IMG/VR virus record: IMGVR_UViG_3300027793_000078
Location: 14,478-78,477 of that record
DNA from: a virus
Reading direction: 5' to 3' (one strand)
Length of the DNA stretch: 64,000 nt
The position numbers were made by a program, and so were the translations under genes. The notes under the pieces were generated by a model, which did no database searches, was not told where the DNA came from, and was given only the letters and a program-made list of their open reading frames with translations. Positions within the stretch are counted from its first letter, which is position 1; each line of letters begins with the position of its first letter. Below, piece by piece: positions 1 to 64,000 of this stretch.

Positions 1-1
1 T

Positions 2-2068
2 TATAAACCGCTTGTTGATGAAAACGGATTGCAAATTTATTATGCTGATACTCCCCGTGCTTGTATAGCATACAAAGGAAATGTACCTTATAGTTGGTGT
101 GTAAGTCGAAGTACAACGAATCTTTATTACGCTTATCGTTATAGAAGTAATCAGCCGAGTTTTTATTTTGTTAAAGACATAGAGGCAACAAAAGAAGAAT
201 TATCAAAACCATTCACAGGCCGATTTGACAATCCTTGGCACTTCTTTGTAATTCAAAAAACCAAAGATCAAACATATATTGTTAGTAGTGCCAATAATGA
301 TGGTGATGTGGAAATGACATGGAATCAAATTTTGGAAATTCAACCAAAACTACATGGCATGGAGCATTATTTCAAACACGTACCATTAAAACGAAAAGAA
401 GTATTAAAATATAAAGAATTAAAAGATTTAGGCGATCAAGGATTCGCAAAATTAAAATATTCAGACAAATCGCTGTATTTGGATATGTTTCCCGGCAATA
501 TTACAGATTTTAAATTTAAATATTTGCCCGATGAATTAAAAAACAAATATATAGGATTTGGTATGGGATTGAGCGAAGATCAATACAATCAAATCAAAAA
601 TAATAAAAATTTATTAAAACGATCTATTCAAATGATTGAACGTCGTATAGAATTATATTTTGATAATGATAGACTTCGCAATCTAAGTGACGGTGATTGG
701 TGTGTATTTTTTGATACAGTTGATGGGCAAAAAATATTGGAAAAATATATAGTAAAAGACACAGATTCACATAATAGATTCTTGTTGGAAATTCTACTAA
801 GTAGATCAACTAAATTAAATAGAAACACAGACAAAATAATAGAAAATATCTTGTCTATAAAACCATATTTTCCAGCGTATGATATAAAGCAACTAATGCA
901 TTATTCATCTAATCCTGTGAATGTAGTAGAATTTATTGCACGCACAAACAAAGGAAAATTTGAATGGGCAACAGAAATGAATGATGTCATGTATCAGTTA
1001 TTATTGACCAATTCAAAAAATTTCAGTGAGTTACTGGATGTGTTATTGAAATTGAATAAAAAAGAAAAAACTTCTAAAGATGCATCTTCAAAGTATAATT
1101 TACCTGAAAATTCTATTGTTTCAATATTAAGAGCGTCTCCAGATTATAAACAAGCACTTGATATTTTTAAACAAAATGGATATTCTATTGATATAAGTGA
1201 AGATCAGGTGGATCGTTTAATATATGGACGCTCTAACACAATTTATAAGGATGGATCTGCGTTGATTCAACATTTAGGAGATAAGTTTACAGATAGAAGT
1301 ATATATCATTTAGTATATTACATTAAAAATGTACCCTCGACAACCGAACAAAAACAAAATTTAATTGAATTAATTATTTCAATCAAAACAAAGCTGAACG
1401 ACGATTCGTTTCGTAGTTTAATTCATCTTTCACCATTCAAGGAAAAAACATTCTTGTTGATAACGTCAAACAATAAGTACGCTGGCGATGCTATTAAAGA
1501 ATTACTGTTTTTAATTAGTCCTCGTCTATCTGAGCTAAATGAAAACGACAAATATACGATTGTTACTTTAATATGCAAATATGGCAAAGATACAATTACA
1601 GAAAGTCAAAAACGTATGTTAATTGCGTCTTTATCAGATGTAGATACGGTCATCAAAGAAATGCAAAAATATGATATAACATTACCTGTATTAAGTGATC
1701 ACACAATTCAATTTATATTAAGTGATTCAATTAGTCCCTTGAATTTTGCGTACTATTTGCAACGCAATAACATAACGTTTAACGTAAAGAAGACCGAAAT
1801 ACAACCATTAGTGATATATTCAAAAAATCCATTGGAATTTATAAGTGTTTTGCAAATGTTTAGTATTCCAATTATATTAAGCGACAGAGCAATGATTGGA
1901 CTTTTAAATAAATACACAAATAACCTCACATATGTTCGTTCATTGATTGCAAAACTTGTAGAAATATTTGGAAAACCGAGATTGTTAAATTTAAAAAAAC
2001 TGAATGCTTCAATACGTAATATTGCTTGGGCGACTAATTGGTTTGGTCCAAAGGATTCAAAAATTTAA
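2..2068 (+). CDS. 5'-truncated large phage protein, paralog of 2114..4948 (WCxS-motif domain + divergent helical C-terminus)
   Basis: Frame is open from the window edge (YKPLVDENGLQIYYA) and aligns with GKPLVEKNGLEIYYA of the next ORF; shared YSWC(V/I)SRS and PSFYFVKDIEAT, NPWHFFVIQKTKD. Confidence 0.75.
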   Translation, partial: YKPLVDENGLQIYYADTPRACIAYKGNVPYSWCVSRSTTNLYYAYRYRSNQPSFYFVKDIEATKEELSKPFTGRFDNPWHFFVIQKTKDQTYIVSSANNDGDVEMTWNQILEIQPKLHGMEHYFKHVPLKRKEVLKYKELKDLGDQGFAKLKYSDKSLYLDMFPGNITDFKFKYLPDELKNKYIGFGMGLSEDQYNQIKNNKNLLKRSIQMIERRIELYFDNDRLRNLSDGDWCVFFDTVDGQKILEKYIVKDTDSHNRFLLEILLSRSTKLNRNTDKIIENILSIKPYFPAYDIKQLMHYSSNPVNVVEFIARTNKGKFEWATEMNDVMYQLLLTNSKNFSELLDVLLKLNKKEKTSKDASSKYNLPENSIVSILRASPDYKQALDIFKQNGYSIDISEDQVDRLIYGRSNTIYKDGSALIQHLGDKFTDRSIYHLVYYIKNVPSTTEQKQNLIELIISIKTKLNDDSFRSLIHLSPFKEKTFLLITSNNKYAGDAIKELLFLISPRLSELNENDKYTIVTLICKYGKDTITESQKRMLIASLSDVDTVIKEMQKYDITLPVLSDHTIQFILSDSISPLNFAYYLQRNNITFNVKKTEIQPLVIYSKNPLEFISVLQMFSIPIILSDRAMIGLLNKYTNNLTYVRSLIAKLVEIFGKPRLLNLKKLNASIRNIAWATNWFGPKDSKI

Positions 2069-2113
2069 AATGATTACATTTATGTCTACCAAATAAATAT
2101 TTATAAACGAGAT

Positions 2114-4948
2114 ATGAATTACACTGAATATTACAAGCATCTGATGAACGAGGCACTTGGTGATGTAGAAAGAATAAAGTGGAAACAACAGGTTCCAACT
2201 TTAACTAATAACATTATCAACAGCTATATTGAAAAATTTGATACAATACGTAAAACTCGTCCATCTGCCGCACAACATGATATAGACGACTTTAATATAG
2301 CAAAGGGTAATGATCGATATGATATTAGTAAATATAATAATTGGAAAGACTTTGAAGCATTTGTCGATTATGTAAATGGTCAAATTGATTTGGAAAAATC
2401 CAAAGGAAAGAAATTCACTGATATTAAAGTTGATGGCAAGCCGCTTGTTGAGAAAAATGGGTTGGAAATATACTATGCGATGGATAAACATGCTTGTATT
2501 AGATACAAAGGCGATAAACCTTATAGCTGGTGCATAAGTCGAAGTGACTCAAGCAACATGTATAACACATATCGTTATAAATATAATGAACCTAGTTTCT
2601 ATTTTGTAAAAGATATTGAAGCAACACAAAAAGAGTTTGAACATGGATTTGATGGAACATTTAAAAATCCGTGGCATTTCTTTGTAATCCAAAAAACTAA
2701 AGATGGAGATTATATTGTTACAAATGCTGACAACAACGGAGACGCAACAATGTCATGGAATCACATTTTAAGAATTCAGCCAAAATTAAATGGAATGGAA
2801 GAATATTTTGTAAATGTGCCGTTGTCTGATATTGAAAAACAAAACTATGAACGGTTCATAGATGGATTGAGTGATCGAGAATTTGCAAAATTAAATTACA
2901 AAGAAAAAGAATCATATTTGGATATTGCTATTCCAAATAATGAATTAACGGATTTTAAATTTAAATCTCTGCCGGATGATTTAAAAAATAAATATATTGG
3001 ATTTGGAATAAGAATTACACCGGGTCAATATGAAATAATCAAAAAAAATAAGTCTTTACTCAAAAGACTAACTGAAATATCTATTAGAAGATTCGAATTG
3101 TATAAACAAAATCAACTATATTTATGGGATTTGAGTGATATTGACTTTAAAGCGATTGCAGCATCACCAAATGCTGCACGAATTTTACAATTTAAAACCG
3201 ACGATGATTTTTTTAGATTTATAAAAATGTTTGGTGCTGACTTAGATGAAGTAATAAAGTTACTTGGACTTGATACATTAACCACCTTATTCAAACGATA
3301 CCCACAAAAAGCATTTGAGTTATATGATGATCTCGAAATAACAAAACAAATTGTTCAAATATTGGGTGAACATATGAAATTTGTTTCTATTAAAGCTCCG
3401 GAGGGGTATTCATCTAGTAATTATGGACCTACGTATCGTAATTTTTATACTGATAATGTAAATAATCTTATATCGGTAATCGACTTGATTTTAAAATATC
3501 GTGATAAATTGAGTATAACAGAGTGTGATTATATTTTAAGAAATCATATGTATGGCTTTGATACAGATGACGAAAACACCATCAGCAACAAAATTTTTGA
3601 ACTGTATAAACAAGGTAAAATTGAACATGCCAATGAAGTTCCTCTTGGATTGAACAAAGAATATGTTGCCGATCTTTTAGCATGGATATTAATGACAAAC
3701 AAAAATCCTGAAAAAATTTTTGATTATGTAGATTTTTCAATTTGGCAACATTTAACACAGAATACATTAAAGATGTTGTTTAAAAGCCAAAATAAAATAA
3801 TACACAAGAAACTTGCACCAATTTTTAAAGATTCTTTAAAAATAGGGCCACTTATGTACGATTTTATAATGACTGTGGTAAGAGGTGACAGAAATAAAAT
3901 TCTTAATTTTGTACAAAAAATGGGAGGAGTTGAAAACATAAGAAATCGTATGCCAGAATATGGAATTTCAACTATTTTATACAACACACCAACAATAAAT
4001 TTGCCACTAATCGCGTCATTGATTCCAAAAAAACTTATTGAAAAATTAACTGGATACGATATTAGATCAATTATTAAAAGTTCACTTGGTGAACCTAATA
4101 AATTCAACGACAAAAGTTCAAATGTCAGACTACCATTATTATTCAAAATTATAGGTGCGACGGCAATAACAAATGCAATGAAAGGATCTGAATTGTATTT
4201 TTTATTAAGCGAAGTTGTTAAAAGCTATTCACCATCTGTTGTTGACAAAAATTCTATTGATAATTTTTGCGAATTGATAATTAAAACAAAGGGAAATGAA
4301 CTAGAAAGCGGTAAACTGTTAAACGAGGTAGAAGCAATATTGACATTTTCAAATAATATTAAACGAATGTTTGATTTAATCGATAAAGAAAAAATTGATA
4401 ATTTGAATAACGAAAGTGTTTATAGTTTATTAAAACATAGTTTTTTTGAGAAAAATTTTAGCAAAAACATAGAACTTTTGGAATTATTGGGAGCAAATAA
4501 TGTATCAAAAGCATTAGAAGTTTTCGACGCATCATACAATGCATATTATGATAATTCATATGATTTTTTTTCAAGTGCATCAAGAAAGCCGCCATTGTTT
4601 GAATATTTGATAAAACAGTTAGTTGCATCAGGTAGAAATATGAACAGTGCCATAATAGGTAATATAATTAGTTGTACCATGAGTGTTGATCTTGAAAAAA
4701 TAGGAAATATATTGGGTGCGGAAAAAATTTCATTATTAAGTGATCATATAATTGGATATAACATGTCGAAACGATCAGATAAAGATTCATTAATTACTTT
4801 ACTTATTAAATCTTTTGATAAGCAAAAATTAATAGATTTGATGATAACAAGTGTCGGAAAAAACTGGGAATCTCAAGTATCAAAACAAACATATCAAATG
4901 CTAACCGGCGTGACGGAACATTTATTATACAAAAATTACTATTTATAA
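2114..4948 (+). CDS. Large hypothetical protein with N-terminal YTEYYKHLMNE tag, probable virion-internal protein
   Basis: 944 aa ORF; TATTTATA at 2098-2105; paralogous to upstream ORF. Confidence 0.7.
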   Translation: MNYTEYYKHLMNEALGDVERIKWKQQVPTLTNNIINSYIEKFDTIRKTRPSAAQHDIDDFNIAKGNDRYDISKYNNWKDFEAFVDYVNGQIDLEKSKGKKFTDIKVDGKPLVEKNGLEIYYAMDKHACIRYKGDKPYSWCISRSDSSNMYNTYRYKYNEPSFYFVKDIEATQKEFEHGFDGTFKNPWHFFVIQKTKDGDYIVTNADNNGDATMSWNHILRIQPKLNGMEEYFVNVPLSDIEKQNYERFIDGLSDREFAKLNYKEKESYLDIAIPNNELTDFKFKSLPDDLKNKYIGFGIRITPGQYEIIKKNKSLLKRLTEISIRRFELYKQNQLYLWDLSDIDFKAIAASPNAARILQFKTDDDFFRFIKMFGADLDEVIKLLGLDTLTTLFKRYPQKAFELYDDLEITKQIVQILGEHMKFVSIKAPEGYSSSNYGPTYRNFYTDNVNNLISVIDLILKYRDKLSITECDYILRNHMYGFDTDDENTISNKIFELYKQGKIEHANEVPLGLNKEYVADLLAWILMTNKNPEKIFDYVDFSIWQHLTQNTLKMLFKSQNKIIHKKLAPIFKDSLKIGPLMYDFIMTVVRGDRNKILNFVQKMGGVENIRNRMPEYGISTILYNTPTINLPLIASLIPKKLIEKLTGYDIRSIIKSSLGEPNKFNDKSSNVRLPLLFKIIGATAITNAMKGSELYFLLSEVVKSYSPSVVDKNSIDNFCELIIKTKGNELESGKLLNEVEAILTFSNNIKRMFDLIDKEKIDNLNNESVYSLLKHSFFEKNFSKNIELLELLGANNVSKALEVFDASYNAYYDNSYDFFSSASRKPPLFEYLIKQLVASGRNMNSAIIGNIISCTMSVDLEKIGNILGAEKISLLSDHIIGYNMSKRSDKDSLITLLIKSFDKQKLIDLMITSVGKNWESQVSKQTYQMLTGVTEHLLYKNYYL

Positions 4949-4956
4949 GATAAAAA

Positions 4957-5514
4957 ATGAAATATACAGATTATTATAAACATTTATTATTTGAGTCTTT
5001 AGTTGATAAAAAAATTATAGATGTTCCTAAAGAACCGGGAACAGTTCCTATTCCGAGTAATCATCTTAGATTGTATCATTATACCGACGCAAGCAATGAT
5101 GAACTTGAAAGAGATGGTTTATTGATTTCCAAAGCGAAAGGACATATGTATGGAGAGCCAGATTTTGTTTGGGCTTCATTGAAGCAACCCGGTAATTACA
5201 AAAAATATGTAGAATTTAGTGTACCTATTGATGATCCTAGATTCAGCATGTGGGGTTCTAAACCAGATGCTTATAGAGGTGCTGAGTTTTATTCAGGTAA
5301 AAGCAATGATTTTACATTTCAAGGTGATATAAAACCAAATGAATTCATTGCAATACATGAACCGTGGCATCATCACTATAGATATATTGTAAATGAAAAG
5401 CCAAGCATAGTACAAAACGTATTAGATGGCGAGTATGATTATTTATTGCAAAAAAAATCAACTCCTGATGAAGCACAAGCGATCAATGCAATTAAAATAA
5501 ACTATGGTAATTAA
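4957..5514 (+). CDS. Putative ADP-ribosyltransferase-fold protein with N-terminal tag
   Basis: LYHYT...DGL...FVWAS...F.GDIKP pattern resembles small phage ART-like domains; tag MKYTDYYKHLLFE. Confidence 0.4.
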   Translation: MKYTDYYKHLLFESLVDKKIIDVPKEPGTVPIPSNHLRLYHYTDASNDELERDGLLISKAKGHMYGEPDFVWASLKQPGNYKKYVEFSVPIDDPRFSMWGSKPDAYRGAEFYSGKSNDFTFQGDIKPNEFIAIHEPWHHHYRYIVNEKPSIVQNVLDGEYDYLLQKKSTPDEAQAINAIKINYGN

Positions 5515-5517
5515 AAT

Positions 5518-6084
5518 ATGAAATACACTGATTTTTATACAAATTTATTAAATGAAGATACTCCAGACATTGAATTAACTGGGAAAACGGTGACGGCAAA
5601 TAATGTACCTTTAAAAAATTTAGATTTAGCTGCCGTGGAAAAAAACATTGTTATGTTTAGAATGCCACATTCAAATTCATTTTTTGGAGAAGGTTACACG
5701 CTGATATATTTTATGGATAGTGAACAATCAGCACAGGACATGATAAACAACAAGATACCATATTTAACGGTTCCTAGAGGAACATTTACCAGCGGCGGCA
5801 GCCCAATAACTGATATTTGGAAAAATCGTTTTCAGAAACCCGGAACAGAACACATTTTAGGCGTAATAGAAGGATGGACAAATAAAGATAAAATTTATAT
5901 TGATATGATTACAGTCCGTCCCAAATATCGACGAAATACCATTGCTCAAAAAATGATAGCTATCATAAGAAAATCATTTCCAAATGCAAAAATAAGTTAT
6001 TCACATGCCACTCCAGCAGGATCTAAGTTTTTTACGTCATATCAAAAAAACATTCCACCCGAACAATGGCAGGGAGAAAAATAA
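5518..6084 (+). CDS. GNAT-family acetyltransferase with N-terminal tag
   Basis: IYIDMITVRPKYRRNTIAQKMI (motif A) and TPAGSKFF; tag MKYTDFYTNLLNE. Confidence 0.65.
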   Translation: MKYTDFYTNLLNEDTPDIELTGKTVTANNVPLKNLDLAAVEKNIVMFRMPHSNSFFGEGYTLIYFMDSEQSAQDMINNKIPYLTVPRGTFTSGGSPITDIWKNRFQKPGTEHILGVIEGWTNKDKIYIDMITVRPKYRRNTIAQKMIAIIRKSFPNAKISYSHATPAGSKFFTSYQKNIPPEQWQGEK

Positions 6085-6276
6085 ATGCATAACTATACGC
6101 CTAGTGAAGAAAGATATATTGTTGCAGTTGGTCATCATAGATTATTATGGATTGGACAATATTTTGGAAAATGGATGGCTAATTAAACGATTATAATAAC
6201 AATTAATGGTTATAATATTTCTATTTATAATTAATTTAAAATAAGTTATATCATTTAAATGTAATATTTATATTGT

Positions 6277-6819
6277 ATGAAAAAAGAAACACTTGTCAGT
6301 TTGATAAAAGAATGCATTCAAGAAATTTTGAATGAAAATAATTTGGCCGCTAAAACTTTTTCCTATAATCGACATAATTTGTTAAAGGAATTAGAAGAAT
6401 CCAGCAAATGTAAATGTGGAAGCGGATTAGACAGTGACTGGAAATTAGATAGTCGTGGTATTCCATTAGCAAAAGTATGTCCAGAATGTGAAGTTAATAC
6501 ACTAAAAGGATTTCGTAGAGATGTTCTATTGGACCCAAACTATAAAAAAAATAAATCAATTGACCAAGATATTGATGAATCAACGATGTCATACAGTCAA
6601 CTCGTTCAACGTTTCGCGGCAGAATCAAAAAAGAAATATAAAAACGCTGACATAAATAAAGTATATCTTTATTGCATCAAAAATCCAAATGCTACAATTC
6701 TTCATTTAGAAAAAGATCCTGTACTTAATGATCCTACCGAATTTAATGACGATACAAGATACGCTATTTACTATGTATTTGGTAAATTAGGCCGAGAAAA
6801 AATGCACCACATCGTATGA
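6277..6819 (+). CDS. Hypothetical protein with Cys-rich (CxCGSG...CxxC) zinc-binding segment and N-terminal tag
   Basis: KCKCGSG...DSRGIPLAKVCPEC; starts LIKECIQEILNE; TATTTATA at 6265-6272. Confidence 0.55.
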   Translation: MKKETLVSLIKECIQEILNENNLAAKTFSYNRHNLLKELEESSKCKCGSGLDSDWKLDSRGIPLAKVCPECEVNTLKGFRRDVLLDPNYKKNKSIDQDIDESTMSYSQLVQRFAAESKKKYKNADINKVYLYCIKNPNATILHLEKDPVLNDPTEFNDDTRYAIYYVFGKLGREKMHHIV

Positions 6820-6897
6820 TGTAAGAAATTAAATATATAGTAGTTGCAGAATATAATAAATTGACGTGATTATCATTTTGTGTTAGATTGTCGTAGT

Positions 6898-7170
6898 ATG
6901 AACACAAAAAAAGACACTACAATCAAAGCTACTACTGTAATACACGTTACATTACAAGATCAAAACTTCACACTTTCTCAAGCAGATGCATATCATCTTT
7001 ATTATGCATTGGCGACTGCATTGGGAATATATCCGCATTATTATTCAGGTACTATAAATACACCATTTACTTCGCAGAATAATAGCGGTACTCCATTGCC
7101 ACAACCCGCATTTATGACCAGTGAGGGAACACCTATTAATCTTGTCGCAAATATTACTGGACCTAAATAA
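6898..7170 (+). CDS. Hypothetical protein
   Basis: ATG just downstream of TTGACG-N17-TAGATT promoter. Confidence 0.5.
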   Translation: MNTKKDTTIKATTVIHVTLQDQNFTLSQADAYHLYYALATALGIYPHYYSGTINTPFTSQNNSGTPLPQPAFMTSEGTPINLVANITGPK

Positions 7171-7171
7171 T

Positions 7172-7519
7172 ATGTTTACAAATACAACTATAATTTTGTC
7201 TGGATTCACAAACAACATCACATCACAAAATAATGAAATTTCCGTATTGAGAAACAATCAACCTGATATTTGGGTTGCAATACTAATTACTATTGGCCTA
7301 TTGATATTGGTCAAATTTATGTTTAGTATTGAATACCGTAAATATCAGTCTAGAAAATATCTACGTATGAACGAAAATCTATTATCAGAAGAAAAATTGA
7401 AAATTATGTATTCAAACATTCGTGCAAAATACAACGACAGACAATTGGAATTTCCATTTGTAAAAGAAATTGATGATGCTTATGTAGCTGCCCGATATAA
7501 TCTCAATGCACATGAGTAA
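7172..7519 (+). CDS. Hypothetical membrane protein
   Basis: One hydrophobic segment IWVAILITIGLLILVKFMF. Confidence 0.5.
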   Translation: MFTNTTIILSGFTNNITSQNNEISVLRNNQPDIWVAILITIGLLILVKFMFSIEYRKYQSRKYLRMNENLLSEEKLKIMYSNIRAKYNDRQLEFPFVKEIDDAYVAARYNLNAHE

Positions 7520-7751
7520 AAGAGTATTTTTCTTTCATTACAACAAACCTGCAAGTCGCAGTGCCAATGCACCTAAAATGACTGTTCATTACAAAGGTGT
7601 ATGTCACATTGTAGATCATATTATTTGCAGCGTAAGCGTTCATACACATCATAATAAACGACAGCCGCATGTTGTTTTAAAAGGAAAAGCCAATAATATA
7701 GTGTTTATTGAAGATGTTCCATCCAAAGAAACGACAGCACTAATAACGTAA
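7512..7751 (+). CDS. Small hypothetical phage protein
   Basis: FFFHYNKP...MTVHYKG...QPHVVLKG; tightly packed with neighbours. Confidence 0.5.
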   Translation: MSKRVFFFHYNKPASRSANAPKMTVHYKGVCHIVDHIICSVSVHTHHNKRQPHVVLKGKANNIVFIEDVPSKETTALIT

Positions 7752-7824
7752 AAGTTGCGTTTATCATCTATTATGATTGAAATATTCCCGATTATATCCA
7801 TTTTCGGGAATATTTATTTTAAAT

Positions 7825-8925
7825 ATGATAACATACAAACAACTTGCAGAAGCAATTCTTTTAGAAAATAATAATTTTCGAGGCGAGTATTGGATACAAG
7901 ATGGATACGTTCAATTTGCTGATGGTGATGTTGGTGATTTAAATCATGAAGCGATTGTTATACAAAGTGCCGCCAGTCAAGTTCTGTCGCACATAGGTAT
8001 AGATGCAGATGAACCATATATACCAGATATGGATGATGAAATTTATGAAGCCATACAAAATGATCTGCCTGAAGAAATACAAACACAATACGTAGACGGG
8101 GAAATATCAGCAAAAGATTGTTTAAAGTATTATGGCAAACATGTATTACAAAATGCAAAATTTGATGAATTGGTTGATGCTGCATATGATCGTATTGATG
8201 TAAGACGTTTTGCAATGCGTGAATGGGGATGGAAAGCTATTCGTGGAAACAACGTAGACACATGGAATTTAACATCCGAAGATTTGAAAAAAATAAGTTC
8301 TGGATTAAGTGATGCTTATGACGCAGAAATTACTCAATATGAACAAAATAACAAATCAGTTGATGAAAATGGATTTGCCGGACCATATTTTAATATTGAA
8401 GTGTATAGTGTAGGTGACTATTATAGTGATGTTCCATTTTCACTAATTGAAAGCAAAAATGTGGCATCGTTGCGTCCTTATAAAACGATTAACAGAGGAG
8501 AACGTATTACAGAATCAAATGGACTCGTCGGACGAGTTGAATTGCCAAGCAAAAAAAATAAAATAGACGATTCATTACGACAGGAATTAAATGATTTGAG
8601 TAAAAAGTACGAAGAAAATTTGGATTCAAGAGCATACGGATATGTAGATCACATTAAATTAGACGCATTAGTGGCTAAAAAAACAGCGCCTGTTGGAACT
8701 GGGTCTGCATACATGAATGAGTTATGTCGTATCGCAGACAAATATCAACGAATCATCGTATTGTATACAGCTACAAGAGGATATGGCGGCGGAAATGGTT
8801 TTAAAAAAACAACCAGCACTGATCGAATAAAAAGATTTTATCAACGATTTGGATTTGTCAGTAATTATAGTAACCCCGATTATAACCCGGATTTAGGTGG
8901 TAATATGCACCGCAATCCAAAATAA
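7825..8925 (+). CDS. Two-domain protein: unknown N-domain + C-terminal GNAT-like domain, N-terminal tag
   Basis: GTGSAYMNELCRIADKY...RIKRFYQRFGF; start moved to ATG after TATTTAT (7811); tag YKQLAEAILLE. Confidence 0.6.
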   Translation: MITYKQLAEAILLENNNFRGEYWIQDGYVQFADGDVGDLNHEAIVIQSAASQVLSHIGIDADEPYIPDMDDEIYEAIQNDLPEEIQTQYVDGEISAKDCLKYYGKHVLQNAKFDELVDAAYDRIDVRRFAMREWGWKAIRGNNVDTWNLTSEDLKKISSGLSDAYDAEITQYEQNNKSVDENGFAGPYFNIEVYSVGDYYSDVPFSLIESKNVASLRPYKTINRGERITESNGLVGRVELPSKKNKIDDSLRQELNDLSKKYEENLDSRAYGYVDHIKLDALVAKKTAPVGTGSAYMNELCRIADKYQRIIVLYTATRGYGGGNGFKKTTSTDRIKRFYQRFGFVSNYSNPDYNPDLGGNMHRNPK

Positions 8926-8997
8926 AACAATTTAAAAAATTATTATATGTTGTTTATAACTGATGATTTGATATACTTATGAGTATATAACTACGTT

Positions 8998-10011
8998 ATG
9001 ATATACGCTGAAGATGGATTTAAAGATGACGAAATTTACTTAAAAAATGTAGCAAGTTTAATACGTGAATATTGTGATCAATACAAAAAAGAACACAATG
9101 AACTAATGCCAAAATATGAAATGGCACAGCCGTATGTTAAATCCAAATATCCAAATTGCACAAGTTCAGATTTTCGCAGAGCAATGCATATTTATTGCAC
9201 CGACTTGCTTTTATATACTGAATTAACGAAAACGTCAGTATATAAAGATTTACAACGTGCATATTTGATGTTTCCAAAAAACATGAAGAGATTGGCTGAA
9301 TGTGCGAATGTCACTGAAGAAATGGCTTCATTTTATACGAGATTTTGGGCATCAAATGGTGACAAACTTTCAGATGAATGTTTATATAAATTCAACCTAC
9401 ATTATCAATCGTATTTAGATGGAGAAATATTAATATCTGAATTTTCAAAGAAAATTTTTAATTCAACAAATGCGGTTCAAATTTTGCTACTTCATATGCA
9501 GCAAAATTTTTTGATTAGTAAATCGCATTATCAAAAAGCACAGAGCAAGATAAAAAAACGCGGGTTAGAATTTAAAATAACTGGCGATTATATTAATAAA
9601 ATCTTTGTTGAACAAAATGGTAGATGTGCGGTAACAAATACACCAATTTGTTCTTTTTATACAGATAGAAATGCAGTTTCTCCTTTGGTTTACAGTATTG
9701 ACAGAATAGATAATGCAGTGGGGTATCTTCCCGGCAACATTAGACTTACCACAAAAAATGCAAATATGTGTCGTGGCAGTCTTACTGTAAATGAATTTAA
9801 AGAATTCATTGTTGTTGCATTTATGAATATTGCCCGTGAAAATAAAAATTTAAATCATCTTTATGATGAAAAAATATTGGAAAAAATATCATTTGATAAA
9901 GAACCACACGCACTATTATCCAACGTAAATGACTGCGACGATCTTTTAATATTTACAGAAAAATCAAAGGTTGAAACTAAAAAAGTTGAATATGATTACT
10001 GTTACGAGTAA
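8998..10011 (+). CDS. Protein with C-terminal HNH-like (His-Me finger) endonuclease domain
   Basis: QNGRCAVT...SIDRIDNAVGYLPGNIRLTTKNANMCRG. Confidence 0.65.
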   Translation: MIYAEDGFKDDEIYLKNVASLIREYCDQYKKEHNELMPKYEMAQPYVKSKYPNCTSSDFRRAMHIYCTDLLLYTELTKTSVYKDLQRAYLMFPKNMKRLAECANVTEEMASFYTRFWASNGDKLSDECLYKFNLHYQSYLDGEILISEFSKKIFNSTNAVQILLLHMQQNFLISKSHYQKAQSKIKKRGLEFKITGDYINKIFVEQNGRCAVTNTPICSFYTDRNAVSPLVYSIDRIDNAVGYLPGNIRLTTKNANMCRGSLTVNEFKEFIVVAFMNIARENKNLNHLYDEKILEKISFDKEPHALLSNVNDCDDLLIFTEKSKVETKKVEYDYCYE

Positions 10012-10020
10012 ACAAAACAA

Positions 10021-10245
10021 ATGAAAGCAAAACACATAAAATACACGGTTGAGTTTGATGTTCCTATTAAAATAGAAGATACAAAAATGAATCCAAATGC
10101 ATATGATATGATTACAGCATTAATGGAGCAGTCTATAAAAACACAATTGTTCTATTTTACCAAAGACGGAGTACCACCACATTCAGTGCGAGCAAAAAAC
10201 ATAAAGGTATCATACGAAACCACAGTTCAAGATTATCAGATATAA
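10021..10245 (+). CDS. Hypothetical protein
   Basis: ORF in tightly packed + strand run. Confidence 0.45.
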   Translation: MKAKHIKYTVEFDVPIKIEDTKMNPNAYDMITALMEQSIKTQLFYFTKDGVPPHSVRAKNIKVSYETTVQDYQI

Positions 10246-10286
10246 GAAATTGAATCTAATTTTTTATAATGATACTATGTATCACT

Positions 10287-10523
10287 ATGAGTTCAAAAAA
10301 GAAAGTAACAATCAAACCAAAAGACATCAAATACTCGGTAAATAATACAGAATTGCCGGTAACTATTACACACGATAATAAAGTGTATTTTGATGTTGAT
10401 CCAAAAGATGAAGCCGCAGTTCTTGCAAAAGATCAAGATAAAATAAATGAATATCAAGCGAAGGTTCAGAAAACGATGGAATATTTATATTTAGAAGGCT
10501 TTATCGAAAATGAACCTGAATAA
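10287..10523 (+). CDS. Hypothetical protein
   Basis: ORF; C-terminal YLYLEGFI resembles YLIDEGFV of 31176..31382. Confidence 0.45.
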   Translation: MSSKKKVTIKPKDIKYSVNNTELPVTITHDNKVYFDVDPKDEAAVLAKDQDKINEYQAKVQKTMEYLYLEGFIENEPE

Positions 10524-11226
10524 AATATTTCTCGCTTTTTTAATTTTTATATCTACTGCCGTTGCCGACGTTGTAAGTTATACAAATACACTACCTGCTA
10601 ATTTTGATTACACAGAAAATACAATAGGTAGAATCAATACCCAACAAACAATAACAATACCTCAATGGGACAATAATTTGTTTGTAAATTCGACACTAGT
10701 TAGTGTGTCGTATCAAATAAGAGGATTTTACTCATTTAATTATTTTGTATCTACTGGACCAAATACATACGGTGATTTTGAGTTTGCATATAATAATATG
10801 TATATGCAAGTAGAAGGTCCATTTACAACTTCAACAAGTGTAAATTTAATAGAATCTGATTTTGGTGGGCAATATTCTACTAATTTTGTTAATGTTTTTC
10901 CATTAACTACCATCAGCGGAACGTCAGGACTAATAAATAGTGTTGCATCTGATGTGTTGTTTGATAATAATATCGCAAATTATATTGGAACTGGTACATT
11001 GTCGTTTTTAATAAATGAATCATCATTTATTTACATAAAAGGATATGCAACCGGCAACGGAGACATATCTTATACCCAAGGAGCAAGTAAATACAATGCA
11101 TTAGAACTTGTTGTTAATTACGAATATATTACTATACCTGAATCAAATTCATTATACGTTTTATTAGGTATTACTGCAATATTAATACCAGTATATTACT
11201 TTAACAATATAAAACGAAAACTCTAA
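10510..11226 (+). CDS. Secreted PEP-CTERM-type surface protein (choice-of-anchor E-like domain)
   Basis: Signal peptide; TITIPQWD..TLVSV; C-terminal IPES + TM helix + KRK. Confidence 0.65.
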   Translation: MNLNKIFLAFLIFISTAVADVVSYTNTLPANFDYTENTIGRINTQQTITIPQWDNNLFVNSTLVSVSYQIRGFYSFNYFVSTGPNTYGDFEFAYNNMYMQVEGPFTTSTSVNLIESDFGGQYSTNFVNVFPLTTISGTSGLINSVASDVLFDNNIANYIGTGTLSFLINESSFIYIKGYATGNGDISYTQGASKYNALELVVNYEYITIPESNSLYVLLGITAILIPVYYFNNIKRKL

Positions 11227-11238
11227 TATTTATAGGAT

Positions 11239-11979
11239 ATGAATTTATACCGAGAATTTTACGAATCATTGAAAGAAGCTGCGTCTGAACCATTTCTTTT
11301 GGGTTATATTGGAAGAAAAGCATTTAATAATGGCAAAATAGAAGTAAAGATTGTTACAGATGATGATGCAAGACATCCTCAAGAATGGAGCGAAAGTGGA
11401 CTTACATGGAGATTTGTACCAGAAGTTAATATGTTAACATTTTGGGAAAAGCCATCAAGAGAAGAATTATTAGCCGTAAAAAACTGGTTGGAAAAAAACA
11501 AGTATGATGTAAAAAGAACTCATATTTATGGTCAATCGTACAATATCAAGCGATATGCTCCTGATACGCCTGAAATGAAAAGAAAACCGCTTGGAGTTGA
11601 TGAAAATACAAATAAAAAGTATTGTGCGGTTTTGTTGGATGAAGTATCACAAAAGAAACTTAAAAGTTTATTTGGCGATTTGATTCCTCAAAATTGGACA
11701 TTAAAATGTCATCATATGACTATTGATCCGTTCAATGAATGTGCTGATAATGTTGGAAAATCTGTGAATTTGATGTTGACACACTTTGGTAAAAGTGATA
11801 AAGCATGTGCTGTAAAAGTTGTTGGATACAAAGGAACCACGAATAATGCATTTCCTCATGTAACCATTGCCGTGAATGAAGCTGACGGCGGCAAAGCAAA
11901 AGATAGTAATACAATTACAGAATGGACACCTATTCGTAAACATATTACACTTACGGGAACAATAGAAAACTTGGAATGA
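11239..11979 (+). CDS. Tagged two-domain protein with C-terminal 2H phosphoesterase
   Basis: HHMTI and PHVTI motifs; tag YREFYESLKE; TATTTATA at 11227. Confidence 0.7.
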   Translation: MNLYREFYESLKEAASEPFLLGYIGRKAFNNGKIEVKIVTDDDARHPQEWSESGLTWRFVPEVNMLTFWEKPSREELLAVKNWLEKNKYDVKRTHIYGQSYNIKRYAPDTPEMKRKPLGVDENTNKKYCAVLLDEVSQKKLKSLFGDLIPQNWTLKCHHMTIDPFNECADNVGKSVNLMLTHFGKSDKACAVKVVGYKGTTNNAFPHVTIAVNEADGGKAKDSNTITEWTPIRKHITLTGTIENLE

Positions 11980-11983
11980 ATTT

Positions 11984-13414
11984 ATGATTAGTTTAAAAGA
12001 GTTATTGATGGAAGGAGCAAAAGAAAATGCTGCATTGGATTATTTGCAGCATTTGGTACGTAATGGGCCATTCAAAGGAAGAGTTTACCTTGCAGGCGGT
12101 GCTGTGCGTGATATGCAACTTGGTAAAGATCCAAAAGATTTGGATGTTGTTGTTACAGGCGGCATTGATGCTGGTATGGAATTTGCCAAATGGGCAACTC
12201 AATACATGAATAATTTCAAGGAAGGCAGCAATCCTGTGCTGTTTCCTACATATGGTACTGCTAAATTTACATTGAGTGGTATCGTTCATAATGGTATTGA
12301 TTTGAGTGATGTCGATATTGAAGCAGTTGCAACCAGAAAAGAAAAATATAGTAGTGGCAGTCGCAAGCCAGAAGTAAGTTCTGGTGATCTTGCCGATGAT
12401 GTTAATCGTAGAGATTTTACTGTTAATAGTCTGTTGAAAGACTTGACTAATGGTGAAATTTTGGATTTGACTGGATTGGGTAAACAAGATATTGCCGCTG
12501 GTATTATTCGCACTCCATTGAATCCTGATATTATTTTCAGTGAAGATCCTCTTCGTATGTTGAGAGCGGTTCGATTTGCTTTCAAATATGATTGGGATTT
12601 GCCATTATTTATGATTCGGGCATTGAAGCGCAATTCATCACAATTAAAAAATATTAGCAATGAACGTATTCGTGATGAACTGGATAAAATGCTTGTAACC
12701 GGTAGTCCAGATAGAGCAATTAAATTGCTACGCATTACAGGATTGTTAAACTATATCATTCCAGAATTTAAAAGTGCATACAAGATGACACAAAATGTTC
12801 ATCATAAGCATGATGTATTTACACATACGTTGGAAGTTCTGAAGAAAACTAAACCTGTGTTGGCTCAACGTTTAATGGCATTGTTTCACGATATTGGCAA
12901 AACTGTTACTCGTAGTGTAACTCCTACAGGTGTTCATTTTTATGGACACGAAGACAGTGGTGCTGATATGGCAAAAGACATTATGAAGCGACTGAAATAT
13001 CCAAATGAATTGGCTGACGCCGTTGCTTTGGGTGTTCAAAATCACATGCGCTTAAAGAGCGGCGGCGATGATGCAGTTAAACTGAGCGATAAAGCGTTGC
13101 GTAAATTTAAAGTTACTCTTGGCGATCAATTGGAAAATTTGCTTGATGTAATGCATGCAGATAATATTGCACATAGCGAAGCAAGCAGCATGCCAAATCA
13201 AATTGAAAATGTTAGAAAGCGTTTGGCAGCATTGCAAATGCCGACTGAAAAACCAAATTTACCTATCAATGGCAACGATTTGATTGCTTTGGGCTTGAAA
13301 CCGGGTCCACAATTTGCGAAGATTATGAGTGCAGTGACTGATGCTTGGTATGAAAACCCAAATATAAATCGTCAACAGGCACTTGAAATTGCTCGAAAAA
13401 TTGTAAATTTATGA
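11984..13414 (+). CDS. cca: CCA tRNA nucleotidyltransferase with HD domain
   Basis: GGAVRD, DLD, RRDFTVN, EDPLRMLRAVRF, ERIRDEL, HDIGK, KPGP. Confidence 0.92.
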   Translation: MISLKELLMEGAKENAALDYLQHLVRNGPFKGRVYLAGGAVRDMQLGKDPKDLDVVVTGGIDAGMEFAKWATQYMNNFKEGSNPVLFPTYGTAKFTLSGIVHNGIDLSDVDIEAVATRKEKYSSGSRKPEVSSGDLADDVNRRDFTVNSLLKDLTNGEILDLTGLGKQDIAAGIIRTPLNPDIIFSEDPLRMLRAVRFAFKYDWDLPLFMIRALKRNSSQLKNISNERIRDELDKMLVTGSPDRAIKLLRITGLLNYIIPEFKSAYKMTQNVHHKHDVFTHTLEVLKKTKPVLAQRLMALFHDIGKTVTRSVTPTGVHFYGHEDSGADMAKDIMKRLKYPNELADAVALGVQNHMRLKSGGDDAVKLSDKALRKFKVTLGDQLENLLDVMHADNIAHSEASSMPNQIENVRKRLAALQMPTEKPNLPINGNDLIALGLKPGPQFAKIMSAVTDAWYENPNINRQQALEIARKIVNL

Positions 13415-13641
13415 AAATCAAATGGATTATTGGGTATATTGATAGTTATGGGGCGATTCATTATAAAGCGGTAAAAATTAGTGATACTGTTGATAGCCAT
13501 AATCAAATTTGGCCGGGACGAACAAAGCAAACTAAATGGCGTTGGGTGCCCGATAAACCGTATCATTTGGATACTTATGGTATTGATTTGTGTCCAGAAG
13601 ATGAAGACAATGTTTGGAACCTGATTACCAAACTGCAATAA
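13411..13641 (+). CDS. Small hypothetical protein, similar to N-domain of 11239..11979
   Basis: IIGYI...H.Q.W...WRWVP vs LLGYI...HPQEW...WRFVP. Confidence 0.5.
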   Translation: MKIKWIIGYIDSYGAIHYKAVKISDTVDSHNQIWPGRTKQTKWRWVPDKPYHLDTYGIDLCPEDEDNVWNLITKLQ

Positions 13642-13650
13642 ATTAACCAA

Positions 13651-13686
13651 ACCCCGTAACTTTTATGAGTTACGGGGTCTTTTTTT
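13651..13686 (+). terminator. Rho-independent terminator
   Basis: ACCCCGTAAC/GTTACGGGGT stem + T tract. Confidence 0.85.
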
Positions 13687-13698
13687 ATATTTATAACT

Positions 13699-15132
13699 AT
13701 GCAATATAGCGATTTCTACAATTATTTGATAAACGAAGCGTTTGATAGTGTTTATTCTTTTTTATTGAATCCAGAACATGATGATACTGAATGGTATGAT
13801 TTGATTCGTAAATTTGAATCACATGGTGGCAAAGTTCTTGGACAAGGAAAATATGCAACTGTAATGGAGCATCCTTCTTGGAAATACGTATTGAAAGTAT
13901 TTAATGACGATGCGCCGTATATTAAATTTGTAAGATTTGCTTTGAAGAATCCACGTTCTTCATTTCCTGTATTTTATGACAAGCCTCGTAAAATTGTACC
14001 TCATTTCAAAAGATCCGAATCACATCCTTATTTGTATGTAGTTAAAACAGAAAAACTATATCCAATTAATAGAGACATATTTGGAGAAATTGAATATTAT
14101 TTGTATTACAACTATGAATTTGTTGATGATATGATTGCAAAATATAGTCGTGATAATGAAAAAGACAACATGTGGATTGAAATGAAGCACAAGTTGGAAA
14201 CATTAGAATCCAAATATCCTTCATTACCACAATTTAAAGAAGATTATAATTTTTTACTAACCAATGCTAATTTCGGTCAACTTGATATGCATGTGCATAA
14301 TATAATGCGTAGATCAAATGGAGAATTTGTTTTAATTGATCCATTTTGGCAAGGAGAATCAATTCATCAAATTCAAAAACGAGCATTTGATGCAGAAACA
14401 GATTATCCATATGACGAATATATTGCTTCTCCTATGTTAAAAGGTGGAGAATTACCAAAGAGAAAGCAGGTTCGTAAAATTAATTACAAACCAAAAGAAC
14501 CAGACTATAAGGCATCATATGGCGATGATTTTCCATTTTTTGAACAAAAAGTTAATAAAAAAGAATACGAACGTAGATATGAATTCATTCAAAAATATAT
14601 TGAGTCTTTAATTGAAAAAGCTCCCGGCAAAAATCGTGAAGAAAAATTAACTTATGTCTGGAATCATCACAAATCAACAATGGAAAAACTCATAGCAGGA
14701 TCACGCGCTTTGAGTAAACCATCCATTTTTGGTCGGATTGGTGATGAACATCCAGATTCTTATAAATCAAAATTTACAGCAGATAAGTATTATATTCGTT
14801 TTGGTGATTTGCCAAAAGGCGGCAAATCGAAAAACTATGCCACCAACGAAATGGAAATAGGAATTAGTTCTTATCCTGTTAAATGGAATATAGAAAAAAA
14901 TAAATGGGAAATAATTGAAGATCAATTGGAAGAATTTTCAGCACTTCATAGTTTGATATATGATATAACTATAGGAGAAGGACGACCTGTTTATTTGATT
15001 CAAGGTCAAGAATTGAATGATTTGGGTAGTGACGGAGAACCTATGTTGGATGTTAACAAAATTAAAATTATTAAACAATTACAGCCAGATGAATTCTTTA
15101 GTAAAGAATTAGGAAACAATTGGTATAGATAA
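13699..15132 (+). CDS. Protein kinase-like domain fused to unknown C-terminal domain(s), N-terminal tag
   Basis: VLGQGKYATV (Gly loop), VLKVF, DMHVHNIM, VLIDP; tag MQYSDFYNYLINE. Confidence 0.7.
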   Translation: MQYSDFYNYLINEAFDSVYSFLLNPEHDDTEWYDLIRKFESHGGKVLGQGKYATVMEHPSWKYVLKVFNDDAPYIKFVRFALKNPRSSFPVFYDKPRKIVPHFKRSESHPYLYVVKTEKLYPINRDIFGEIEYYLYYNYEFVDDMIAKYSRDNEKDNMWIEMKHKLETLESKYPSLPQFKEDYNFLLTNANFGQLDMHVHNIMRRSNGEFVLIDPFWQGESIHQIQKRAFDAETDYPYDEYIASPMLKGGELPKRKQVRKINYKPKEPDYKASYGDDFPFFEQKVNKKEYERRYEFIQKYIESLIEKAPGKNREEKLTYVWNHHKSTMEKLIAGSRALSKPSIFGRIGDEHPDSYKSKFTADKYYIRFGDLPKGGKSKNYATNEMEIGISSYPVKWNIEKNKWEIIEDQLEEFSALHSLIYDITIGEGRPVYLIQGQELNDLGSDGEPMLDVNKIKIIKQLQPDEFFSKELGNNWYR

Positions 15133-15147
15133 TAATATATATAAAAT

Positions 15148-15741
15148 ATGCATTTATCTAGATACGCAAAATTATTGGTTGAAAGTAACTTAACCCACGA
15201 TTCGTTTGGTCGTAAAATCAAAGCGGCAATTGAGACTATTTTTGATGTTGACGATGTAAACATACAAAAAACAAATTTTTCAAAAGGTCCAAAATTTGCA
15301 AATTCGCATTTTAGTGCTGTTTTAATTTTTAAGTATCGTAATATTCCTTTAGAAATGACAGTTCATTTTTATCACTTGAAATTTTCGAAAAGCGAATTGA
15401 AACATTTAACAACCAATCAATTTATGGATATGGTTCAATCTTCTGAATCTATACCCAAAATTGAAACGCCGGAAGATATATTGCGTTCTCCAAATATTCA
15501 AGTTATGTTAAGTGCTGTTTTAACGTATAAACCAGTTACATACACCAAAGACATTATCGGTATAGATGACATGGAAGATGTTAAAGACATTCATATCGGA
15601 ATCGTTAATTCAAATAATATAAGAAATTTAATGATCAAAGCAAAACAATTGATAGATAAATTGGGCGGAGATGATAATGCTCCTGATGAACCTGAACCGG
15701 TAGCGCCAATTCCTACAAATAAAAAATTAGTACCTGTATGA
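15148..15741 (+). CDS. Hypothetical protein with N-terminal tag
   Basis: Starts LSRYAKLLVES; Pro-rich tail. Confidence 0.55.
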   Translation: MHLSRYAKLLVESNLTHDSFGRKIKAAIETIFDVDDVNIQKTNFSKGPKFANSHFSAVLIFKYRNIPLEMTVHFYHLKFSKSELKHLTTNQFMDMVQSSESIPKIETPEDILRSPNIQVMLSAVLTYKPVTYTKDIIGIDDMEDVKDIHIGIVNSNNIRNLMIKAKQLIDKLGGDDNAPDEPEPVAPIPTNKKLVPV

Positions 15742-16070
15742 AAAATAAAATATCGTTAAAATCAATCTTAAAAGAAGCAATGATTATATTGCCTTTTGAT
15801 GTTAGAAGCAGTGGTGTTGGTGATTTTTATATTCAAATGGATGGTAACAATGCTGGCAAACCGTTTAAAGTAAAACCAGAAAAGGGCAATTATTATGCTG
15901 TAATTACAGATAAAAATATATTATTGCCAGAATATTTTTATTATGTAGTTGAGTATTTATATACATCCGGTGCATTCAAACAAGTTATTCATGGTACAAC
16001 AGTGCCACACTTGAATATCAAAGGATTTACTGAGGTTGTAGCTAAGTTTTTCTTTAAGACACCAAAGTAA
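15738..16070 (+). CDS. Stand-alone type I restriction S-subunit (HsdS TRD)-like fragment with N-terminal tag
   Basis: ILLPEYFYYVV..L......GTTVPHLN resembles the HsdS conserved segment; tag ISLKSILKE. Confidence 0.55.
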   Translation: MKNKISLKSILKEAMIILPFDVRSSGVGDFYIQMDGNNAGKPFKVKPEKGNYYAVITDKNILLPEYFYYVVEYLYTSGAFKQVIHGTTVPHLNIKGFTEVVAKFFFKTPK

Positions 16071-16076
16071 GATAAA

Positions 16077-16688
16077 TTAAACTTTTACTTTATCGAATTC
16101 AAGGTTATACTTCTTGCACATCTCAAGACATTTGCTATACGCCGCAAATGCTTCTGCTTTATTTGGACTTTGTGAAAGACGTTTCAACTTCTTGATTGTT
16201 TGATAAGTTGAGTGTGTCATTTCACCATAAATAAATTCATCCATTGCGGGTGCATGTTCAGCAGTTTTTTCAGTTGCCTCATCATGTTGCCAGCTACCAA
16301 ATTTGGTATTTTGTTCATTTAACAACAATTCTGGATTCTTATCCAAGTCTTCAACCAATCTGTTGAAATTAATGTTGTTGGCATCTGGATGTTCACGCAA
16401 TAGAAAATAAAGCATATTTAATATTGGAGTTCGTACTGTTGGACAAAAATTGGTTTGTGTTTCAAGAATTTCTTGTTCTGTAAAACCCTGTTTTTTACCC
16501 TCGGCAATCAATAATTGCATTTTTTTTGTACCCTCTTTTACTTCCTCGTTGTACTTAACAGTATAATTGGTAGCAGCTTCACTTAAATTTTTGTGTGATT
16601 TTTTGATCTCAGCTACTTGCTCTTTTAATCTAAAAGCAAAATCAGGATTCTTCTCAAAAACACTCAATGCATAATTATTGTTACTCAT
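16077..16688 (-). CDS. Hypothetical protein with C-terminal DUF2786-like domain
   Basis: IKKLKRLSQSPNKAEAFAAYSKCLEMCKKYNL. Confidence 0.55.
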   Translation of the reverse strand: MSNNNYALSVFEKNPDFAFRLKEQVAEIKKSHKNLSEAATNYTVKYNEEVKEGTKKMQLLIAEGKKQGFTEQEILETQTNFCPTVRTPILNMLYFLLREHPDANNINFNRLVEDLDKNPELLLNEQNTKFGSWQHDEATEKTAEHAPAMDEFIYGEMTHSTYQTIKKLKRLSQSPNKAEAFAAYSKCLEMCKKYNLEFDKVKV

Positions 16689-16757
16689 ATATACATATAT
16701 ATGAAGCAACTATTATAAAAACCTTGACTTTTTCATTTTTCTAGGTATTGTTGCCAT

Positions 16758-17798
16758 ATGAACAACGAAGATGTATTTGATGTGCCAAAGCCAAAAACGA
16801 AACTATTTGGTGAACGTGCCGCCCGTGTAACCACGGCAGAAATGAATGCTGTGTTTAACGAAATTCGCGGCATTTTTGCTGGTAGCACATACATTAGTCG
16901 CATGGATTTGAGCAAACCATTGCCTAGTAAAGAAGATCATGGTGATATTGACATTGTGGTGGAAACTTCACCGGGCACGGACTTGAAAGAGTATATTCGA
17001 TCATATCTTGTATATTCAGATCACTTTAAAAATTACCTAGTTGAAACGGTTAATAACGGCCCTATTATGCATTGTTTGTTTCATAGCTCGGCTATAAATA
17101 AACAAGTTCATGTGGATTTCATTTTTGCAAGTCCAGCAGAATATGATTCTACTCTGATGTATTTGGCCTACAACGACTTTAGTGGTATTTTGGGTGTAGT
17201 TACTCGAAAGCTAAAGTTTAACTACGGCAACAAAGGAATGTTTAAAATCTATGTGGACAAAAAGGGGCAATATCATTATATTCTATTGACTCACAACTTG
17301 GTTGATGGATTGAAGATGATGGGGTATGGAAACATTATTCACACCTATTATCATATTCAAAACAATGAAGATATTTCCAAGTTTATTGGATACAGTGATT
17401 TGTTTGATAGCAGCTATTTGATTGGAAGCGATTTGAATCGTGGTGATCGTAAACGTATGCGAGCAGGTCGCCCAAGTGCCCGTGATCTTAAAGGTAAATT
17501 GGTTGACCTAAATAAGAAGCGCAGTCAGATGGACGATGACTATTATTTCAAATTGTTGTTTCCTGACAAGTACGCTGAGTATTTGGCAAAATGCAAAGCT
17601 ATTGAAGATTATATTCCTCCCAAGAGCAAATACAATGGTAATTGGCTGATGCAAAAGTTTCCGGCAATCAAACCGGGACCAATCATTGGTAAAATTCAGT
17701 TGTATTGGTTGAAACGATATGGCGATCAACTAGACAATATTGACGAAAATCAATTGATTAGTGATACAAGTCAATATATTGCAGAAAATACAGTTTAA
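16758..17798 (+). CDS. Pol-beta-superfamily nucleotidyltransferase-like protein
   Basis: KEDHGDIDIVV, VHVDF; C-terminal KPGPIIGKI like CCA-enzyme tails; sigma70-like promoter immediately upstream. Confidence 0.6.
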   Translation: MNNEDVFDVPKPKTKLFGERAARVTTAEMNAVFNEIRGIFAGSTYISRMDLSKPLPSKEDHGDIDIVVETSPGTDLKEYIRSYLVYSDHFKNYLVETVNNGPIMHCLFHSSAINKQVHVDFIFASPAEYDSTLMYLAYNDFSGILGVVTRKLKFNYGNKGMFKIYVDKKGQYHYILLTHNLVDGLKMMGYGNIIHTYYHIQNNEDISKFIGYSDLFDSSYLIGSDLNRGDRKRMRAGRPSARDLKGKLVDLNKKRSQMDDDYYFKLLFPDKYAEYLAKCKAIEDYIPPKSKYNGNWLMQKFPAIKPGPIIGKIQLYWLKRYGDQLDNIDENQLISDTSQYIAENTV

Positions 17799-17802
17799 TA
17801 AC

Positions 17803-17833
17803 AAAACCCCGTCAAAAACGACGGGGTTTTTTT
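17803..17833 (+). terminator. Rho-independent terminator
   Basis: AAAACCCCGTC/GACGGGGTTTT + T tract. Confidence 0.85.
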
Positions 17834-17866
17834 CTAATTTTACTGAGAGACAGTATATTTATTGAT

Positions 17867-19240
17867 ATGCCTATACCAACAGACCACTTGATACTAGAAG
17901 GTAGAATATCAGATTTTAAGAAAAAGTATGCCTACAAATTGGCACCTGCGACTGTTAATTATATTATTGCCAATGATCCTAGTAAAAATCAGAAATATTT
18001 AGATTGGATAGGTAAATCTCTTGTGGCAGCAGATGAAGATGACGATTATATATCTCCAGAAGAAATGATGAAAGACATTGCATTGTTTCACAAAAATATC
18101 AAAGGCGTTGATATATACTCTCTCAAATCATTTGATCAATTGCAATCATTGGTACACAAACAAACAGAACCTTCATCAAGACAAAAAATACTTCAAGGCG
18201 CAGATATAATTGTAAATGATAAAAATTGGTTGGTTGTGGCTCCTAAAACACATGATGCAAGTATGTTTTTTGGTGGAAGCACTCGTTGGTGTATTAGTAC
18301 AAGTTCAGAATCTCACTGGGATAAACATTACAATGAGGATGGTGAAGCCATCATCATGCTTAAAAATAGAAAGAAAACATCAAGTAGCTTAGATTGGAAA
18401 CTTTGTTTAACTGTTCAACCGGGAGAAAGTGATTTGGATTATGCGTATATGTATGATGTTAAAGATTATGGAACAAGTGTTCGCAACAGCAGTTTTTATT
18501 CTTATGTCCCAGAATATGTGGTAGATAAAATAAATGATTATTTGTATAACAATCATGATGGTGCAGATCGTAGAGACACTTATACTCAAGAAAAAGAAGA
18601 AAAAGAAATAGAAGAATATATGCAACGTGAAGTAGTTGATGATATTCTAGCGAAATATATTCGACTAATAAGAGTAAAATATCCCAAATATGCAGAAAAA
18701 TTCAGTCGGGGTGATTTATTAGAATTTATTGATGAATTTGTTGGCGAAGAAATAGTAAAACAAATGTGCCGGCACATAGCTTCTTCGGCTATTGGTGAAT
18801 ATGGGTGGCAAGATATGCATATAAGAAGTTTGCAAGAGTTTGATAATTTTTTATACAGAGATTCACCAAGTAACGCCAATTTTTTCAATTATGCATTGGT
18901 AAGTTACGTTAATAAAGTTCTAGGAGTAGATATGTTATTAAATATAATTGAAAACAATATCGGCACATCAAACTTTAACCGGCTTGACTCGGATTATGAA
19001 ATAACAAACGCTTTAAATGATTGTGTTGAAAAATATGCGCTTGCGATAAATCAAGCAAACCAATTGCAATTACCAAACTTTCCACAAACAAAAGAAAAGT
19101 TTAAAAAATATGATATTGACGCCATTATTGAATTGCTAATAAAATATGGATATGATCAATTAGCAAATATAATAAAGTCATATAGCGTGAGAAAATTGCA
19201 AGAAATGCAATACAAACAATTCATTGTTTTCATGGTTTAA
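17867..19240 (+). CDS. Hypothetical protein with WCIS-motif domain (distant relative of first two ORFs), tagged
   Basis: DPSKNQKYLDWI, PKTHDAS...TRWCIS; starts HLILEG. Confidence 0.6.
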   Translation: MPIPTDHLILEGRISDFKKKYAYKLAPATVNYIIANDPSKNQKYLDWIGKSLVAADEDDDYISPEEMMKDIALFHKNIKGVDIYSLKSFDQLQSLVHKQTEPSSRQKILQGADIIVNDKNWLVVAPKTHDASMFFGGSTRWCISTSSESHWDKHYNEDGEAIIMLKNRKKTSSSLDWKLCLTVQPGESDLDYAYMYDVKDYGTSVRNSSFYSYVPEYVVDKINDYLYNNHDGADRRDTYTQEKEEKEIEEYMQREVVDDILAKYIRLIRVKYPKYAEKFSRGDLLEFIDEFVGEEIVKQMCRHIASSAIGEYGWQDMHIRSLQEFDNFLYRDSPSNANFFNYALVSYVNKVLGVDMLLNIIENNIGTSNFNRLDSDYEITNALNDCVEKYALAINQANQLQLPNFPQTKEKFKKYDIDAIIELLIKYGYDQLANIIKSYSVRKLQEMQYKQFIVFMV

Positions 19241-19256
19241 AAAACTATTTATACAA

Positions 19257-19598
19257 GTGACAAAGAACCAATTAAAGCAACTTATTGTTGAAGCTGTTAT
19301 TGAAACACAACAACAGCAAATTGATAATTTTTTAAGTGAATTTGCAAACTTCAACCTCAAAGAAGAAAAGAAACGTCTCAAAATATTAACTCGACGTTTA
19401 CAGGAATTGCATCGACATGCAAATACTGAATTGTTTAATAAATCTGATAAATATACAAGAGCGTTTTGGAAATTAAAAGAAGAAATTAAACAATTAAATG
19501 AAAAACTCAAACGCTACGAATCAGAAAAAGACTTAATTGATATATTTGCAAGAACACACAAACAATACGTTTTTAAAAAACATGGAAAAATTATATGA
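19257..19598 (+). CDS. Coiled-coil hypothetical protein with N-terminal tag (GTG start)
   Basis: GTG 3 nt after TATTTATA; (M)TKNQLKQLIVEAVIE. Confidence 0.55.
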   Translation: MTKNQLKQLIVEAVIETQQQQIDNFLSEFANFNLKEEKKRLKILTRRLQELHRHANTELFNKSDKYTRAFWKLKEEIKQLNEKLKRYESEKDLIDIFARTHKQYVFKKHGKII

Positions 19599-19882
19599 TA
19601 TTTGAAACCGACAAATTTGAATTTGAAATGGGCAGAATGGGATCATTGCATGCCACAAATGGATTTATTATAAAATACAAATGTGGCAAGGAAACATGTG
19701 AGATAAAATATGGAACCAGAACCAAGTTATCTACAATTAACGTGGGCAATGAACAAGCTGAAAAAGTTATTATTGATTTGATAAAAACAAATGTTAAAGA
19801 TAAAGATGCAAGAATTGAAAGCGTTGCCCGTGGCAAACAGAAAAATTCTACATATTTATCGATAATGGAAACATTAATATAA
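19595..19882 (+). CDS. Hypothetical protein
   Basis: ORF overlapping upstream stop (ATGA). Confidence 0.5.
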   Translation: MIFETDKFEFEMGRMGSLHATNGFIIKYKCGKETCEIKYGTRTKLSTINVGNEQAEKVIIDLIKTNVKDKDARIESVARGKQKNSTYLSIMETLI

Positions 19883-19894
19883 AGGAATAAAATT

Positions 19895-20104
19895 ATGATA
19901 GTCGCAGGTGGAATCGTAACACAAAAACCAATAGGTATTGTTAGTAACAATCCTAATTTTGCACAACAACAAGCACAAGCAGCGCAACGTGAAGCAGCAA
20001 AACAAGCTCAAGTTGACGCACTGGCAGCTAAATTAGCAGCGCAACATCAAGCACAACAAGCTCAAGCAGCAGACCACCAAAAAAAATGGACTGTAAAGTT
20101 CTAA
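19895..20104 (+). CDS. Small Gln/Ala-rich protein
   Basis: Low-complexity QA helix. Confidence 0.45.
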   Translation: MIVAGGIVTQKPIGIVSNNPNFAQQQAQAAQREAAKQAQVDALAAKLAAQHQAQQAQAADHQKKWTVKF

Positions 20105-20121
20105 TATAATATTTATTATAG

Positions 20122-20871
20122 ATGCAATCTAATAATTACAACATTGACGCGGAACTTGAACAGATTCTTCTTACAGAAGGATGGTTTGGTAATGTTCCTA
20201 GACTTGCATCTGTTGGTGGTTTGGCAGCAGCATTGGCATTTAATCCTACACAAGCAAAACCTGTAAATGTTTCTACTGTAAAACACTCTGTTGCTGCCGA
20301 TCTCCAATCTACAAAACCAAAAAGTACGCCGACTGTTACACCGTCAACAAGCAAAGAAGTTAAACCTTCAAATATATCAACCAGCTCAATGTTTGATTAT
20401 ATTAGCCAGTGGGAAGGCTTAAAAACAAAGGTATATAAAGATCATGTCGGAAATCCTACAATTGGAATAGGTCATTATTTGGATGGCAGTGAAACTGACA
20501 GAAATATTATTAAGACGATTTTTGGTGGATCTGTTGATTATGATTCTTTGCTGAAAGGATCACAAACATTGACCAAAGATCAAGTTGAAAAACTATTCAA
20601 CGTTGATGTAAAGATAAAAGAAAAACTAGCATCCAAGCTGATTCCAGACTACAATAGCTTTGATAAAAATACTAAGAATGCAATTGTTAACGCATTGTAT
20701 CGTGGTGATTTAGGACAAAAAACTATCAAGTTAATAAATGCCAAGGATTGGAAAAAGGCAGCAGCAGAGTATTTGAATCACTCTAATGCAAAGTCAGGTC
20801 CAGACCAAGTAAAACGTAGAATGAAAACCAATGCTGCATTGTTATACAAAAACGCTTCAAAGTCTCTTTAA
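20122..20871 (+). CDS. GH24 / T4-type lysozyme with N-terminal tag, hydrophobic segment and Ser/Thr/Pro linker
   Basis: WEGLKTKVYKDHVGNPTIGIGH; starts QILLTEG. Confidence 0.85.
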   Translation: MQSNNYNIDAELEQILLTEGWFGNVPRLASVGGLAAALAFNPTQAKPVNVSTVKHSVAADLQSTKPKSTPTVTPSTSKEVKPSNISTSSMFDYISQWEGLKTKVYKDHVGNPTIGIGHYLDGSETDRNIIKTIFGGSVDYDSLLKGSQTLTKDQVEKLFNVDVKIKEKLASKLIPDYNSFDKNTKNAIVNALYRGDLGQKTIKLINAKDWKKAAAEYLNHSNAKSGPDQVKRRMKTNAALLYKNASKSL

Positions 20872-20874
20872 TAT

Positions 20875-21378
20875 ATGAATCATAAAAATGAATATGGTTG
20901 CCTCATGGCAATCGTGCCTCCAACTCACGGTCCACATATTGTTAAATTTGGTAAAACTGTAATACCTCAAAGTTTATTATACACAAAGCCAGACGATGAC
21001 AGTTATGGCTATGATAACGAACCGCATGTAACTGTAAAATTTGGATATGCGCCCGATTTGAATAAGCAAGATTTGGCAACGATTTTACGAGGTATAAAAC
21101 CTTTTAATATTGTTTTGCATGCATTGACACAGTTTAACAACAGTGAATTTGATGTTGTTAAGTTTGATGCGGAAAGTCCCGTATTAAGAGAATTGAGAGC
21201 TAGAGCAGACAAATTTCCAAATAAAGATAAATTTCCAGAATACAAGCCGCACATGACTTTGGCGTATGTAAGACCAAATTCTTTTGGTCACATCAAAGAA
21301 AAACTAAATATTAGTGTTCCAATTAAACATTTCAAATATAGTGGTGCAGACGGTAGAAAAATATTAATTCATTTGTAA
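20875..21378 (+). CDS. 2H phosphoesterase, T4 gp57B/Acb1-like
   Basis: EPHVTVKFG and YKPHMTLAY. Confidence 0.75.
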   Translation: MNHKNEYGCLMAIVPPTHGPHIVKFGKTVIPQSLLYTKPDDDSYGYDNEPHVTVKFGYAPDLNKQDLATILRGIKPFNIVLHALTQFNNSEFDVVKFDAESPVLRELRARADKFPNKDKFPEYKPHMTLAYVRPNSFGHIKEKLNISVPIKHFKYSGADGRKILIHL

Positions 21379-21413
21379 GTTAATACTATTTATAGTTGTT
21401 ATACAAATGTTTT

Positions 21414-21926
21414 ATGGGCCAACTTACACTACCACCAAATCTAAACAACAAAAATTCTTCAGATATGTCTTCAATTCCGAAACCTTCCCCCAAAGAAGAA
21501 TCTCGGTTTTCTATCAATGAGAAAATTAAATTATTTGTAATTATAATTATAGCGATTACAGTTCCTGTATTTGGAACATTCATTTTTACTCGCTCTTCTT
21601 ATAGAAACGAAATGGAGCAATACAAAACCACTTCGAATAAACAAATCACAGAATTGAAAAATCAGATTAATTTGTTGTCAAATCCGGCAGTCAAACAACT
21701 AGATCAACTTGAGAACATTGTCAAGATGAAAAAAATGCAGTATTTTAAAGAAAGAGAAGAAATAGAAAAAGATCCTGTATATCAAGCGTTGATTAAAAAA
21801 ACTAAAGAACTTGACAATCAAATTATAATATGTAATGTACATCTCCAGAATATAGAAATAGTTAAACAAAATAACTATAAAGATGTGGAACTATTGATAG
21901 AAAAACTAAATAAAGAAAAATATTAA
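21414..21926 (+). CDS. Membrane-anchored coiled-coil protein
   Basis: Single TM segment followed by coiled coil. Confidence 0.5.
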   Translation: MGQLTLPPNLNNKNSSDMSSIPKPSPKEESRFSINEKIKLFVIIIIAITVPVFGTFIFTRSSYRNEMEQYKTTSNKQITELKNQINLLSNPAVKQLDQLENIVKMKKMQYFKEREEIEKDPVYQALIKKTKELDNQIIICNVHLQNIEIVKQNNYKDVELLIEKLNKEKY

Positions 21927-21973
21927 ATAATAAATTTATTTATTTTTAAACTTTATAACTATATATACATAAG

Positions 21974-22336
21974 ATGAATTTTCTATCAATATTATTAGAA
22001 TTACAGAATCAATTAAGAATTTATCATTGGCAAACTGATAGTTATTCTGCCCACAAAGCATTGGGTGATGCTTATGAAGACCTTAATGAATCTATTGATA
22101 GTTTTATTGAAGAATTCATGGGTAAATATGGTAAAATTCGTAGTGACAAAGGATTTAATATTAATTTAAAAAACATTGATGAAAGTGACATTAATAATGT
22201 AATTAATACAGCTATTGACTTTTTAAGTAAACAATTACCATCGGTTTTACAAGAAGAAGATACTAATTTGCTTAATATAAGAGATGAAATGTTGGGCACT
22301 TTAGAAAAACTTAAATATTTATTGACACTCAAGTAA
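21974..22336 (+). CDS. Ferritin/Dps-like four-helix protein (DUF5856-like)
   Basis: HWQT.SY..HKAL...Y..L...IDSFIE...GKYG; NIRDEML...KYLLTL. Confidence 0.75.
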   Translation: MNFLSILLELQNQLRIYHWQTDSYSAHKALGDAYEDLNESIDSFIEEFMGKYGKIRSDKGFNINLKNIDESDINNVINTAIDFLSKQLPSVLQEEDTNLLNIRDEMLGTLEKLKYLLTLK

Positions 22337-22534
22337 CACTACTATACAGTACACCAAATGAAAAACATACAAACAATTGAATGTGAAAAAATGATGGATC
22401 ATAAGGAGATACCCGCATAAATTTTTGCGTTAAAAACAGTATCGAACTTGATGATCCGAATGACCTCCACATTCGGATTTTTTATTCTAAAAGTAGCACT
22501 TGACAATCAGTAGGATACAGATTATAAAAAAGCT

Positions 22535-22741
22535 ATGAAAATCGTAATGATTAAAAATGTTGACATTGACATTGATAAGACTCGACTACGTGAAGTATGG
22601 CCGAAATATCTTTCACGCAATGATGTTTTTAATATCAATAAAATCGAGGAGATTAGCGATACCAATGTAAATCTAGTGCTGGATGATGGTGATGTCCTGC
22701 TTGAAGTTCCTAAAAACAGTTTTACTTTAAAATCCAAATGA
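22535..22741 (+). CDS. Hypothetical protein
   Basis: ORF after TTGACA promoter. Confidence 0.5.
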   Translation: MKIVMIKNVDIDIDKTRLREVWPKYLSRNDVFNINKIEEISDTNVNLVLDDGDVLLEVPKNSFTLKSK

Positions 22742-22989
22742 GCCAAGCCGATCCATTTCGCGATATTGTAAAGCAAAATGTTGTTTTATACAGAGATTCT
22801 GAAGAACAACGTGAAAAAAGTTTTTTGGATAAATCAAACGCTCTAAAAGAGTGGAAAAAATATAATGAAGTTTACATTCGTGCCGCAAAATGTTTGGCAC
22901 TTTGTGAAAATTCCAATTTGAATGATATTGGAATTTTCGATGAAAAGCCAACTGAAAAAGCTGTTGACAAACAGCCGGACACAAAGTAA
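22738..22989 (+). CDS. Hypothetical protein
   Basis: ATGA overlap with upstream ORF. Confidence 0.45.
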   Translation: MSQADPFRDIVKQNVVLYRDSEEQREKSFLDKSNALKEWKKYNEVYIRAAKCLALCENSNLNDIGIFDEKPTEKAVDKQPDTK

Positions 22990-23190
22990 GCTGTTGAAAG
23001 ATGAAGGTCGTGGTTGACCGCAGCATCTCTAAAACTTAAACAACCACATGTTCTTTCAAAAGATTGTTGACAGTGTAGCGAAGTGGTAGTAGATTGTGAG
23101 CATGATCTTTGAAATGTTGACGGCCTAAACAAAGCCGACAACAAGACAAAAAACAGTGTTGACAACAACGAAATGGTTCACTAAGCTGTT
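22957..23190 (+). promoter_or_regulatory. Three tandem strong sigma70-type promoters heading the RNA island
   Basis: TTGACA-N17-TAAGCT (22964), TTGACA-N17-TAGATT (23067), TTGACA-N17-TAAGCT (23159), each with A-rich upstream tract. Confidence 0.8.
23049..23114 (+). promoter_or_regulatory. Two boxA-like antitermination elements
   Basis: TGTTCTTTCAAA (23049) and TGATCTTTGAAA (23103); more copies at 23574, 24642, 25231, 25436, 27120. Confidence 0.6.
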
Positions 23191-23206
23191 CAACACAATG
23201 AGTTTT

Positions 23207-23346
23207 GAGATGCACACAGCAAACAAAAAAATGCCGTCTTCTCCTTCGGACATTAAATGAAGGTAGACTTGTCGATAGTCCATGAAAAAACACGATCAGA
23301 AGTTTAACTGTAAATAAAACTAAGCATATATTAATGTTGCGTCTCG
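23207..23346 (+). ncRNA. CAGCAA-module RNA, copy 1 (multi-hairpin cargo)
   Basis: GAGATGCA-CA-CAGCAA ... TGCGTCTC-G closing helix. Confidence 0.65.
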
Positions 23347-23658
23347 TTAAATTTCAGGCACTTGCCGATTGCCTTTGACACTATATAAGGGAAGTTCAAT
23401 TAAAATCGGCAAAGTTTTTGCGGAGTTGGTAGCGTCACCGCCATATAAAAAAGATGCTGCTGGCACGTTCTCAATTGTCAATCTGACGAACGGCGAAGAT
23501 AATGATTGACTGAAGGGTTGGTGCAGTATAACCTTGTGGTGTTAAAACCAACAAAACCACATAATTTAATTTTTGTTCTTTAAACATTTTTCGTAGGTCA
23601 TAGATACGATACTATTTTTAAAATATAGTATCAGGGGAGCGTAACCCTTATACGAAAT

Positions 23659-23773
23659 TAATCGGGTCCACAGCTAACGAAGCCGAAGAAGTGGATACAA
23701 TAGTGACAAATGCAGCTTATACCTGCTAGGTTCAAATGGACGCATTTGAACTCGACGAAACTTGTCCCGATTA
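23659..23773 (+). ncRNA. Unidentified structured RNA
   Basis: TAATCGGG/CCCGATTA closure; inner TCCAC/GTGGA, GCAG/CTGC, GTTCAAATG/CATTTGAAC. Confidence 0.5.
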
Positions 23774-23864
23774 CACTTTACTTTTTGTTCTTTTATATAT
23801 GAATCTAAATAGGCAGTCGCAAAGTTTTTTTGATGTTTAGTCTGCCGTAACAATACTTATGTGT

Positions 23865-24326
23865 ATGCGTAAAAAAACATACACAGAAGAACAGTTGATA
23901 TTAGCAGTCAAAACTAGTAAGAGTTATGCACAAGTTATAAAAAAACTTGGGCTTAAACAAGCTGGCGGAACTCAAAAAAACATCAAACATGAGATAAATA
24001 ATTTGCAATGTGATTTATCACACTTCCATTTCCAAAAATGGAATAAAGATAAAAAACTCAAAGAGTATGCTGATTATAAGCATTATAAATATGCTCGTCA
24101 TCATTTAATACTTGAACGAGGAGAAAAGTGCGAGAACTGTAATAATTCTGAATGGTGTGGTAAAAAAATTACATTGGAAATACATCACATAGATTGTGAT
24201 AGAAAAAATAACAATCCAAATAATTTACAAGTTTTATGTCCAAATTGTCATTCCATAACACATGGATATAAAAGACGTAAAGGTGATTATGTATTAAAGT
24301 CATCAAATGGAAAAGTTATAAAATAA
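23865..24326 (+). CDS. Free-standing HNH (homing-type) endonuclease
   Basis: CENC...LEIHHIDCDRKNN..NNLQVLCPNCHS; N-terminal HTH-like segment. Confidence 0.85.
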   Translation: MRKKTYTEEQLILAVKTSKSYAQVIKKLGLKQAGGTQKNIKHEINNLQCDLSHFHFQKWNKDKKLKEYADYKHYKYARHHLILERGEKCENCNNSEWCGKKITLEIHHIDCDRKNNNPNNLQVLCPNCHSITHGYKRRKGDYVLKSSNGKVIK

Positions 24327-24334
24327 TTTATGAT

Positions 24335-24418
24335 GGGCATATGGCGTAAAGGCAGCCGCGTTCGACTTAAAATCGAATTCCGTAAGGAGTGCTGGTTCGA
24401 GTCCAGCTATGCCTACCA
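24335..24418 (+). tRNA. tRNA-Leu(TAA), long variable arm, CCA encoded
   Basis: GGGCATA/TATGCCT acceptor; TTCGA-CT TAA AA-TCGAA; GGTTCGAGTCC. Confidence 0.93.
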
Positions 24419-24439
24419 ATTTTTATCTGTTCAAATACG

Positions 24440-24533
24440 TAGGTCGGACCAACATCAATAGTCAAGTTGGAAACCAGCGTGAAGCTAATGACTATTTCGA
24501 TGCTTCTGAATAGATAAATAAGTATCTGACCTA
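24440..24533 (+). ncRNA. Unidentified structured RNA
   Basis: TAGGTCGGA/TCTGACCTA closure; inner ATAGTCA/TGACTAT and GNRA-capped hairpins. Confidence 0.45.
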
Positions 24534-24583
24534 TACTTTAAGCTGTGGTGCGAATCCACAATGGTCACACTTTTAAAAAGTTG

Positions 24584-24611
24584 TTGACATTGGCGAAGAA
24601 AACGCTAAGAT
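24584..24611 (+). promoter_or_regulatory. sigma70-type promoter followed by boxA-like site
   Basis: TTGACA-N16-TAAGAT; TGTTCTTTACAA at 24642. Confidence 0.7.
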
Positions 24612-24660
24612 GTTCGCAACGATGAAGATGGTAATCTTCGATGTTCTTTACAAAATTTTC

Positions 24661-24941
24661 GGGTGGCGGAACAAACAAATGTATGGTTGTAACGCACAAT
24701 ATCAATGAAGAATTGATATTGGTTGGAGTAAACAATTGATGTGTAAATCTATGGAGTCAACGGGTCGATCAACCCAATGATAAGCGTATATTCGTCGTAG
24801 CTCAAAATAATGACATACCGACGAAATGAAGGTGAAATCCCTTTCAGTCATTAACATATGAAGTAATTAATCATATGGACTGTGGATGAATAACATAGCA
24901 GTTGTTGAAACTTGAAGGTAATCATTAGTCCTTCCCCACAC
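24661..24941 (+). ncRNA. ~280-nt structured RNA with T-loop-like hairpins
   Basis: 5' GTGG pairs with 3' CCAC; hairpins CAATATCAAT/ATTGATATTG, TTCGTCG/CGACGAA, GAAGG-TGAAATC-CCTTT, CATATGA/TCATATG, GAAGG/CCTTC. Confidence 0.6.
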
Positions 24942-25081
24942 TTTTTGCAAGGATGACAGATAGCAACTGTTCCGTAGCATTATATGCAGGATTTGAATTG
25001 GCAATCCAAATTCAAACATCGACCGCTTTTTTAGAAAAAAAATTAATAAATTTTGTTCTCTGATACTATATATGATTTAAT

Positions 25082-25160
25082 GTAGGAATGGTGTAATTGG
25101 CTAACATCTCTCACTTTCACTGAGAAGACATGGTGGGTTCAAATCCCCCTTCCTATACCA
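25082..25160 (+). tRNA. tRNA-Glu(TTC), CCA encoded
   Basis: GTAGGAA/TTCCTAT; TCTCA-CT TTC AC-TGAGA; GGTTCAAATCC. Confidence 0.9.
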
Positions 25161-25345
25161 ATTTAAGGTTTGGTTGTTTGCCTAATCAAAAACAGCATGG
25201 TGTGGGATGAGCAATCCACAGAGTTGACAACGCTCTTTAAACGTTGTATGGTTGCGGGGCTTAAATGGTGCTGATGTTACCGGGTGGACATCGGAATCAA
25301 TAGTAAACATCCGGGTTATTTTAAATAGTTCTTTTTTTATGAATT

Positions 25346-25425
25346 TGCGGGGACAAGCCGTGGGACGCTGACTACGCTCATAACGTAGGCGAAAGCTATG
25401 GTGTGTTCGACTCACACCTCCGCTA
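25346..25425 (+). tRNA. Atypical initiator-like tRNA(CAT) with GC-GAAA-GC variable hairpin, no CCA
   Basis: TGCGGGG/CTCCGCT; CTACG-CT CAT AA-CGTAG; GTGTG-TTCGACT-CACAC; divergent D arm. Confidence 0.7.
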
Positions 25426-25469
25426 TTTTGATTTAGTTCATTGACATAGTTTAAAGTTTTATATAGATT

Positions 25470-25541
25470 TGCGGGGTGGAGCAGTGGTAGCTCGCTACGC
25501 TCATAACGTAGAGGTCGCAGGTTCAATCCCTGCCCCCGCTA
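25470..25541 (+). tRNA. tRNA-fMet(CAT)-like, no CCA
   Basis: GCGGGGTGGAGCAG..GGTAGCTCG initiator body, 1:72 mismatch; anticodon stem CTACG/CGTAG. Confidence 0.9.
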
Positions 25542-25754
25542 ATTTTGGATTATCCTATAAAGCTCTGATTAATTTTGTTTAGTAAAATCACTGCCGAATA
25601 ACTAAAAGGCATTCGTATTATCCTCAATAGCAATATTGATGTTTAGACAAAATATAGATGATAATCTGCCGTGGATTGAATCAGCAAGGCTGCGGCAAAT
25701 CATTTTGTTTGGTAGTTTGGTCAACAATAAAACTACTCTAGTAACAACTGCTAG

Positions 25755-25963
25755 TCTCAGTTGATGGGTTCCATATCCCTTAATAAAAATATGGCATTTG
25801 CCCTTTTTTGTAGAAAAAAGGCGATGTTATCACTACATCTTAAAAGTGATTGTTGCATCTTAACATAAAAGATGCCCTAAGCAAAAGAACTCCGCTATAG
25901 TGAGTTCCAATAGATTCTCCTTTACGTGCTAGAATGTTTCATGTTAAAGTGAAACAACTGAGA
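25755..25963 (+). ncRNA. Multi-hairpin star RNA (7 hairpins in a 9-bp closure)
   Basis: TCTCAGTTG/CAACTGAGA enclosing CCATAT/ATATGG, CCTTTTTT/AAAAAAGG, ATCACT/AGTGAT, GCATCT/AGATGC, GAACTC/GAGTTC, ATTCT/AGAAT, GTTTCAT/GTGAAAC. Confidence 0.6.
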
Positions 25964-26008
25964 ATCAGCCACAAATTTATCTAGTAAGATTGTGGCACAT
26001 TTTAAAAT

Positions 26009-26078
26009 GGCGAGGTAGCTCAGAGAAAGAGCGTCGGCACAGCCGAGGACGGTGGTTCAATTCCATCCCTTGCCACCA
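26009..26078 (+). tRNA. tRNA-like gene with 3-nt loop in place of the anticodon loop, CCA encoded
   Basis: GGCGAGG/CCTTGCC-A-CCA; GCTC/GAGC D stem; TCGGC-ACA-GCCGA; GGTGG-TTCAATT-CCATC. Confidence 0.8.
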
Positions 26079-26085
26079 AATTTTA

Positions 26086-26209
26086 GAGATACATTCAGCA
26101 ATACAAATAAATAATAAACAGCTATACGTGGTGTTCGAATCCCACCTTGCCCACTAGACGGGCAAGTAGCCGAGCGGTTCAGGCGGCTGTCAAATAAAAA
26201 CGTATCTCG
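26086..26209 (+). ncRNA. CAGCAA-module RNA, copy 2, enclosing a circularly permuted tRNA body (YrlA-like)
   Basis: GAGATAC/GTATCTC closure; tRNA 3' half 26118-26153 precedes 5' half 26160-26190. Confidence 0.8.
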
Positions 26210-26221
26210 TATTTTTACAAT

Positions 26222-26297
26222 GGTGCGGTGGCAGAAATGGCTATGCAGGAATTTGCAGAATTCCATCATGTAGGTTCAACTCCTACCCGTACCTCCA
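26222..26297 (+). tRNA. tRNA-Cys(GCA), CCA encoded
   Basis: GGTGCGG/CCGTACC-T-CCA (U73); GGAAT-TT GCA GA-ATTCC. Confidence 0.92.
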
Positions 26298-26302
26298 GTT
26301 TT

Positions 26303-26443
26303 AACATTCAGTGACTATAAAAAAATTGCAGACGCAATGACCAAATAGAGGTTGGTTTTAGGTTTTAGTATGAGAAACGGAGTTTGTTGTAAACGTTTAT
26401 TTCATATATTTATTCAATCATTCGTCGTCTATTACCGAATGTT
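26303..26443 (+). ncRNA. Rod-like structured RNA
   Basis: AACATTC/GAATGTT ends; AGACG/CGTCT, AATGA/TCATT, AAACG/CGTTT nested. Confidence 0.45.
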
Positions 26444-26451
26444 TAATTTTT

Positions 26452-26504
26452 AAGACACTTGCAGCAAACATATTTTTTATTGAAAAAAACCAAACGGTGT
26501 CTTG
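26452..26504 (+). ncRNA. CAGCAA-module RNA, copy 3 (minimal)
   Basis: AAGACAC-TTG-CAGCAA ... GTGTCTT-G. Confidence 0.7.
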
Positions 26505-26514
26505 TTTTTGATTT

Positions 26515-26661
26515 TAGATTAGAGTTGGAGTTATCGTAGAAATCTGTGGAAGTTGTAATACACAGAGAGTATATTTAAGGAGCCGCTTGACAAACAGAAG
26601 GACAACGAGTATGTTTGTTCTAAGATAACTACACATCCCCTCGGTCAAAGGATATAATCTA
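26515..26661 (+). ncRNA. Unidentified structured RNA
   Basis: TAGATTA/TAATCTA closure; AGTTATC/GATAACT, TCTGTG/CACAGA, ACAAACA/TGTTTGT. Confidence 0.45.
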
Positions 26662-26663
26662 AT

Positions 26664-26785
26664 ATGTTGGTTGTTCAACGGCAGTCCGTTATTTAAAAAA
26701 CATCAATGGATGTGCCCGTGTTAAAACGGGATGAACGGTGAGAGATAGCAGTCCTACTGAAGGCGAAGACTGTAACAATCAATAT
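26664..26785 (+). ncRNA. Unidentified multi-hairpin RNA
   Basis: ATGTTGGTTGTT/AACAATCAATAT closure; AACGG/CCGTT, ACATC/GATGT, CCCGT-GTTAAA-ACGGG, CAGTC/GACTG. Confidence 0.5.
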
Positions 26786-26787
26786 TA

Positions 26788-26842
26788 TAGACACACACAG
26801 CAACTTTATATTCCAATAGGAAACAAAAGAGAACGTGTCTAG
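26788..26842 (+). ncRNA. CAGCAA-module RNA, copy 4 (minimal)
   Basis: TAGACAC-ACA-CAGCAA ... GTGTCTA-G. Confidence 0.7.
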
Positions 26843-26847
26843 TTCAT

Positions 26848-26941
26848 GGCCTCGTAGTTTAATGGTAGAACGCAACGCTTATAACGTTGATAAGCTCCAG
26901 ATTAGAGCACGGTCTCGGTTCGAATCCGGGCGAGGCTACCA
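26848..26941 (+). tRNA. tRNA-Ile(TAT) with long variable arm, CCA encoded
   Basis: GGCCTCG/CGAGGCT; CAACG-CT TAT AA-CGTTG; V arm GCTC-CAGATTA-GAGC. Confidence 0.88.
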
Positions 26942-26946
26942 AATTT

Positions 26947-27110
26947 TACCGTGTGGTATTTTTGTGATACACGAATAATGGGTAGCATAAAGCAGATATA
27001 CCACTGAGTGGTTTCAGATGGTAATGTATCATACTATGTCCAACGTTCGGTGCTAATTGCGTCTGACCAACATACAATTAGTTGTGGGTTTGATTCCCAT
27101 CCACGGTACA
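26947..27110 (+). ncRNA. ~165-nt RNA with tRNA-like acceptor stem and T arm
   Basis: TACCGTG/CACGGTA closure; GTGGG-TTTGATT-CCCAT. Confidence 0.55.
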
Positions 27111-27246
27111 CTTTCAATTCAATCTTTGACAACATATCAATGTTGAGACTAGTCATCTTACCAAAACAAAACCAATCATATTTTGTCGGAGTTGTCGTGT
27201 TTTTAAAGTTTTGTGAACTGTTCGACAACAACATTGATACTTTAAT

Positions 27247-27323
27247 GGCTAGGTAGTCCAACGGCAGGAGACATCCGACTCAAAATCGGTCCAGTGTCGG
27301 TTCAAATCCGACCCTAGCTACCA
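27247..27323 (+). tRNA. tRNA-Leu(CAA), short variable region, CCA encoded
   Basis: GGCTAGG/CCTAGCT; CCGA-CT CAA AA-TCGG; GTCGG-TTCAAAT-CCGAC. Confidence 0.9.
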
Positions 27324-27331
27324 ATTTTTAA

Positions 27332-27504
27332 TTCTGTGTATAGATAAACGGTATTGCTATTTGGTAATGACTGACAACAGTATATTATGAGTAAAATCGT
27401 AATAATTAGTAATACTAATACCTACGGGGATATCAGACTGAACAAACAAATGAGTTTTTGAATTTGGGTTGATATTACAAATCTATTGATTGCGGGTCAC
27501 AGAA
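27332..27504 (+). ncRNA. Unidentified structured RNA
   Basis: TTCTGTG/CACAGAA closure; TATTATGA/TCGTAATA, ATTAGT/ACTAAT hairpins. Confidence 0.4.
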
Positions 27505-27518
27505 ATAAAACTCTTTAA

Positions 27519-27658
27519 AAGATACATACAGCAACAAATAAAGCAATCCAAACTGCATATACAGCGTGAAAATCCTGTTCCCTCTGCCAATTTTAACAGA
27601 GTATTTATAGAGGGATCGTCTAACATTTAGGACAGCAGTACGCAAAAAATGTATCTTG
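27519..27658 (+). ncRNA. CAGCAA-module RNA, copy 5, enclosing a circularly permuted tRNA-Trp-like body with encoded CCA
   Basis: AAGATACAT/ATGTATCTT closure; 3' half 27552-27589 ends TCCCTCT-G-CCA, 5' half 27609-27639 starts AGAGGGA. Confidence 0.8.
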
Positions 27659-27664
27659 TTTTTT

Positions 27665-27810
27665 GAGTATACATGAACAGAATGAAAATTGTATGGCGAC
27701 GAGTCCTGTAGTCATAAGACAAGACGTGAGGACAAAGATATTATCTATAGGTAATATACGAAAAACGTAACGAAGTGTCTTTGTGGGTCAACTAATCCCA
27801 CTGTATACTC
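27665..27810 (+). ncRNA. Unidentified structured RNA
   Basis: GAGTATACA/TGTATACTC closure; GTCCT/AGGAC, ACAAAGATATT/AGTGTCTTTGT, GTGGG/CCCAC. Confidence 0.5.
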
Positions 27811-27820
27811 TATATTTTAT

Positions 27821-28009
27821 ATGAATATTATTCCAACTGATGTATTGAACAAAGGTTACAATGCATATGTTCATGTTGAAGGATGGAATAAAGCTGCCGT
27901 GTTTGTTTTTGTTGGATTTGAAAACGGCCAAAAGAAATTAAAAACACCAAAAACAAATCGTATATTGTATACAAAAAATAATCTAATATATACAAAGCGA
28001 TATCAATAA
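27821..28009 (+). CDS. Hypothetical protein
   Basis: Short ORF abutting next gene. Confidence 0.45.
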   Translation: MNIIPTDVLNKGYNAYVHVEGWNKAAVFVFVGFENGQKKLKTPKTNRILYTKNNLIYTKRYQ

Positions 28010-28249
28010 ATGACAAAATCAAAATATCATCCAGAACTTACAATTGCGCCGTGTCCAAATTGTAATTCTACAAATGTAGAAGAATCTGGTGATGATTTTG
28101 ATGGTGATGTTAGTTGTAATGATTGTACTTTAATTACTCCAATTTTTCTTGGAACCAAAAATGCAATAAATGCATGGAACAATAGAAAATATATGGATCA
28201 ATGGTTCTTTTTAGATCCTGAATTACATCAGATGGATTATCAGATTTAA
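28010..28249 (+). CDS. Lar-family (restriction alleviation)-like zinc ribbon
   Basis: PCPNC...VSCNDC...AINAWNNR. Confidence 0.65.
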   Translation: MTKSKYHPELTIAPCPNCNSTNVEESGDDFDGDVSCNDCTLITPIFLGTKNAINAWNNRKYMDQWFFLDPELHQMDYQI

Positions 28250-28433
28250 ACATTCAAAGTGGATGTTCAATGAAAGCATATTGTTTATGAACAGCAACAT
28301 GCATGTGTAGGTGAGAAGTCAGATATTTGTCGGTGGCAAACTCACATTAAACAAAGTCGAAACCGTCTTAGTCTTCGATATGCATTAGAAAATTAGTTTT
28401 CGTTTTGAACAGGAGACACCATTTTTGAATGTT
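28249..28433 (+). ncRNA. ~185-nt rod-like RNA
   Basis: AACATTCAAA/TTTGAATGTT, TGTTCAA/TTGAACA, GCATAT/ATATGC, TGTTTA/TAAACA nested pairings. Confidence 0.5.
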
Positions 28434-28461
28434 CTTTTTCAAAATATTGATATTTATATGT

Positions 28462-29106
28462 ATGAAAAAACATATAAAACTCATATCAATTGTTGCCGCA
28501 TCATTATTATTATTCACAATCGGTATAATTGCAGGTTGTAAAAAAGAAGAATCATCATCTAATTTGGATAAACAAACACAAGAAAGTTTCAAAGAATTAG
28601 AAAAAATGATGGAATTGTCCAATCAGCGTGAAAAAGAAAAAAAGCAATTTGAATCACAAAAAAATAATATAATATTTGTTGAAGAAATCCCCCGTGTATT
28701 TGCACCAATTGGTGTTACTAACTTTTTACGAATGAACAACAACCATCCTGTGTATCAGTTGGTTGATAAAAAAGATTTAAATACATATTTAATTGGATTA
28801 CGTGGATTTTACCTTGATAATAAAGTATTGGATTGGTACTCAAAAGGAGTATTTGATTGCGGCGATTATGCGATGGGTGCTACTTGGTATGCAAAAGCAT
28901 GGCATCGTAATACTAAAACAAGAATAGATGGTGCGAGTATTGCAGTAGGAACAATATTTTACAAACAAGATTCAACTGGAATTTATCATGCAATTAATGC
29001 AGTCATCTTAAAAGATCGAAGCGTATTGTTCTTTGAGCCACAAATTCAAAATGAAATATCTCTCTCAAAAGCAGAGATACAATCAATAAATTACGTTCAA
29101 TTCTAA
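28462..29106 (+). CDS. Lipoprotein with papain/transglutaminase-like Cys-His domain (agglutinin C-terminal-like)
   Basis: Lipobox IAGC; FDCGDYA...HAINAVI...FFEPQ; TATTTATA at 28451. Confidence 0.65.
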   Translation: MKKHIKLISIVAASLLLFTIGIIAGCKKEESSSNLDKQTQESFKELEKMMELSNQREKEKKQFESQKNNIIFVEEIPRVFAPIGVTNFLRMNNNHPVYQLVDKKDLNTYLIGLRGFYLDNKVLDWYSKGVFDCGDYAMGATWYAKAWHRNTKTRIDGASIAVGTIFYKQDSTGIYHAINAVILKDRSVLFFEPQIQNEISLSKAEIQSINYVQF

Positions 29107-29168
29107 AAAGTAGTTGACAAACATTATTAGAACTGATATTGTATAGTTATCTTAAAAATAAATAATAT

Positions 29169-29447
29169 ATGGCATATTTTCATGAAGGAAACTCCTCGGC
29201 GCCCCAACCACAACGTCCACAACCAAAGATTGGTATCAAAGATACCACTGAAGTTGTTTGTGACAAATGTCAGCACAATGTATTCAATATGGGACTATAC
29301 TTGCGAAAAGTAAGCCCATTGTTGAGTGGAACTGGTAAACCAAGCTACTTACCTATTGACAACGTAGCCTTTCATTGTGTAAAGTGTGGGCACGTAAACG
29401 ACGAGTTTGTTCCAGCAGAATTAAAGACGAATAAGCTAGTTCCGTAA
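29169..29447 (+). CDS. Zinc-ribbon protein
   Basis: CDKC...CVKCGH. Confidence 0.6.
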   Translation: MAYFHEGNSSAPQPQRPQPKIGIKDTTEVVCDKCQHNVFNMGLYLRKVSPLLSGTGKPSYLPIDNVAFHCVKCGHVNDEFVPAELKTNKLVP

Positions 29448-29464
29448 TACTTATTATTATTAAT

Positions 29465-29540
29465 GGCTACGTGGCAGATCGGTTTATGCATCATCCTCAT
29501 AAGATGAACGAGGTAGGTTCGACTCCTACCGTAGCTACCA
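29465..29540 (+). tRNA. tRNA(CAT), elongator Met (Ile2 not excluded), CCA encoded
   Basis: GGCTACG/CGTAGCT; TCATC-CT CAT AA-GATGA. Confidence 0.88.
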
Positions 29541-29691
29541 ATTTATCATCAAATACATGTTTAAATATAAATTTAAAACGATGATCTACTTTCTCAACGA
29601 AACGAGAAAACAATGGCTAGTAATTGTTGGATTATACAGTTTTATTTTTATAATTGTATATTTGATTATGAAAAAGATTTTTAACTGATTT

Positions 29692-29907
29692 ATGAAAAAA
29701 CTATTATTTGCAATATTTTTTGGATTGTGTCTAACAGTTGCCAGAGCGTCCGACGATGATGAAGATCGTGGTCGTGGTCGTGGTCGTGGCCGTGATGACG
29801 ATGATGAAGTTGTAACTGTTGTTCCTGAACCATCTACGTATGCGGCTATTGGATTTGTGACAGTGGCAGTTGCGTTCACCGTTTATAGAAATAAACGCAA
29901 GAGTTAA
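29692..29907 (+). CDS. Minimal PEP-CTERM protein
   Basis: Signal peptide, DDDEDRGRGRGRGRDDDDE, VPEPSTY + TM + RNKRK. Confidence 0.85.
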   Translation: MKKLLFAIFFGLCLTVARASDDDEDRGRGRGRGRDDDDEVVTVVPEPSTYAAIGFVTVAVAFTVYRNKRKS

Positions 29908-29961
29908 TTTTGCCAGTTACTAAACTGGATGGTGGAGGGTGCCATAATTGGCTATGCCCCT

Positions 29962-30000
29962 AAATGGTGGTTAGATTTTAAACTTTTAACCACCATTTTT
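29962..30000 (+). terminator. Rho-independent terminator
   Basis: AAATGGTGGTTA/TAACCACCATTT + T tract. Confidence 0.7.
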
Positions 30001-30045
30001 AAAAATTTTGACGTTTTGTTAAAAGCGTATATAGTTATGATTAAT

Positions 30046-30119
30046 GCGAGCATGATGTAGTGGTAGCGTTCGACCTTGCCAAGGTTGGTGTGCGGGTTCG
30101 ATTCCCGCTGCTCGCTCCA
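30046..30119 (+). tRNA. tRNA-Gly(GCC), CCA encoded
   Basis: GCGAGCA/TGCTCGC-T-CCA; CGACC-TT GCC AA-GGTTG. Confidence 0.92.
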
Positions 30120-30178
30120 ATTTCAAAAACCCATCATTTATTTGATGGGTTTTGTCGTTTATATAGATATTTATCTAC

Positions 30179-30586
30179 ATGACAAAGAGTGATAAATACG
30201 CAATATACAAGTTTGTGAAATTTGTGAAAGACGAATTGGGCATCACTGTGCCTTTCAAAATAAGAACAAGCGAAGACCGTAGCGGATTCAAGACATTTGC
30301 ATATTACAATCCAAACGATCAAGTGATTGCAGTATATATTAAAAATCGTTCACTGCCTGATGTAATGCGTAGTATTGCTCATGAATTGGTACATCATTAC
30401 GATCATCAAACTGGATTAGCACAAAAGCAACAAAATCCAGATGTTGGTGTTTACAATAACGATGCCGAAAAAAGCATCGAAGCAAATGATATCGAAAATA
30501 GAGCAAATGCAATTGCAGGATCTCTTATAAAGAAATTCGGCTATGCAAATTCTGATTTAAATATTTGGGGTGACGTAGCTAATTAA
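30179..30586 (+). CDS. HExxH metallopeptidase-like protein
   Basis: RSIAHELVHH...ENRANA. Confidence 0.65.
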   Translation: MTKSDKYAIYKFVKFVKDELGITVPFKIRTSEDRSGFKTFAYYNPNDQVIAVYIKNRSLPDVMRSIAHELVHHYDHQTGLAQKQQNPDVGVYNNDAEKSIEANDIENRANAIAGSLIKKFGYANSDLNIWGDVAN

Positions 30587-31164
30587 CCTAAAACCAATTT
30601 ATTATTTCCCGATCCATCTGTTTTAAGTATAACTTTACCGTAACGATTCAGATAAGTGTTATGGCTTTTGCGAATCAATGAAAGTGTTTCGGCAGTATCG
30701 ATCCATCCATTAATTTTTACAGTTTTCTTTTTCTTTTTATCATTATTCTTATAATGTTCAAAAAAGTCTTCAATAACTTCCAATAACAGTGGATCTAAAT
30801 TACTTAGATCATTTAGATTATTTTGATTAAAAGTAGGAATTCCTAACACTTTATAATCATCAATACCATCGTCAATCATATGCAATGCGCCAATAGGACG
30901 CACTTCTACAAGAACCAAACTTTGAATTGGAACGTTGCTGTAAACCATTATATCTAATGGATCGCCGTCATCACTTATGGTTTGTGGCACAAATCCATAA
31001 CTTGCTGGATAACGCATAGAGCTAATTAAACATCTATCCAATTTTAATAATCCCAAATTGACATCATATTCATATTTGGCATTTGTATCTTTTGGAATTT
31101 CTATAATACTATTGATTGTATTTGGAAATTGCTCTCCAATTGATATATGTAACAAATTTTGCAT
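30583..31164 (-). CDS. ppa: Family I inorganic pyrophosphatase
   Basis: IEIPK...KYEYD...LDR...YPASYGFVPQT...DGDPLD...D.K...FFEHYK. Confidence 0.93.
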   Translation of the reverse strand: MQNLLHISIGEQFPNTINSIIEIPKDTNAKYEYDVNLGLLKLDRCLISSMRYPASYGFVPQTISDDGDPLDIMVYSNVPIQSLVLVEVRPIGALHMIDDGIDDYKVLGIPTFNQNNLNDLSNLDPLLLEVIEDFFEHYKNNDKKKKKTVKINGWIDTAETLSLIRKSHNTYLNRYGKVILKTDGSGNNKLVLG

Positions 31165-31175
31165 AAATTATTTAT

Positions 31176-31382
31176 TCACGGCATTTTCACTTCTATACGT
31201 GGTGTTTTTGTAACAACAAATCCCTCATCTATTAAATACTTGCCAATTTTATCACATGTGGGTTTGAAGTCATAAAAAGGAATATTTTGATCATTGAATA
31301 TACGAATTAATTTTTGTTGTGTCACGGTTACACGTATTTTAAAAAATACTCCTTCGATAACATCAGACTCTTGTTTATTCAT
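31176..31382 (-). CDS. Hypothetical protein
   Basis: Co-oriented with ppa; YLIDEGF motif. Confidence 0.45.
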   Translation of the reverse strand: MNKQESDVIEGVFFKIRVTVTQQKLIRIFNDQNIPFYDFKPTCDKIGKYLIDEGFVVTKTPRIEVKMP

Positions 31383-31409
31383 ATGAATTAGGTTAACCAG
31401 ATTTAGTTT

Positions 31410-31874
31410 ATGTGTCAACACAAAAACACGGCATCTTTGATTATAAATAGATATTTATATTCTGTAAAAGCACAAATGTTTGCATACGATCTAATAAAAT
31501 CCAAACACATGAAACTTCCTAGAAACTGGCGGTGCTATTTAAACATTGTAGAAAAACGATACTCCAGTAAAGAAGTAGAATACATACTAACATTAAAATT
31601 ACCCGGAAAAATACAATATGTAGATATAGGATATATCACAATTCAAAAAAAAGGAAAATACAATTTTGTAAAAGTTGCCAGTGTAATTGTAAATTACAGA
31701 GGTAAAGGATGTGGTAGCATGTTATACGAACATGCAATTAATAAATTAGGCAGTTTAAGTACCAATTATCATTTGGCAAGTAATCTTGCTCAACGTGTAT
31801 GGAAAAGATTGATAAAAAAATATAAACACAAGGACGATTTTTTCACTGGTGTATTAACAGTCTTCAAAAAATAA
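31410..31874 (+). CDS. GNAT-like protein (start uncertain)
   Basis: YRGKGCGSMLYE...AQRVWKRL. Confidence 0.6.
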   Translation: MCQHKNTASLIINRYLYSVKAQMFAYDLIKSKHMKLPRNWRCYLNIVEKRYSSKEVEYILTLKLPGKIQYVDIGYITIQKKGKYNFVKVASVIVNYRGKGCGSMLYEHAINKLGSLSTNYHLASNLAQRVWKRLIKKYKHKDDFFTGVLTVFKK

Positions 31875-31912
31875 GATTGACACTTCAAAAGGGTGCTGCT
31901 ACATTACAAACA

Positions 31913-32509
31913 ATGAAAACGTTGTCCACCTTGCGAGAACTTTTTGTGAGTTGTAATCTGATGTCAGTGTATACAATTTTGTATCACAAACACACGGCTT
32001 TCATGCATGCACTCCAAAAAGATAGTCCTTCATTTGAAGAATATACGACTGTATTCAAAAATGTTATTGTTCAAATGATGTTGAAGCCGATTAAAAAGTC
32101 AAAATCGGCTATGCCATTGTATGTTTCCTATCAGATAAACACAATTGAAGGAAATGATGAAAGTTATTATTTTGTTTCTTTTTTGAATTTGAAATATGTA
32201 GAACCGCCAAAAGATTGCAAACCTTGGGGCGGCAGCAATCATCCTGAAGGTTATTATAACTGTAACCTCAATAAATACAACAAGTTTTTTGCTGTTGTTG
32301 GCAACAATTGGACGCAATTGGTTAATTCCACTGTAATAGTCGATCAATCTGCACTTGATGCCAATATTACAAATGAACAATTGGTTGCAGAAATTCTTTG
32401 GGAAATTACTTTTTATGGGTATTCTGAAAAGAAATCCGATCAGGTTCTAAAAAATATAAACAAGCGTGTAACGGAAGTAAAAAAATCCTTATCTAAAAAG
32501 AAGAAATAA
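31913..32509 (+). CDS. Hypothetical phage protein (DUF6557-like)
   Basis: LVAEILWEITFYGYSE; ATG just after TTGACA-N17-TACATT. Confidence 0.55.
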   Translation: MKTLSTLRELFVSCNLMSVYTILYHKHTAFMHALQKDSPSFEEYTTVFKNVIVQMMLKPIKKSKSAMPLYVSYQINTIEGNDESYYFVSFLNLKYVEPPKDCKPWGGSNHPEGYYNCNLNKYNKFFAVVGNNWTQLVNSTVIVDQSALDANITNEQLVAEILWEITFYGYSEKKSDQVLKNINKRVTEVKKSLSKKKK

Positions 32510-32524
32510 TATTTATTTGTAACC

Positions 32525-32725
32525 ATGAGTGAACAAATTGAAACTATTCTTGAAAACCACTGTGCAATGTTGAAAAACATTGATACAAATCAAAATATCG
32601 CAAAGATTGTAAAGGCAATAGATTCTCTTACACAATCTACCTACGCAGAAATTTATGCATTGCGCGATGGACGAAAAAACGGTACATACGAAGCAATGGC
32701 AAAGAAACACGGACATTGCTGTTGA
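32525..32725 (+). CDS. Hypothetical protein
   Basis: ORF in operon. Confidence 0.45.
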   Translation: MSEQIETILENHCAMLKNIDTNQNIAKIVKAIDSLTQSTYAEIYALRDGRKNGTYEAMAKKHGHCC

Positions 32726-32743
32726 ATAAATAATAAAGGTTAT

Positions 32744-33346
32744 ATGATTTACATTGAAGCACCAAATCACGAACACGATAACAATAAAGATTTGCCAAAA
32801 GTATTTTTAGGCGGTGGCATCACCAATTGTAAAGATTGGCAATTTGATCTTGTTGAAGACCTACGTGATTTAAATTGTATTGTTTATAATCCACGCAGAA
32901 AATCTTTTGATCTTAAAGACCCTAACCAAAGTGAAATCCAAATTCGTTGGGAACACAGATATTTGAGTGATTCTGATATTGTTGTTTTTTACTTTAGTAG
33001 CGAAACCCTTTGTCCAATTACACTTTTTGAGCTTGGTGCGCGTTTAATGTCTAATCTATTTAGTCCTTATCAATCAATTTACATTTACTGCGAGTCAGAT
33101 TATCAACGTAAATTTGACGTTGAGTTTCAAACCAAACTTGCACAAGATTCATTTGTTAATAGTCAGGAAATAAATTATAAATTGTTTGGTGAGGGACATT
33201 ACACGCCACATTTACAGGATAAGATTAAAAAAATGAGAATTGAAGGACCACAAAAATACGGGTATGATGTACGTTGTTTCGATAACTATGACGTATTTGT
33301 ATTGACACTAACTGAACGTATTAGAAAAGGAAAATATCATGACTAA
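32744..33346 (+). CDS. Nucleoside 2-deoxyribosyltransferase-like protein
   Basis: VFLGGGI...WQ...NPRR...QIRWE...PITLFELG. Confidence 0.8.
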   Translation: MIYIEAPNHEHDNNKDLPKVFLGGGITNCKDWQFDLVEDLRDLNCIVYNPRRKSFDLKDPNQSEIQIRWEHRYLSDSDIVVFYFSSETLCPITLFELGARLMSNLFSPYQSIYIYCESDYQRKFDVEFQTKLAQDSFVNSQEINYKLFGEGHYTPHLQDKIKKMRIEGPQKYGYDVRCFDNYDVFVLTLTERIRKGKYHD

Positions 33347-33522
33347 CATTAGCGAATTTGAACGAACCAAACCAACCGTCACTATGAGAAATTTGAAGAA
33401 ATCGATCAACAAAATATTTGATCGCATGCCTCATGCTGAGAGTCATAGCGAACAAATTTTCTTGTCTGATTTGAATAAATTGTTGGTTGAAACCGTTCAA
33501 AGTCTCAAAAAAGGAGAATAAA

Positions 33523-33942
33523 ATGCGTTTGACTTGGGAACAAACAGCTATGAATTTGGCATTTGATATTGCCAAATATCGCAGTGAAGATCCATATGTT
33601 AAAGTTGGCGCCTGTATTATCAAGAAAGATAAAAGTATCATTCTTGGATACAATGGTGCCCCAAAAGGAATGACAATGGATTGGAGCAACAGAGACGAAC
33701 GACGCAAATGGGTATTTCATGCAGAAAGTAATGTTCTCAACAGAATTTTGCCGGGCGAAGCGGAATTGCTTGCAGTTACCCACATTCCATGTATAGAATG
33801 TCTCAAAGTTATCAAGCAGAAAGAAATTAACACTGTATATTACAGCATTCGTAGTCCACAATATAATCCTGAGTATGTGGAGCAAATGGCAAATATTTTT
33901 CAAATAAATCTAATTCAATTAAATTATGTCACAGTTCAATAA
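33523..33942 (+). CDS. dCMP deaminase
   Basis: SEDP..KVGA...GYNG...HAE...PCIEC. Confidence 0.88.
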   Translation: MRLTWEQTAMNLAFDIAKYRSEDPYVKVGACIIKKDKSIILGYNGAPKGMTMDWSNRDERRKWVFHAESNVLNRILPGEAELLAVTHIPCIECLKVIKQKEINTVYYSIRSPQYNPEYVEQMANIFQINLIQLNYVTVQ

Positions 33943-34237
33943 AATTATTCAAATTAAGAAAATTGCTGCTGTGGGTGGTGGTCTTGCTCCTATGGAAAAA
34001 GACAAGTATGTTCCCGGTACAGCAAATAACATTTCCGAAAACAAAAGTTTACCTATTGAATATTCAATTGAAGGTAATTTATTGCATCCACTTGAAGTTG
34101 GCAATGTAGTTTTTGTCGCTAGAACTAAACGAAATGGTATAGCTGCCAACGGTTATTTTCAAACAAGCAAAATAACCGAAGTTACCGATAATACGTTCAA
34201 AACCCAAAACAGCATTTACGCTTACAATTTTCTATAA
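33926..34237 (+). CDS. Hypothetical protein
   Basis: TS.ITEV...FKTQNSIY phage-type small domain. Confidence 0.5.
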   Translation: MSQFNKIIQIKKIAAVGGGLAPMEKDKYVPGTANNISENKSLPIEYSIEGNLLHPLEVGNVVFVARTKRNGIAANGYFQTSKITEVTDNTFKTQNSIYAYNFL

Positions 34238-34240
34238 TTT

Positions 34241-34600
34241 ATGCCTTGCTATAATGATTATCCTAGTGATGAAGAAATTCAATCTTCAAAACAAAAAAAT
34301 GAATTGAAACAAGAACTCGACAAAGTGACACAATTATTGTGTGCAACACTACGTCGCCTTGAAATGGAACATGATATTAATATGAAATCGGCTGGGCAAT
34401 TTTATTCACATCCATCTTTGCCTGACGATTATATTGATGAAATTGAAGGATTGGAGGCGTGGTGGACTGAACATAAAAAATGGGATGAATTGCGTTTAAT
34501 TCGTGAAGAAGCACAACGTAAGGAATCGGAAAAACAAAATTTGATTAAAATTGCCCTCAGTAAATTGAATGACAAAGAAAAAGAAGCGTTAGGGTTCTGA
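34241..34600 (+). CDS. Hypothetical phage protein
   Basis: MPC...LLC...WWTEHKKWD...ALSKL...EKEALG. Confidence 0.55.
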   Translation: MPCYNDYPSDEEIQSSKQKNELKQELDKVTQLLCATLRRLEMEHDINMKSAGQFYSHPSLPDDYIDEIEGLEAWWTEHKKWDELRLIREEAQRKESEKQNLIKIALSKLNDKEKEALGF

Positions 34601-34654
34601 GTTCCGGCTATAAAAATCATTGACATCGAAAAAAACTTCTGTAGAGTCGTGTGA

Positions 34655-35089
34655 ATGAACGATGAAGTACAACAACAGATCAATTCACAAGTAGATAAAG
34701 CCCGTTTAATTGCTATCTCGGCACATTCTGGTCAATTTAGACGGGACGGAAAAACTTCTTATATTGAACATCCTTACGCTGTCGCCAAGCGTGTCGCACA
34801 TTTGGGTGAAAAATATGTTTGCGTAGCATTGCTGCATGATGTACTGGAAGACACTAAAGTAACCGCACACGATCTATTGACAATGGGAATTGAAGAGGAT
34901 ATTGTTGTTGCTGTCCAACTTCTCACAAAGCATCCCAGTCGCAGTTATGATGAATATCTCAAACTAGTTAAATTAAATGGACTTGCCAGAGAAGTCAAAA
35001 TTGCGGATATGTTGAGCAATCTCGCGGACAGTCCCACCAACAAACAAATTCGCAAATACTCACAAGGTCTGTTGTTTCTAACTGAATAA
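34655..35089 (+). CDS. Stand-alone RelA/SpoT-type HD hydrolase (small alarmone hydrolase-like)
   Basis: AHSGQFR...YIEHP..VA...ALLHDVLEDT...VKIADMLSN. Confidence 0.82.
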   Translation: MNDEVQQQINSQVDKARLIAISAHSGQFRRDGKTSYIEHPYAVAKRVAHLGEKYVCVALLHDVLEDTKVTAHDLLTMGIEEDIVVAVQLLTKHPSRSYDEYLKLVKLNGLAREVKIADMLSNLADSPTNKQIRKYSQGLLFLTE

Positions 35090-35093
35090 ATAT

Positions 35094-35612
35094 ATGAATA
35101 AAATGTACTTAGTTTTAGGTGATTGGTCCGGCGACGGCCACGGAAAATCTGAAGAAGTATTACTACAAAGTAATGTTAACGTAAAAACTATCCAGCAGGC
35201 ATACAAGGATAGTTGCAAGTTGACCGGCGTTTCTTTCCATCATAATGAAGATTACACTGGTCTTAATCGAAATTGGAAAGAGCGTGATGAATATCAAATT
35301 GCGACCGAATATGAACGTTCCGGAATACCAGCAAAAGCACTTACGGAGCTTATAAAACACGGATTTCAAGAGGCATTTCTTGACAATAAAAAATATGATT
35401 TTGATGGATGGAAGAACGACTTGAAAGTAGGTGAGGACATAGAATATGATTCTGACACGTTCACTGAAATTTGGATTTGGTTCGTTAAATTGAGTCTTCC
35501 CGAGAATACAATTTTGGAGAAAGTTAATGTGAACGATGAAACTCCATATATCAATGGTTATTGGGATAAGAATCTAAATGTTCAATTTGGTTACGGTCTA
35601 TATTATTCTTAA
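35094..35612 (+). CDS. Hypothetical phage protein
   Basis: GDWSGDGHGK...FGYGLY. Confidence 0.55.
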   Translation: MNKMYLVLGDWSGDGHGKSEEVLLQSNVNVKTIQQAYKDSCKLTGVSFHHNEDYTGLNRNWKERDEYQIATEYERSGIPAKALTELIKHGFQEAFLDNKKYDFDGWKNDLKVGEDIEYDSDTFTEIWIWFVKLSLPENTILEKVNVNDETPYINGYWDKNLNVQFGYGLYYS

Positions 35613-35619
35613 ACAGCAT

Positions 35620-35973
35620 ATGAACAGATTTAAATTCCGTGTATGGGATACAATCAACAAAGAATTCATTGATAATGAATATTTTAGAATCACTGGAAAC
35701 GGAAATGTTGAGAATTTTCTAAACGAAAGTGAAAACGATACAAATTGCGTAATTACTCAATTCACAGGATTGCGTGATAAAAACGGACGTAAAATTTACG
35801 AAGGTGATATTGTAAGAAAATATTGGCAAAACAACAATACCAATGGATTTGTGTCGTTTGAAGTAAAATACAATCAACAACACTGTGGATTTGGTATCAG
35901 CCTTGGTAAAAATCATCAATATGAAGTGATCGGCAATGTGTTTGAAAACCCTGAACTTGTAAATACATTATGA
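35620..35973 (+). CDS. YopX-family protein
   Basis: KFRVWD...QFTGLRDKNGRKIYEGDI...EVIGNVFEN. Confidence 0.85.
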   Translation: MNRFKFRVWDTINKEFIDNEYFRITGNGNVENFLNESENDTNCVITQFTGLRDKNGRKIYEGDIVRKYWQNNNTNGFVSFEVKYNQQHCGFGISLGKNHQYEVIGNVFENPELVNTL

Positions 35974-36662
35974 ATGCAACGATCCATGCAGAGTTGAGCG
36001 TTAAACGGAGAGGTGGAGAAATTAGTGATTACTATGGTATCCACGACTTTATTGATTGTAGCAAAGAAGTTGAAGCTACAAATAAACATCGATTTCTTAC
36101 TCATACGATGTTTTTCGTCAAGGAAGCTATGATTCCTATTTTTGGAAATAGCATTCATATCAAAGGTGGCAAACCTGTAAATATGAAGGATATGCTTGAA
36201 CAGGATCATATTGTTGCCGATTATGGTGGCAAGTTTATTCCTACTTTGACCGATTTCACTGATGAAATTGAAGATCACGCAGATGATGAAAGTATCATTA
36301 AAGATTTTCAGAGCGACAATGCTGCATTTTTTCAAGAACATACAGATGTTTATCGTACCATGATGGCACCATTACATCTTACTGGCAAGGTCAAAGGACT
36401 ATTTGCCACGCACAATAGCTGGTTTATAGGTATTATTTTGCCGCGTATTTATCCCCATATTAAGATGGAAGTGAAAAACTACAATATCAATTGTTCGTTT
36501 TTCTTTAATCGCATGAATTACAAGGGATGGATGCAAAATGGTAAAGGTGTGCCTCCTAGTTTTGAGCGAATGGAAAACGCAAAAGTTGCTCGTAGAATTG
36601 CTTTGACACACCGTACCACAGATGATAACGTGGCAACACATAAAGCAGATTTTGGAGATTAA
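35970..36662 (+). CDS. DUF6915-like protein (internally duplicated His-rich domain)
   Basis: HAE.S....GG...DY..IHDFID.SK...HR..TH. Confidence 0.6.
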   Translation: MNATIHAELSVKRRGGEISDYYGIHDFIDCSKEVEATNKHRFLTHTMFFVKEAMIPIFGNSIHIKGGKPVNMKDMLEQDHIVADYGGKFIPTLTDFTDEIEDHADDESIIKDFQSDNAAFFQEHTDVYRTMMAPLHLTGKVKGLFATHNSWFIGIILPRIYPHIKMEVKNYNINCSFFFNRMNYKGWMQNGKGVPPSFERMENAKVARRIALTHRTTDDNVATHKADFGD

Positions 36663-36668
36663 AACAAT

Positions 36669-37073
36669 ATGAAACTCAATAAACCTGATATTAATAAAAT
36701 TAAGGAATTGTCGGAATCGGTTGAAAAGCTCACCGAGCAAGTTCATCAAATCAATGAACTTATTTTTCAATTGATTGTAAACAATATGTTTGAAGCGTAT
36801 CCCGAACTCAAGAAGTTTGCATTTACCGGATATGTACCGGGCTATAATGATGGTGAAGAGTGTACTTTTACACTTGGCACTGATTATCCAGAAATCAATG
36901 AAGATGAAAGTGATGATTATTCCAACGATGTTAATAGTCAACTTAGTGATATTGTGACTGAATATCTAAACATTCTTCCGGAAGAGTTTTATCAGTCACA
37001 TTTTGGAAGCAATTTTCGCGTGGTCGCTACCCGCGAAGGTGTAACTGTTGAAGATTACGACTGTGGCTATTAA
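36669..37073 (+). CDS. Acidic hypothetical protein (YNDG family)
   Basis: YVPGYNDGEECTF; related to 37094, 37532, 54221. Confidence 0.55.
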   Translation: MKLNKPDINKIKELSESVEKLTEQVHQINELIFQLIVNNMFEAYPELKKFAFTGYVPGYNDGEECTFTLGTDYPEINEDESDDYSNDVNSQLSDIVTEYLNILPEEFYQSHFGSNFRVVATREGVTVEDYDCGY

Positions 37074-37093
37074 CAATTAATCAATTAAATATT

Positions 37094-37531
37094 ATGACTT
37101 CATTTAAGACTGAAATTAACGCATTGTACGCGAAGCAAAAGAAGGAATTGCAGAATGCAATTACCAATTATCTGAATACCCAATTCAAGGAATTCTTTGA
37201 AAAGAATCCATCGGCAAACTTTGTAAAGATCAATGCCCAGCAAAGCTACGATGATAACAATTATTCAGATTATGTTTATAAGGATAGCGATAGCATCCAA
37301 ATCAATGCATACACTTACATGGATATTGACAATGAAGATTGGGACGATGATGAATGTGTAGAAAACACTGGTCTAACCAGAGAGCAACATGCAAATTTAG
37401 CTAGTGAAGCGTCTGCTATTTTTGATCAAATTGATGATTCAATTTTATTGACTCTCTATGGCAATTATTTTGGATTGAAGATTGATCGTCTTGGTATTAC
37501 ACTTGAATCCAGTGATATTGCAACGTACTAA
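37094..37531 (+). CDS. Acidic hypothetical protein (paralog family)
   Basis: FFEKNP...YDDNNY...YGN...I.R.GI. Confidence 0.55.
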   Translation: MTSFKTEINALYAKQKKELQNAITNYLNTQFKEFFEKNPSANFVKINAQQSYDDNNYSDYVYKDSDSIQINAYTYMDIDNEDWDDDECVENTGLTREQHANLASEASAIFDQIDDSILLTLYGNYFGLKIDRLGITLESSDIATY

Positions 37532-37960
37532 ATGAAAAATTCAACTTTTACTCCTTTAACAAAGGATTCAGTAAAAAATATGTCTAATAAAGAAATTTAT
37601 CGCAAAGTTACGAGACAAGAGCTTGAAGCCCTTGGCTTTGTGTTTCCAACGGACAAGTATAAAGAGCATATTGCATTTGCTCGTAAATATTATCCCAAGG
37701 AAGCCACTTCACTTGTGCTCGCTATTAATAGCGAATTCAATGATAACACCTATGACAATCGATTGTCGTATGTAATTGCTTACAATAAAGATGGTAATGA
37801 ATTACCTCCATTGAAAGAGACTGCAAAGGAATGCCGTCAAAAGTGGTCGGAACTTTCTATTCCCGGCATGGGAAAATATGGTTATGAATCAATGGAACAA
37901 ATTGAAGATATTGTGATTCCTTTGGCGGATAGCATTCCTGATCTGTATATCAAAATTTAA
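37532..37960 (+). CDS. Hypothetical protein
   Basis: SEFNDNTY motif. Confidence 0.5.
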   Translation: MKNSTFTPLTKDSVKNMSNKEIYRKVTRQELEALGFVFPTDKYKEHIAFARKYYPKEATSLVLAINSEFNDNTYDNRLSYVIAYNKDGNELPPLKETAKECRQKWSELSIPGMGKYGYESMEQIEDIVIPLADSIPDLYIKI

Positions 37961-38162
37961 TTTAAACACGATAGTCATAGCTGATCTGACGTAATAAGAA
38001 TTAATAAAGGTCTATTACCTGTAAACATACGAGGAATGATGCAAATTATAGGGGAAGAGTAAGCGAAACGAGAATTCCCTCTTGACTATCGTGGTTTTTT
38101 CTGTAGAGTAGTAAATCGTAGTAAGTAACAAATTAACAAAAAAATACAAACAAGATAAATAA

Positions 38163-39014
38163 ATGAATGTAAATGTCGCAAATGTTGAGTTGAATGAGTT
38201 TAGTTGGGCCGAGGGAAACAAGGGCAATTGTTTTGTTGTAGGACGCAATACTAAGGTTTTGCCGTCTGCATTTTATACAATTGCACAAAATCAGGACGGT
38301 ACATATAGCTATTATCGCCAGACTGTTAAGACTGACGAATTGATTTCGTTCAAGAATAGTATGGCTGCTGAAATTCTTGCTGAAATCGAGAATTTCTGGA
38401 ACAACGCTGATAAGTTCAAGCAATATGGATTTTTGCAGCGTCGTGGATATATGTTTTATGGACCTCCGGGTAGTGGCAAAACTGCAATTACCGAGCAGAT
38501 TGTTTCTGCTACCATCCGCAATGGTGGTGTAGCGTTCATGTGTCGCAATGATCCAGAAGATTTTGCAGAGGGACTTTCTTGGTTCCGTCGATATGAGCCG
38601 GATCGTCCAATTGTTTGTTTGTTTGAAGACATTGATAGCATCATTGACCGTTACGGTGAGAGCGATTTGCTCAGTTGCTTGGATGGTGAGAATCAGGTTG
38701 ACCATGTGCTCAACATTGCAACCACCAATTATCCTGAAGAGTTGGATAAGCGTATTATCAATCGCCCACGTCGTTTTGATCGTATTGTTAAGATTGGCTT
38801 TCCTGATGCCAAGATTCGTGAGCAATACTTTATTAACAAGCTCAAGATTGGTCCGAATGAAGTTAAGAAGTGGGTCGGTGTTACCAAAAACTTCAGTTTC
38901 GCTGCAATGACTGATTTGGTAATTAACGTCAAGTGCTTTGGTTACACTCTTGATGACAGTGCCAAGAAGGTTGCCGCAACCTTGAATGTCAAGGCGGACA
39001 GCAAGGATTTCTAA
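38163..39014 (+). CDS. AAA+ ATPase
   Basis: GPPGSGKT, FEDID, TTNYPE.LD.RI.NRP.RFD. Confidence 0.9.
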   Translation: MNVNVANVELNEFSWAEGNKGNCFVVGRNTKVLPSAFYTIAQNQDGTYSYYRQTVKTDELISFKNSMAAEILAEIENFWNNADKFKQYGFLQRRGYMFYGPPGSGKTAITEQIVSATIRNGGVAFMCRNDPEDFAEGLSWFRRYEPDRPIVCLFEDIDSIIDRYGESDLLSCLDGENQVDHVLNIATTNYPEELDKRIINRPRRFDRIVKIGFPDAKIREQYFINKLKIGPNEVKKWVGVTKNFSFAAMTDLVINVKCFGYTLDDSAKKVAATLNVKADSKDF

Positions 39015-39030
39015 AAAAATCAAATACAAA

Positions 39031-39060
39031 AAAAGCTCCATCGAAAGATGGAGCTTTTTT
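39031..39060 (+). terminator. Rho-independent terminator
   Basis: AAAAGCTCCATC-GAAA-GATGGAGCTTTT. Confidence 0.88.
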
Positions 39061-39140
39061 GTTGACGAAGTATAGAAACCTGCTAGGATCATCAGCGTAG
39101 AAAGTCGGTAACACAAAACATCTAAAAAACAAAAAATAAC

Positions 39141-39884
39141 ATGTTCGCTAATATTCTTAATCAGTTTCAGCCTATTGGTGCCAAGGAAGTTGGTATTCTT
39201 GCATCTATTATTGTCATGGACGCCGCATTGAGCGGTGACAACAGTATTGCAATCACCGCCATGACCAAGCATCTTTCAGATAATTTGCGTCAAAAGGCAA
39301 TTTATCTCGGTATGGTTCTTGCCGCATTGTTTCGATTTATTGCATTGTTTTTCACTGCGTTTATTATCAATAATCCGTGGGTGCAGATTCTTGGTGCATT
39401 GTATCTGGTTCATCTGTGCTGGTCGCATTTCCGTGAAGAGGAAGAGGAAATGGAAGGATTTGCACACAAGCAAAAGGGATTTTTCGCTACACTTGCCGCA
39501 ATCGGAATTCTTGATTTGAGTCTTTCTTTGGATAATGTTGTGGCGATTACGTCCATGACCAAGAATCTTACGGTTATTTTCATTGGTGTTGCCATGAGTA
39601 TTGCCATGTTGGCCGTTGCCACCAAGGTTACGTCATGGTTGATGAAGCGGTTTCCTAGCATTCAGGATGCAGCATATATTATTCTTGGATTTCTCGGTGT
39701 CAGTATGTTGTTGGCTCATACCAGTGAATTTCTTATTTGGGCTGGCAATCTGATTCATAAGCATCATGACAAAATTGAACATATGAAGGTTGAAATTGGT
39801 GAAATTGGTGAAATCATTGGTGTGGCGATTATTCTTGGATTCTCGTTGCTCAAGGATACCGCATTCAAGAAGGTCAAGAATTAA
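39141..39884 (+). CDS. terC: TerC-family membrane protein
   Basis: D..LSGDN...DLSLSLDNVVA; multiple TM helices. Confidence 0.88.
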   Translation: MFANILNQFQPIGAKEVGILASIIVMDAALSGDNSIAITAMTKHLSDNLRQKAIYLGMVLAALFRFIALFFTAFIINNPWVQILGALYLVHLCWSHFREEEEEMEGFAHKQKGFFATLAAIGILDLSLSLDNVVAITSMTKNLTVIFIGVAMSIAMLAVATKVTSWLMKRFPSIQDAAYIILGFLGVSMLLAHTSEFLIWAGNLIHKHHDKIEHMKVEIGEIGEIIGVAIILGFSLLKDTAFKKVKN

Positions 39885-39904
39885 CAAATTAAATATAAAA
39901 ATAT

Positions 39905-41086
39905 ATGAGTAATACTACTACTATTACCGTGGACGACAATCCTACTGTATTGTTTGGTGCCACGAACAAATCTAATATGGCAGTTGCTGCAAAGTCAGCC
40001 AATTTGAACATTGTGTTGAGTGATACTGCCAAGCAACAGGCAATGCAAATTGCAAATAGCATGCCTTTCACGTCGATGGACGAAAAGCAGGTTGTTCTGT
40101 TTGGTCATCATCTGCAAAAGGGTCTTTCTGAAAAGATGGACGTGATGTTGCAGGAAATTACCAAGGGCAACAGTCCTGTTCTTTTTGAGTTGTTTCGGCA
40201 ACTTAAGAAGGGTATCAATACAGCAAATATTGGTGAAATCGAAGCGGAAATTCGTAAAAGCATCAACAAGGGATTCTTTACCAATATTCTTGAAAGTGTT
40301 GGTCTGAGCAGCGTTGCCGGGCGCATGCAAAAGGCAAATGCCAAGATCAATGAACTAATCACCAAGAAAGCCACCACTCTACGTGAGTTGATTGGAGAAA
40401 TGGAATTGTCAATTCAAAACGAAGCCAATAAGCTAATTGAGAGCACCAGTCGATTGCATCAGTTGGGCGACAGCTATCGTGACAATATTGAGGAAGTTGG
40501 TATTTATGTCGAAGCTGGTCGTGCGATTTATAATCAGGCTTTGATCGAATATAACAAGCAATTGGAAGAAGCTAAGAACAGTCAAGATCCAGTTAAGGCT
40601 GAATCGTGCAAGCGATTCAAACAGGCACTTGACATGTTTCAAGCCCGTGTTGTTGTACTTGAAACCGCATACGCCAAGAGTCCTGTTGAAATGGAATATA
40701 TTCGACTTGGTGAAGGCGCAAGTTTGACCACACTTGGTGAAACTGCAAATACTGTGCTGGAGGAATTTAATGATATCAAGAGCACTCTTATCAAATTGAG
40801 TGTTATTCATCAAATTCAGACGGTTCAAATTATGAATCAGGAACGTCGTGAACTTCGCAAGGCATTGCAGAGTCATAGCAACGATTTGCTGGAAGATGTG
40901 GCTGTCAATGCTGAAAAGAGCAAGGGTATTCATCGATTGGAAGATGCTGAACAGTTGCTTGACATTGCCAAGAGAATCGATACAATCTATACCAAGGTTG
41001 AGGAAGAAAACAAAAACAATCAACTACGTTTTGCCGAAGCTCGTACCAAGTTGGTAGAAGCCAAGGCTATTGTCACTAAACTGTAA
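39905..41086 (+). CDS. TelA/KlaA toxic anion resistance protein
   Basis: Long helical protein, FG..LQ..LS, typical size and Ter context. Confidence 0.7.
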   Translation: MSNTTTITVDDNPTVLFGATNKSNMAVAAKSANLNIVLSDTAKQQAMQIANSMPFTSMDEKQVVLFGHHLQKGLSEKMDVMLQEITKGNSPVLFELFRQLKKGINTANIGEIEAEIRKSINKGFFTNILESVGLSSVAGRMQKANAKINELITKKATTLRELIGEMELSIQNEANKLIESTSRLHQLGDSYRDNIEEVGIYVEAGRAIYNQALIEYNKQLEEAKNSQDPVKAESCKRFKQALDMFQARVVVLETAYAKSPVEMEYIRLGEGASLTTLGETANTVLEEFNDIKSTLIKLSVIHQIQTVQIMNQERRELRKALQSHSNDLLEDVAVNAEKSKGIHRLEDAEQLLDIAKRIDTIYTKVEEENKNNQLRFAEARTKLVEAKAIVTKL

Positions 41087-41097
41087 AAAATAAATAT

Positions 41098-41718
41098 ATG
41101 GCTACGTTTAATCTGAAGAAGGGTAATAAGTTCAATATCGACAAGGGCATTCGTAATGTTCTTGTTGGAACTGGATGGAAGATTAATTCTTCCAATGGTT
41201 CTGCTTTTGATATTGATTTGAGTGTGTTTGGTTGTGTTCGTGATGTTGCTGGTAATCCTACCTTTTACAATCAGGGTTCGCATGCTGTTTGCTATGCAAA
41301 TTCTGACCTAAAGAAGGGTGCAAATAAGAGTTTGCTTACCGAAGATGGCAGCATTGCACACACTGGCGACAATCGTATTGGTGCAAATGGTACAAATACT
41401 GACGCCGAGCAGAGTGTTGTCAAGTTGAGTGATTTGCCGAGCGACATCACTGAAGTTAGCTTCTTTATTACCATTTACGAGGCAAAGAAGCGCATTCAGA
41501 AGTTTGGTTCCATCAGCGGTGCATATATTCGTGTAGTGGATATGGAGACCAACAACGAATTGTGCCGTTATGACTTGCAGAAGGAGTTTGATAATGCTAT
41601 CAGTATTCAGGTTGGTAGTCTGATTAAGGATACCGACACTGGTAGTTGGTCATTTAGCGCAGTTGGTGCTGGTAGCAATAATGAAGATTTGGGCGACATT
41701 CTTGGTAAGTTGTCCTAA
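41098..41718 (+). CDS. terD: TerD-family protein
   Basis: NLKKG...VG.GW...FDIDLS...HTGDNR.G...D.E...ITIYEA...W.F.AVG.G. Confidence 0.9.
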   Translation: MATFNLKKGNKFNIDKGIRNVLVGTGWKINSSNGSAFDIDLSVFGCVRDVAGNPTFYNQGSHAVCYANSDLKKGANKSLLTEDGSIAHTGDNRIGANGTNTDAEQSVVKLSDLPSDITEVSFFITIYEAKKRIQKFGSISGAYIRVVDMETNNELCRYDLQKEFDNAISIQVGSLIKDTDTGSWSFSAVGAGSNNEDLGDILGKLS

Positions 41719-41736
41719 AATTAAACTAGTATAAAC

Positions 41737-42612
41737 ATGACCCCGAAAACAATATTTGGAAATGCGTCTATTAAAAAGACGGATGAACCTTCTTCTACAA
41801 AGGTTACGCCTTCCGTATTGTTTTCGGGGAATGTTATTACCAAGACCGAGAAGGTGTCCAAATCAGAGCCTTCTCAAATTTTTGGAAAAACAGCAATTGT
41901 TCGCAATAGGATCAAAGTTAGTGTAGTTGATTTGAAAGATAAATATCCTAAAATCAATGATGCTGTTCTTAACAAAGCTGTAGAATTGATTTTAACTACC
42001 AATTGCGAACAAATTAATCAAACTGATATTATCAATTGGGGATATAGTGCCCAAGAAAAATATACAGATTTGGTTGAAAATATTGCAAATATCAATGGCA
42101 GTGTGTTGCTGTCGGCGACCAAACAATTGATCAATGAAATTGGAGAGTTGATTGAACTCGACACAAAAACCAATGGAATAATCAAAAAGCTATTCAATAA
42201 AAACAATACAGAAGCGATTTATCGCAAGATTGTAGTCAAAAATGAATTGCTGAAGAAAAATACAATTATGCTGCATAATCTTCTTGAAGTTATCAAGAAT
42301 TGTATGCAGAATACCATTGCGTTAGAGCACGAAATACTAGTAAATGTAATTGCCGGTAATTTCATAATGGATTTTATTCCAAATCAGTATAAAGATACAT
42401 TTACTTCACGTATTATCAGCTTGGAATCATTGAATACACAATTCAAGTTGAGTAAAAAGCAACTTGAATTGTTAGATGAAACTATCATTAAAATGATTAG
42501 TATCATTCAGGATACACTTTCTGTAGAAGTGCCTACGTGGTATAACAATAAAACTTTCGTAAATATCAGCGAGAATAAGAAACAAGAAATTCTAAATAAA
42601 ATTAAACTATGA
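41737..42612 (+). CDS. TelA-like helical protein (second paralog)
   Basis: IINWG..AQ...; VPTW near C-terminus. Confidence 0.5.
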   Translation: MTPKTIFGNASIKKTDEPSSTKVTPSVLFSGNVITKTEKVSKSEPSQIFGKTAIVRNRIKVSVVDLKDKYPKINDAVLNKAVELILTTNCEQINQTDIINWGYSAQEKYTDLVENIANINGSVLLSATKQLINEIGELIELDTKTNGIIKKLFNKNNTEAIYRKIVVKNELLKKNTIMLHNLLEVIKNCMQNTIALEHEILVNVIAGNFIMDFIPNQYKDTFTSRIISLESLNTQFKLSKKQLELLDETIIKMISIIQDTLSVEVPTWYNNKTFVNISENKKQEILNKIKL

Positions 42613-43355
42613 GCAAATTCGTACTTGAAAAGGCAGTGGAAAAGACACGATTCGTACTTGATAAAAAGCAGGTAAAGAATATCAAGGCACATATTGTGAT
42701 TGATCTGGATGTAAGCGGATCAACAAAAGACATGTATAGTCGTGGATTGTTTCAAAAGGCATTTCAGCAAGTGTTGCCTATTGGCATTCTATTTGACGAC
42801 AACCAAGAGGTTGATACGTTTACGTTTAATGATGGTGAATCACACGATCATATTACACCAAATGCCACCAAAGACAATTATAGCGATTATATTCGCAAGT
42901 ATATATTGAATAATGGTGCCGTTAAAAAGTGGGGTGGAACCGATTACGCTCCTGTATTGAAATCGAATCTTGATGAATTCAAGTTTATTCGTGAATCCAC
43001 GTCCACTAAAAAGAGCTTTTTTGGTCTTTTCAACAGCACCAAAACTGAAACCAAGCTACATTCTACAAGTGAGAGCGGATATCCTGTAATTGTATTTTTC
43101 TTTACAGATGGTGAAAACTCTGATAAAGCAGATACTCTGGAACTAATTAAAAATTGTCAAGAGAACAATGTAAATATTTATTTTCAGTTTATTGGTATTG
43201 GTAGTGGCAACTTTGAATTTCTAACAGTGCTTGCCGACCAGTTTTCAAACACTGGATTTGTAAATGTATTGGACCTTGATAAGGTTGTGGATGACGATTC
43301 GTTTATTGACATTCTGTTGAATGATGAATTGTGTGCATATCTGAAAGCTAAGTAA
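42609..43355 (+). CDS. Ter-associated vWA domain protein
   Basis: DVSGS MIDAS, GGTDYAP, FFTDGEN, FQFIGIG. Confidence 0.85.
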   Translation: MSKFVLEKAVEKTRFVLDKKQVKNIKAHIVIDLDVSGSTKDMYSRGLFQKAFQQVLPIGILFDDNQEVDTFTFNDGESHDHITPNATKDNYSDYIRKYILNNGAVKKWGGTDYAPVLKSNLDEFKFIRESTSTKKSFFGLFNSTKTETKLHSTSESGYPVIVFFFTDGENSDKADTLELIKNCQENNVNIYFQFIGIGSGNFEFLTVLADQFSNTGFVNVLDLDKVVDDDSFIDILLNDELCAYLKAK

Positions 43356-43359
43356 ATAT

Positions 43360-43956
43360 ATGAGTAATACGTTCTTTACTAGCGATACGCATTTCCACCA
43401 CGCGAATATAATTCGTTATAGTAATCGTCCATTTCGAGATAGTGTCGAAATGAACAATAAACTAATTGAAAACTGGAATGCAGTTGTTCAGCCGGACGAT
43501 CTAATTTATCATTTGGGCGACTTCAGCTTTGGTCGTGACGATTATCTATTTGAAAGTGTAATTAATAGATTGAATGGATACATTGTGTTTATTGAAGGCA
43601 ATCACGACAAGCTTGCCAGACGCAATAAACATAGATTTTACAATTATCACTATGGATATTGTGAAACCACAGTAAATGGACAATTTATTGTAATGTCGCA
43701 TTATCCGATGGTTGTGTGGAACAAAAAGCATCATGGTAGTTGGATGCTTTGTGGACATACACATTATAATTTGCCAGTTTCCAGAACTGATAGCAAAGAA
43801 CTTGGTAAATTGTTGGATGTGGGAGTTGATGGAAACGACTATAAACCCTATAGTTTTGATGATTTGGTTAAAATCATGAATAATAAGCCATTGCTTCCAT
43901 CCAATTCATTGTATAGCGACCATCATGGACGCAACAGCAGCGATGCCGCCGAATAA
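43360..43956 (+). CDS. Calcineurin-like metallophosphoesterase
   Basis: SDTHFHH, HLGDF, GNHD, HYP, GHTH, VGVD. Confidence 0.88.
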   Translation: MSNTFFTSDTHFHHANIIRYSNRPFRDSVEMNNKLIENWNAVVQPDDLIYHLGDFSFGRDDYLFESVINRLNGYIVFIEGNHDKLARRNKHRFYNYHYGYCETTVNGQFIVMSHYPMVVWNKKHHGSWMLCGHTHYNLPVSRTDSKELGKLLDVGVDGNDYKPYSFDDLVKIMNNKPLLPSNSLYSDHHGRNSSDAAE

Positions 43957-44001
43957 AGAAAGTTATTGACTTTCGATAGAACCATGATAACGTCTTTCCA
44001 G

Positions 44002-44391
44002 ATGAATAAACATCTGGAAAGGCGAACTATTGATTTAGCAAAAGCGATGTGTCCTCTTAATATTGAAAGGAGGACAAGTCACGTCGCGTTCTTGGTAAAG
44101 AAAGGCAAAATTGTACATATTGGAATCAATCTTGCAAAGAGTCATCCGATTACAAAGGGCCACAATTACAAAGATTATCAACATACAGGTATTCACGCTG
44201 AAGTGAATGCGTGTCTTAAAAGCGGCAAAGAAAATCTAAATAAATATAAATTAATTGTTGTTCGAATCGGTCGTAATAACGATATTAAAAACAGTAAACC
44301 TTGTATTGGATGTCAGGGAATAATTCATCAATTTAATATTGGTGAAGTTTGGTATAGCACCGATGGCGGCACTTTTGAAAAGATGAAGTAG
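44002..44391 (+). CDS. Cytidine/dCMP deaminase-superfamily protein
   Basis: HVAFLV...HAEV...SKPCIGC. Confidence 0.75.
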   Translation: MNKHLERRTIDLAKAMCPLNIERRTSHVAFLVKKGKIVHIGINLAKSHPITKGHNYKDYQHTGIHAEVNACLKSGKENLNKYKLIVVRIGRNNDIKNSKPCIGCQGIIHQFNIGEVWYSTDGGTFEKMK

Positions 44392-44433
44392 GTACTTGAC
44401 TACAACCCATAAACTGCTAACATAGACACGTAT

Positions 44434-45585
44434 ATGAACAAGACTTTTCCTACTCTTTACGCAAAAGACAGCAACAACAATACCCGTATTTGGTACATGG
44501 AACAAACGGGCCGTTTGTATCGAACTCACAGTGGAGTCAAAAATGGACAAATTGTAACTAGCGAGTGGAGCACTGCCGAAGCCAAAAACGTAGGCAAGAA
44601 AAATGCAACAAGTGCAAGTGAACAAGCCACTGCCGAAATTGAAGCGAAGTATAAAAAGCAATTAAAGACTGGCTATCATGAAGATGAAGCTGATGCTGCA
44701 TCTGGCACCAATTATGTTGAGCCGATGTTGGCAAAGCCTTTGAAGGATTTGAGCAAAAAGCCAAATTTCCAAAAAGAAACTTGGGGTATGCAATGTAAAT
44801 ATAACGGCAATCGTTGTGTTGCTACCAAGAATGGATTATTCACCCGCAAAGGTGAAAAGTATGCAAGTGTGCCACACATTGAAAACGCACTTAAGCCATT
44901 TTTTGACAAGCACCCTGATGCTGTGCTTGATGGTGAATTGTTTAATAACGAGCTTCGTCAGCAGCTAAATGAAATTAGCAAGCTGATTCGCAAGACCAAG
45001 CATATTCAAGCCTGTGATTTGGAGCAGAGTGAAAAGCTTGTAAAATTCTATATTTACGATGGATATGGATTTACGTCGTCCACCTATGATTTTAGTGAAA
45101 CCGCTCCTTATAATGTTCGTAAAGCATTTATTGATGGTAATGTAATTCCGCATTCTGATTATTTTGTGAAAGTGACGACGCACATCGTCAAATCCGAAGA
45201 GCATATGAACGAACTGTTTAAAACTCTTCTATCGGATCAACAGGAAGGCGGCATGCTTCGCAAGATGGACAGTGGCTATGAACACAAGCGCAGCAAGAAT
45301 CTTGTAAAAGTAAAAGCTGAAGACGATGATGAAGCTGTAATTCTTGATATTACAGATGGTGATGGCAATTGGAAGGGTGCCGCAACAAATGTTACGCTCA
45401 AATGGAAAGATATTACATTTGATGCTGTTTTCAAGGGTAGCTATGAAGTTCGTGCTGCAATTCTTAAAAATAAAAATAAATGGATTGGCAAGACTGTTAC
45501 CTTTTTGTATATGGGCTTGACTGGTTTGGGAACTCCAAATTATGCCCGTATTGATCCCGATAATTGTTTCAAAGCTGATCGATAA
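44434..45585 (+). CDS. ATP-dependent DNA ligase
   Basis: PMLA, KYNGNRC (KxDG-like), LDGELF, EGGMLR, KRSKNLVKVK. Confidence 0.88.
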   Translation: MNKTFPTLYAKDSNNNTRIWYMEQTGRLYRTHSGVKNGQIVTSEWSTAEAKNVGKKNATSASEQATAEIEAKYKKQLKTGYHEDEADAASGTNYVEPMLAKPLKDLSKKPNFQKETWGMQCKYNGNRCVATKNGLFTRKGEKYASVPHIENALKPFFDKHPDAVLDGELFNNELRQQLNEISKLIRKTKHIQACDLEQSEKLVKFYIYDGYGFTSSTYDFSETAPYNVRKAFIDGNVIPHSDYFVKVTTHIVKSEEHMNELFKTLLSDQQEGGMLRKMDSGYEHKRSKNLVKVKAEDDDEAVILDITDGDGNWKGAATNVTLKWKDITFDAVFKGSYEVRAAILKNKNKWIGKTVTFLYMGLTGLGTPNYARIDPDNCFKADR

Positions 45586-45938
45586 AATTATGAAAATTCA
45601 AAAAATGATCATTCAAACTAGTTGTCACGAATTCCAAGATAGTGTAAATACACACCTTTCAGCAGGATGGACTGTTGTGGTTGGTACTTTTCAAATCTGT
45701 GGTATTGGAGAGCATGAAGATTATGAATTTCGATATGGCGTTGTGTTAGAAAAAAATAACAATTAATTTATGCATTCTTCTTCATACGGAAAAACTACGT
45801 TTGTCTACAATAGTGATTACAGTGGTCCAATAGTTATTGTAGCCAATGGACACAGTATTGAAACTGATATTAAAGCGATTGAGCAATTTATCGAAAATAA
45901 AAAACGTATGGAAAAAATTGCTAAATTGGAGAATGGCG

Positions 45939-46406
45939 ATGAAATTGTTTAAATGGGTAAAAGAAATTCGTAGTAAAAATGGCGTATTGCATTTTAAGCG
46001 ATTCGCCATAGTTGAAACTTCATATTTCTCTGTGTATTGGCATAAAATCTATCAACACGACAAAGATTTGCACATGCACAGTCATCCATGGGCATTTTTC
46101 GGAATTATCATCAAAGGATCATATGTTGAAGAATACTTGAAGAAATCCTCAATTGGCAATATTTTTTGGCCTATTGGTATCAGTTTAAGCAGTGCTTATC
46201 GAACCAAGAGACCATTTAGTATTGGTTTTGGTGGCCGTAAATATTTTCATCGTATTCATAGAATCGAAAATGGTCCTGTTACCAGTTTGTTTTTTACATT
46301 TGGAAAACACCAAAATTGGTATTATAGAACTTCTTTAGGAAGAGACGGTTTGATTGAAAGCGAAGAATATCGTAAGTTAAAACACGAAGGTAAATTACCC
46401 AATTAA
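45939..46406 (+). CDS. Cupin-like protein
   Basis: HMHSHPW.F...I.KG.Y.E...FHRI. Confidence 0.65.
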   Translation: MKLFKWVKEIRSKNGVLHFKRFAIVETSYFSVYWHKIYQHDKDLHMHSHPWAFFGIIIKGSYVEEYLKKSSIGNIFWPIGISLSSAYRTKRPFSIGFGGRKYFHRIHRIENGPVTSLFFTFGKHQNWYYRTSLGRDGLIESEEYRKLKHEGKLPN

Positions 46407-47261
46407 TATGAATGAATTTTATAAATTTGCATCTATACATCCAATTTTGACATTTTTGATTGTGTTGGTAGTAACGAAAATGGTAGTACAGTGTTGTGCT
46501 ATTATTTTCAATAGAGACTAACCCAACGAAGAATAAATTATGATTTACGCCATAACTCAATTTGTCAATTTTGACGTTGAGAAAGAGCGAGAAAGATTAA
46601 ATAGTTGTTTTGAAGACGATGTTCTTCATAGACAATTGCATATTTTTCAACTTTTTCTTGACGGCAACTATGACGAGTGCTATAAGTGTATAGCATTGCT
46701 ACCATACGATAAAGAAAACGAATGCGATGAAGCTGAATACGTTTGTCCGTTCATTTTTGAATGTATGCGTAGTATTAAAGAAATTCCAAATGTAAGAATT
46801 GAACCTATACATGAATCCGAATCCACAAGTTCAGAAGCCAAAGGTTGACAATCATGGTCATTTTTTGCAACTATTGATTGATTATCCTCCGCAATATAAG
46901 ATCGGTGATTATGTGAAATATTACCTAAAAGGTGGTTCAATTACATATCGTGGATATGTAACTTGTCGTGTATTTAACGAACGAGAAAAGACATGGAAGT
47001 ACACAATTAAAGATTCACATGCATATACAATTGATGATTGTGTTGTATTGGGATATGCGAATGAATGAACATACACGTAGCTGAAGAAATAAGAAACAAA
47101 TATCCTAATATGGAATTTCGTGGCAAACCACGATCCATAAAGAATAGAACTGTAATAGAAGCAATCAATCAAGCTACAAACATGAATTTCTATTATAGTT
47201 TTGATGAAGATTTCTTTTGGTTCACCAATTGTGAAATTCCTGATTGGAAGATGGAGAAAGT

Positions 47262-47510
47262 GTGACACACTATTGTTATTTGCTTGTATGCAGTGACAAT
47301 ACGTTGTATTGTGGATATACAAACAATCTAAACAAAAGAATTGCCGCGCACAACAAGGGCAAAGGCGCCAAATATACAAAAACACGATTGCCTGTTAAAT
47401 TGGTATATAGTGAAGTTTTTGACAATAAAAGCGAGGCCATGAAACGTGAGTGGCAAATCAAACAATACACTAGAAAAGAAAAACTAAAACTAATCAATGA
47501 TTACAAATAA
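47262..47510 (+). CDS. GIY-YIG nuclease (YhbQ-like)
   Basis: [16 protein letters not shown]...HN.GKGAKYT. Confidence 0.88.
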
Positions 47511-47873
47511 ATTTTTTCTAACACTAGCTAGAACAATAGATCATCGTGTCGGAACCACAGATGATTGTAAACCTGATATTCCTGCGTTACCCATCAAATA
47601 TGCACTTGCCAGTTTTTTCATTCGATTTATACTGGTAATGTTTAATTTTATTGTTGGCGTATTTGTAATTTCAAGTATTATTCATCATTGGTAAAATTAT
47701 GAACATTAACTTTGAATGGCGTCTTAATGCACGTAATGGTGGCGGACTTTTCGTTGGCATTAAACTACATTTTCCAACCAGTTTGTGTGATGATGACGAT
47801 TGTAAAAAAGAATGGAAAAATGTATTGATTCAAATTGGACTTATTGTATATACAGTTAATATTAATATAGATT

Positions 47874-48437
47874 ATGCACACAAGTACGTTGAAACTAATT
47901 GATCAAGCAATGGCACTCGGCACTGATGTTTACAAGGTTGCCGTTGAATTGCTTGAGGATACGCGATTTGATATATGGTCGGGTAGCAGTAAACCCGAAC
48001 AACACCATTATGGTACAAATGGACTAACTATTCATACACATGAAGTAATGGTGCTTGCATTTAATGCCAAATACGATCTTAAATTGGATATTGATCCTAT
48101 TGAATTGTATTTGTCAATATTGTTTCATGACAGCGGTAAATTATATGATTATATAACAGTGGATAATATACATTTTGCATCTGCACCACACAAACGACTG
48201 ATTCATCATATTAGCCGTAGTGGTTTAATTTGGCACGATGCATCTACCATTGTTCCACAAATTCATGATAAATATCATGATGCTGTATTGCACAATATTC
48301 TGGCACATCACGGTCGCCGTGAATGGGGAAGTCCCGTAATGCCAAAAACCAAAGCGGCATGGTTATTGCATCTTTGCGATGGAATTAGTGCCAGAATGAA
48401 CGATTGTGATCGTCTTGATTTTACTAAAATTCCGTAG
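47874..48437 (+). CDS. HD-domain phosphohydrolase (YhaM-like HD)
   Basis: HHY...GL..HT...HDSGK...H.ILAHHG..EWGSP...HLCD. Confidence 0.8.
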   Translation: MHTSTLKLIDQAMALGTDVYKVAVELLEDTRFDIWSGSSKPEQHHYGTNGLTIHTHEVMVLAFNAKYDLKLDIDPIELYLSILFHDSGKLYDYITVDNIHFASAPHKRLIHHISRSGLIWHDASTIVPQIHDKYHDAVLHNILAHHGRREWGSPVMPKTKAAWLLHLCDGISARMNDCDRLDFTKIP

Positions 48438-48492
48438 TAGAAAGGTGTTGACTTGAGAAAACGGTCATGGTAGATTAAACGACGTAAAATTT

Positions 48493-49287
48493 ATGAACTA
48501 TACTAAACTAGGAAACGATATTGTTGAGTGGATTAATAATTATGCCATTAATGCCAATATCAAGTCATTGGTAATTGGTGTAAGTGGTGGTGTGGACAGT
48601 GGATTGGTTAGCACACTGTGTGCCCGAACTGGATTGCGAACAATTGCAGTAAGTATGCCAATCGATCAGGAATCAAATCAATTGAAACGTGCTCGCAATC
48701 ATTGTAATTGGCTTGATAATAATTTTGCCAATGTTCAAACTTTCGAAATTAATTTGTCGCAAACTTATGATGTCTTTAAAGACGCGATGACATATCCAAA
48801 AGATTTCACTAATGCGCTTGGCTTGGCTAATAGCAAGAGCCGCCTTCGCATGGTAACTCTTTATCAGATTGCTAGTTATAGAAACGGGTTGGTTGTTGGA
48901 ACTGGCAATAAAGTTGAAGATTTTGGTGTTGGATTTTATACCAAATATGGTGATGGTGGTGTTGATATTAGTCCAATTGCTGATTTGACCAAGAGTGAAG
49001 TGCGAAATCTTGCAAAAGAACTTGGAATTATTGATGAAATTGTCAATGCTGTGCCTACTGATGGTCTTTGGGAAGATAATCGTAGCGACGAAGACCAAAT
49101 TGGTGCTTCGTATGAAGAGCTTGAATGGGCGATGGAGTTTAATGAACTATTGCAGACTCACGGATATAAAATTGAAGAATGCACCGCCCGTGAACTGGAA
49201 GTATTGAAGATTTACAATAAATTCAATATTCAAAACAAGCATAAGATGGTTCCAATTCCAACATTTAAAAAGAACAATGAATACTAA
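48493..49287 (+). CDS. nadE: NH3-dependent NAD+ synthetase
   Basis: GVSGGVDS, N.KSRLRM, GTGN, GFYTKYGDGG, PTDGLW...DE. Confidence 0.93.
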   Translation: MNYTKLGNDIVEWINNYAINANIKSLVIGVSGGVDSGLVSTLCARTGLRTIAVSMPIDQESNQLKRARNHCNWLDNNFANVQTFEINLSQTYDVFKDAMTYPKDFTNALGLANSKSRLRMVTLYQIASYRNGLVVGTGNKVEDFGVGFYTKYGDGGVDISPIADLTKSEVRNLAKELGIIDEIVNAVPTDGLWEDNRSDEDQIGASYEELEWAMEFNELLQTHGYKIEECTARELEVLKIYNKFNIQNKHKMVPIPTFKKNNEY

Positions 49288-49525
49288 TTATAAACGCGCA
49301 GTGGTAATTACCCGGCAACATCCAAAGCTGAATTTTGGACAGACTCTAAATGTACTGGAGTCAAATAAAACAAATGCAGTGGTTCGTTCTGATGGAGACT
49401 CTGCAAAATACACCGTTGATATTTCGGAAATTTGGTTTTCTGAACGGTCAACTGACTATGGAGCATACAACAATGCTGTAGAAAAAATCAAAGGTTGGCC
49501 GTGGCAACATCCTTAATATGATACA

Positions 49526-49750
49526 TTGATGCGCTACGATAGAGTTTACAATAAAACCATTGAAGAATTGGTTGAATTAGCTGCTGTAATGATACAACAG
49601 CGAAATAAACGCTATCGTAATCATACAGAAAAAATTGAGGAAGAAATTGCTGACGTTTATTGTTGGCTGGATAAGTTAAAAGAACGATTCGATCAAAACA
49701 AAATAAAAAAACGAATCGACTATAAACGCAGAAAAAACAAATTAAAATGA
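49526..49750 (+). CDS. MazG-like NTP pyrophosphatase
   Basis: EELVEL...EEEIADV. Confidence 0.6.
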   Translation: MMRYDRVYNKTIEELVELAAVMIQQRNKRYRNHTEKIEEEIADVYCWLDKLKERFDQNKIKKRIDYKRRKNKLK

Positions 49751-49778
49751 AAAAGGGACTCGCACAACGAGTCCCTTT
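49751..49778 (+). terminator. Terminator hairpin
   Basis: AAAGGGACTCG/CGAGTCCCTTT. Confidence 0.75.
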
Positions 49779-49790
49779 CTATTTATATGC

Positions 49791-50258
49791 ATGAATAAAA
49801 CAAAATGTGCATTTACATTGGTAGAGTTATTATTGACCGTAATTATACTAATGTTATTTTCTGCGGCAATTGTTTATACATTCAATAACAATACAGATAA
49901 AATACAATATGATGAAGCCAAACAGCAGTTGAAATCATATTTGATGTATAACAAATACAAATCACTGAACAATCAGAATGTTAATAAAATAACAATTGAT
50001 GCGCAACAAAATATAATTAATTCACCTATAGACAATGAAATAACGTGGTTAATTGATTTTAAGGACGATATAAAAATAATAGATTGTTCATTTACTAATA
50101 TTGTTTTTCAACCAGATGGAACAAGTGACGAAGCATATATTGATATAATCAGCAACGACGGAATATATAGTAATAGAATAAATATAACAAGTTTGGGTAC
50201 TGTAAACATTACGGAATTAGTTGTTACAAATGATTTTACTCCAGATGAAATTGAATGA
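49791..50258 (+). CDS. Prepilin/pseudopilin-like protein (GspH/FimT-like)
   Basis: K.AFTLVELL + hydrophobic helix; IVFQPDG; TATTTATA at 49780. Confidence 0.75.
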   Translation: MNKTKCAFTLVELLLTVIILMLFSAAIVYTFNNNTDKIQYDEAKQQLKSYLMYNKYKSLNNQNVNKITIDAQQNIINSPIDNEITWLIDFKDDIKIIDCSFTNIVFQPDGTSDEAYIDIISNDGIYSNRINITSLGTVNITELVVTNDFTPDEIE

Positions 50259-50708
50259 CAAGTGTCTTGACATTGTGCGATGTTGCTCTATGATTGACCC
50301 ATTGAATATGAACAAATTTAGAATTACTTGGCTTGATTTCTTTGGTGTAATGGTCGATATTGCTTTTATGTCAATTCGCCCACTTTTGTTTTGGGTTGTA
50401 TGGAATTATGGTGTTGCAGAAAACACCAATATTTCCAGATTGGATCTTTTACAAGTTATCAGTATTATTGTAATTTTCCATATTTTGGTTTCGTATGTGC
50501 CACTGCATATGTTCAAACCCACTGACAGTGAATGAACCATGGTCAATTGAATGGGTGGAAAAAACATTAAACTCATTTAATATTCCCGGCGAAATGGAAT
50601 GGGATAAATGTGATGTTTGTAACGTACCAACACACATTCATGTTGCAAAATGGACATTAATAGATAATGTAACAGTTCTACTCTGTAAACAATGTCAAAA
50701 TAAATTTT

Positions 50709-50882
50709 ATGCTAACTCCCTTTGAAATCTTGCTCGTTATCGCAATTATCACTTTAGTTGTAATTTTGGTCATTTATATTCTTCGTAAATGTCCGTCTTG
50801 CGGTAGTGGTGACATCACTGATTTTGATTGCGATTGGAGTAGCAGTGATAGTAGTGACAGTGGAAGTGATAGCAGCGATTAA
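50709..50882 (+). CDS. Small membrane protein with Ser/Asp-rich tail (not in ORF track)
   Basis: MLTPFEILLVIAIITLVVILVIYILRKCPSCGSGD...SSSDSSDSGSDSSD. Confidence 0.55.
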   Translation: MLTPFEILLVIAIITLVVILVIYILRKCPSCGSGDITDFDCDWSSSDSSDSGSDSSD

Positions 50883-51034
50883 AAAATAATTATGATGCTG
50901 CGTAGGTTCGTCTCGGTAGAGAAACGAGTGGCACTGCAAAAAACTCGCTCGTCACAAAGAAAGCTGTTGACTTGGTACTGAATTCTCCGTAGAGTGGTTG
51001 GCGTCGAAAGTAAAACACCGTATGTAATATAATT

Positions 51035-51973
51035 ATGAAGTTTAAAAATCTGTTTATTATCACCGTTTTGGGAATTGCAATGGCTACCGAGCCTCTTATG
51101 GCGCGTCCATTTAGTAGCCGGGGAAATGGTTCTAGTTCTAGTTCCAGCCGCAGTAGTGGCTCTAGTTCCAGCCGCAGTTTTAGTAGCGGTAGTTCTAGTC
51201 GCTCTAGTTCTTCCAGTACCAAGAGTTCTGGAAGCAGTGGGTGGGGAAGTAGCAAGTCTTCATCTCCAAAGGCACCTGCGCCATCTTCGTCATCTAGTTC
51301 TAGTGGATGGGGAAGCAGCAGCAAGAATTCTAGCAGTTTTAGCGGTGGATCGTCTGATAATAAGAGCAAGTCTAGCGGATGGTCTTCAAGTGATTCCTCT
51401 AAGTCCGTTGAAAAGAAGTCAAGTGGATGGGGAACTTCTTCTAGTTCCACTTGGGGAAATAGTCAGAAATTGACTGATTCTAGTGGTTCTACCAGTTACA
51501 AGGCACCTAGCAAGGGTGACATTGCATTGGAGCGCAAGGCTATCCAGAGTGGAACTGCATATAAGACCAAGGATGCCGCAATGAGCGACTTCAAGACCAA
51601 ATATGCAGATAAGTATCCTACCAAGTTTAATTCTGAACCTACTGTGCGTCCCGATTATATTCCTCGCACCTATAGCAATGGCGGTAGTACATATAATATT
51701 GTTTATAATAGTGGATTTGGTGGATATGGATATTACAATACACTTGGTGCATGGATTGCGTATGATATTATGTCTGATGCTATGATGATGAATAGTCTGA
51801 TGCATCATCATAACTATCATTATCCTTCGGCACCTTATGTTGGTGGTGGCGGCACTACCGTAGTGCATACTACCAGCAGTGGCATTGGATTCTTTTGGGG
51901 ATTTATGATGGTTCTTGCAACTATGTTTGTGATCTTTTTGATTGCATGGGCTATTGCTGCAAAGACTGATTAA
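51035..51973 (+). CDS. Exported Ser/Gly-rich membrane-anchored protein
   Basis: Signal peptide, repeated SSGW, C-terminal TM; own sigma70 promoter. Confidence 0.7.
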   Translation: MKFKNLFIITVLGIAMATEPLMARPFSSRGNGSSSSSSRSSGSSSSRSFSSGSSSRSSSSSTKSSGSSGWGSSKSSSPKAPAPSSSSSSSGWGSSSKNSSSFSGGSSDNKSKSSGWSSSDSSKSVEKKSSGWGTSSSSTWGNSQKLTDSSGSTSYKAPSKGDIALERKAIQSGTAYKTKDAAMSDFKTKYADKYPTKFNSEPTVRPDYIPRTYSNGGSTYNIVYNSGFGGYGYYNTLGAWIAYDIMSDAMMMNSLMHHHNYHYPSAPYVGGGGTTVVHTTSSGIGFFWGFMMVLATMFVIFLIAWAIAAKTD

Positions 51974-52004
51974 TCACAAATAAAACAACAGTTAAAATAT
52001 AATT

Positions 52005-52610
52005 ATGAAAATTAAGAATTGGCTTAGTGTCAAGAATGGTGACAAGGTGAAGATTCGTGGAGAAAAGGTTGAAATTATCAACAGTCTTCAGGTAAAGGAA
52101 AGCAACAATCTTGCCACGTTTGTATTGCTCAAGATGCGTGAGGCAAATGGTGAATTTTATTTATTTGCACGTATTGTTGATGAAAATGTTGATGTTCGCA
52201 TTTTCAATGAAATTCATTGGTTGGGAGTTGGTGATCGTGGTCGTTTGCTGAATGAGGGAAATAATCGCCTTTTTCAGGCTCCTCAGTCTGAAAATTGGGT
52301 TCCTGCCGATCTTGAATGGACCGAAAGTTTTGAATTTCACATTGATGGAAAGGATGTTGGCTTTAATAAGAAGTTCATTTCTTATGGTGAAGCAACTGAG
52401 CGTCCAAAGACCACTGGAATTGATGTTAGTTTTGCGACCGTAGTCGAATACAATGCCGTATCGCAGGTTCCAAATCCAGAAATTGTAATTTTGGAGCTTG
52501 GTGGTATTGATCCTGATGGCAACAAGGTGCCAACCGGTGGACTTGTGATTCCATTGGAGGGTTATTGCATCAATAACAGCGAAGTGGAAACCGTTGGGTG
52601 GTTTTTCTGA
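52005..52610 (+). CDS. Hypothetical protein, cotranscribed with Ser-rich protein
   Basis: Same codon style; followed by terminator. Confidence 0.6.
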   Translation: MKIKNWLSVKNGDKVKIRGEKVEIINSLQVKESNNLATFVLLKMREANGEFYLFARIVDENVDVRIFNEIHWLGVGDRGRLLNEGNNRLFQAPQSENWVPADLEWTESFEFHIDGKDVGFNKKFISYGEATERPKTTGIDVSFATVVEYNAVSQVPNPEIVILELGGIDPDGNKVPTGGLVIPLEGYCINNSEVETVGWFF

Positions 52611-52623
52611 AGCATGGGTAAGC

Positions 52624-52653
52624 AAAGCCTCCCTGAAAAAGGGAGGCTTTTTT
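52624..52653 (+). terminator. Rho-independent terminator
   Basis: AAAGCCTCCCT/AGGGAGGCTTT + T tract. Confidence 0.88.
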
Positions 52654-52816
52654 GTTGACATCGTGCGTCACAGTAGCTAGTCTATGCACATGAAAATTAT
52701 TGCTACCCTGTTGATTATTGTCATGGCTACCGGATGCAAAGACGATGCCAAATGGAACAAAAAGCCAAAGCGTACCAACAATAAGCATCAACTGTATTTC
52801 TAACAAATATAAAATT

Positions 52817-53035
52817 ATGAACAACAACGACAAAAACAAAAATAAAAAGGACACGAACAATCGCCGTAGCAACAATGATTCCTATATGAATAGTAGTTTG
52901 AATGATTCTAATTCTATTATTGGAATAGTATCAGCAATGTCGGATAGTTCCAGTGATTATGGATCTTCATCTGATTATGGATCTTCATCTGATTGTGGAT
53001 CTTCTGATTCCGGTGGTAGTTGTGGATGTGATTAA
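52817..53035 (+). CDS. Low-complexity protein with SSDYG tandem repeats
   Basis: 18-nt repeat TGATTATGGATCTTCATC x2.5. Confidence 0.5.
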   Translation: MNNNDKNKNKKDTNNRRSNNDSYMNSSLNDSNSIIGIVSAMSDSSSDYGSSSDYGSSSDCGSSDSGGSCGCD

Positions 53036-53037
53036 AA

Positions 53038-53874
53038 ATGAAAACCAAGTGCCATTGGATCATTGAAAACTTCACAGAAGCAGAAGACATGTTTCTGATG
53101 ATTCAAGCTGTGAAGGATGCCGAGCAACCATTGACCATTATTGGTCGAAAGAATGGGTTTGAATACAAACATATTGCGTTCGACGATGAATGTATATTGT
53201 TTCACGGCAGCATCCAAATGGCAAAATTGGTAAATAATCATTTGAAGAATCGGGGATGTTATCCTATTATCTGGGATGATAATGTCAAGTTTGAATGCAC
53301 TGCTTATTATCCCAAATTCAAACATTTGTTGTTCAATGACAATTATGAGTTTCTGACGGTGGAATCATTGAAAGCCAACAAATGGGAGGTTTATCAAACA
53401 TATGCCAAAGAAGCAATGATTTTCATTCGCCCTAGCGGCGGCGAAAAGAGTTTTGCGGGTCAATTGCTTGATTTACAGGATTTTGATAGATTCTTTTCCA
53501 ATAATATTGTTTGTAATGCCAATGACACTGATATCGTAGTTGTTAGTACACCAAAAAATGTAATTGGTGAATGGCGATATATTGTTACCAGCGAAAAGAA
53601 AATTATTGCCAAGAGTTGTTATAGATATCAAGGTAAGATAACCAGTATTCCAAGTGCTCCAATTGGAGCAACAGAACTGGTCGAAAAGGTTCTTGACGTA
53701 GGATACTATCCTGCTAAAATGTTTGCCGCTGATGTTTGTATGGACAATGACGGTAATTTCTGGTTGATGGAATTCAACAGTTTCAATAGTTGTGGATTGT
53801 ATTCTTGCAACAAACGTGCAATTGTAGACGAAGCAACACGGTTGGCGATTGAATCATTTAATACAAAAACGTAA
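53038..53874 (+). CDS. ATP-grasp domain protein (DUF4343/R2K-like)
   Basis: FIRP....KSF.G...EWR...D......LME.N.F...GLY. Confidence 0.75.
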   Translation: MKTKCHWIIENFTEAEDMFLMIQAVKDAEQPLTIIGRKNGFEYKHIAFDDECILFHGSIQMAKLVNNHLKNRGCYPIIWDDNVKFECTAYYPKFKHLLFNDNYEFLTVESLKANKWEVYQTYAKEAMIFIRPSGGEKSFAGQLLDLQDFDRFFSNNIVCNANDTDIVVVSTPKNVIGEWRYIVTSEKKIIAKSCYRYQGKITSIPSAPIGATELVEKVLDVGYYPAKMFAADVCMDNDGNFWLMEFNSFNSCGLYSCNKRAIVDEATRLAIESFNTKT

Positions 53875-54215
53875 TGAATTATGCGATTATTGGCAGTCGA
53901 ACATTTCAAAACTATGAAATGCTAAAAATAGTCTGTAATAGACTCGTAAGAGAAACTGATACTATTGTTAGTGGCGCTGCAAGCGGTGCAGATATTCTTG
54001 GAAAGCAATATGCAATTGAAAGAAAACTCAATTATATTGAATTTCCTGCTGATTGGAATAAATATGGCAAACGTGCTGGCTTTATTCGCAATCAAGAAAT
54101 AATTGACAACAGCGATTTTGTTATCGCATTTTGGGACGGAGTAAGTAACGGTACAAAAAACTCACTAGAATTAGCAAAATTAGACAAAATACCAACATTA
54201 ATTATCTATTTTTAA
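53874..54215 (+). CDS. SLOG-family protein (DUF2493/YspA-like)
   Basis: IIGSR.F...IVSGAA.GAD...ADW..YGKRAG.IRN...AFWDG.S.GT. Confidence 0.85.
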   Translation: MNYAIIGSRTFQNYEMLKIVCNRLVRETDTIVSGAASGADILGKQYAIERKLNYIEFPADWNKYGKRAGFIRNQEIIDNSDFVIAFWDGVSNGTKNSLELAKLDKIPTLIIYF

Positions 54216-54220
54216 CATAT

Positions 54221-54631
54221 ATGAATAATGATATTATCAATAAACTGACTGAGCAAACCGCAATCGTAAGCAAGCTAAAGGATGAAGCAAAAGAAGAATT
54301 TTTTGCAAATCTAAAGCAATTGTTTACTGACAATCCAACTTTGCAAAAAATTAAAATTCTGATCAATAATCATGAATTTAATGATGGCAGCCCAACGAAT
54401 TTTAGTCTTTATTATGAAGATGTAGAAATCACAGACACTGAATCTAATACAGTCGAAAGAAACGATTATGGATCTAGTGATCCTGATCGCAATCGTTCTC
54501 ACCCGCTGGTGAAAGCCGTATATGATCTTTTTGAAAAATATGATGTCTCTGATTTATACGAACGTATTTTTGGTGATAACTATGATAGTTATCTCGAAAT
54601 TACTCAACACAATATCTCTGATTACAAGTAA
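54221..54631 (+). CDS. Acidic hypothetical protein (FNDG family)
   Basis: LF..NP.L...EFNDG...IFGD. Confidence 0.55.
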   Translation: MNNDIINKLTEQTAIVSKLKDEAKEEFFANLKQLFTDNPTLQKIKILINNHEFNDGSPTNFSLYYEDVEITDTESNTVERNDYGSSDPDRNRSHPLVKAVYDLFEKYDVSDLYERIFGDNYDSYLEITQHNISDYK

Positions 54632-54653
54632 AAACAAATAAATAAACAAATAT

Positions 54654-55277
54654 ATGATTACTACATTTCTTGAGTTATTCGCAATTGGTGGAATTCTATT
54701 TTGGATTACACTGGCGACTATTGTTTTCACTCTTACCGTTCTCAATGATCGCGATTGTCATTTTACCAAGCTGTGTTTGCTTGCTGGTATTGTAACATTG
54801 TTTTGGCCTAGTGTCAAAACTCTAAGCGGAACACAACTTTCTGTTGTTGTTATCAGTTATTTTGCTATTGGTATTGTCTACTCGTTTATTCGATGGTTTA
54901 ATAACGTCAATAATACAATTGCTAAATATAGCAATTTGCTAAAGAAGCTCGCGATTACTGATTTGAATAGCATTGAATCAAATATTGATAAGATTGGCAA
55001 ACAAATTAATAATTTGGATCTTGTAGATCGTCATCAGCGTGATGAAGCATATTTCCAACGTCATAAGGAATTAAGTGACGATTATAAGCAGTTGCGTGAT
55101 ATTAAGTATAGCATTACTCCAAACGAGAACAAGGCGACTCTGTATAATTGGATTTTTCACTGGCCTTGGAGTATTCTTCGATTCTTTACAGCCGATCTTG
55201 TTGAATCACTTTATCAGTTGAGCAAGAATCAATATAAGAATATTGTAAACCACTTGTTGCTAAAGAATCTGAACTAA
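54654..55277 (+). CDS. Membrane protein
   Basis: Three TM segments; WI..WPWS. Confidence 0.6.
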   Translation: MITTFLELFAIGGILFWITLATIVFTLTVLNDRDCHFTKLCLLAGIVTLFWPSVKTLSGTQLSVVVISYFAIGIVYSFIRWFNNVNNTIAKYSNLLKKLAITDLNSIESNIDKIGKQINNLDLVDRHQRDEAYFQRHKELSDDYKQLRDIKYSITPNENKATLYNWIFHWPWSILRFFTADLVESLYQLSKNQYKNIVNHLLLKNLN

Positions 55278-55341
55278 AAGAGTTGACTATATCAGAGACA
55301 ACGTCTAACATCTAATCGTGTTAGGCGTTTTTTATTGAATT

Positions 55342-56631
55342 ATGAAAATCAAACAAGTTTATATTTTTGGAGGAGGAACTGTTGCTCACATTGCCAATCA
55401 TTTTGCTGTTTGTGCGCCTGCATATGGCACAACTGCCAAAACGTTGCGCCATATCATGGAATATGACAAACGATTTGACAATATGCGGGTCAATATGGAA
55501 TTGACCAAAATGGCCGGTGGCAATCTTGAAACCAACGAAGATGTTTCCAATCGTATTGAAGAATTGAAGGCTGATTCTCGTACCAAGATCATTTTCTTTA
55601 ATTGTGCTTTGGTTGACTATGCCCCTAGTTTTTACAGAACATATCGCAGAGATGAAGGTGATGCATTTGTAGTTGATAAATCGAATACATTTGATATCGG
55701 TAAATATGAGCTTCGGTTTGATACAACTAGAAATCCTAACATAGATGTTGGATTTCAGGCATCCGATAAAATTATTCCAAATATCCGTAAAGGCCGAAAG
55801 GACATTTTCTTAGTTGGATTCAAGACCACTTGTGGCGCATCCAAACAGGAAATGTATGAAAAAGGCTTGCGTCTTTGCAAGACTGGTAGTGTTAATCTTG
55901 TTTTGGTAAATGATACCAAAACTCATTGGAACATTATTGTGACACCCGAAGAGGCTGCATATCATGAAACAACTGACAGAGAGCAAGTGTTGCGTAATTT
56001 GGTAGATATGGCGTGGCATCGCAGTCATTTGACGTTCACTCAATCCACTGTTGTTGAGGGCAATCCCGTTTCATGGAACGACGCAAGAATTCCTAACAGT
56101 ATTCGCACGGTTGTTAATCATTGTATCAATGGCAATGCTTACAAAGTGTTTAATGGTTCAACAGTTGGACATTTTGCCATTAAACTCAGTGATAATGAGT
56201 TTTTGACAAGCATCCGAAAGAGTAATTTCAATGACTTGGATAAAAATGGAATGGTTTATGTAAAAACTGATGGACCTGATACTGTTTTGGCATATGGTGC
56301 CAAGCCTAGTGTTGGTGGTCAAAGCCAGCGTATTGTATTTAATGACCATGCTGGTATGGATTGTATTGTTCATTTTCATAGTCCTTTCAAGGATAATCAT
56401 ACCGACAATGTTCCTGTTGTTAGCCAGCGTGAAGTTGAATGCGGAAGTCATCAATGTGGAAAAAACACAAGTGATAATTTGAAGCAATTTGGAAATTTGA
56501 AAGCAGTGATGCTTGACAATCATGGTCCAAATATTGTATTCAATCGAAACGTTGACCCTCAAGAGGTGATCGATTTCATTGAACGCAACTTCGACTTGAC
56601 AAAGAAGACTGGAGGCTATAACCTACGCTAA
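55342..56631 (+). CDS. Fusion: CoaB/DFP C-terminal-like domain + class II aldolase-like domain
   Basis: GGGT...A.V.DY...KII..IR...FLVGFK...VLVND; G.FA...FL.S.RK...PS...VHFH...CG...HG. Confidence 0.6.
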   Translation: MKIKQVYIFGGGTVAHIANHFAVCAPAYGTTAKTLRHIMEYDKRFDNMRVNMELTKMAGGNLETNEDVSNRIEELKADSRTKIIFFNCALVDYAPSFYRTYRRDEGDAFVVDKSNTFDIGKYELRFDTTRNPNIDVGFQASDKIIPNIRKGRKDIFLVGFKTTCGASKQEMYEKGLRLCKTGSVNLVLVNDTKTHWNIIVTPEEAAYHETTDREQVLRNLVDMAWHRSHLTFTQSTVVEGNPVSWNDARIPNSIRTVVNHCINGNAYKVFNGSTVGHFAIKLSDNEFLTSIRKSNFNDLDKNGMVYVKTDGPDTVLAYGAKPSVGGQSQRIVFNDHAGMDCIVHFHSPFKDNHTDNVPVVSQREVECGSHQCGKNTSDNLKQFGNLKAVMLDNHGPNIVFNRNVDPQEVIDFIERNFDLTKKTGGYNLR

Positions 56632-56635
56632 TAAA

Positions 56636-56884
56636 ATGGCACATACTAATAAGCAATTCATGCAGGTTGTGTATTGGGCACAAAAACACATGAAATGTGG
56701 TGTTGATGAAACGCGAATGGGATTGAAGATTACACCCAACGTAAAAGACGTTCGTGCATGGACATGTCATCCCGATGATAAGGGAATGTATGATTTTATG
56801 CGTTATCTTGCAAAAGTTGCCGGGGTTAGCAAGCGTGATATTGAAACAGCAGTTAAATTGGATATTCCACTAAAAATCAAATGA
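56636..56884 (+). CDS. Hypothetical protein
   Basis: ORF in operon. Confidence 0.45.
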   Translation: MAHTNKQFMQVVYWAQKHMKCGVDETRMGLKITPNVKDVRAWTCHPDDKGMYDFMRYLAKVAGVSKRDIETAVKLDIPLKIK

Positions 56885-57420
56885 GAATTCAATACAAAAA
56901 CGTCCACGATTTTCTCCAGACGTTGGATGTTGCTGATATTAAAGATTATTGTCAGCGAAGAACCATTCCTCATGCATTGGCAATGATGCATATTAATGGC
57001 GATTTCAACTTGGGAACTCTTGTGCGAAATGCCAATTTCTTTGGATTTGAAAGAGTTTATTATATTGGTGGTGGCAAGCAATATGATCGTCGCAGCACTG
57101 TTGGTACTCATTTGTATACACCAATGGAGTATTATAAGACAGTCGAAGAGTTCTTTGCCGCCAGTAAAGGCATTTACAGTCCTATTGCTGTGGAAAACAA
57201 TGTGAATTATACTTGTCACATTTATTACAAATATGATTATCCAAATCGAACTGTATTGTTGTTTGGCGAAGAGCAAAGTGGTTTGAGTGATGAAGTGTTG
57301 ACACAGTGCGATGGTATCGTTACTATTCCTAGCGATGGCAGTGTTCGTAGCTTGAATGTTGGCACTGCCAGTGGAATTTTGACGGCACATTTGAGAATGC
57401 TTCACGATATCAATAAATAA
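56881..57420 (+). CDS. SpoU/TrmH-family RNA 2'-O-methyltransferase
   Basis: NLGTLVR.A..FG; LLFGEE..GL; V.IP..G.V.SLNV..A. Confidence 0.88.
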   Translation: MRIQYKNVHDFLQTLDVADIKDYCQRRTIPHALAMMHINGDFNLGTLVRNANFFGFERVYYIGGGKQYDRRSTVGTHLYTPMEYYKTVEEFFAASKGIYSPIAVENNVNYTCHIYYKYDYPNRTVLLFGEEQSGLSDEVLTQCDGIVTIPSDGSVRSLNVGTASGILTAHLRMLHDINK

Positions 57421-57425
57421 AAATT

Positions 57426-57806
57426 ATGATCGTACTATTTAATCAACATATTGGACAACACGAATTGACAAGTGTTGTTGCTTCAACATTTGCCAATGCC
57501 GATGATCGTCTTAATAGAAGAAAGAAACAGCCACATCGTGTAAAATGCAACGGCAAATATATTATTACCGAGAGTGAAAAGACTGTTTGGCCTAGTATTG
57601 GTGCAGCTAAAAATGCAGTTCGCAATCATCTGAATACTTCTAATGAACTAAATAATTGGCTTAAAAGACTGCGTGTAAACGATGCCGCAAACAGAGATGC
57701 GGCAGTGTCACCCTATTATTCTAATCGCAAGGATATGGTTCAAATTATTGAATATTTGGAGAAGAATAATATCATTGAATACGTTCCATATACAGACGGA
57801 GAATGA
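57426..57806 (+). CDS. Hypothetical protein, paralog of 58240..58578
   Basis: R(V/I)K.NGK(Y/F)I...W..IG.AKNA. Confidence 0.55.
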   Translation: MIVLFNQHIGQHELTSVVASTFANADDRLNRRKKQPHRVKCNGKYIITESEKTVWPSIGAAKNAVRNHLNTSNELNNWLKRLRVNDAANRDAAVSPYYSNRKDMVQIIEYLEKNNIIEYVPYTDGE

Positions 57807-57807
57807 C

Positions 57808-58233
57808 ATGACAATAGATGATATAAAAAAACAAATAGATGAGCTTTCCGAGCATAATTTAAAACTCACAGAAGAAAATAAAAAATTGCAGGAAAAGTGT
57901 GAAAAATTAATTGAATCTTTTCCAGATATCGTAGAAAGTTTTGGATTCGAAGGAGCTTCTTTATGTAACTGGAATTATAATGAATATAAACAAAAAATGT
58001 TAGATTCTGACGAAATGGTGGAAGAAACAATATTATCTGTAAAAAAATCTATTCGTGAATGGGGTGAATATAACACGAAAACAACTGCATATGTTTTTGC
58101 CGAAAAATTGTTTACAAAAACTGAGCTATCGCCTCAAGTAAAATGGATTATTTTAAACTTATTATTGAATAAATTTGAGCTTTGTGAAAAAGAAATAATT
58201 GGACTTGTAATGAATTCAATGTTAAAACATTAA
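57808..58233 (+). CDS. Hypothetical protein
   Basis: Coiled-coil N-terminus; start after upstream stop. Confidence 0.5.
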   Translation: MTIDDIKKQIDELSEHNLKLTEENKKLQEKCEKLIESFPDIVESFGFEGASLCNWNYNEYKQKMLDSDEMVEETILSVKKSIREWGEYNTKTTAYVFAEKLFTKTELSPQVKWIILNLLLNKFELCEKEIIGLVMNSMLKH

Positions 58234-58239
58234 ATATTT

Positions 58240-58578
58240 ATGATTATCAATAATACAGTAATTCATTCACATCAATTCGCATCAATATTAAATGGTGCGT
58301 ACACTCTGAGTGAAATGCCAACTAAAACATATAGAATCAAGTTTAATGGCAAGTTTATTCGTCTCAAAACCAAAAGTGAATGGGATAAAATAGGCAGTGC
58401 AAAAAACGCATTCAAGGCATTTTTGAGACGACATGATTATAACATTAATACGGTTGTAAACCAAGGCACACCTTATAATTCTAGTAACTATTATCGGTGT
58501 GATAAAAACGATCTTAATAGTATTTACAATCAATTGATTGCCGACAATCTATTGGAATTTGTAGAAGTTACAAACTAA
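58240..58578 (+). CDS. Hypothetical protein, paralog of 57426..57806
   Basis: See paralog. Confidence 0.55.
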   Translation: MIINNTVIHSHQFASILNGAYTLSEMPTKTYRIKFNGKFIRLKTKSEWDKIGSAKNAFKAFLRRHDYNINTVVNQGTPYNSSNYYRCDKNDLNSIYNQLIADNLLEFVEVTN

Positions 58579-58762
58579 AATTTATGAGCAATTCAAATGA
58601 AGTGTTGTGCAAGATTTGCAATATAAACAAGTGTATTGAATTTTCTGATCGAAATGCAAAGTATGATATTTGCATGGTGTGTTATTTTGTTGATGTAAAT
58701 CAAAATAACAATAATACACCACAAGAAACTAATAAATTTGAACTAGTGAAAAGCGAGTAATT

Positions 58763-59041
58763 ATGAATAGAGAAAAGTTAAACTTGACAAATGAACAAGC
58801 CCGAGATATTGTTTGGGGCGAAACCGATGATTTTACTGAAATAAGTAATAAAGTCGTAGGAACGTCACGTTGGAGCACAGTTTATGAAATTGTTGTTCAA
58901 CGCAAAAGCGATGGAAAATATTTCAAAGACAAATATCGTGTTGCTGCGACTGAAAGTCAGGAGGAACGTGCATATGAATACACAAATCCAAACTTTACAG
59001 AAGTATTTCCTGTAGAAAAGAAAATAATTGTATATGAATGA
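58763..59041 (+). CDS. Hypothetical phage protein
   Basis: RWS....V....DGKYF...Y...ATE.QE...EV.P.EK. Confidence 0.55.
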   Translation: MNREKLNLTNEQARDIVWGETDDFTEISNKVVGTSRWSTVYEIVVQRKSDGKYFKDKYRVAATESQEERAYEYTNPNFTEVFPVEKKIIVYE

Positions 59042-59837
59042 TGAACTTGGAAACAGAATGAAGGAACAATACGAGAATCGTACTCGTTATTTACTTCCTC
59101 GTCGTACTTATAGTATTCTTCGATTGGATGGTAAAGCATTTCACACCTATACTAAGGGTTTGAATAAACCATTTGATCGTGGATTATCTAATGATATTGA
59201 TAATGCGATTATTGCAATGCTTGGAGAAATTCAAGGCGTTGTATTTGCATATACACAGAGTGATGAAATTAGTGTATTGTTGACTGATTTTGAAAAAGAG
59301 TCAACCAGTGCATGGTTTGACGGCAATCTTCAAAAAATGACAAGTGTTGCCGCAAGTATTATCACTGGCGAATTCAATAAACTTCGTTTTTTGAGAAATG
59401 AATCCAACTGGTTATCAAATAAGCCATCTGTGTTTCCATCTGACTTTGTTCCTGCATATTTTGATTGTCGTGTATTTACAATTCCTGATCGAACGGAAGT
59501 AATGAACTATTTTCGTTGGAGACAACAAGATTGCATTAGAAATAGTGTTAGTATGGTTGCACAGAGCAATTTTACCCACAACGAGTTGCAAGGAAAGAGT
59601 CAGCGTGATATGCACGATATGCTTTATGCTAAAGGTATAAATTGGGCGACTGATTATACCGATGGTGAGAAAAATGGTCGTGTAATTATGAAAGAAACAT
59701 TCAATGAAAAATTTGCAGTTGCTGGAACCACAGAATTGTTCGTATCGGAAAGAACTCGTTGGGTTGCCCGTGGTGCATGGGTATTTACCAAGGATGAAGG
59801 TAAATTGTTAAATATGATTCCAAAATATGAAGATTAA
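59034..59837 (+). CDS. tRNA(His) guanylyltransferase Thg1-like (3'-5' polymerase)
   Basis: RMK.YE, RLDGKAFH, QSDEIS, FDG..QK..S, FD.R, WRQQD..RNS. Confidence 0.92.
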   Translation: MNDELGNRMKEQYENRTRYLLPRRTYSILRLDGKAFHTYTKGLNKPFDRGLSNDIDNAIIAMLGEIQGVVFAYTQSDEISVLLTDFEKESTSAWFDGNLQKMTSVAASIITGEFNKLRFLRNESNWLSNKPSVFPSDFVPAYFDCRVFTIPDRTEVMNYFRWRQQDCIRNSVSMVAQSNFTHNELQGKSQRDMHDMLYAKGINWATDYTDGEKNGRVIMKETFNEKFAVAGTTELFVSERTRWVARGAWVFTKDEGKLLNMIPKYED

Positions 59838-60393
59838 TTATCCAATTTTATTGATAACTGATATTCATACGAATTTGTTTAATTTACGACGTGTACTAAA
59901 CAAACACACAAATCACACAGTAATTTGTTTGGGTGATATTACCAATTTATGGGATGAAGCCAAGACATCAGCAAATGCAGATACTGTAAATTACTTTATC
60001 AAGAGTAAAATTATTTGTCTTAAAGGCAATCATGATGAATTTGTTGGTATTAATCGCATAACGTATCAATTGGATGATGCTGCCGTCAAATATTTGGTCA
60101 ATTTACCGATCACTCTAAATATAGAAACCGAGGATGGTAAAGAATATAAATTATATCATTATCGTCCTAATGATTTTTGGAGTTTATCTGATCCAGATCA
60201 ATTATCGCTTGATGATTTTTGTAAAATCTATGGTATGATTGATTTTCATGAAGCAGTGTTGATTGGACACTTACATAAGTCTTTTAATAAATCATTTGCC
60301 GGGCACAAACGAAAATTAATCGGTATTGGAGCACTACGAGATGGAGAATATGCCATATTAAATGAACGTGGAATAGAACATCATAAATTATGA
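59827..60393 (+). CDS. Metallophosphoesterase
   Basis: DIH.N, LGD, GNHD, GH.H. Confidence 0.8.
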   Translation: MKINYPILLITDIHTNLFNLRRVLNKHTNHTVICLGDITNLWDEAKTSANADTVNYFIKSKIICLKGNHDEFVGINRITYQLDDAAVKYLVNLPITLNIETEDGKEYKLYHYRPNDFWSLSDPDQLSLDDFCKIYGMIDFHEAVLIGHLHKSFNKSFAGHKRKLIGIGALRDGEYAILNERGIEHHKL

Positions 60394-60785
60394 GTAAACA
60401 TAAAAAACGGAATAATAAAGAAATAAAATGGCTTGATGAGCCAGCCGAGCATAATTATCCATCTGCGGAATCTTATTTATCATTGATTATAGAACCCGAT
60501 AAAGTTAAAGTTCTTGTTGATTATCTTAAAGTTAATAAACAAATAATCAAATTCAAAGCGCGAGATATTTTTCGCGCAAGCGGATTACCACTTTTGGGTA
60601 TTTCTCAACATCAAATTGATCATAATTTAAAGCGCATCAAGGACGGTGAAAAACTTTCGCCAATTTTGCTTATTAGAGACAGCGTAAATAGACGAGTCAT
60701 CATTGCAGATGGATATCATCGACTATGCGCCGTTTATCATCACAATGACAATATGGAAATTCCTTGTAAAATAATACATATATGA
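60390..60785 (+). CDS. ParB/Srx-like domain protein
   Basis: LSPILL...IADGYHRL. Confidence 0.65.
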   Translation: MSKHKKRNNKEIKWLDEPAEHNYPSAESYLSLIIEPDKVKVLVDYLKVNKQIIKFKARDIFRASGLPLLGISQHQIDHNLKRIKDGEKLSPILLIRDSVNRRVIIADGYHRLCAVYHHNDNMEIPCKIIHI

Positions 60786-61402
60786 ATACTATACTTGATG
60801 GACGTTTATGGGACGGTGAATCCTTGTACTATGATATTAGCTTTCTAAAATTGATGGAAGCCAATATTTTTTCCTTTGCAGACTTGGTTAATCATCCAAA
60901 ATTGATATTTCAACAAAAACTCGAAATGACAGACATGAATGGTAAACCTATTTATCAGGGTGATATCATTCGATACAATAATAGAAATTATGAAGTGATT
61001 GATGATAAACATGGTATTGGTTTATTTGGTCCCATATGGTTCTTGCCGCCTTATATTAATTCAGTTAAACATTTAAAACTTGTAGGAAATAAAATGGAAA
61101 ATAAAGACCTATTCGCGTTGGAAAAGAATATTACTTCTATAAAATGTAAACATCAATTAGCATATTATATAGAACGCGAAGACGAAGAATCAGAGGCATA
61201 TTATATTTTTGGAATCATAAATGCGAAGACAAAAACATTCTTAGATATGTATCATGACACAAAGATGTGTTTAGACAAATATGCGCCGGATATGTTTTCA
61301 CAACCAATGGAAAACAAATTTATTTTCACTCATAAAAATATCGATCCAAAAGAAGTATTGAGATTATCTGGATATGTAGAATACACAAATTATTATAATT
61401 AA
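60782..61402 (+). CDS. YopX-like domain + C-terminal extension
   Basis: D.NGKPIYQGDI...VGNKMEN. Confidence 0.65.
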   Translation: MNTILDGRLWDGESLYYDISFLKLMEANIFSFADLVNHPKLIFQQKLEMTDMNGKPIYQGDIIRYNNRNYEVIDDKHGIGLFGPIWFLPPYINSVKHLKLVGNKMENKDLFALEKNITSIKCKHQLAYYIEREDEESEAYYIFGIINAKTKTFLDMYHDTKMCLDKYAPDMFSQPMENKFIFTHKNIDPKEVLRLSGYVEYTNYYN

Positions 61403-61403
61403 C

Positions 61404-61622
61404 ATGAACACATTTATCATAATCGACGGACGGCGAATCAATACTAGTAGAATAACCTTTTATATGAAGAGCAGTTATACAAATGGCACTTACAGTGCGG
61501 ACTTCAATGTTAAAATACATTTTTCCGATGAACATCATATAACAATTGTCAAGGCAACTAAACAAGATCAAGAAATGCTTTTACAAAAGCTTGATGAATA
61601 TTTGATGGTAAAGGAAATTTAA
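61404..61622 (+). CDS. Hypothetical protein
   Basis: FI.I...RIN...I. Confidence 0.5.
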   Translation: MNTFIIIDGRRINTSRITFYMKSSYTNGTYSADFNVKIHFSDEHHITIVKATKQDQEMLLQKLDEYLMVKEI

Positions 61623-61623
61623 T

Positions 61624-62007
61624 ATGAATCGTGAAATAAAATTTAGAGTATACAACACCCGAAGTAAAGAATGGATTCATGGACCACGATATGAAGTAAA
61701 TTTATTTGGAGAAACAATTTTGCTTGGCGCGTTCATGCAAAACGTATCGATACAAGATTTGAACCACTGCGTTGCTCTTCAGTATATTGGTTTAAATTTG
61801 GATAGTGGTCATGAAGTATATGAAGGTGATATTATAAATACCATGAAAAACCGATATGTTATTGAATATAGCAAAGATAACGCAAAGTATATTGGCCGTG
61901 GTTTATTTCATGATAAAGATGTTGTAGATGTCGCGTCTATTGTTAGATGTGGAATTTGTCTTGGCAATATTTTTGAAAATGTAGATTTGATAAAATTATA
62001 TGAATAA
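61624..62007 (+). CDS. YopX-family protein
   Basis: MNREIKFRV...QYIGL...YEGDI...GNIFEN. Confidence 0.85.
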   Translation: MNREIKFRVYNTRSKEWIHGPRYEVNLFGETILLGAFMQNVSIQDLNHCVALQYIGLNLDSGHEVYEGDIINTMKNRYVIEYSKDNAKYIGRGLFHDKDVVDVASIVRCGICLGNIFENVDLIKLYE

Positions 62008-62287
62008 AATAATTAAATTCAAACCATTATATTCCGCCGAAATTGAATTGGTTCTTGGAGATGGATTTTCTTTTCAATGTGCCGGGAAAGACGAAGATGG
62101 AAACTTCGTTATGCATAATAATTTGGCTGAAGTTGTTGAAGAGAATGGAGAATTAAAAATCTGTCATAATGGAACTAGATATAATCCATATCATTTTCTT
62201 TATTGTGATCATCTGGACGGAGATATATCAATGGATCACATTAAAAAGATTTACAATTGGATAACTGGAGAACGATATGAATCGTGA
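62000..62287 (+). CDS. Hypothetical protein
   Basis: Overlapping packed ORF. Confidence 0.5.
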   Translation: MNKIIKFKPLYSAEIELVLGDGFSFQCAGKDEDGNFVMHNNLAEVVEENGELKICHNGTRYNPYHFLYCDHLDGDISMDHIKKIYNWITGERYES

Positions 62288-62702
62288 AATAAAATTTAGA
62301 GTATGGGATAAACGAGAAACTAAAGGAATGTCTACTCAGAACATGTTATATAATGCTCAATCACATGATTTATGGCAAGACTTTGTAGATTATCCCGGTT
62401 ATGAATTGATGCAATATACAGGGTTGAATGATATAAATGGTAAAGAAATTTACGAAGGTGATATATTAATCAATAAAACTACGGATGAAGAATATTGCAG
62501 TCCGGCAGTTGTTGTTTGGAGTAAATATGAAGAAATCGGATTCTCTTTAGCTTACAAATATAAAGATGAAATTAAAGAACACCTAAATATACTAAAACAC
62601 TCAATTAATAATATAAATTTAATTCAAGAATTTAGACTTGTTAGATATGGAACTTATCAAGTGATCGGCAATATTTTTGAGAATCCAGAATTATTAAATT
62701 AA
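62277..62702 (+). CDS. YopX-family protein
   Basis: MNREIKFRVWD...QYTGL.D.NG.EIYEGDI...VIGNIFENPELL. Confidence 0.88.
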   Translation: MNREIKFRVWDKRETKGMSTQNMLYNAQSHDLWQDFVDYPGYELMQYTGLNDINGKEIYEGDILINKTTDEEYCSPAVVVWSKYEEIGFSLAYKYKDEIKEHLNILKHSINNINLIQEFRLVRYGTYQVIGNIFENPELLN

Positions 62703-62703
62703 T

Positions 62704-63273
62704 ATGAAAAACAAAGAAGCTCCAATTGTAAAAAGTCTTGTTGGTTTGGGCACAATTTATTACAATTCCAAAGGAGAATGGCACAACGAAGCCGGCCCGG
62801 CAAGAATTCGCCCAAATGGTAAAAAAGAGTATTGGATACGAGACGGTTGTATCAGCGAGTATGAATTCACGTTGAAATATGGTAAAAAACTAGGATTGTA
62901 TGAAGAGCATTATTTTGTGCTTATTTCATCAGACGGCAGCATAGAATGGTGTGATAGTAAATATGATAATAATGGAAGTTTCAGATATAAAATACTTTAC
63001 AAAGACCCTCCATCCGAAGAACGGGCTGGATATAGAAATTACATATTAGACAGCGGAGAAGTCATTGAAAATAGTGAACCCGGAACTTCTGAATATTTTG
63101 TATTTATTGACAAACATAAAACCAAGTATTGGTATCAAAACGTATTGCATTGTTCACGCGGGCCTGCTGTGGAATATGCAAATGGATCAAAGGAATGGTG
63201 GCTATGTGGTGAAAAACTAACAAAAGAAGAGTATTATCGTAAATTAAATCCCGAACTGATATATAACATATGA
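62704..63273 (+). CDS. Protein with two H..xGPA..NG.KE.W repeats
   Basis: HNEAGPARIRPNGKKEYW; HCSRGPAVEYANGSKEWW. Confidence 0.6.
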   Translation: MKNKEAPIVKSLVGLGTIYYNSKGEWHNEAGPARIRPNGKKEYWIRDGCISEYEFTLKYGKKLGLYEEHYFVLISSDGSIEWCDSKYDNNGSFRYKILYKDPPSEERAGYRNYILDSGEVIENSEPGTSEYFVFIDKHKTKYWYQNVLHCSRGPAVEYANGSKEWWLCGEKLTKEEYYRKLNPELIYNI

Positions 63274-63283
63274 ATAAAATAAT

Positions 63284-63514
63284 ATGTTAATTTTATCAAT
63301 AATATTGATTGTATGGATCGTTCTCAATGCGGTGTTGTTATTAACAACTGAATACAATCCTCATAACGATCACAAAACAAAAGGAATATATCGCATATTA
63401 GAATATGTTTTTTTCTTTCCTCTTGTGACTATTGTGTTTATGATGGGATATATTTTCATCCCCTGTATTAAAAAAGTTAGAAAATATTGTAATTACAAAA
63501 AAATAAAATCATGA
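63284..63514 (+). CDS. Small membrane protein
   Basis: Two hydrophobic segments. Confidence 0.5.
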   Translation: MLILSIILIVWIVLNAVLLLTTEYNPHNDHKTKGIYRILEYVFFFPLVTIVFMMGYIFIPCIKKVRKYCNYKKIKS

Positions 63515-63810
63515 AATCTCGTAAAGGGTTTGCTAAAATAAGTATTAATGGTGAAAAATTTCTGTTTAATTGGGCAAATAATCCTGATGGACCTATGTTG
63601 ATTATGTATGCGTCCGATTCAGAAAAAATTGAGATACCGTATACTATTTGGGAAAAATATCCGAATAGTAAAAAGTACGATCATAAAACTTGGCACGGCA
63701 AACATAAAAAGGGTGCTGAGTGGGGTGTTTGGGGTAAACGAGAAGCTAGAGAAATGTATTTCAAGTATTTGCAATATTCTTATGATTTGTACGGTGCAAC
63801 GGAATTTTAA
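63511..63810 (+). CDS. Hypothetical protein
   Basis: ATGA overlap. Confidence 0.5.
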   Translation: MKSRKGFAKISINGEKFLFNWANNPDGPMLIMYASDSEKIEIPYTIWEKYPNSKKYDHKTWHGKHKKGAEWGVWGKREAREMYFKYLQYSYDLYGATEF

Positions 63811-64000
63811 CGGTGAATTTTGTCAATCATATATTCTACAAAAATCAGATCATTATCAAAAAATTAAATACCGAACAAATATAAATAACAACACAGTCGA
63901 TATAATAATTGACTGTGTTTTATTATAGTGTAATATCAACGTCATAAATTAACACGACTATTTATGACTGACAACAAATTAGATTTTTGGATTCAAAACA

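Follow-up and report, generated by a model that had tools for sequence, protein, structure and literature searches.

Candidate capsid-targeting leaders on a block of unrelated proteins in a huge uncultured phage

Fifteen genes in a single 22-kb block of a huge uncultured phage encode proteins that begin with a leader of 10–20 residues, which ends in L/I/V/M-x-E and is followed by a small residue. These leaders are probably T4-style capsid-targeting propeptides, carried by a fast-changing arsenal of enzymes. The block was found in a 78.5-kb fragment with a CheckV completeness of 22%; the window, to which all coordinates refer, is the whole stretch of 64,000 nt from this fragment that was analysed.

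Leader genes and their shared starts

The leader genes are listed below; the slash marks the end of the leader and "motif" refers to the promoter-like sequence TATTTAT[A/T].

Start 1335 nt upstream of the window: leader gene 1 of the block
2..2068, + strand: 3' part (688 of 796 codons) of the second leader gene to begin upstream, with its ATG 322 nt before the window; leader MKYTDYYNHLVTE/A; paralogue of the 944-aa protein
2114..4948, + strand: 944-aa leader protein; leader MNYTEYYKHLMNE/A; TATTTATA at 2098-2105
4957..5514, + strand: 185-aa leader protein with a predicted ADP-ribosyltransferase-like fold; leader MKYTDYYKHLLFE/S; motif 4940-4947
5518..6084, + strand: 188-aa leader protein, GNAT acetyltransferase; leader MKYTDFYTNLLNE/D
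6277..6819, + strand: 180-aa protein, 20-residue leader ending ILNE/N (weaker member); motif 6265-6272
7825..8925, + strand: 366-aa leader protein; leader MITYKQLAEAILLE/N; motif 7811-7818
11239..11979, + strand: 246-aa leader protein, C-terminal half a 2H / tRNA-ligase-type cyclic phosphodiesterase; leader MNLYREFYESLKE/A; motif 11227-11234
11984..13414, + strand: 476-aa leader protein, CCA-adding enzyme with HD domain; leader MISLKELLME/G
13699..15132, + strand: 477-aa leader protein, protein-kinase-like N-terminal half; leader MQYSDFYNYLINE/A; motif 13688-13695
15148..15741, + strand: 197-aa leader protein without family match; leader MHLSRYAKLLVE/S
15738..16070, + strand: 110-aa leader protein, DUF6943; leader MKNKISLKSILKE/A
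17867..19240, + strand: 457-aa protein, 11-residue leader MPIPTDHLILE/G (weaker member); motif 17856-17863
19257..19598, + strand: 113-aa protein, GTG start, leader ending AVIE/T; motif 19246-19253
20122..20871, + strand: 249-aa lysozyme, 19-residue leader ending LLTE/G (weaker member), then a hydrophobic segment; motif 20110-20117

A single fixed pattern is matched by 14 of the 27 genes of the block and by one of the 116 genes elsewhere on the fragment (Fisher p = 3e-11); internal 28-mers match the same pattern at a rate of 2.7%. The clustering is real and far above chance. All leaders, most commonly 13 residues long, have Glu at P1 and L, I, V or M at P3, and the residue after the Glu (P1'), a position left out when the leader end was defined, is A, G, S, D, N or T in 15 of 15 against a background of 0.36. 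The genome uses several leader types side by side: MKYTDYY.., MI.LS.YAKLL.., MISLKEL.. and MITY... The 13 leaders quoted in the preliminary description all lie at real gene starts, two of them after correction: the ORF placed at 7777 is a leader gene with its true start at the ATG at 7825, and the one placed at a TTG at 19224 starts at the GTG at 19257, 3 nt past a TATTTATA motif.

The bodies had been called unrelated, and this holds with the exception of one pair: when the proteins were compared minus their first 25 residues, the 944-aa protein and its 796-aa paralogue were the only two still similar to each other (56% identity across their first ~350 residues). A resemblance by chance or plain paralogy would draw on the shortness of [LIVM]-x-E and on the weakest leaders (17867, 20122 and 6277), which would not stand alone. 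This explanation is scarcely credible and was rejected for the core leader set, given the clustering, the small P1' residue and the unrelated bodies. Two of the three weaker leaders, those of 17867–19240 and 20122–20871, are conserved in a close relative, G001.

The promoter-like motif is found upstream of most leader genes and in this phage is separated from the start codon by only 3–9 nt, a spacing that is odd for a promoter. The motif at 13688-13695 is preceded by a hairpin and T-run terminator. In G003, a complete but distant genome, the motif also stands before the terminase, protease and core genes, and before many homing-endonuclease genes as well, so it is no proof of late timing. With the motif so close to the ATG, initiation could be influenced by the 5' coding region, and the exchange of cassettes described below adjoins the leader; the shared start could thus be a feature of the nucleic acid, either a 5' coding box for the translation of (nearly) leaderless mRNA or a recombination linker for cassette shuffling, with no role for the peptide. 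We consider this very unlikely. The six closest leaders keep their residues while differing at many synonymous positions, which points to selection on the peptide, the unrelated leader types have only the peptide pattern hydrophobic-x-E-small in common, and two other real genes stand behind the same motif without such a leader.

Exchange of leaders and identity of the cargo

Comparison with related genomes indicates that the leaders behave as modules, with the Glu as the exact point of exchange. G001 contains 17 leader genes, and between its cargo and that of the fragment nine proteins are found only in G001 and three only in the fragment. The G001 orthologue of the kinase (13699–15132) has a different leader type, and the similarity resumes at E/AFD, directly after the Glu. 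Homologues of the 4957–5514 product have leaders of the MKYTDYY type, the MIKLK type or others, each ending in hydrophobic-x-E just before the conserved body, and the homologue of the 2H cargo in G003 is located behind G003's own leader. The G001 orthologue of 7825–8925 carries the same leader, and the counterpart of 15738–16070 has the same leader and body within a 373-aa protein. The CCA enzyme of G001 has no leader, so packaging of this enzyme would not be conserved.

The cargo named in the preliminary description is largely correct, and several of its enzymes were recovered by Pfam. The CCA enzyme, of class II, matches PolyA_pol (3e-21), PolyA_pol_RNAbd (1e-16), HD (3e-9) and tRNA_NucTran2_2, and CCA enzymes of the PDB match at 7e-29 with the alignment starting from residue 33. 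The 5518–6084 product matches Acetyltransf_13 with 24.3 bits (cut-off 22.8) together with other GNAT models. The 7825–8925 product looks GNAT-like in its C-terminal ~90 residues, which match phage "polyvalent"-type families (phrog_10691 and phrog_11975). The kinase is T7 0.7-like by its match to PHROG 15752 (4e-8), whereas the HsdS-like domain was found by neither Pfam nor PHROG. A 2H phosphoesterase behind a leader is present at 11239–11979, which contains two H-x-T motifs; its direct Pfam match is weak (E = 0.16), and it is 47% identical to a G003 protein matching tRNA_lig_CPD with 24.2 bits (cut-off 23). The 2H protein detected by Pfam at 20875–21378 has no leader.

The ART-like protein of the preliminary description corresponds to 4957–5514, whose product probably has an ART-like fold, as judged from its AF2 model (pLDDT 90.9). 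The leader is modelled with low confidence as a helix detached from the body, with coil after it. Chains of the ART superfamily account for most of the 50 structural matches listed, the best being Tpt1/KptA with a Z-score of only 6.6 (rmsd 3.5, 78 residues aligned); the best Foldseek E-value is 0.014. An Atlas lead for the same protein points to DarT, PARP and Arr. The 944-aa protein has an N-terminal domain of ~330 residues that is conserved in a clade of huge phages, always behind a leader; its AF2 model (pLDDT 77) gave no convincing fold match, and no Pfam or PHROG match was found. The 20122–20871 product is a lysozyme (Phage_lysozyme, 3e-11), as had been proposed, and it could be either packaged cargo or an ordinary signal-anchor endolysin, because a hydrophobic segment lies directly past the leader. 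Its leader may be a chance resemblance.

The nature of the cargo bears on a further alternative, in which the proteins do enter the prohead by way of the leader, which is cleaved off inside, and then serve assembly (as core or scaffold helpers or in DNA condensation) or are degraded, instead of acting as host-directed effectors. T4 IPIII influences head morphogenesis and the T4 core proteins are mostly degraded and expelled (PMC9026906); in addition, no enzyme fold could be recognised in the conserved 944-aa family. This alternative seems improbable to us, because most of the cargo is made up of enzyme types with precedents for action on the host (ART fold, GNAT, kinase, CCA/HD, 2H), because the cargo proteins of this phage, unlike core proteins, have no strong excess of internal cutting motifs, and because their quick turnover between close relatives suits an arms race better.

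Head genes in relatives and the proposed delivery pathway

Under the preliminary description a gp21-type protease was expected elsewhere in the genome. The 78-kb fragment contains no prohead protease, portal or capsid gene, but an S77 (gp21-type) protease is encoded by four of the four relatives that are at least 86% complete and by one half-complete relative (G009); each near-complete relative having the conserved 944-aa leader protein encodes one. Head genes of the gp20, scaffold and gp23 types were found in LR756511.1 and G003. The gene order in LR756511.1 is terminase, gp20 portal, S77 protease, scaffold, gp23 and then leader genes, which directly follow the capsid gene there and in its relatives.

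In the complete G003 the head module holds the proteins with the strongest enrichment of the motif [LIVM]-x-E-small. One of 254 aa, encoded between portal and protease, contains 11 sites against 2.7 in shuffles, and a 411-aa head-module protein contains 12 against 4.2; none of 5000 shuffles reached 11 or 12, respectively. The excess in the scaffold is mostly due to composition (p = 0.12). The capsid protein has LLTE/S at residue 60, near the start of mature T4 gp23* in the alignment. The link to a T4-type head is drawn through relatives with few genes in common with the fragment (for G003, 9 of 143 fragment ORFs).

These head genes also weigh on the possibility that the leader serves as an address or for recognition by something unconnected with the capsid, such as a peptide to which a modifying enzyme docks, a signal for a chaperone or secretion route, or a label for an intracellular phage compartment, its hydrophobic-x-Glu end being incidental. 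N-terminal tags common to unrelated phage proteins may have other partners, and the fragment itself has no capsid gene. Such a tag is nevertheless unlikely, as the leaders match the T4 tag in length, in the P3/P1/P1' pattern and in part of the sequence (PMC8442874), the motif is enriched in G003 head-module proteins, and leader genes lie directly past the capsid gene in LR756511.1 and its relatives. Were the tag recognised by a radical-SAM/SPASM enzyme, a radical-SAM gene would be expected along with the tagged genes; PF04055 gave no match in the fragment (G000), in G001 or in the complete G003, in a search whose control matched 14 of 14 genomes.

The reading of the leaders as T4-style propeptides is consistent with all computational tests run, namely modularity at the Glu, the S77, gp20 and gp23 genes of relatives and the motif enrichment in the head module, with the protease itself absent from the fragment. 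We infer that the proteins are targeted and cleaved, that they are present in virions and ejected, and that they act early. The block, from ~1.3 kb upstream of the window to position 20871, would be a quickly changing locus for "internal proteins" in a huge phage whose head is of the T4 type, each gene placing an unrelated cargo behind a 10–20-residue propeptide, mostly downstream of the promoter-like motif. The propeptide would send its protein to the prohead's scaffolding core, where the gp21-type (S77) protease of the phage, encoded off the fragment, would cut after [L/I/V/M]-x-Glu. The mature enzymes would remain in the head and exit together with the DNA, and once delivered they could act on the host, at RNA polymerase or another target, at tRNA ends and at the cell wall, before phage gene expression.

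More speculatively, a whole clade of huge T4-headed phages might use interchangeable leader "dialects" as a plug-in, ~13 added codons giving virion delivery to any enzyme. Coexisting dialects might determine how many copies are packaged or where in the head they sit, and injected CCA/HD and 2H/CPD repair of tRNA ends, together with ART, GNAT and kinase, might pre-empt tRNA-cutting and other abortive-infection defences before phage genes are read. If the propeptide reading is true, virion-delivered proteins of uncultured huge phages can be recognised by a simple rule on sequence, the leader, and candidate enzymes for a first strike against defences (ART, GNAT, kinase, tRNA repair), mostly unannotated, can be catalogued. 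The T4 capsid-targeting principle would then be old, widespread and scaled from four cargo proteins to more than 15, and the leaders would be usable as packaging tags for engineering phages beyond the T-even group.

Comparison with known systems

The principle is already known from the T4 internal proteins and Alt, and reviews of T4 have put the tag forward as an evolutionary route for loading varied proteins. T4 propeptides of 10–19 residues are cleaved by gp21 according to the rule L/I-x-E (PMC9026906), and the T4 capsid targeting tag is MKTYQEFIAE (PMC8442874), with residues 4 and 7 responsible for targeting (PMC8442874, PMC9026906). The leader MNLYREF.. has M1, Y4, E6 and F7 in common with it and MITY.. 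has T3 and Y4, whereas the commonest leader type has aromatics at positions 3, 6 and 7, unlike the T4 tag. As in T4 IPI, IPII, IPIII and Alt, a short propeptide (10–20 residues here, 7–19 in T4) with a hydrophobic-x-Glu end and a small residue next is found on unrelated proteins, and the cargo set varies between related phages. The ART-fold cargo, predicted from the structure model, recalls Alt, which is packaged and trimmed by gp21, and relatives of this phage encode gp20, gp21 (S77) and gp23 homologues. In contrast to T4, with three such proteins and Alt, about 15 cargo genes form one 22-kb array here, the cargo is mostly large enzymes of up to 944 aa, and several leader types are found per genome, the usual one having 13 residues and another sequence. 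Also unlike T4, this is a huge uncultured phage with relatives of about 300–600 kb, and the protease gene of its putative system is located off the fragment.

In phiKZ and SPN3US the motif is S/A/G-x-E and the propeptides are usually long and are not known to share a short tag, whereas here P3 is L, I, V or M and the tag is short and shared. In both phages a prohead protease related to gp21 (gp175 and gp245, respectively) trims many of the packaged "ejection" proteins, cutting behind a Glu (PMC10052503, PMC5694885), as is proposed here. ART, GNAT and other conflict enzymes are also found in the polyvalent proteins of phages and conjugative elements, for which entry into the host along with the DNA has been proposed (Iyer et al. 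2017, PMC5512222), and giant proteins of this kind underlie a PHROG family matched by the C terminus of 7825–8925. Unlike the polyvalent proteins, the enzymes of this phage are not fused in one polypeptide and are encoded by separate genes, each with its own leader.

A shared N-terminal leader on unrelated genes

Fifteen genes in a block running from about 1.3 kb upstream of the window to position 20871 begin with a leader of 10–20 residues (mode 13) that ends in [LIVM]-x-E, two of them starting upstream of the window. The scan used an ORF list containing each ATG with at least 60 open codons after it, and a pattern of M and 4–20 residues ahead of a hydrophobic pair, one unspecified residue, Glu and a small residue. 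True gene-start matches span from 1335 nt upstream of the window to 20122, the remaining matches in the ATG list being internal ATGs. In a non-overlapping gene set the pattern is present in 14 of 27 block genes and in 1 of 116 genes outside (Fisher p = 3e-11); the preliminary description had noticed no such leader on the sigma70-driven genes of the right half. One further ORF, listed from TTG 19224, has its true start at GTG 19257, 3 nt past a TATTTATA, which brings the block total to 15. The sole match outside the block is a small ORF on the minus strand at the edge of a tRNA island (23125–23283), which starts with the type-A-like leader MDYRQVYLHLMSE/G (the slash marks the presumed cut after Glu) and is kept at 35640–35840 in the close relative G001.

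Chance is a very unlikely source of the resemblance; the pattern occurs in 2.7% of internal 28-mers. The end of each leader was set solely as the first [LIVM]-x-E, the following residue (P1') not being part of the rule; P1' is A, G, S, D, N or T in all 15 leaders (background 0.36), and 13 of them have L or I at P4. When the first 25 residues are cut off, similarity is left only between a 796-aa protein (2–2068, its gene running into the window) and its 944-aa paralogue (2114–4948), so the earlier claim of related leaders on about 13 unrelated ORFs holds and extends to 15 genes.

A signal at the RNA or DNA level is likewise an unlikely source of the shared start. The six closest leaders contain many synonymous differences (TAT/TAC, ACC/ACT/ACA, CTN/TTR, GAA/GAG), which argues that the conserved object is the peptide, not DNA or RNA. 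Upstream of the coding sequence, TATTTAT[A/T] sits 3–9 nt 5' of the start codon in nine leader genes (motif–leader association, p = 2e-8) and also precedes two other ORFs of the record that make convincing genes, one at 30179 and a pilin-like one at 49791.

Promoter-like motif sites in the window
2098–2105
4940–4947
6265–6272
7811–7818
11227–11234
13688–13695
17856–17863
19246–19253
20110–20117
49780–49787

The spacing of 3–9 nt is common to this phage and G001; in G003, a complete but distant relative, it is mostly 12–17 nt, with a second class of about 4 nt. Judging from sequence, the short spacing would mean that the mRNAs are leaderless or nearly so, or that the motif is something other than a plain -10 element. 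In G003 the same motif precedes the terminase, protease and core genes as well as many homing-endonuclease genes. The N-terminus of the pilin-like ORF (49791–50258, 155 aa) resembles that of type IV pilins (..FTLVELL..); the ORF has TATTTATA 3 nt before its ATG and carries no leader.

Proteins carried behind the leaders

Domain searches assigned several of the block proteins.

Domain assignments in the leader block
5518–6084, GNAT (Pfam)
7825–8925, 'polyvalent protein'-type families at the C-terminus (PHROGs)
11984–13414, CCA-adding enzyme with HD domain (Pfam)
13699–15132, T7 0.7-type protein kinase (PHROGs)
15738–16070, DUF6943 (Pfam)
20122–20871, phage lysozyme (Pfam)

The CCA enzyme, GNAT, kinase and lysozyme named in the preliminary description are thus all supported, although the hydrophobic stretch directly after the lysozyme leader means that this protein may be an ordinary signal-anchor endolysin. 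Two separate genes bear on the 2H phosphoesterase: the leader-tagged protein 11239–11979 contains two H-x-T motifs and shares 47% identity with a G003 protein passing Pfam tRNA_lig_CPD, and the Pfam-positive 2H enzyme (20875–21378) lacks a leader. Pfam and PHROG detected no HsdS-like domain.

For the proposed ART-like protein, the model of 4957–5514 (36 homologues, pLDDT 90.9) has ADP-ribosyltransferase-superfamily chains as the majority among its 50 structural neighbours listed, including Tpt1/KptA, DarT, pertussis-type and cholera-type A subunits, scabin and PARP16, but the scores are only moderate (best Z among the matches listed 6.6, with an rmsd of 3.5 over 78 aligned residues). The leader is modelled as a detached low-confidence helix followed by coil. 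An ART-like identity of the two large proteins was not confirmed, since the conserved domain at the N-terminus of the 944-aa family gave no convincing fold match with Foldseek (best E-value 0.028), and the VIA-wide fold search returned Z ≤6.4, confined to the helical tail. A polyprotein reading of the large proteins was rejected, each having 1–2 strict motif sites, about the shuffle level. The leader protein 17867–19240 contains a ..TRWCISTS..H..Y.. stretch resembling the invariant PYSWC(I/V)xRSD core of the 944-aa family and, on this likeness, may be a distant paralogue.

Two other features lie in or beside the array. An HNH-endonuclease-like gene (8998–10011; PHROG 3322, 3e-22), missing from G001, is probably a mobile homing gene, and an island of seven tRNA genes lies just 3' of the block.

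tRNA island
24335–27323, Leu-taa, Glu-ttc, two Met-cat, Cys-gca, Ile-tat, Leu-caa

Leader exchange between related phages

The window covers bases 14478–78477 of an IMG/VR virus record of 78,477 bases. The record has a CheckV completeness of 22%, implying a genome of about 350 kb, with a G+C content of ~30–37% and nearly every gene on the plus strand. By megablast, a 10-kb part of the block gave no DNA-level match to known phages, and LR756511.1 was the sole match in a protein search. An identical copy of the 4957–5514 protein is present on a 319-kb contig, and a scan of IMG/VR for the MKYTDYY leader pattern found only G001 and one stray contig.

G001 is the closest relative, with common proteins 79–90% identical. 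Its syntenic block contains 17 leader genes; nine of the cargo proteins are missing here and three of this phage's are missing there. The kinase orthologues have different leader types and their similarity picks up exactly past the Glu, at AFD, while the leader and body of 15738–16070 are located within a 373-aa G001 protein. In G001 the CCA enzyme lacks a leader: at 19578–22527 a MISLKEL leader stands on a 212-aa protein (YHGT motif), after which come a LAGLIDADG-type gene in the opposite orientation and then the CCA enzyme. In this phage the MISLKEL leader is joined straight to the CCA enzyme, which indicates that local rearrangement can add or remove a leader. Among 5.8 billion proteins searched, the 4957 protein has 43 homologues with one conserved body, whose leaders are of the MKYTDYY type, the MIKLK type and others, with the hydrophobic-x-E end a few residues before the body; a few of the homologues lack a leader.

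Head genes of the relatives and the T4 precedent

It is less likely that the tag directs its cargo to a destination other than the capsid. No S77 protease (gp21-type), gp23 or gp20 was found on the 78-kb fragment. A protease of this type, which the preliminary description would look for elsewhere in the genome, is present in relatives, one in each of the four with a completeness of 86% or more and also in one half-complete relative. A variant, in which the tag is recognised by a radical-SAM enzyme, found no support, as a search of this fragment, G001 and G003 gave no radical-SAM gene. LR756511.1 (595 kb) carries, one after another, terminase, gp20 portal, glycosyltransferase, an unknown gene, S77 protease, scaffold and gp23, and leader genes come next, including NADAR and PRTase enzymes and a member of the 944-aa family. 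Across the 32 IMG/VR contigs that contain the N-terminal domain of that family, most copies begin with a leader, e.g. MKLSHIFKDLLNE/DFK after ATATTTATA.

In G003 (362 kb) at least a dozen genes start with MK..IK.LLRE leaders, and among its 495 ORFs the top enrichment of [LIVM]-x-E-small sites is in head-module proteins: 11 sites against 2.7 in shuffles in a 254-aa protein encoded between the portal and protease genes, and 12 against 4.2 in a 411-aa protein, with 0 of 5000 shuffles as high in either case. The excess in the scaffold is mostly compositional (p = 0.12). LLTE/S occurs at residue 60 of the capsid protein, which can be aligned with mature T4 gp23*. Only 9 of 143 fragment ORFs are common with G003, so the head inference drawn from it applies at clade level only.

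Other features of these genomes were observed. In G003 a leader-tagged protein (L049:11314–12252, minus strand) joins a P-loop kinase to a tRNA-ligase-type CPD domain; its internal [LIVM]-x-E-small sites number 8, where 2.4 are expected (p = 0.0014), an excess by which it may be cut into modules. Short ORFs (97–148 aa) resembling pieces of T4-type major capsid proteins, remote from any head module, occur in G001 (L006:1411–1704; Pfam Gp23, 3.9e-11) and G003 (16062 and 316959). The T4-type portal gene of LR756511.1 (L001:6447–9020) has an intein-like insertion (Pfam Intein_splicing), and the 999-aa G003 terminase gene may carry an insertion as well, given that its alignment falls into two parts set apart from each other.

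Our literature search found no paper extending the T4 tag principle to uncultured huge phages. Injection of the cargo and its early action, as first proposed, would be a further step beyond a propeptide; a role of the cargo in assembly instead is less likely. In T4, internal proteins have N-terminal capsid-targeting sequences of 10–19 residues, with targeting influenced by residues 4 and 7 and processing by residues 8 and 10; gp21 cleaves after L/I-x-E, and the ADP-ribosyltransferase Alt is packaged and trimmed (PMC9026906); the tag sequence is MKTYQEFIAE (PMC8442874). The leaders of this phage are probably best explained as a T4-style capsid-targeting and processing propeptide, placed on an enlarged enzyme arsenal with fast turnover.

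What the first reader, a model, noticed from the sequence alone, without database searches (positions are those of the whole stretch)
26086..26209. Circularly permuted, anticodon-less tRNA body #1 inside the clamp module
Seen: the order is ACAGC (anticodon stem 3' strand), TATAC, T arm GTGG-t-G-TTCGAAT-C-CCAC, acceptor 3' strand CTTGCCC-A, linker CTAGAC, acceptor 5' strand GGGCAAG, TA, D arm GCC-GAGCGGTTCA-GGC, G, GCTGT. All stems pair, but the halves are swapped and the anticodon loop is replaced by A-rich linkers to the clamp helix. Known precedent: bacterial/phage YrlA Y RNAs have this T arm, acceptor, D arm topology. Standard tRNA scanners would probably miss it. Speculative: joining C(26191) to TAATAA(26112-26117) would rebuild a 7-nt loop CT-AAT-AA.
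Basis: partly seen in the sequence, partly recalled or inferred. Interest (0 to 1): 0.85.

Follow-up and report, generated by a model that had tools for sequence, protein, structure and literature searches.

The report
Phage Y-like RNA with tRNA body
This 125-base gene in a large freshwater phage encodes a small RNA built like a tRNA with its ends moved, mounted on a conserved "handle" that marks a widespread, apparently uncatalogued family of phage RNAs that travel with a Ro60-shaped protein.

Summary
Window 26086-26210 (+) folds as a 7-bp closing stem (GAGATAC/GTATCTC). The stem holds a tRNA body in the order anticodon-stem 3' strand, T arm, closed 7-bp acceptor stem, D arm, anticodon-stem 5' strand. 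ARAGORN calls the re-joined halves a tRNA, against 0 of 300 shuffles.

A syntenic relative keeps the element, with compensatory changes in three stems. A covariance model found 125 relatives in viral contigs (95.8% of cells paired, against 36-46% in slid controls).

It is not a Rfam YrlA member (18.9 bits, cut-off 69). It lacks the GNCGAA Ro-binding motif, and no TROVE gene is present. It carries a different handle: stem, 3 nt, invariant CAGCAA, an A-rich 3' side, then G-U.

That handle co-occurs with a DUF2828/vWA protein whose model matches Ro60 structures:
- all 10 near-complete RNA-bearing phage records have the gene, against 0 of 19 chance-hit records;
- the RNAs sit directly beside the gene in five cultured phages.

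This 22%-complete record has no such gene. By synteny it should lie about 8 kb beyond the contig end.

Best reading: a YrlA-style tRNA-mimic Y RNA of a second Ro60-like branch. This scan has noted the same handle family before on other DNA.

The parts
26086..26092 (+). Handle, 5' strand of the 7-bp closing stem (GAGATAC)
   Evidence: Pairs with 26202-26208. All 7 pairs covary across 115 distinct relatives.
26093..26101 (+). Handle core: 3-nt spacer ATT, then the invariant CAGCAA (26096-26101)
   Evidence: AGAYRCNNNCAGCAA occurs 5 times exactly in the window, all on the + strand inside the tRNA island; 0.79 matches are expected even with one mismatch allowed. CAGCAA is present in about 105 of 115 relatives.
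26102..26117 (+). A/U-rich 5' linker between handle and tRNA body
   Evidence: Sequence. Unpaired in the fold.
26118..26122 (+). Anticodon-stem 3' strand (ACAGC)
   Evidence: Pairs with GCTGT at 26186-26190. The ortholog has GCAGT/GCCGC, with one both-sided change.
26123..26127 (+). Variable region (TATAC, 5 nt)
   Evidence: Position between the anticodon-stem strand and the T arm. ARAGORN drawing of the re-permuted sequence.
26128..26145 (+). T arm: GTGG-(T)-G / TTCGAAT / C-CCAC, with a bulged T at 26132
   Evidence: Sequence. The loop-closing G-C pair is invariant in 88 of 88 relatives. TTCGAAT is the commonest loop in the family.
26146..26166 (+). Closed acceptor stem: CTTGCCC (26146-52), discriminator A26153, linker CTAGAC (26154-59), GGGCAAG (26160-66)
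   Evidence: Perfect 7-bp hairpin. Three compensatory pair changes in the ortholog. All 7 pairs covary family-wide.
26167..26185 (+). TA, D arm GCC-GAGCGGTTCA-GGC (26169-84), then G26185
   Evidence: Sequence. The D stem covaries. GG occurs in the D loop here and in 68 of 80 relatives.
26186..26190 (+). Anticodon-stem 5' strand (GCTGT)
   Evidence: Pairs with 26118-26122.
26191..26201 (+). A-rich 3' linker (CAAATAAAAAC)
   Evidence: Identical in the ortholog. The A-run before the 3' stem strand is conserved in the family.
26202..26210 (+). Handle, 3' strand of the closing stem (GTATCTC), then conserved G-T
   Evidence: G at position -2 is present in 113 of 115 relatives.
26009..26078 (+). Upstream neighbour: tRNA-like gene with encoded CCA and only a 3-nt anticodon loop. 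It ends 7 nt before the handle.
   Evidence: Rfam tRNA 51.9 bits; not called by ARAGORN; sequence.
26222..26297 (+). Downstream neighbour: tRNA-Cys(GCA), starting 11 nt after the element's last base (26210)
23207..23347 (+). Sibling handle RNA (GAGATGC/GCGTCTC) with non-tRNA cargo
26452..26505 (+). Sibling handle RNA with about 30 nt of cargo (AAGACAC/GTGTCTT)
26788..26843 (+). Sibling handle RNA with about 30 nt of cargo (TAGACAC/GTGTCTA)
27519..27659 (+). Sibling handle RNA carrying a second permuted tRNA body, with G-CCA encoded after the acceptor 3' strand

Best explanation
Window 26086-26210 is the gene of a small non-coding RNA of about 125 nt. It is transcribed within the phage's tRNA operon. 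It is probably released by the enzymes that trim its tRNA neighbours, which lie 7 nt upstream and 11 nt downstream (inferred).

The RNA has two modules.

(1) A handle: a 7-bp stem joining the 5' and 3' ends, a 3-nt spacer, invariant CAGCAA, an A-rich 3' strand, then G-U.

(2) A tRNA body (T arm, closed 7-bp acceptor stem, D arm, anticodon-type stem) with no anticodon loop. This is the same topology as the YrlA class of bacterial Y RNAs.

The handle is most likely the docking site of a Ro60-shaped DUF2828/vWA protein. It would play the role that the terminal stem with its CGAA motif plays for TROVE-type Ro60. The tRNA body would then serve as a tRNA mimic. It could protect the RNA. It could tether the ring protein to factors that bind the tRNA elbow or acceptor, or act as a decoy for them.

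By analogy with M. smegmatis YrlA, the 7-bp acceptor hairpin may be nicked by RNase P and CCA-tailed. The phage encodes its own CCA-adding enzyme.

Shown here: the structure, its conservation and covariation, family membership, and the genome-level link between handle and DUF2828.

Inferred: the physical binding, the processing, and the biological role.
For: Structure:
- All stems are present.
- The re-permuted sequence is called a tRNA; 0 of 300 shuffles are.
- The Rfam YrlA model aligns the T arm, acceptor and D arm in the same order.

Conservation:
- The ortholog in syntenic relative G006 shows compensatory changes in the acceptor, D and anticodon-type stems. Its handle is near-identical.

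Family:
- One pattern scan of viral contigs, followed by model R1, gave 125 hits.
- 95.8% of cells are paired, against 36-46% when partners are slid. 21 of 22 pairs have both-sided changes.
- Cargo varies: split or intact anticodon arm, normal-order tRNA, or none. The handle is constant.

Partner:
- A DUF2828 gene is present in all 10 RNA-bearing records that are at least 90% complete, about 7 lineages. It is present in 0 of 19 records whose pattern match was a chance coding hit.
- Handle copies sit directly upstream of the gene in G002 and G006.
- In cultured phages, 2-3 handle RNAs abut the gene on the same strand in MiniMac, warpig (Felix O1-like), Listeria LP-064, Campylobacter F360 and Staphylococcus 6ec. 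Serratia jumbo phage BF has three copies about 200 kb from the gene. Within the eight 9-13-kb loci, the strict handle search gave 13 hits, against 1 in the reversed-sequence control. T4, which has no DUF2828 gene, has none.
- The top 12 PDB matches of the DUF2828 model are all full-length Ro60/TROVE structures, E 2e-8 to 4e-4.

Literature:
- Phage Ro60 binds Y-like RNAs through a motif in the loop next to the terminal stem (PMC12135203).
- Bas63 gp130 is Ro60-like, lies upstream of the tRNA genes and counters the Ppl defence (10.1101/2024.10.10.617714).
Against: - No DUF2828 or TROVE gene lies in this 78-kb record, and no window ORF resembles one. The partner here rests on synteny with G006, where the gene lies about 8 kb past the point at which this contig ends.
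- Binding of the handle to the protein has not been shown by anyone. Co-occurrence could instead reflect shared residence in tRNA/RNA-repair islands.
- Two of eight cultured DUF2828 phages gave no handle RNA with my model.
- The DUF2828 model is only moderate (pLDDT 69, TM 0.36-0.54).
- The loci were fished with the handle pattern, so handle conservation is partly built in for one copy per locus.
- The covariation alignment was fitted to the model.
- Expression of this particular RNA is not shown.
Confidence: 0.62

Rival explanations
1. A true circularly permuted tRNA gene, as in Cyanidioschyzon merolae. The transcript would be circularised, the handle removed, and the acceptor linker opened by RNase P and 3' trimming. 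The product would be a decoding tRNA.
For: - The halves are in the right order, and ARAGORN accepts the re-joined sequence.
- 19 of 80 family members encode N-CCA right after the acceptor 3' strand; about 1.3 are expected by chance.
- The phage encodes a CCA-adding enzyme.
- Back-joined RNA unitigs exist over the sibling module at 27519-27659.
Against: - No conserved anticodon loop can be rebuilt: TAATAA here is AAAGAA in the ortholog, with no U33.
- The handle and linkers, which this route would discard, are the best conserved parts.
- The 7-bp stem is not a bulge-helix-bulge motif.
- Many members have no tRNA cargo, or an intact anticodon hairpin, or a normal-order tRNA inside the same handle.
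- This member lacks an encoded CCA.
- No joint was seen over this element.
Confidence: 0.05
2. The handle is not a protein platform. It is a processing, punctuation or stability element (nuclease site, terminator-like stem, or an unrecognised ribozyme) that happens to flank tRNA-derived spacers. The link to DUF2828 would then be indirect.
For: - The handles sit between tRNAs with U-rich tails after the G-U.
- Short cargo-less copies exist.
- In jumbo phages the RNAs can lie 40-200 kb from the DUF2828 gene.
Against: - Tight adjacency to the DUF2828 gene on the same strand in five unrelated cultured phages and in several short contigs.
- Invariant single-stranded CAGCAA next to a covarying stem is the pattern of a protein-recognition site, like CGAA in Y RNAs (PMC12135203).
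- No ribozyme or other Rfam family matches at E up to 10.
- A 7-bp stem is too short for RNase III (established knowledge).
Confidence: 0.15
3. A decaying relic of tRNA gene rearrangement in a recombination-prone tRNA island, with no function of its own.
For: The island contains homing-endonuclease genes and other odd tRNA-like genes, for example the 3-nt-loop tRNA at 26009-26078.
Against: - Compensatory changes in three stems between orthologs at 75% identity.
- Family-wide covariation.
- The same architecture recurs in unrelated phages of Mycobacterium, Escherichia and Serratia.
Confidence: 0.03

Closest known systems
YrlA-type bacterial and phage Y RNAs with Ro60/Rsr (Rfam RF02553; Chen et al. 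2014, PMC4201824)
   Same: - A terminal stem joins the 5' and 3' ends, with a conserved single-stranded motif just inside it.
- The tRNA-like module is in the order T arm, closed acceptor stem, D arm, with no anticodon loop.
- The 7-bp acceptor stem is like that of M. smegmatis YrlA, which RNase P cleaves.
- The likely partner is a ring-plus-vWA protein of Ro60 shape.
   Different: - The motif is CAGCAA, 3 nt after a 7-bp stem, not GNCGAA(N0-1)G.
- It scores 18.9 bits against the Rfam cut-off of 69.
- There is no TROVE gene. The associated protein family is DUF2828/DUF7788, which sequence searches do not link to TROVE.
- The RNAs occur in arrays of 2-13 inside tRNA islands, with interchangeable cargo.
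Thermus phage phiLo Ro60 with Yrl1/Yrl2 (PMC12135203; PDB 9KOP, 9L5Y)
   Same: - A phage-encoded Ro60-type ring with phage-encoded partner RNAs beside the gene.
- A 5'-3' stem flanks a loop that holds a short conserved motif.
- It is the best structural match of the DUF2828 model.
   Different: - It has a CGAA motif and no tRNA body.
- It is a TROVE-family protein.
- Binding is shown experimentally there. Here it is not.
Circularly permuted tRNA genes of red and green algae and Thermofilum (from my own knowledge: Soma et al. 2007; Chan et al. 2011)
   Same: The 3' half is encoded upstream of the 5' half, with the acceptor ends joined by a short linker.
   Different: Those have a bulge-helix-bulge motif at the leader/trailer junction and yield a canonical anticodon loop. 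Here there is a 7-bp handle with CAGCAA, and no conserved loop can be formed.
Dictyostelium Class I RNAs (Rfam RF01414; Kjellin et al. 2021, PMC7919456)
   Same: - A short stem joins the ends, with a conserved motif ending in CAGCAA next to the 5' strand.
- The interior is variable, the 3' side is A-rich, and the 3' end is conserved.
- The cargo-less sibling at 26453-26504 is the best weak Rfam hit.
   Different: - The match is below threshold (20.7 bits against 41.5).
- It is a eukaryotic, Pol-transcribed family, reported as restricted to dictyostelids and bound by the RRM protein Rnp1A.
- It has no tRNA cargo.
T4 species 1 and 2 RNAs (rnaC, rnaD)
   Same: They are small stable RNAs of unknown function inside a phage tRNA cluster. 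rnaC ends in a T-arm-like hairpin.
   Different: They have no handle motif and no hit with model R1. T4 has no match to the DUF2828 query protein among the 708 phage records listed.

Membership tests
YrlA (Rfam RF02553) | tRNA-like module in the order T arm, closed acceptor stem, D arm, opened on the anticodon side | tested here: met
   The cmscan alignment places all three arms in that order. The helices covary.
YrlA (Rfam RF02553) | Score at or above the curated gathering threshold | tested here: not met
   18.9 bits against 69.
YrlA (Rfam RF02553) | GNCGAA(N0-1)G Rsr-binding motif near the 5' end (PMC4201824) | tested here: not met
   The 5' module reads GAGATAC-ATT-CAGCAA, with no GNCGAA.
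YrlA (Rfam RF02553) | Encoded next to a TROVE-domain Ro60/Rsr gene | tested here: not met
   PF05731 is absent from the 78-kb record and from 4 relatives that are at least 93% complete and carry the RNA.
YrlA (Rfam RF02553) | Bound by Ro60/Rsr in vivo | not testable with these tools
   Needs immunoprecipitation.
CAGCAA-handle RNAs (not in Rfam 15; defined here by model R1) | A 7-bp stem joining the ends, a 3-nt spacer, CAGCAA, an A-rich 3' linker, then G-U after the stem | tested here: met
   R1 gives 93.2 bits, though this sequence was in the seed. The ortholog, not in the seed, scores 86 bits.
CAGCAA-handle RNAs (not in Rfam 15; defined here by model R1) | The stem sequence covaries while CAGCAA stays fixed | tested here: met
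   All 7 pairs have both-sided changes. The stems are wholly different in MiniMac, LP-064, F360, 6ec and BF.
CAGCAA-handle RNAs (not in Rfam 15; defined here by model R1) | A DUF2828 (Ro60-shaped) gene in the same genome | tested here: inconclusive
   Absent from this 22%-complete record. Present in syntenic relative G006, about 8 kb beyond the point where this contig ends.
Circularly permuted tRNA genes (algal/archaeal type) | The 3' half lies upstream of the 5' half, and the re-joined sequence is a valid tRNA | tested here: met
   ARAGORN calls the re-permuted sequence; 0 of 300 shuffles are called.
Circularly permuted tRNA genes (algal/archaeal type) | A bulge-helix-bulge motif at the junction whose cleavage and ligation gives a canonical, conserved 7-nt anticodon loop | tested here: not met
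   The junction is a plain 7-bp helix. The proposed loop is not conserved in the ortholog, which has CAAAGAA.
Circularly permuted tRNA genes (algal/archaeal type) | A circular RNA intermediate | tested here: inconclusive
   RNA-run contigs do not cover 26010-26158. No joint was seen at this element.
tRNA (Rfam RF00005) | A contiguous cloverleaf with an anticodon loop | tested here: not met
   No call by ARAGORN or by the Rfam tRNA model at 26086-26210.

The most novel reading that the evidence does not exclude
The handle RNAs may be a set of display scaffolds. A phage Ro60-like ring would hold out different tRNA parts: whole permuted bodies, anticodon-less bodies like this one, and bare anticodon-type hairpins. 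Some would be nicked by RNase P and CCA-tailed, or even circularised. The purpose would be to capture or mislead host tRNA-directed defence or repair enzymes. That would be an RNA-decoy arm of the phage-host conflict, built on an undescribed second branch of the Ro60/Y-RNA particle that may extend to the unexplained Class I RNAs of Dictyostelium.
Probability: 0.2. Interest if true: 0.88.

Novelty: new variant of a known kind. Interest (0 to 1): 0.72.

Why it matters
**Unannotated genes.** Phage tRNA islands are usually annotated as tRNAs plus empty spacers. This element shows that at least some spacers are genes for a conserved, modular RNA family. The family is found in phages of Mycobacterium, Escherichia/Salmonella, Listeria, Staphylococcus, Campylobacter and Serratia, and in many uncultured large phages.

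**A partner for an uncharacterised protein.** The family gives a concrete candidate RNA partner for DUF2828 proteins. These occur in 708 GenBank phage records. One of them, Bas63 gp130, has a measured anti-defence phenotype whose mechanism is unknown.

**An open question becomes testable.** What Ro60-type rings and tRNA-mimicking Y RNAs do in bacteria and phages can now be tested in easy systems, by deleting or mutating the handle, the cargo or the protein.

**A practical gain.** A covariance model of the handle would let annotators find these genes.

Tried and rejected
- **Exact search for this acceptor junction** (CTTGCCCA..GGGCAAGTAGCC) in viral contigs: 4 hits, all GC-rich coding DNA, no relatives.
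- **DNA similarity to GenBank phages:** the island region gave nothing (near mode) or only ordinary tRNA hits (distant mode). The two relatives' loci tried in near mode gave one tRNA-Pro hit and nothing.
- **Related loci through the island's 225-aa protein:** none.
- **TROVE (PF05731):** absent from the record and from complete relatives. This is what made me look for another partner.
- **T4 rnaC/rnaD:** no handle.
- **Window ORFs 13699-15132 and 17867-19240 against the DUF2828 profile:** no similarity.
- **Sequence search of the DUF2828 profile against PDB chains:** only weak vWA hits. Ro60 appears only by fold.
- **Metatranscriptome contigs:**
  - Four freshwater RNA runs hold parts of the island. 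Contig depths are very uneven, 47-91 over 25446-25994 and 26335-27181.
  - Only two low-depth contigs reach the element (26159-26309 and 26177-26328), and none cover 26010-26158.
  - This says nothing either way about expression or ends of this RNA.
- **R1 hit in Vibrio phage phi-Grn1:** the junction of two adjacent tRNAs, a false positive. No handle RNA was found in Acinetobacter phage ME3.
- **Supplementary tables of Chen et al. 2014** are not held. I could not check whether their phage 'YrlA' list already includes handle-type RNAs such as MiniMac's.

Full report
**Setting**

The window is bases 14478-78477 of a 78.5-kb IMG/VR virus record. CheckV estimates it at 22% complete, so it is a fragment of a very large phage. 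It is held by freshwater metagenomes, and by runs filed as 'fungus metagenome'.

Positions 23200-30200 form a tRNA island on the + strand. It has nine ARAGORN tRNAs plus one more that only Rfam calls. Upstream genes include:
- a CCA-adding enzyme (11984-13414);
- a 2H phosphoesterase (20875-21378);
- a lysozyme.

The finding lies between a tRNA-like gene with a 3-nt anticodon loop (26009-26078) and tRNA-Cys (26222-26297).

**Observation**

The details are in the parts list.
- The free-energy fold gives the 7-bp clamp, the 7-bp acceptor hairpin and the 5-bp anticodon-type stem.
- ARAGORN and the Rfam tRNA model do not see the element in the genome.
- Once the halves are re-joined through a 7-nt loop, ARAGORN calls a tRNA. 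None of 300 controls with shuffled halves is called.
- The Rfam YrlA model matches exactly this interval (26100-26216). It aligns T arm, acceptor hairpin and D arm in order, but scores only 18.9 bits against a cut-off of 69.

**It is conserved and under structural selection**

A 109-kb viral contig (G006) is a syntenic relative of this phage, at 78-90% nucleotide identity over the island and its flanks. Its ortholog of the element (L080:6917-7035) is 75% identical.
- The handle and both linkers are almost unchanged.
- The tRNA body has drifted, with both-sided changes at three acceptor pairs, one D-stem pair and one anticodon-stem pair.
- There is one A·C mismatch and one G·U pair.

**It belongs to a large family**

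The window has five exact copies of AGAYRC-NNN-CAGCAA. All are on the + strand inside the island, and each is closed by the complementary strand followed by G-T. Even with one mismatch allowed, 0.79 matches are expected by chance.

One scan of IMG/VR, using half of the handle's variants and a 95-125-nt gap, returned 63 loci. About 40 of them hold the same architecture. The rest are chance hits in coding DNA.

I built covariance model R1 from 22 members. It found 125 hits in the window and those loci, usually several per locus. On the resulting alignment:
- 95.8% of cells pair, against 36-46% when partners are slid;
- 21 of 22 pairs have both-sided changes;
- all 7 clamp pairs and all 7 acceptor pairs covary.

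That alignment is fitted to the model, and one copy per locus was selected by the pattern. The ortholog comparison above and the cultured-phage stems below do not depend on either.

Consensus of the handle: N-A-G-A-Y-R-C, 3 nt, C-A-G-C-A-A ... A5-Y, G-Y-R-U-C-U-N, G-U.

**Cargo is interchangeable**

Among 77 distinct members with a tRNA body:
- 27 have a split anticodon-type stem, like this one;
- 41 have a hairpin just 5' of the T arm, and eight of these have 7-nt anticodon-like loops such as CUACGAA;
- 9 are other.

Some handles enclose a normal-order tRNA-like sequence. Many enclose only about 30 nt, for example window 26452-26505 and 26788-26843.

Nineteen of 80 members encode N-CCA right after the acceptor 3' strand, where about 1.3 are expected. 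This member has A-CTAGAC.

**Why it is not YrlA proper, and what the partner probably is**

YrlA is defined by a GNCGAA(N0-1)G motif near the 5' end and by a neighbouring TROVE Ro60/Rsr gene (PMC4201824). Here the motif is CAGCAA. TROVE is absent from the record and from four near-complete relatives.

Earlier notes of this scan pointed to DUF2828, so I tested that myself.
- PF11443 is absent from this record.
- It is present in all 10 RNA-bearing records that are at least 90% complete, about seven lineages.
- It is absent from all 19 records whose pattern hit was a chance coding match, three of them complete.
- Contigs as short as 9-14 kb carry both the gene and the RNAs.
- In G002 and G006 a handle RNA lies directly upstream of the gene.

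In cultured phages fetched through a tblastn search, which matched 708 GenBank records, a strict handle search gave 13 hits against 1 in reversed sequence:
- three in tandem right after the 'Ro-like RNA binding protein' of Mycobacterium phage MiniMac, the middle one with a tRNA body (R1 73 bits);
- two after the vWFA protein of the Felix O1-like phage warpig;
- three right before the gene in Listeria phage LP-064;
- two before it in Campylobacter phage F360;
- three after it in Staphylococcus phage 6ec.

All are on the gene's strand. The stem sequences are entirely different and CAGCAA is invariant.

Serratia jumbo phage BF has three tRNA-body members about 200 kb from its gene. Vibrio phi-Grn1 and Acinetobacter ME3 gave none. 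T4 gave none.

The DUF2828 proteins are about 490-550 aa, with a helical N-terminal part and a vWA-like DUF7788 domain. An AlphaFold model (pLDDT 69) has full-length Ro60/TROVE structures as its 12 best PDB matches. These are led by the Thermus phage phiLo Ro60 and followed by Deinococcus Rsr and Xenopus Ro60.

**This phage's own partner gene**

The end of the window aligns to G006 at about position 69,590. G006's DUF2828 gene, apparently interrupted, lies at 77,694-79,435 with a handle RNA about 190 nt upstream. By synteny, the gene of this phage should lie about 8 kb past the end of the record. This is an inference.

**Mechanism**

Shown: a structured, conserved RNA with a Y-RNA-like layout and a genome-level link to a Ro60-shaped protein.

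Inferred by analogy:
- The handle is the protein's docking site. The CGAA loop next to the terminal stem plays that role in phiLo Yrl2 (PMC12135203).
- The tRNA body acts as a tRNA mimic. It could stabilise the RNA, or link the ring to proteins that recognise the tRNA elbow or acceptor, or act as a decoy for them.
- The 7-bp acceptor hairpin may be nicked by RNase P and CCA-tailed, as in M. smegmatis YrlA (PMC4201824).
- The RNA may be freed from the operon transcript by maturation of its flanking tRNAs, which lie 7 nt upstream and 11 nt downstream.

For biological context, Bas63 gp130 is a Ro60-like protein encoded directly upstream of that phage's tRNA genes, and it counters the Ppl defence. 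Its authors guessed that some of those 'tRNAs' are Y RNAs.

Joining C26191 to TAATAA gives CT-AAT-AA here, but the ortholog gives CAAAGAA. The segments that would be discarded are the most conserved. Cargo-less handles also exist. I put a true permuted-tRNA maturation route at about 5%.

**Novelty**

- Rfam 15 has no family that reaches threshold here.
- I found no paper describing the CAGCAA handle or a DUF2828-RNA pairing.
- The concept is known: a tRNA-mimicking Y RNA with a Ro60-type ring, including in phages.
- This is therefore a new variant of a known kind.
- Chen et al. 2014 list YrlA candidates in phages, and I could not inspect that list.
- This scan has already noted the same handle family on other DNA.

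Noticed in passing
window 27325-27806: RNA-run unitigs close on themselves around the sibling module (27519-27659). A 343-nt form joins 27667 to 27325 in two runs of different studies (X15, X17). A 297-nt form (27510-27806) appears in a third run (X14). Position 27325 is 2 nt after the CCA of tRNA-Leu. These could be circular RNA, RT template switching or an assembly effect. No DNA run was laid for comparison.
   Followed up: partly
window 26452-26505 (also 26788-26843): The cargo-less handle RNAs resemble the Rfam consensus of Dictyostelium Class I RNAs: a stem, CUUA-CAGCAA, a variable interior, AAAAAC, a stem, then UG. The best weak hit is RF01414 at 20.7 bits, against a cut-off of 41.5. DUF2828 also occurs in eukaryotes. 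The relation is unresolved.
   Followed up: partly
window 26009-26078: A tRNA-like gene with good acceptor, D and T arms and an encoded CCA (Rfam tRNA 51.9 bits). Its anticodon arm is TCGGC-ACA-GCCGA, a 3-nt loop. ARAGORN does not call it. It sits 7 nt upstream of the finding.
   Followed up: no
window 25446-25994 and 26335-27181: ORF-free spacers of the tRNA island are the parts held at highest depth (47-91) by contigs of four freshwater metatranscriptome runs. Neighbouring stretches have depth 2-9. This hints at abundant stable RNAs of unknown kind there.
   Followed up: no
L081:11608-14060 (G006 77.6-80.1 kb): In the closest relative, the DUF2828 reading frame is split into pieces of 133 aa and 372 aa, with a 283-aa ORF between them. 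This could be an inserted mobile gene or intron, or a broken gene.
   Followed up: no
L056:2830-3149: Five tandem copies (62-63 nt each, 64-65-nt period) of a cargo-less handle RNA in one 194-kb viral contig. That record is not held, so it could not be searched for DUF2828.
   Followed up: no
window 23859-24326 and 8998-10011: HNH-type endonuclease genes lie in and near the tRNA island. The first has a CxxC...HH...N...CxxCH pattern. The second matches PHROG endonuclease families.
   Followed up: partly
L084 (Listeria phage LP-064) and L089 (Serratia phage BF): In cultured phages the DUF2828 gene sits among RNA-repair genes: an RtcB-like ligase, an RNA ligase, a CCA enzyme fused to a phosphodiesterase, and a hibernation-factor-like gene, as annotated in the records.
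   Followed up: no

What the first reader, a model, noticed from the sequence alone, without database searches (positions are those of the whole stretch)
27519..27658. Second, independent permuted tRNA (Trp-like) with encoded CCA and the same T-stem bulge
Seen: the 3' half ACTGC-ATAT-ACAG-c-G-TGAAAAT-C-CTGT-TCCCTCT-G-CCA precedes a 19-nt linker and the 5' half AGAGGGA-TC-GTCTAACATTTAGGAC-A-GCAGT. A1-U72, G73 and a TCCAA remnant just before ACTGC point to tRNA-Trp ancestry. Its sequence is unrelated to permuted body #1, yet both carry a single bulged base at the same T-stem position, just before the loop-closing G-C pair. That suggests a selected feature. Inference: linker removal would give a two-piece RNA with a real CCA end but no anticodon, i.e. 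a non-decoding tRNA mimic.
Basis: partly seen in the sequence, partly recalled or inferred. Interest (0 to 1): 0.82.

Follow-up and report, generated by a model that had tools for sequence, protein, structure and literature searches.

The report
Phage Y-RNA-like permuted tRNA mimic
This 140-base phage gene encodes a small RNA shaped like a tRNA turned inside out on a conserved "handle"; it is probably the partner RNA of a phage Ro60-like protein, a viral variant of the known bacterial YrlA tRNA mimics, not a decoding tRNA.

Summary
Window 27519-27661 holds T arm, 7-bp acceptor stem with GCCA, a 19-nt linker, then the acceptor 5' strand, D arm and anticodon-stem strand.

- **Conservation:** Four orthologues from separate metagenomes keep all five helices. 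Four base pairs changed on both sides, and the linker drifts about 3.5 times faster than the rest.
- **Ancestry:** tRNA-Glu fits better than Trp.
- **The handle:** The body sits on a closing stem plus N3-CAGCAA. Five RNAs in this tRNA island share it, two of them without cargo.
- **Likely partner:** In 80 other phage loci this handle lies beside, and on the same strand as, DUF2828 genes. A DUF2828 model matches only Ro60 structures among its top PDB hits. The collinear relative G001 has this gene, with two handles upstream, about 8 kb past where our contig ends.
- **Closest known:** YrlA Y RNAs.
- **The bulge:** It is kept in all #2 orthologues but is not family-wide.

This scan reported the same handle family before on other DNA. 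I rate it a new variant of a known kind.

The parts
27519..27527 (+). Handle, 5' strand of the closing stem (AAGAUACAU). The family-defining 7 bp are 27519-27525.
   Evidence: It pairs with 27649-27657. It is invariant in the 4 orthologues. The stem covaries among the five handle RNAs of the window.
27529..27534 (+). Invariant CAGCAA motif, 3 nt after the stem. Putative protein-binding site of the handle.
   Evidence: It is present in all five window handles. It is invariant in 30 handles beside DUF2828 genes of other phages. It is strongly enriched on the gene strand next to DUF2828.
27535..27551 (+). A-rich single strand ending in AAUCCAA (27545-51), the remnant of the ancestral anticodon loop.
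   Evidence: Sequence reading. G011 reads AUUCCAA, close to the CUUUCAA loop of the phage tRNA-Glu.
27552..27556 (+). Anticodon-stem 3' strand (ACUGC, positions 39-43).
   Evidence: It pairs with 27635-39. The 27-43 pair reads G-C, G.U, A-U and C/U across the 4 orthologues.
27561..27578 (+). T arm: ACAG-c-G / UGAAAAU / C-CUGU, with bulged C at 27565 and a non-canonical loop (G55, A56).
   Evidence: The first pair changes A-U to G-C in 3 orthologues. The bulge and loop are invariant.
27579..27589 (+). Acceptor 3' strand UCCCUCU, discriminator G73, encoded CCA.
   Evidence: The 7-bp stem has 2 pairs changed on both sides. GCCA is invariant.
27590..27608 (+). Linker closing the acceptor stem. Predicted to be removed by RNase P plus 3' trimming (inferred).
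   Evidence: It is 19, 19, 16 and 16 nt long in the four orthologues, and 10 of 19 columns vary, against 15% elsewhere.
27609..27639 (+). 5' half: acceptor AGAGGGA, U8 C9, D arm GUCU-AACAUUUA-GGAC, A26, anticodon-stem 5' strand GCAGU.
   Evidence: The D arm is nearly identical to that of the G001 tRNA-Glu(ttc).
27640..27657 (+). 3' single strand ACGCAAAAA and the handle 3' strand AUGUAUCUU.
   Evidence: Invariant in the orthologues. ACGCAAAAAAU is also kept in the G044 relative.
27658..27667 (+). GUUUUUUGAG tail after the handle. Likely the 3' end region.
   Evidence: All handles end ..CU(U/C/A)G(U)n. RNA-run contigs of two studies stop or join at 27667/8; this is a weak hint only.

Best explanation
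Element #2 is a gene for a small non-coding RNA of about 140-150 nt, made of two modules.

**Module 1, the handle.** The RNA's two ends pair in a short stem, followed after 3 nt by CAGCAA and A-rich single strands. This is the common mark of an RNA family that travels with phage DUF2828/DUF7788 proteins, which are predicted to fold like the Ro60 ring. The handle is therefore most likely the protein-binding site, as the CGAA-bearing stem is in Y RNAs.

**Module 2, the cargo.** It is a tRNA-Glu-derived cloverleaf in circularly permuted order. The chain is opened between positions 31 and 32 and joined to the handle. The acceptor end is closed by a linker. This is the topology of the tRNA-like domain of bacterial YrlA.

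**How it is made and what it does.** The RNA is transcribed within the phage tRNA array and freed by the tRNA-processing enzymes. The 7-bp acceptor stem with a conserved GCCA makes it a likely RNase P substrate. A cut before A27609, with trimming to CCA27589, would give a two-piece, CCA-ended mimic held together by the acceptor, anticodon and handle helices. It would not decode. It would present a tRNA shape to tRNA-recognising enzymes while tethered to the Ro60-like protein, as a scaffold or a decoy.

**Shown here:** the structure and its selection; handle-family membership by sequence; the handle-DUF2828 association; the Ro60-like predicted fold.
**Inferred:** binding to the protein, processing, and function.
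For: **Structure and selection**
- Sequence and pairing are as described.
- In 4 orthologues, 30 pairs are 99.2% paired, with 4 changes on both sides in three helices against 0 in slid controls.
- The linker varies at 53% of its columns against 15% elsewhere, and GCCA is invariant.

**The handle in this window**
- Five elements share the stem-N3-CAGCAA frame with covarying stems.
- A covariance model built only from handles beside DUF2828 genes of other phage clades hits the two cargo-less window handles at 42.5 and 35.1 bits, E about 1e-6 to 1e-4.

**Handle-DUF2828 association**
- In 80 DUF2828 loci there are 138 handles on the gene strand and 3 on the other. Decoy motifs give 1-13 and control loci 5-7. 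Of the 138, 85 lie in the 1 kb upstream of the gene.
- G001 is collinear with our contig and has DUF2828 about 8 kb past our contig's end, with a promoter-like site and two handles directly upstream.

**Fold of the protein**
- The DUF2828 model has pLDDT 75.5. Its 13 best PDB matches are all Ro60/TROVE, including Thermus phage phiLo Ro60, with E from 1e-6 to 5e-4.

**The same design elsewhere**
- Distant DUF2828 phages carry it inside their tRNA arrays: G044 at 65 bits, with C-CCA plus an AU-rich linker; G028 at 47.7 bits; L247, right upstream of the gene.

**Published precedents**
- YrlA topology, and RNase P cleavage with CCA gain in M. smegmatis YrlA (PMC4201824).
- A phage Ro60 that binds Y-like RNAs (PMC12135203).

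**Expression**
- Contigs of four metatranscriptome runs cover the element. DNA carry-over is not excluded.
Against: - No DUF2828 or TROVE gene lies in the window's own 78-kb contig, which is about 22% complete. In G001 the gene is about 40 kb from the tRNA island, not adjacent.
- Element #2 itself scores only 11 bits with the handle model, because the cargo sits in the loop. It has no Rfam YrlA hit.
- Low YrlA scores are unspecific. Tandem tRNAs of G007 give them, and 13 of 14 control genomes ring.
- ARAGORN does not accept the re-joined body as a tRNA, even at lowered thresholds. The T loop lacks U55-C56 and the D loop lacks G18-G19.
- No datum here shows protein binding, RNase P cleavage or a free CCA end.
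- Only 4 close orthologues (mean column identity 91%) support the covariation.
Confidence: 0.62

Rival explanations
1. It is a true circularly permuted tRNA gene. The transcript is cut in the internal loop next to the handle, its ends are ligated, and the linker is removed, giving a functional decoding tRNA, as in Cyanidioschyzon merolae.
For: The 3' half lies before the 5' half, with an encoded CCA, and the flanks pair. A 7-nt loop remnant, AAUCCAA or AUUCCAA, sits next to the stem. The phage encodes tRNA end-repair enzymes: a CCA-adding enzyme and a Thg1-like protein.
Against: - There is no bulge-helix-bulge motif. A 9-bp stem faces a 24 x 9-nt internal loop.
- The remnant has A33 in 3 of 4 orthologues, and its anticodon would read UCC on a Glu-type body.
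- The T and D loops are non-canonical, and ARAGORN rejects the re-joined body.
- The same handle carries non-tRNA cargo or none at all, and it belongs to a family tied to a Ro60-like protein.
- Bacteria lack the splicing endonuclease (established knowledge). No RtcB was found in G000 or G001.
Confidence: 0.04
2. It is a decaying remnant of two tandem tRNA-Glu genes, with the outer halves lost: a pseudogene without function.
For: The linker begins CCA-AUUUU, like the trailers of the real tRNAs in this cluster. Such a tandem pair is the likely evolutionary origin. The T and D loops have drifted from consensus.
Against: - Every stem substitution among the 4 orthologues but one is compensated, while the linker drifts freely.
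- The handle and flanks are invariant.
- The same architecture is kept in distant phages.
Confidence: 0.06
3. It is a structured RNA of the handle family that works without the Ro60-like protein. It could be a processing or termination module of the tRNA operon, or an Hfq-type sRNA (A-rich ARN-like stretch, stem, U tail). On this reading the tRNA-like cargo only stabilises it or guides RNase P and RNase Z.
For: The elements sit between tRNAs and end in stem + U run. In G001 the island is 40 kb from DUF2828. No binding datum exists.
Against: The strong same-strand clustering of handles in the 1 kb upstream of DUF2828 genes across diverse phages is hard to explain without a functional tie. A 7-9-bp stem closing a loop of 40-120 nt is a poor intrinsic terminator.
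Confidence: 0.2
4. It is a miniature two-piece (permuted) tmRNA-like molecule that is charged and enters stalled ribosomes.
For: The gene order (T arm, CCA, linker, 5' acceptor strand) is that of permuted ssrA. Weak Rfam hits to permuted tmRNA models fall on neighbouring elements of relatives.
Against: - ARAGORN finds no tmRNA.
- There is no tag reading frame or pseudoknots in a 45-nt 3' piece.
- There is no G3.U70; the pair is A3-U70 or G3-C70.
- A full D arm is present, unlike in tmRNA.
Confidence: 0.02

Closest known systems
YrlA (Y RNA-like A; Rfam RF02553; Chen et al. 2014, PMC4201824; Wang et al. 2018, bioRxiv 10.1101/312249)
   Same: Both are modular RNAs. The 5' and 3' ends pair in a stem that carries a short protein-binding motif. 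The other module is a tRNA mimic in the order variable region, T arm, loop-closed acceptor stem, D arm, with the anticodon stem leading into the terminal stem. YrlA is found in bacteria and in some phages. M. smegmatis YrlA, with a 7-bp acceptor stem, is cut by RNase P and carries CCA.
   Different: - The motif is CAGCAA after a 7-bp stem, not GNCGAAN0-1G.
- The Rfam model gives no hit on #2 and 18.9 bits on #1, against a gathering score of 69.
- No TROVE gene is nearby; the likely partner is DUF2828.
- CCA is encoded in the gene and followed by a 16-19-nt linker.
- The T stem is bulged.
- The T and D loops lack U55-C56 and G18-G19.
- Several copies lie inside a tRNA array.
Thermus phage phiLo Ro60 with Yrl1/Yrl2 (PMC12135203; PDB 9KOP, 9L5Y)
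   Same: A phage-encoded Ro60-fold protein with small stem-bulge-stem partner RNAs encoded just upstream of its gene. It is the top structural match of the DUF2828 model.
   Different: The phiLo protein is a canonical TROVE protein. Its RNAs carry CGAA and no tRNA-like module. Binding and PNPase recruitment are shown there; nothing is shown for DUF2828.
Dictyostelium Class I RNAs (Rfam RF01414; Kjellin et al. 2021, PMC7919456)
   Same: Both are 42-65-nt RNAs with a short covarying stem joining the ends, a conserved motif next to the 5' strand of the stem, a variable interior, and AAG... / ...CUGU-like termini. The cargo-less window handle at 26453-26504 gives the best non-tRNA Rfam hit to this model.
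   Different: The score is below gathering (20.7 against 41.5 bits). The Dictyostelium RNAs are eukaryotic, have another known protein partner (Rnp1A), and carry no tRNA-like cargo. This is a resemblance only.
Circularly permuted tRNA genes of Cyanidioschyzon merolae and other algae and archaea
   Same: The 3' half is encoded upstream of the 5' half, the halves are joined by a linker at the acceptor end, and the flanks pair.
   Different: Those have a BHB motif, are circularised and then cut by RNase P and RNase Z, and yield normal decoding tRNAs. Here there is no BHB, no intact canonical anticodon loop, and a handle shared with non-tRNA cargo.
Two-piece tmRNA from permuted ssrA genes
   Same: The gene order is permuted, and the two pieces are held together by pairing, with a CCA end in the upstream piece.
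   Different: Element #2 has no tag frame, no pseudoknots and no G3.U70. It has a full D arm and is about 140 nt long.

Membership tests
YrlA (Rfam RF02553) | tRNA-like domain in the order T arm, loop-closed acceptor stem, D arm, carried on a stem formed by the RNA's two ends | tested here: met
   The Rfam consensus structure is shown.
YrlA (Rfam RF02553) | Covariance-model score at or above the gathering score of 69 bits | tested here: not met
   There is no hit on #2, even at E<=10 in a 191-nt search. Body #1 scores 18.9 bits. The best relative is L182:221-338 at 37.3 bits. Low scores are unspecific.
YrlA (Rfam RF02553) | GNCGAAN0-1G motif near the 5' end (Chen et al. 2014) | tested here: not met
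   The 5' part reads AAGAUACAUACAGCAACAAAU. It contains CAGCAA and no CGAA.
YrlA (Rfam RF02553) | Encoded within about 4 kb of a TROVE (Ro60/Rsr) gene, on the same strand | tested here: not met
   PF05731 is absent from G000, G001, G002, G007, G010 and G011. All of these contigs are incomplete.
YrlA, M. smegmatis subtype | RNase P cleavage at the acceptor stem and a CCA-ended 5' piece | not testable with these tools
   Only the prerequisites can be seen: a 7-bp acceptor stem, a T arm, and a conserved GCCA.
Stem-N3-CAGCAA 'handle' RNAs beside DUF2828 genes (no published name found) | 7-bp covarying closing stem, 3 nt, CAGCAA, A-rich interior, 3' ..CUUG(U)n | tested here: met
   27519-27534 with 27649-27661. 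The pattern is the same as in 30 handles of other clades.
Stem-N3-CAGCAA 'handle' RNAs beside DUF2828 genes (no published name found) | Significant score with a covariance model built from DUF2828-adjacent handles (R1) | tested here: inconclusive
   The window's cargo-less paralogues pass at 42.5 and 35.1 bits. #2 gets 11 bits, with only its 5' half aligned correctly, because an 88-nt cargo sits in the loop.
Stem-N3-CAGCAA 'handle' RNAs beside DUF2828 genes (no published name found) | A DUF2828/DUF7788 (Ro60-fold) gene in the same genome | tested here: inconclusive
   None lies in the 78-kb contig. The collinear relative G001 has it about 8 kb beyond the equivalent of our contig's end, with two handles upstream.
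Permuted tRNA genes (C. merolae type) | Bulge-helix-bulge motif formed by leader and trailer at the junction | tested here: not met
   A 9-bp stem is followed by a 24 x 9-nt internal loop.
Permuted tRNA genes (C. merolae type) | The re-joined halves form a canonical tRNA with a 7-nt anticodon loop (U33, purine 37) | tested here: not met
   ARAGORN rejects the re-joined #2 at every threshold tried. The loop remnant AAUCCAA has A33.
Two-piece tmRNA | tmRNA call, tag reading frame, G3.U70 | tested here: not met
   ARAGORN finds no tmRNA. The 3-70 pair is A-U or G-C.
Dictyostelium Class I RNA (RF01414) | Score at or above the gathering score of 41.5 bits | tested here: not met
   The cargo-less handles score 20.7-22.7 bits. 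There is no hit on #2.

The most novel reading that the evidence does not exclude
The encoded GCCA marks a real end. RNase P and 3' trimming would turn element #2 into a two-piece, CCA-ended tRNA-Glu mimic that stays clamped by the handle to a phage Ro60-like (DUF2828) ring. The phage's own CCA-adding and Thg1-like end-repair enzymes would maintain it. During infection it would engage host enzymes that act on tRNA, such as GluRS, anticodon nucleases, PNPase or repair ligases, as a tethered decoy or recruiter. That would make it a viral RNP class distinct from canonical Ro60-Y RNA particles.
Probability: 0.25. Interest if true: 0.8.

Novelty: new variant of a known kind. Interest (0 to 1): 0.58.

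Why it matters
tRNA mimicry by Y-like RNAs is known from bacteria and a few mycobacteriophages, always beside a canonical Ro60. Here the same inside-out tRNA design sits on a different handle. I could not find that handle in Rfam or in the searchable papers. It is tied to DUF2828, a large uncharacterised protein family: more than 6500 database proteins match at E<=1e-10, and hundreds are in IMG/VR. Its predicted fold is Ro60.

Element #2 adds two specific points.
- It has a gene-encoded, conserved CCA inside the acceptor loop, and a distant phage shows the same. This makes the proposed RNase P-made two-piece form directly testable.
- Its tRNA elbow appears rebuilt with other bases (U19-A56 in place of G19-C56; this is an inference from the sequence).

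If the RNP is real, it is a widespread phage device acting on host tRNA or RNA-decay enzymes. It would also give a function to DUF2828.

Tried and rejected
- **ARAGORN on the permuted body.** The duplicated segment (S+S, intron mode) is called a tRNA for body #1 but not for #2. #2 re-joined with four different 7-nt loops is rejected down to -ps70.
- **Rfam.** Nothing at gathering thresholds except real tRNAs. Nothing meaningful on #2 at E<=10.
- **YrlA model on relatives.** The G007 hits are adjacent real tRNAs, and 13 of 14 control genomes ring, so low scores carry no weight.
- **Searches that led nowhere.**
  - The phage GenBank collection returned only tRNA-Leu matches.
  - The 14-base handle pattern in IMG/VR gave chance hits only.
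  - The 225-aa neighbouring protein has no relatives in IMG/VR.
  - 'relatives' is not available for virus records.
  - The T-arm 16-mer gave 40 hits, 2 of them true.
  - The metagenome pattern gave 3 hits, 1 of them true.
- **TROVE and RtcB.** Not found in the incomplete contigs.
- **Metatranscriptome contigs.**
  - There is no joint that would join 27639 to about 27545, so no sign of circularisation at the anticodon side.
  - No break is seen at 27589 or 27609.
  - Contigs run through the linker.
  - The region of element #1 is nearly uncovered.
  - Contigs cannot show ends or absence, so none of this counts for or against processing.
- **tRNA-Trp ancestry.** Rejected in favour of tRNA-Glu.
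- **Tag-peptide reading of CAGCAA... (tmRNA idea).** The frames are short and inconsistent among the five handles, so I dropped it.
- **Strict descriptor on long handles.** Only 1 of 30 long handles beside DUF2828 genes passed my strict permuted-tRNA descriptor. tRNA-like cargo is therefore a minority, or my descriptor is too strict.

Full report
**1. Setting**

- The window is bases 14478-78477 of a 78.5-kb IMG/VR viral contig, judged about 22% complete. It is about 33% G+C and comes from freshwater.
- Bases 24.3-30.1 kb hold a tRNA array on the + strand. ARAGORN tRNAs and Rfam adds one.
- The array lies among phage genes: an HNH endonuclease, a lysozyme, a CCA-adding enzyme and a Thg1-like enzyme.

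**2. The observation**

- Read 5' to 3' it gives these parts:
  - anticodon-stem 3' strand, 4-nt variable region, and T arm with a bulged C;
  - 7-nt acceptor 3' strand, G73, CCA, and a 19-nt AU-rich linker;
  - acceptor 5' strand, U8-C9, D arm, A26, and anticodon-stem 5' strand.
- No normal tRNA overlaps it.
- The same frame encloses body #1 (26086-26208) and a non-tRNA cargo (23207-23345). It also stands 'empty' at 26452-26503 and 26788-26841. The stems covary: GAGAUGC, GAGAUAC, AAGACAC, UAGACAC, AAGAUAC.

**3. Is it more than chance?**

- Shape alone is weak evidence. The folding z-score is -1.7, and a loose permuted-tRNA descriptor finds 0-3 hits per shuffled window.
- Conservation decides it. 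I found three orthologues: G001 (108.8 kb IMG/VR contig), G011 (13 kb) and a JGI metagenome contig, L182.
- On the 4-sequence alignment, the 30 proposed pairs are 99.2% paired. Four pairs changed on both sides: 27-43, 49-65, 3-70 and 6-67. None does so when the partners are slid by 1-3 columns.
- Ten of the 19 linker columns vary and its length varies too. About 15% of columns vary elsewhere. GCCA, the bulged C, both loops and the handle are invariant.
- Nine DNA runs from several studies hold 96-100% of the locus's sampled words. It is not an assembly chimera.

**4. Ancestry**

- The body carries the marks of bacterial tRNA-Glu. This list comes from my own knowledge of E. coli tRNA-Glu identity elements:
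  - U8-C9;
  - D arm GUCUAA...UUAGGAC with U13.G22;
  - a 4-nt variable loop lacking position 47;
  - G73.
- Among 56 real tRNAs of the related contigs, the nearest are two tRNA-Glu(UUC) genes.
- The 7 nt before the stem, AAUCCAA (AUUCCAA in G011), resemble their CUUUCAA loop. The chain is therefore opened between positions 31 and 32.
- The Trp reading is not supported.
- The T loop (U54 G55 A56 A57 A58) and D loop (A14 A15 C16 A17 U18 U19 U20 A21) both lack the canonical partners. They could form U19-A56 instead of G19-C56. This is inference only.

**5. What kind of thing it is**

- The topology is that of the tRNA-like domain of YrlA: terminal stem, variable region, T arm, loop-closed acceptor stem, D arm, back to the stem. 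Compare the Rfam consensus shown and Chen et al. 2014.
- The YrlA model aligns body #1 end to end, but at 18.9 bits. G001's counterpart scores 27.9 bits, L182:221-338 scores 37.3 bits, and #2 gets no hit.
- Such low scores are also given by adjacent real tRNAs and by 13 of 14 control genomes. Formal membership fails.
- The GNCGAA motif is absent, and there is no TROVE gene in six related but incomplete contigs.

**6. The handle and its likely partner**

- Notes from earlier runs of this scan on other DNA named a 'stem + ACAGCAA' handle travelling with DUF2828 proteins. I treated this as a lead and tested it.
- *DUF2828 in a relative.* G001 is collinear with our contig to its very end. It encodes DUF2828+DUF7788 about 8 kb past the point where our contig stops. 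Directly upstream lie a promoter-like site and two handle RNAs, one with the GAGAUGC stem also seen at window 23207.
- *Handle counts near the gene.* In 80 IMG/VR loci holding DUF2828 genes (40-92% identity), my detector finds 138 handles on the gene strand and 3 on the other strand.
  - Four decoy hexamers give 1-13, and unrelated viral loci give 5-7.
  - 85 of the 138 lie within 1 kb upstream of the gene, and 68 of the 80 loci have at least one.
  - Many of the 80 loci are related to each other, so these are not 80 independent events.
- *Handle model.* A covariance model made from 30 such handles, none from our clade, hits the two cargo-less window handles at 42.5 and 35.1 bits. It hits G001's upstream handle at 43.6 bits. 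The loaded handles align only in their 5' halves, because the model cannot span the cargo.
- *Protein fold.* An AlphaFold model of an intact 502-aa clade member has pLDDT 75.5. Its 13 best PDB matches are all Ro60/TROVE structures, led by Thermus phage phiLo Ro60, at TM about 0.45-0.56.
- *Literature.* No searchable paper treats DUF2828 in this context.

**7. The design recurs in distant phages**

- A model of element #2 finds full-length relatives in distant DUF2828 phages.
- G044 is a complete 209-kb genome. Its relative scores 65 bits and reads acceptor CUCUCCA, C73, CCA, then a 13-nt AU-rich linker. Its T stem is regular, and it keeps the flanking GCAAUC and ACGCAAAAAAU strings.
- G028 scores 47.7 bits. 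Its T stem is irregular and it has no CCA.
- Both are wedged exactly between real tRNAs, so the tRNA-processing enzymes would set their ends.
- L247 has a handle with a permuted tRNA core 300 nt upstream of its DUF2828 gene.
- In our clade the cargo at the #1 position differs in every genome: acceptors GGGCAAG, GGACAGA, AUGUCAA and GGGGAAG. It always keeps a perfect 7-bp acceptor stem, A73 and a 5-6-nt loop.
- The T-stem bulge is kept in all #2 orthologues and in window #1.
  - It is shifted by one position in L182:434-568.
  - It is absent in G001 #1, G011 #1, L182:221-338 and G044.
  - It is recurrent but not family-wide.

**8. Mechanism**

- *Shown:* a selected two-module RNA gene; a handle family associated with a protein of predicted Ro60 fold.
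- *Inferred:*
  - The handle binds the DUF2828 ring.
  - RNase P cuts before A27609 and exonucleases trim to CCA27589. M. smegmatis YrlA, the one YrlA with a 7-bp acceptor stem, does this and carries CCA.
  - The phage's CCA-adding enzyme could maintain the end.
  - The product mimics tRNA for some tRNA-recognising enzyme without decoding.
- Contigs of four metatranscriptome runs cover the element, with uneven depth along the island. That fits transcription but does not exclude DNA carry-over, and it shows nothing about processing.

**9. Verdict**

- This is a phage variant of the YrlA-type tRNA mimic on a different, uncatalogued handle with a probable Ro60-like partner.
- This scan reported the same handle family before on other DNA. 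What is specific here is the tRNA-Glu-derived cargo with a conserved encoded CCA.

Noticed in passing
window 27325-27667 and 27510-27806: Metatranscriptome contigs close on themselves. A 343-nt unit has 27667 joined back to 27325/6 in two runs of two studies (X15, X16). A 297-nt unit, 27510-27806, appears in X14, with ACTCT microhomology at both ends. 27325 lies 2 nt after the CCA of tRNA-Leu, and 27667 lies just after the U run behind element #2. These could be circular RNAs, tandem DNA variants or template switching.
   Followed up: partly
window 26086-26208: Body #1 is a handle carrying a second permuted tRNA mimic, with a canonical T loop, a closed 7-bp acceptor stem and no CCA. ARAGORN calls it a tRNA when it is re-permuted. 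Its counterparts in G001, G011 and L182 carry quite different tRNA bodies on the same handle.
   Followed up: yes
window 26452-26503 and 26788-26841; 23207-23345: Two cargo-less handle RNAs of 52 and 54 nt, the second abutting tRNA-Ile, and one handle with a cargo of about 110 nt that is not tRNA-like. The cargo-less ones give the best non-tRNA Rfam hit, to Dictyostelium Class I RNA (20.7 bits, below gathering).
   Followed up: partly
L182:434-568: This handle RNA has a cargo with an intact local anticodon-arm-like hairpin (UCCA-AUGAUAA-UGGA) before the T arm. The tRNA chain is therefore opened at 26/27 instead of 31/32. The T-stem bulge is one position off.
   Followed up: partly
L198:5608-8060 (G001 77.6-80.1 kb): The DUF2828 gene of G001 is split. 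A 133-aa N-terminal piece is followed by a 283-aa inserted ORF with no Pfam hit, then a 372-aa C-terminal piece. A NUMOD3 (homing-endonuclease-type) ORF follows. Close relatives have an intact 502-aa gene, which suggests an intron or mobile insertion.
   Followed up: partly
window 59028-59837 and 11984-13414: A Thg1-like enzyme (tRNA-His guanylyltransferase / 3'-5' polymerase family; PF04446, E=4e-25) and an HD-domain CCA-adding enzyme. Together they suggest the phage can repair both tRNA ends.
   Followed up: no
window 39141-43355: TerC, a TelA-like protein and a vWA-TerF-like protein form a tellurite-resistance-type cluster in the phage.
   Followed up: no
window 27626: One RNA-run contig (X16, depth about 5) lacks one T of the TTT in the D loop of element #2. 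This could be an error, a strain variant or a reverse-transcription slip.
   Followed up: no
window 24430-25080, 25545-26005, 26300-26450, 26945-27245, 27330-27505, 27665-27810: The other gaps between tRNAs hold no ORFs. They contain T-arm-like fragments and end-paired stretches. In three RNA runs, depth is highest over 26.4-27.1 kb (47-64, against 5-9 further on).
   Followed up: no
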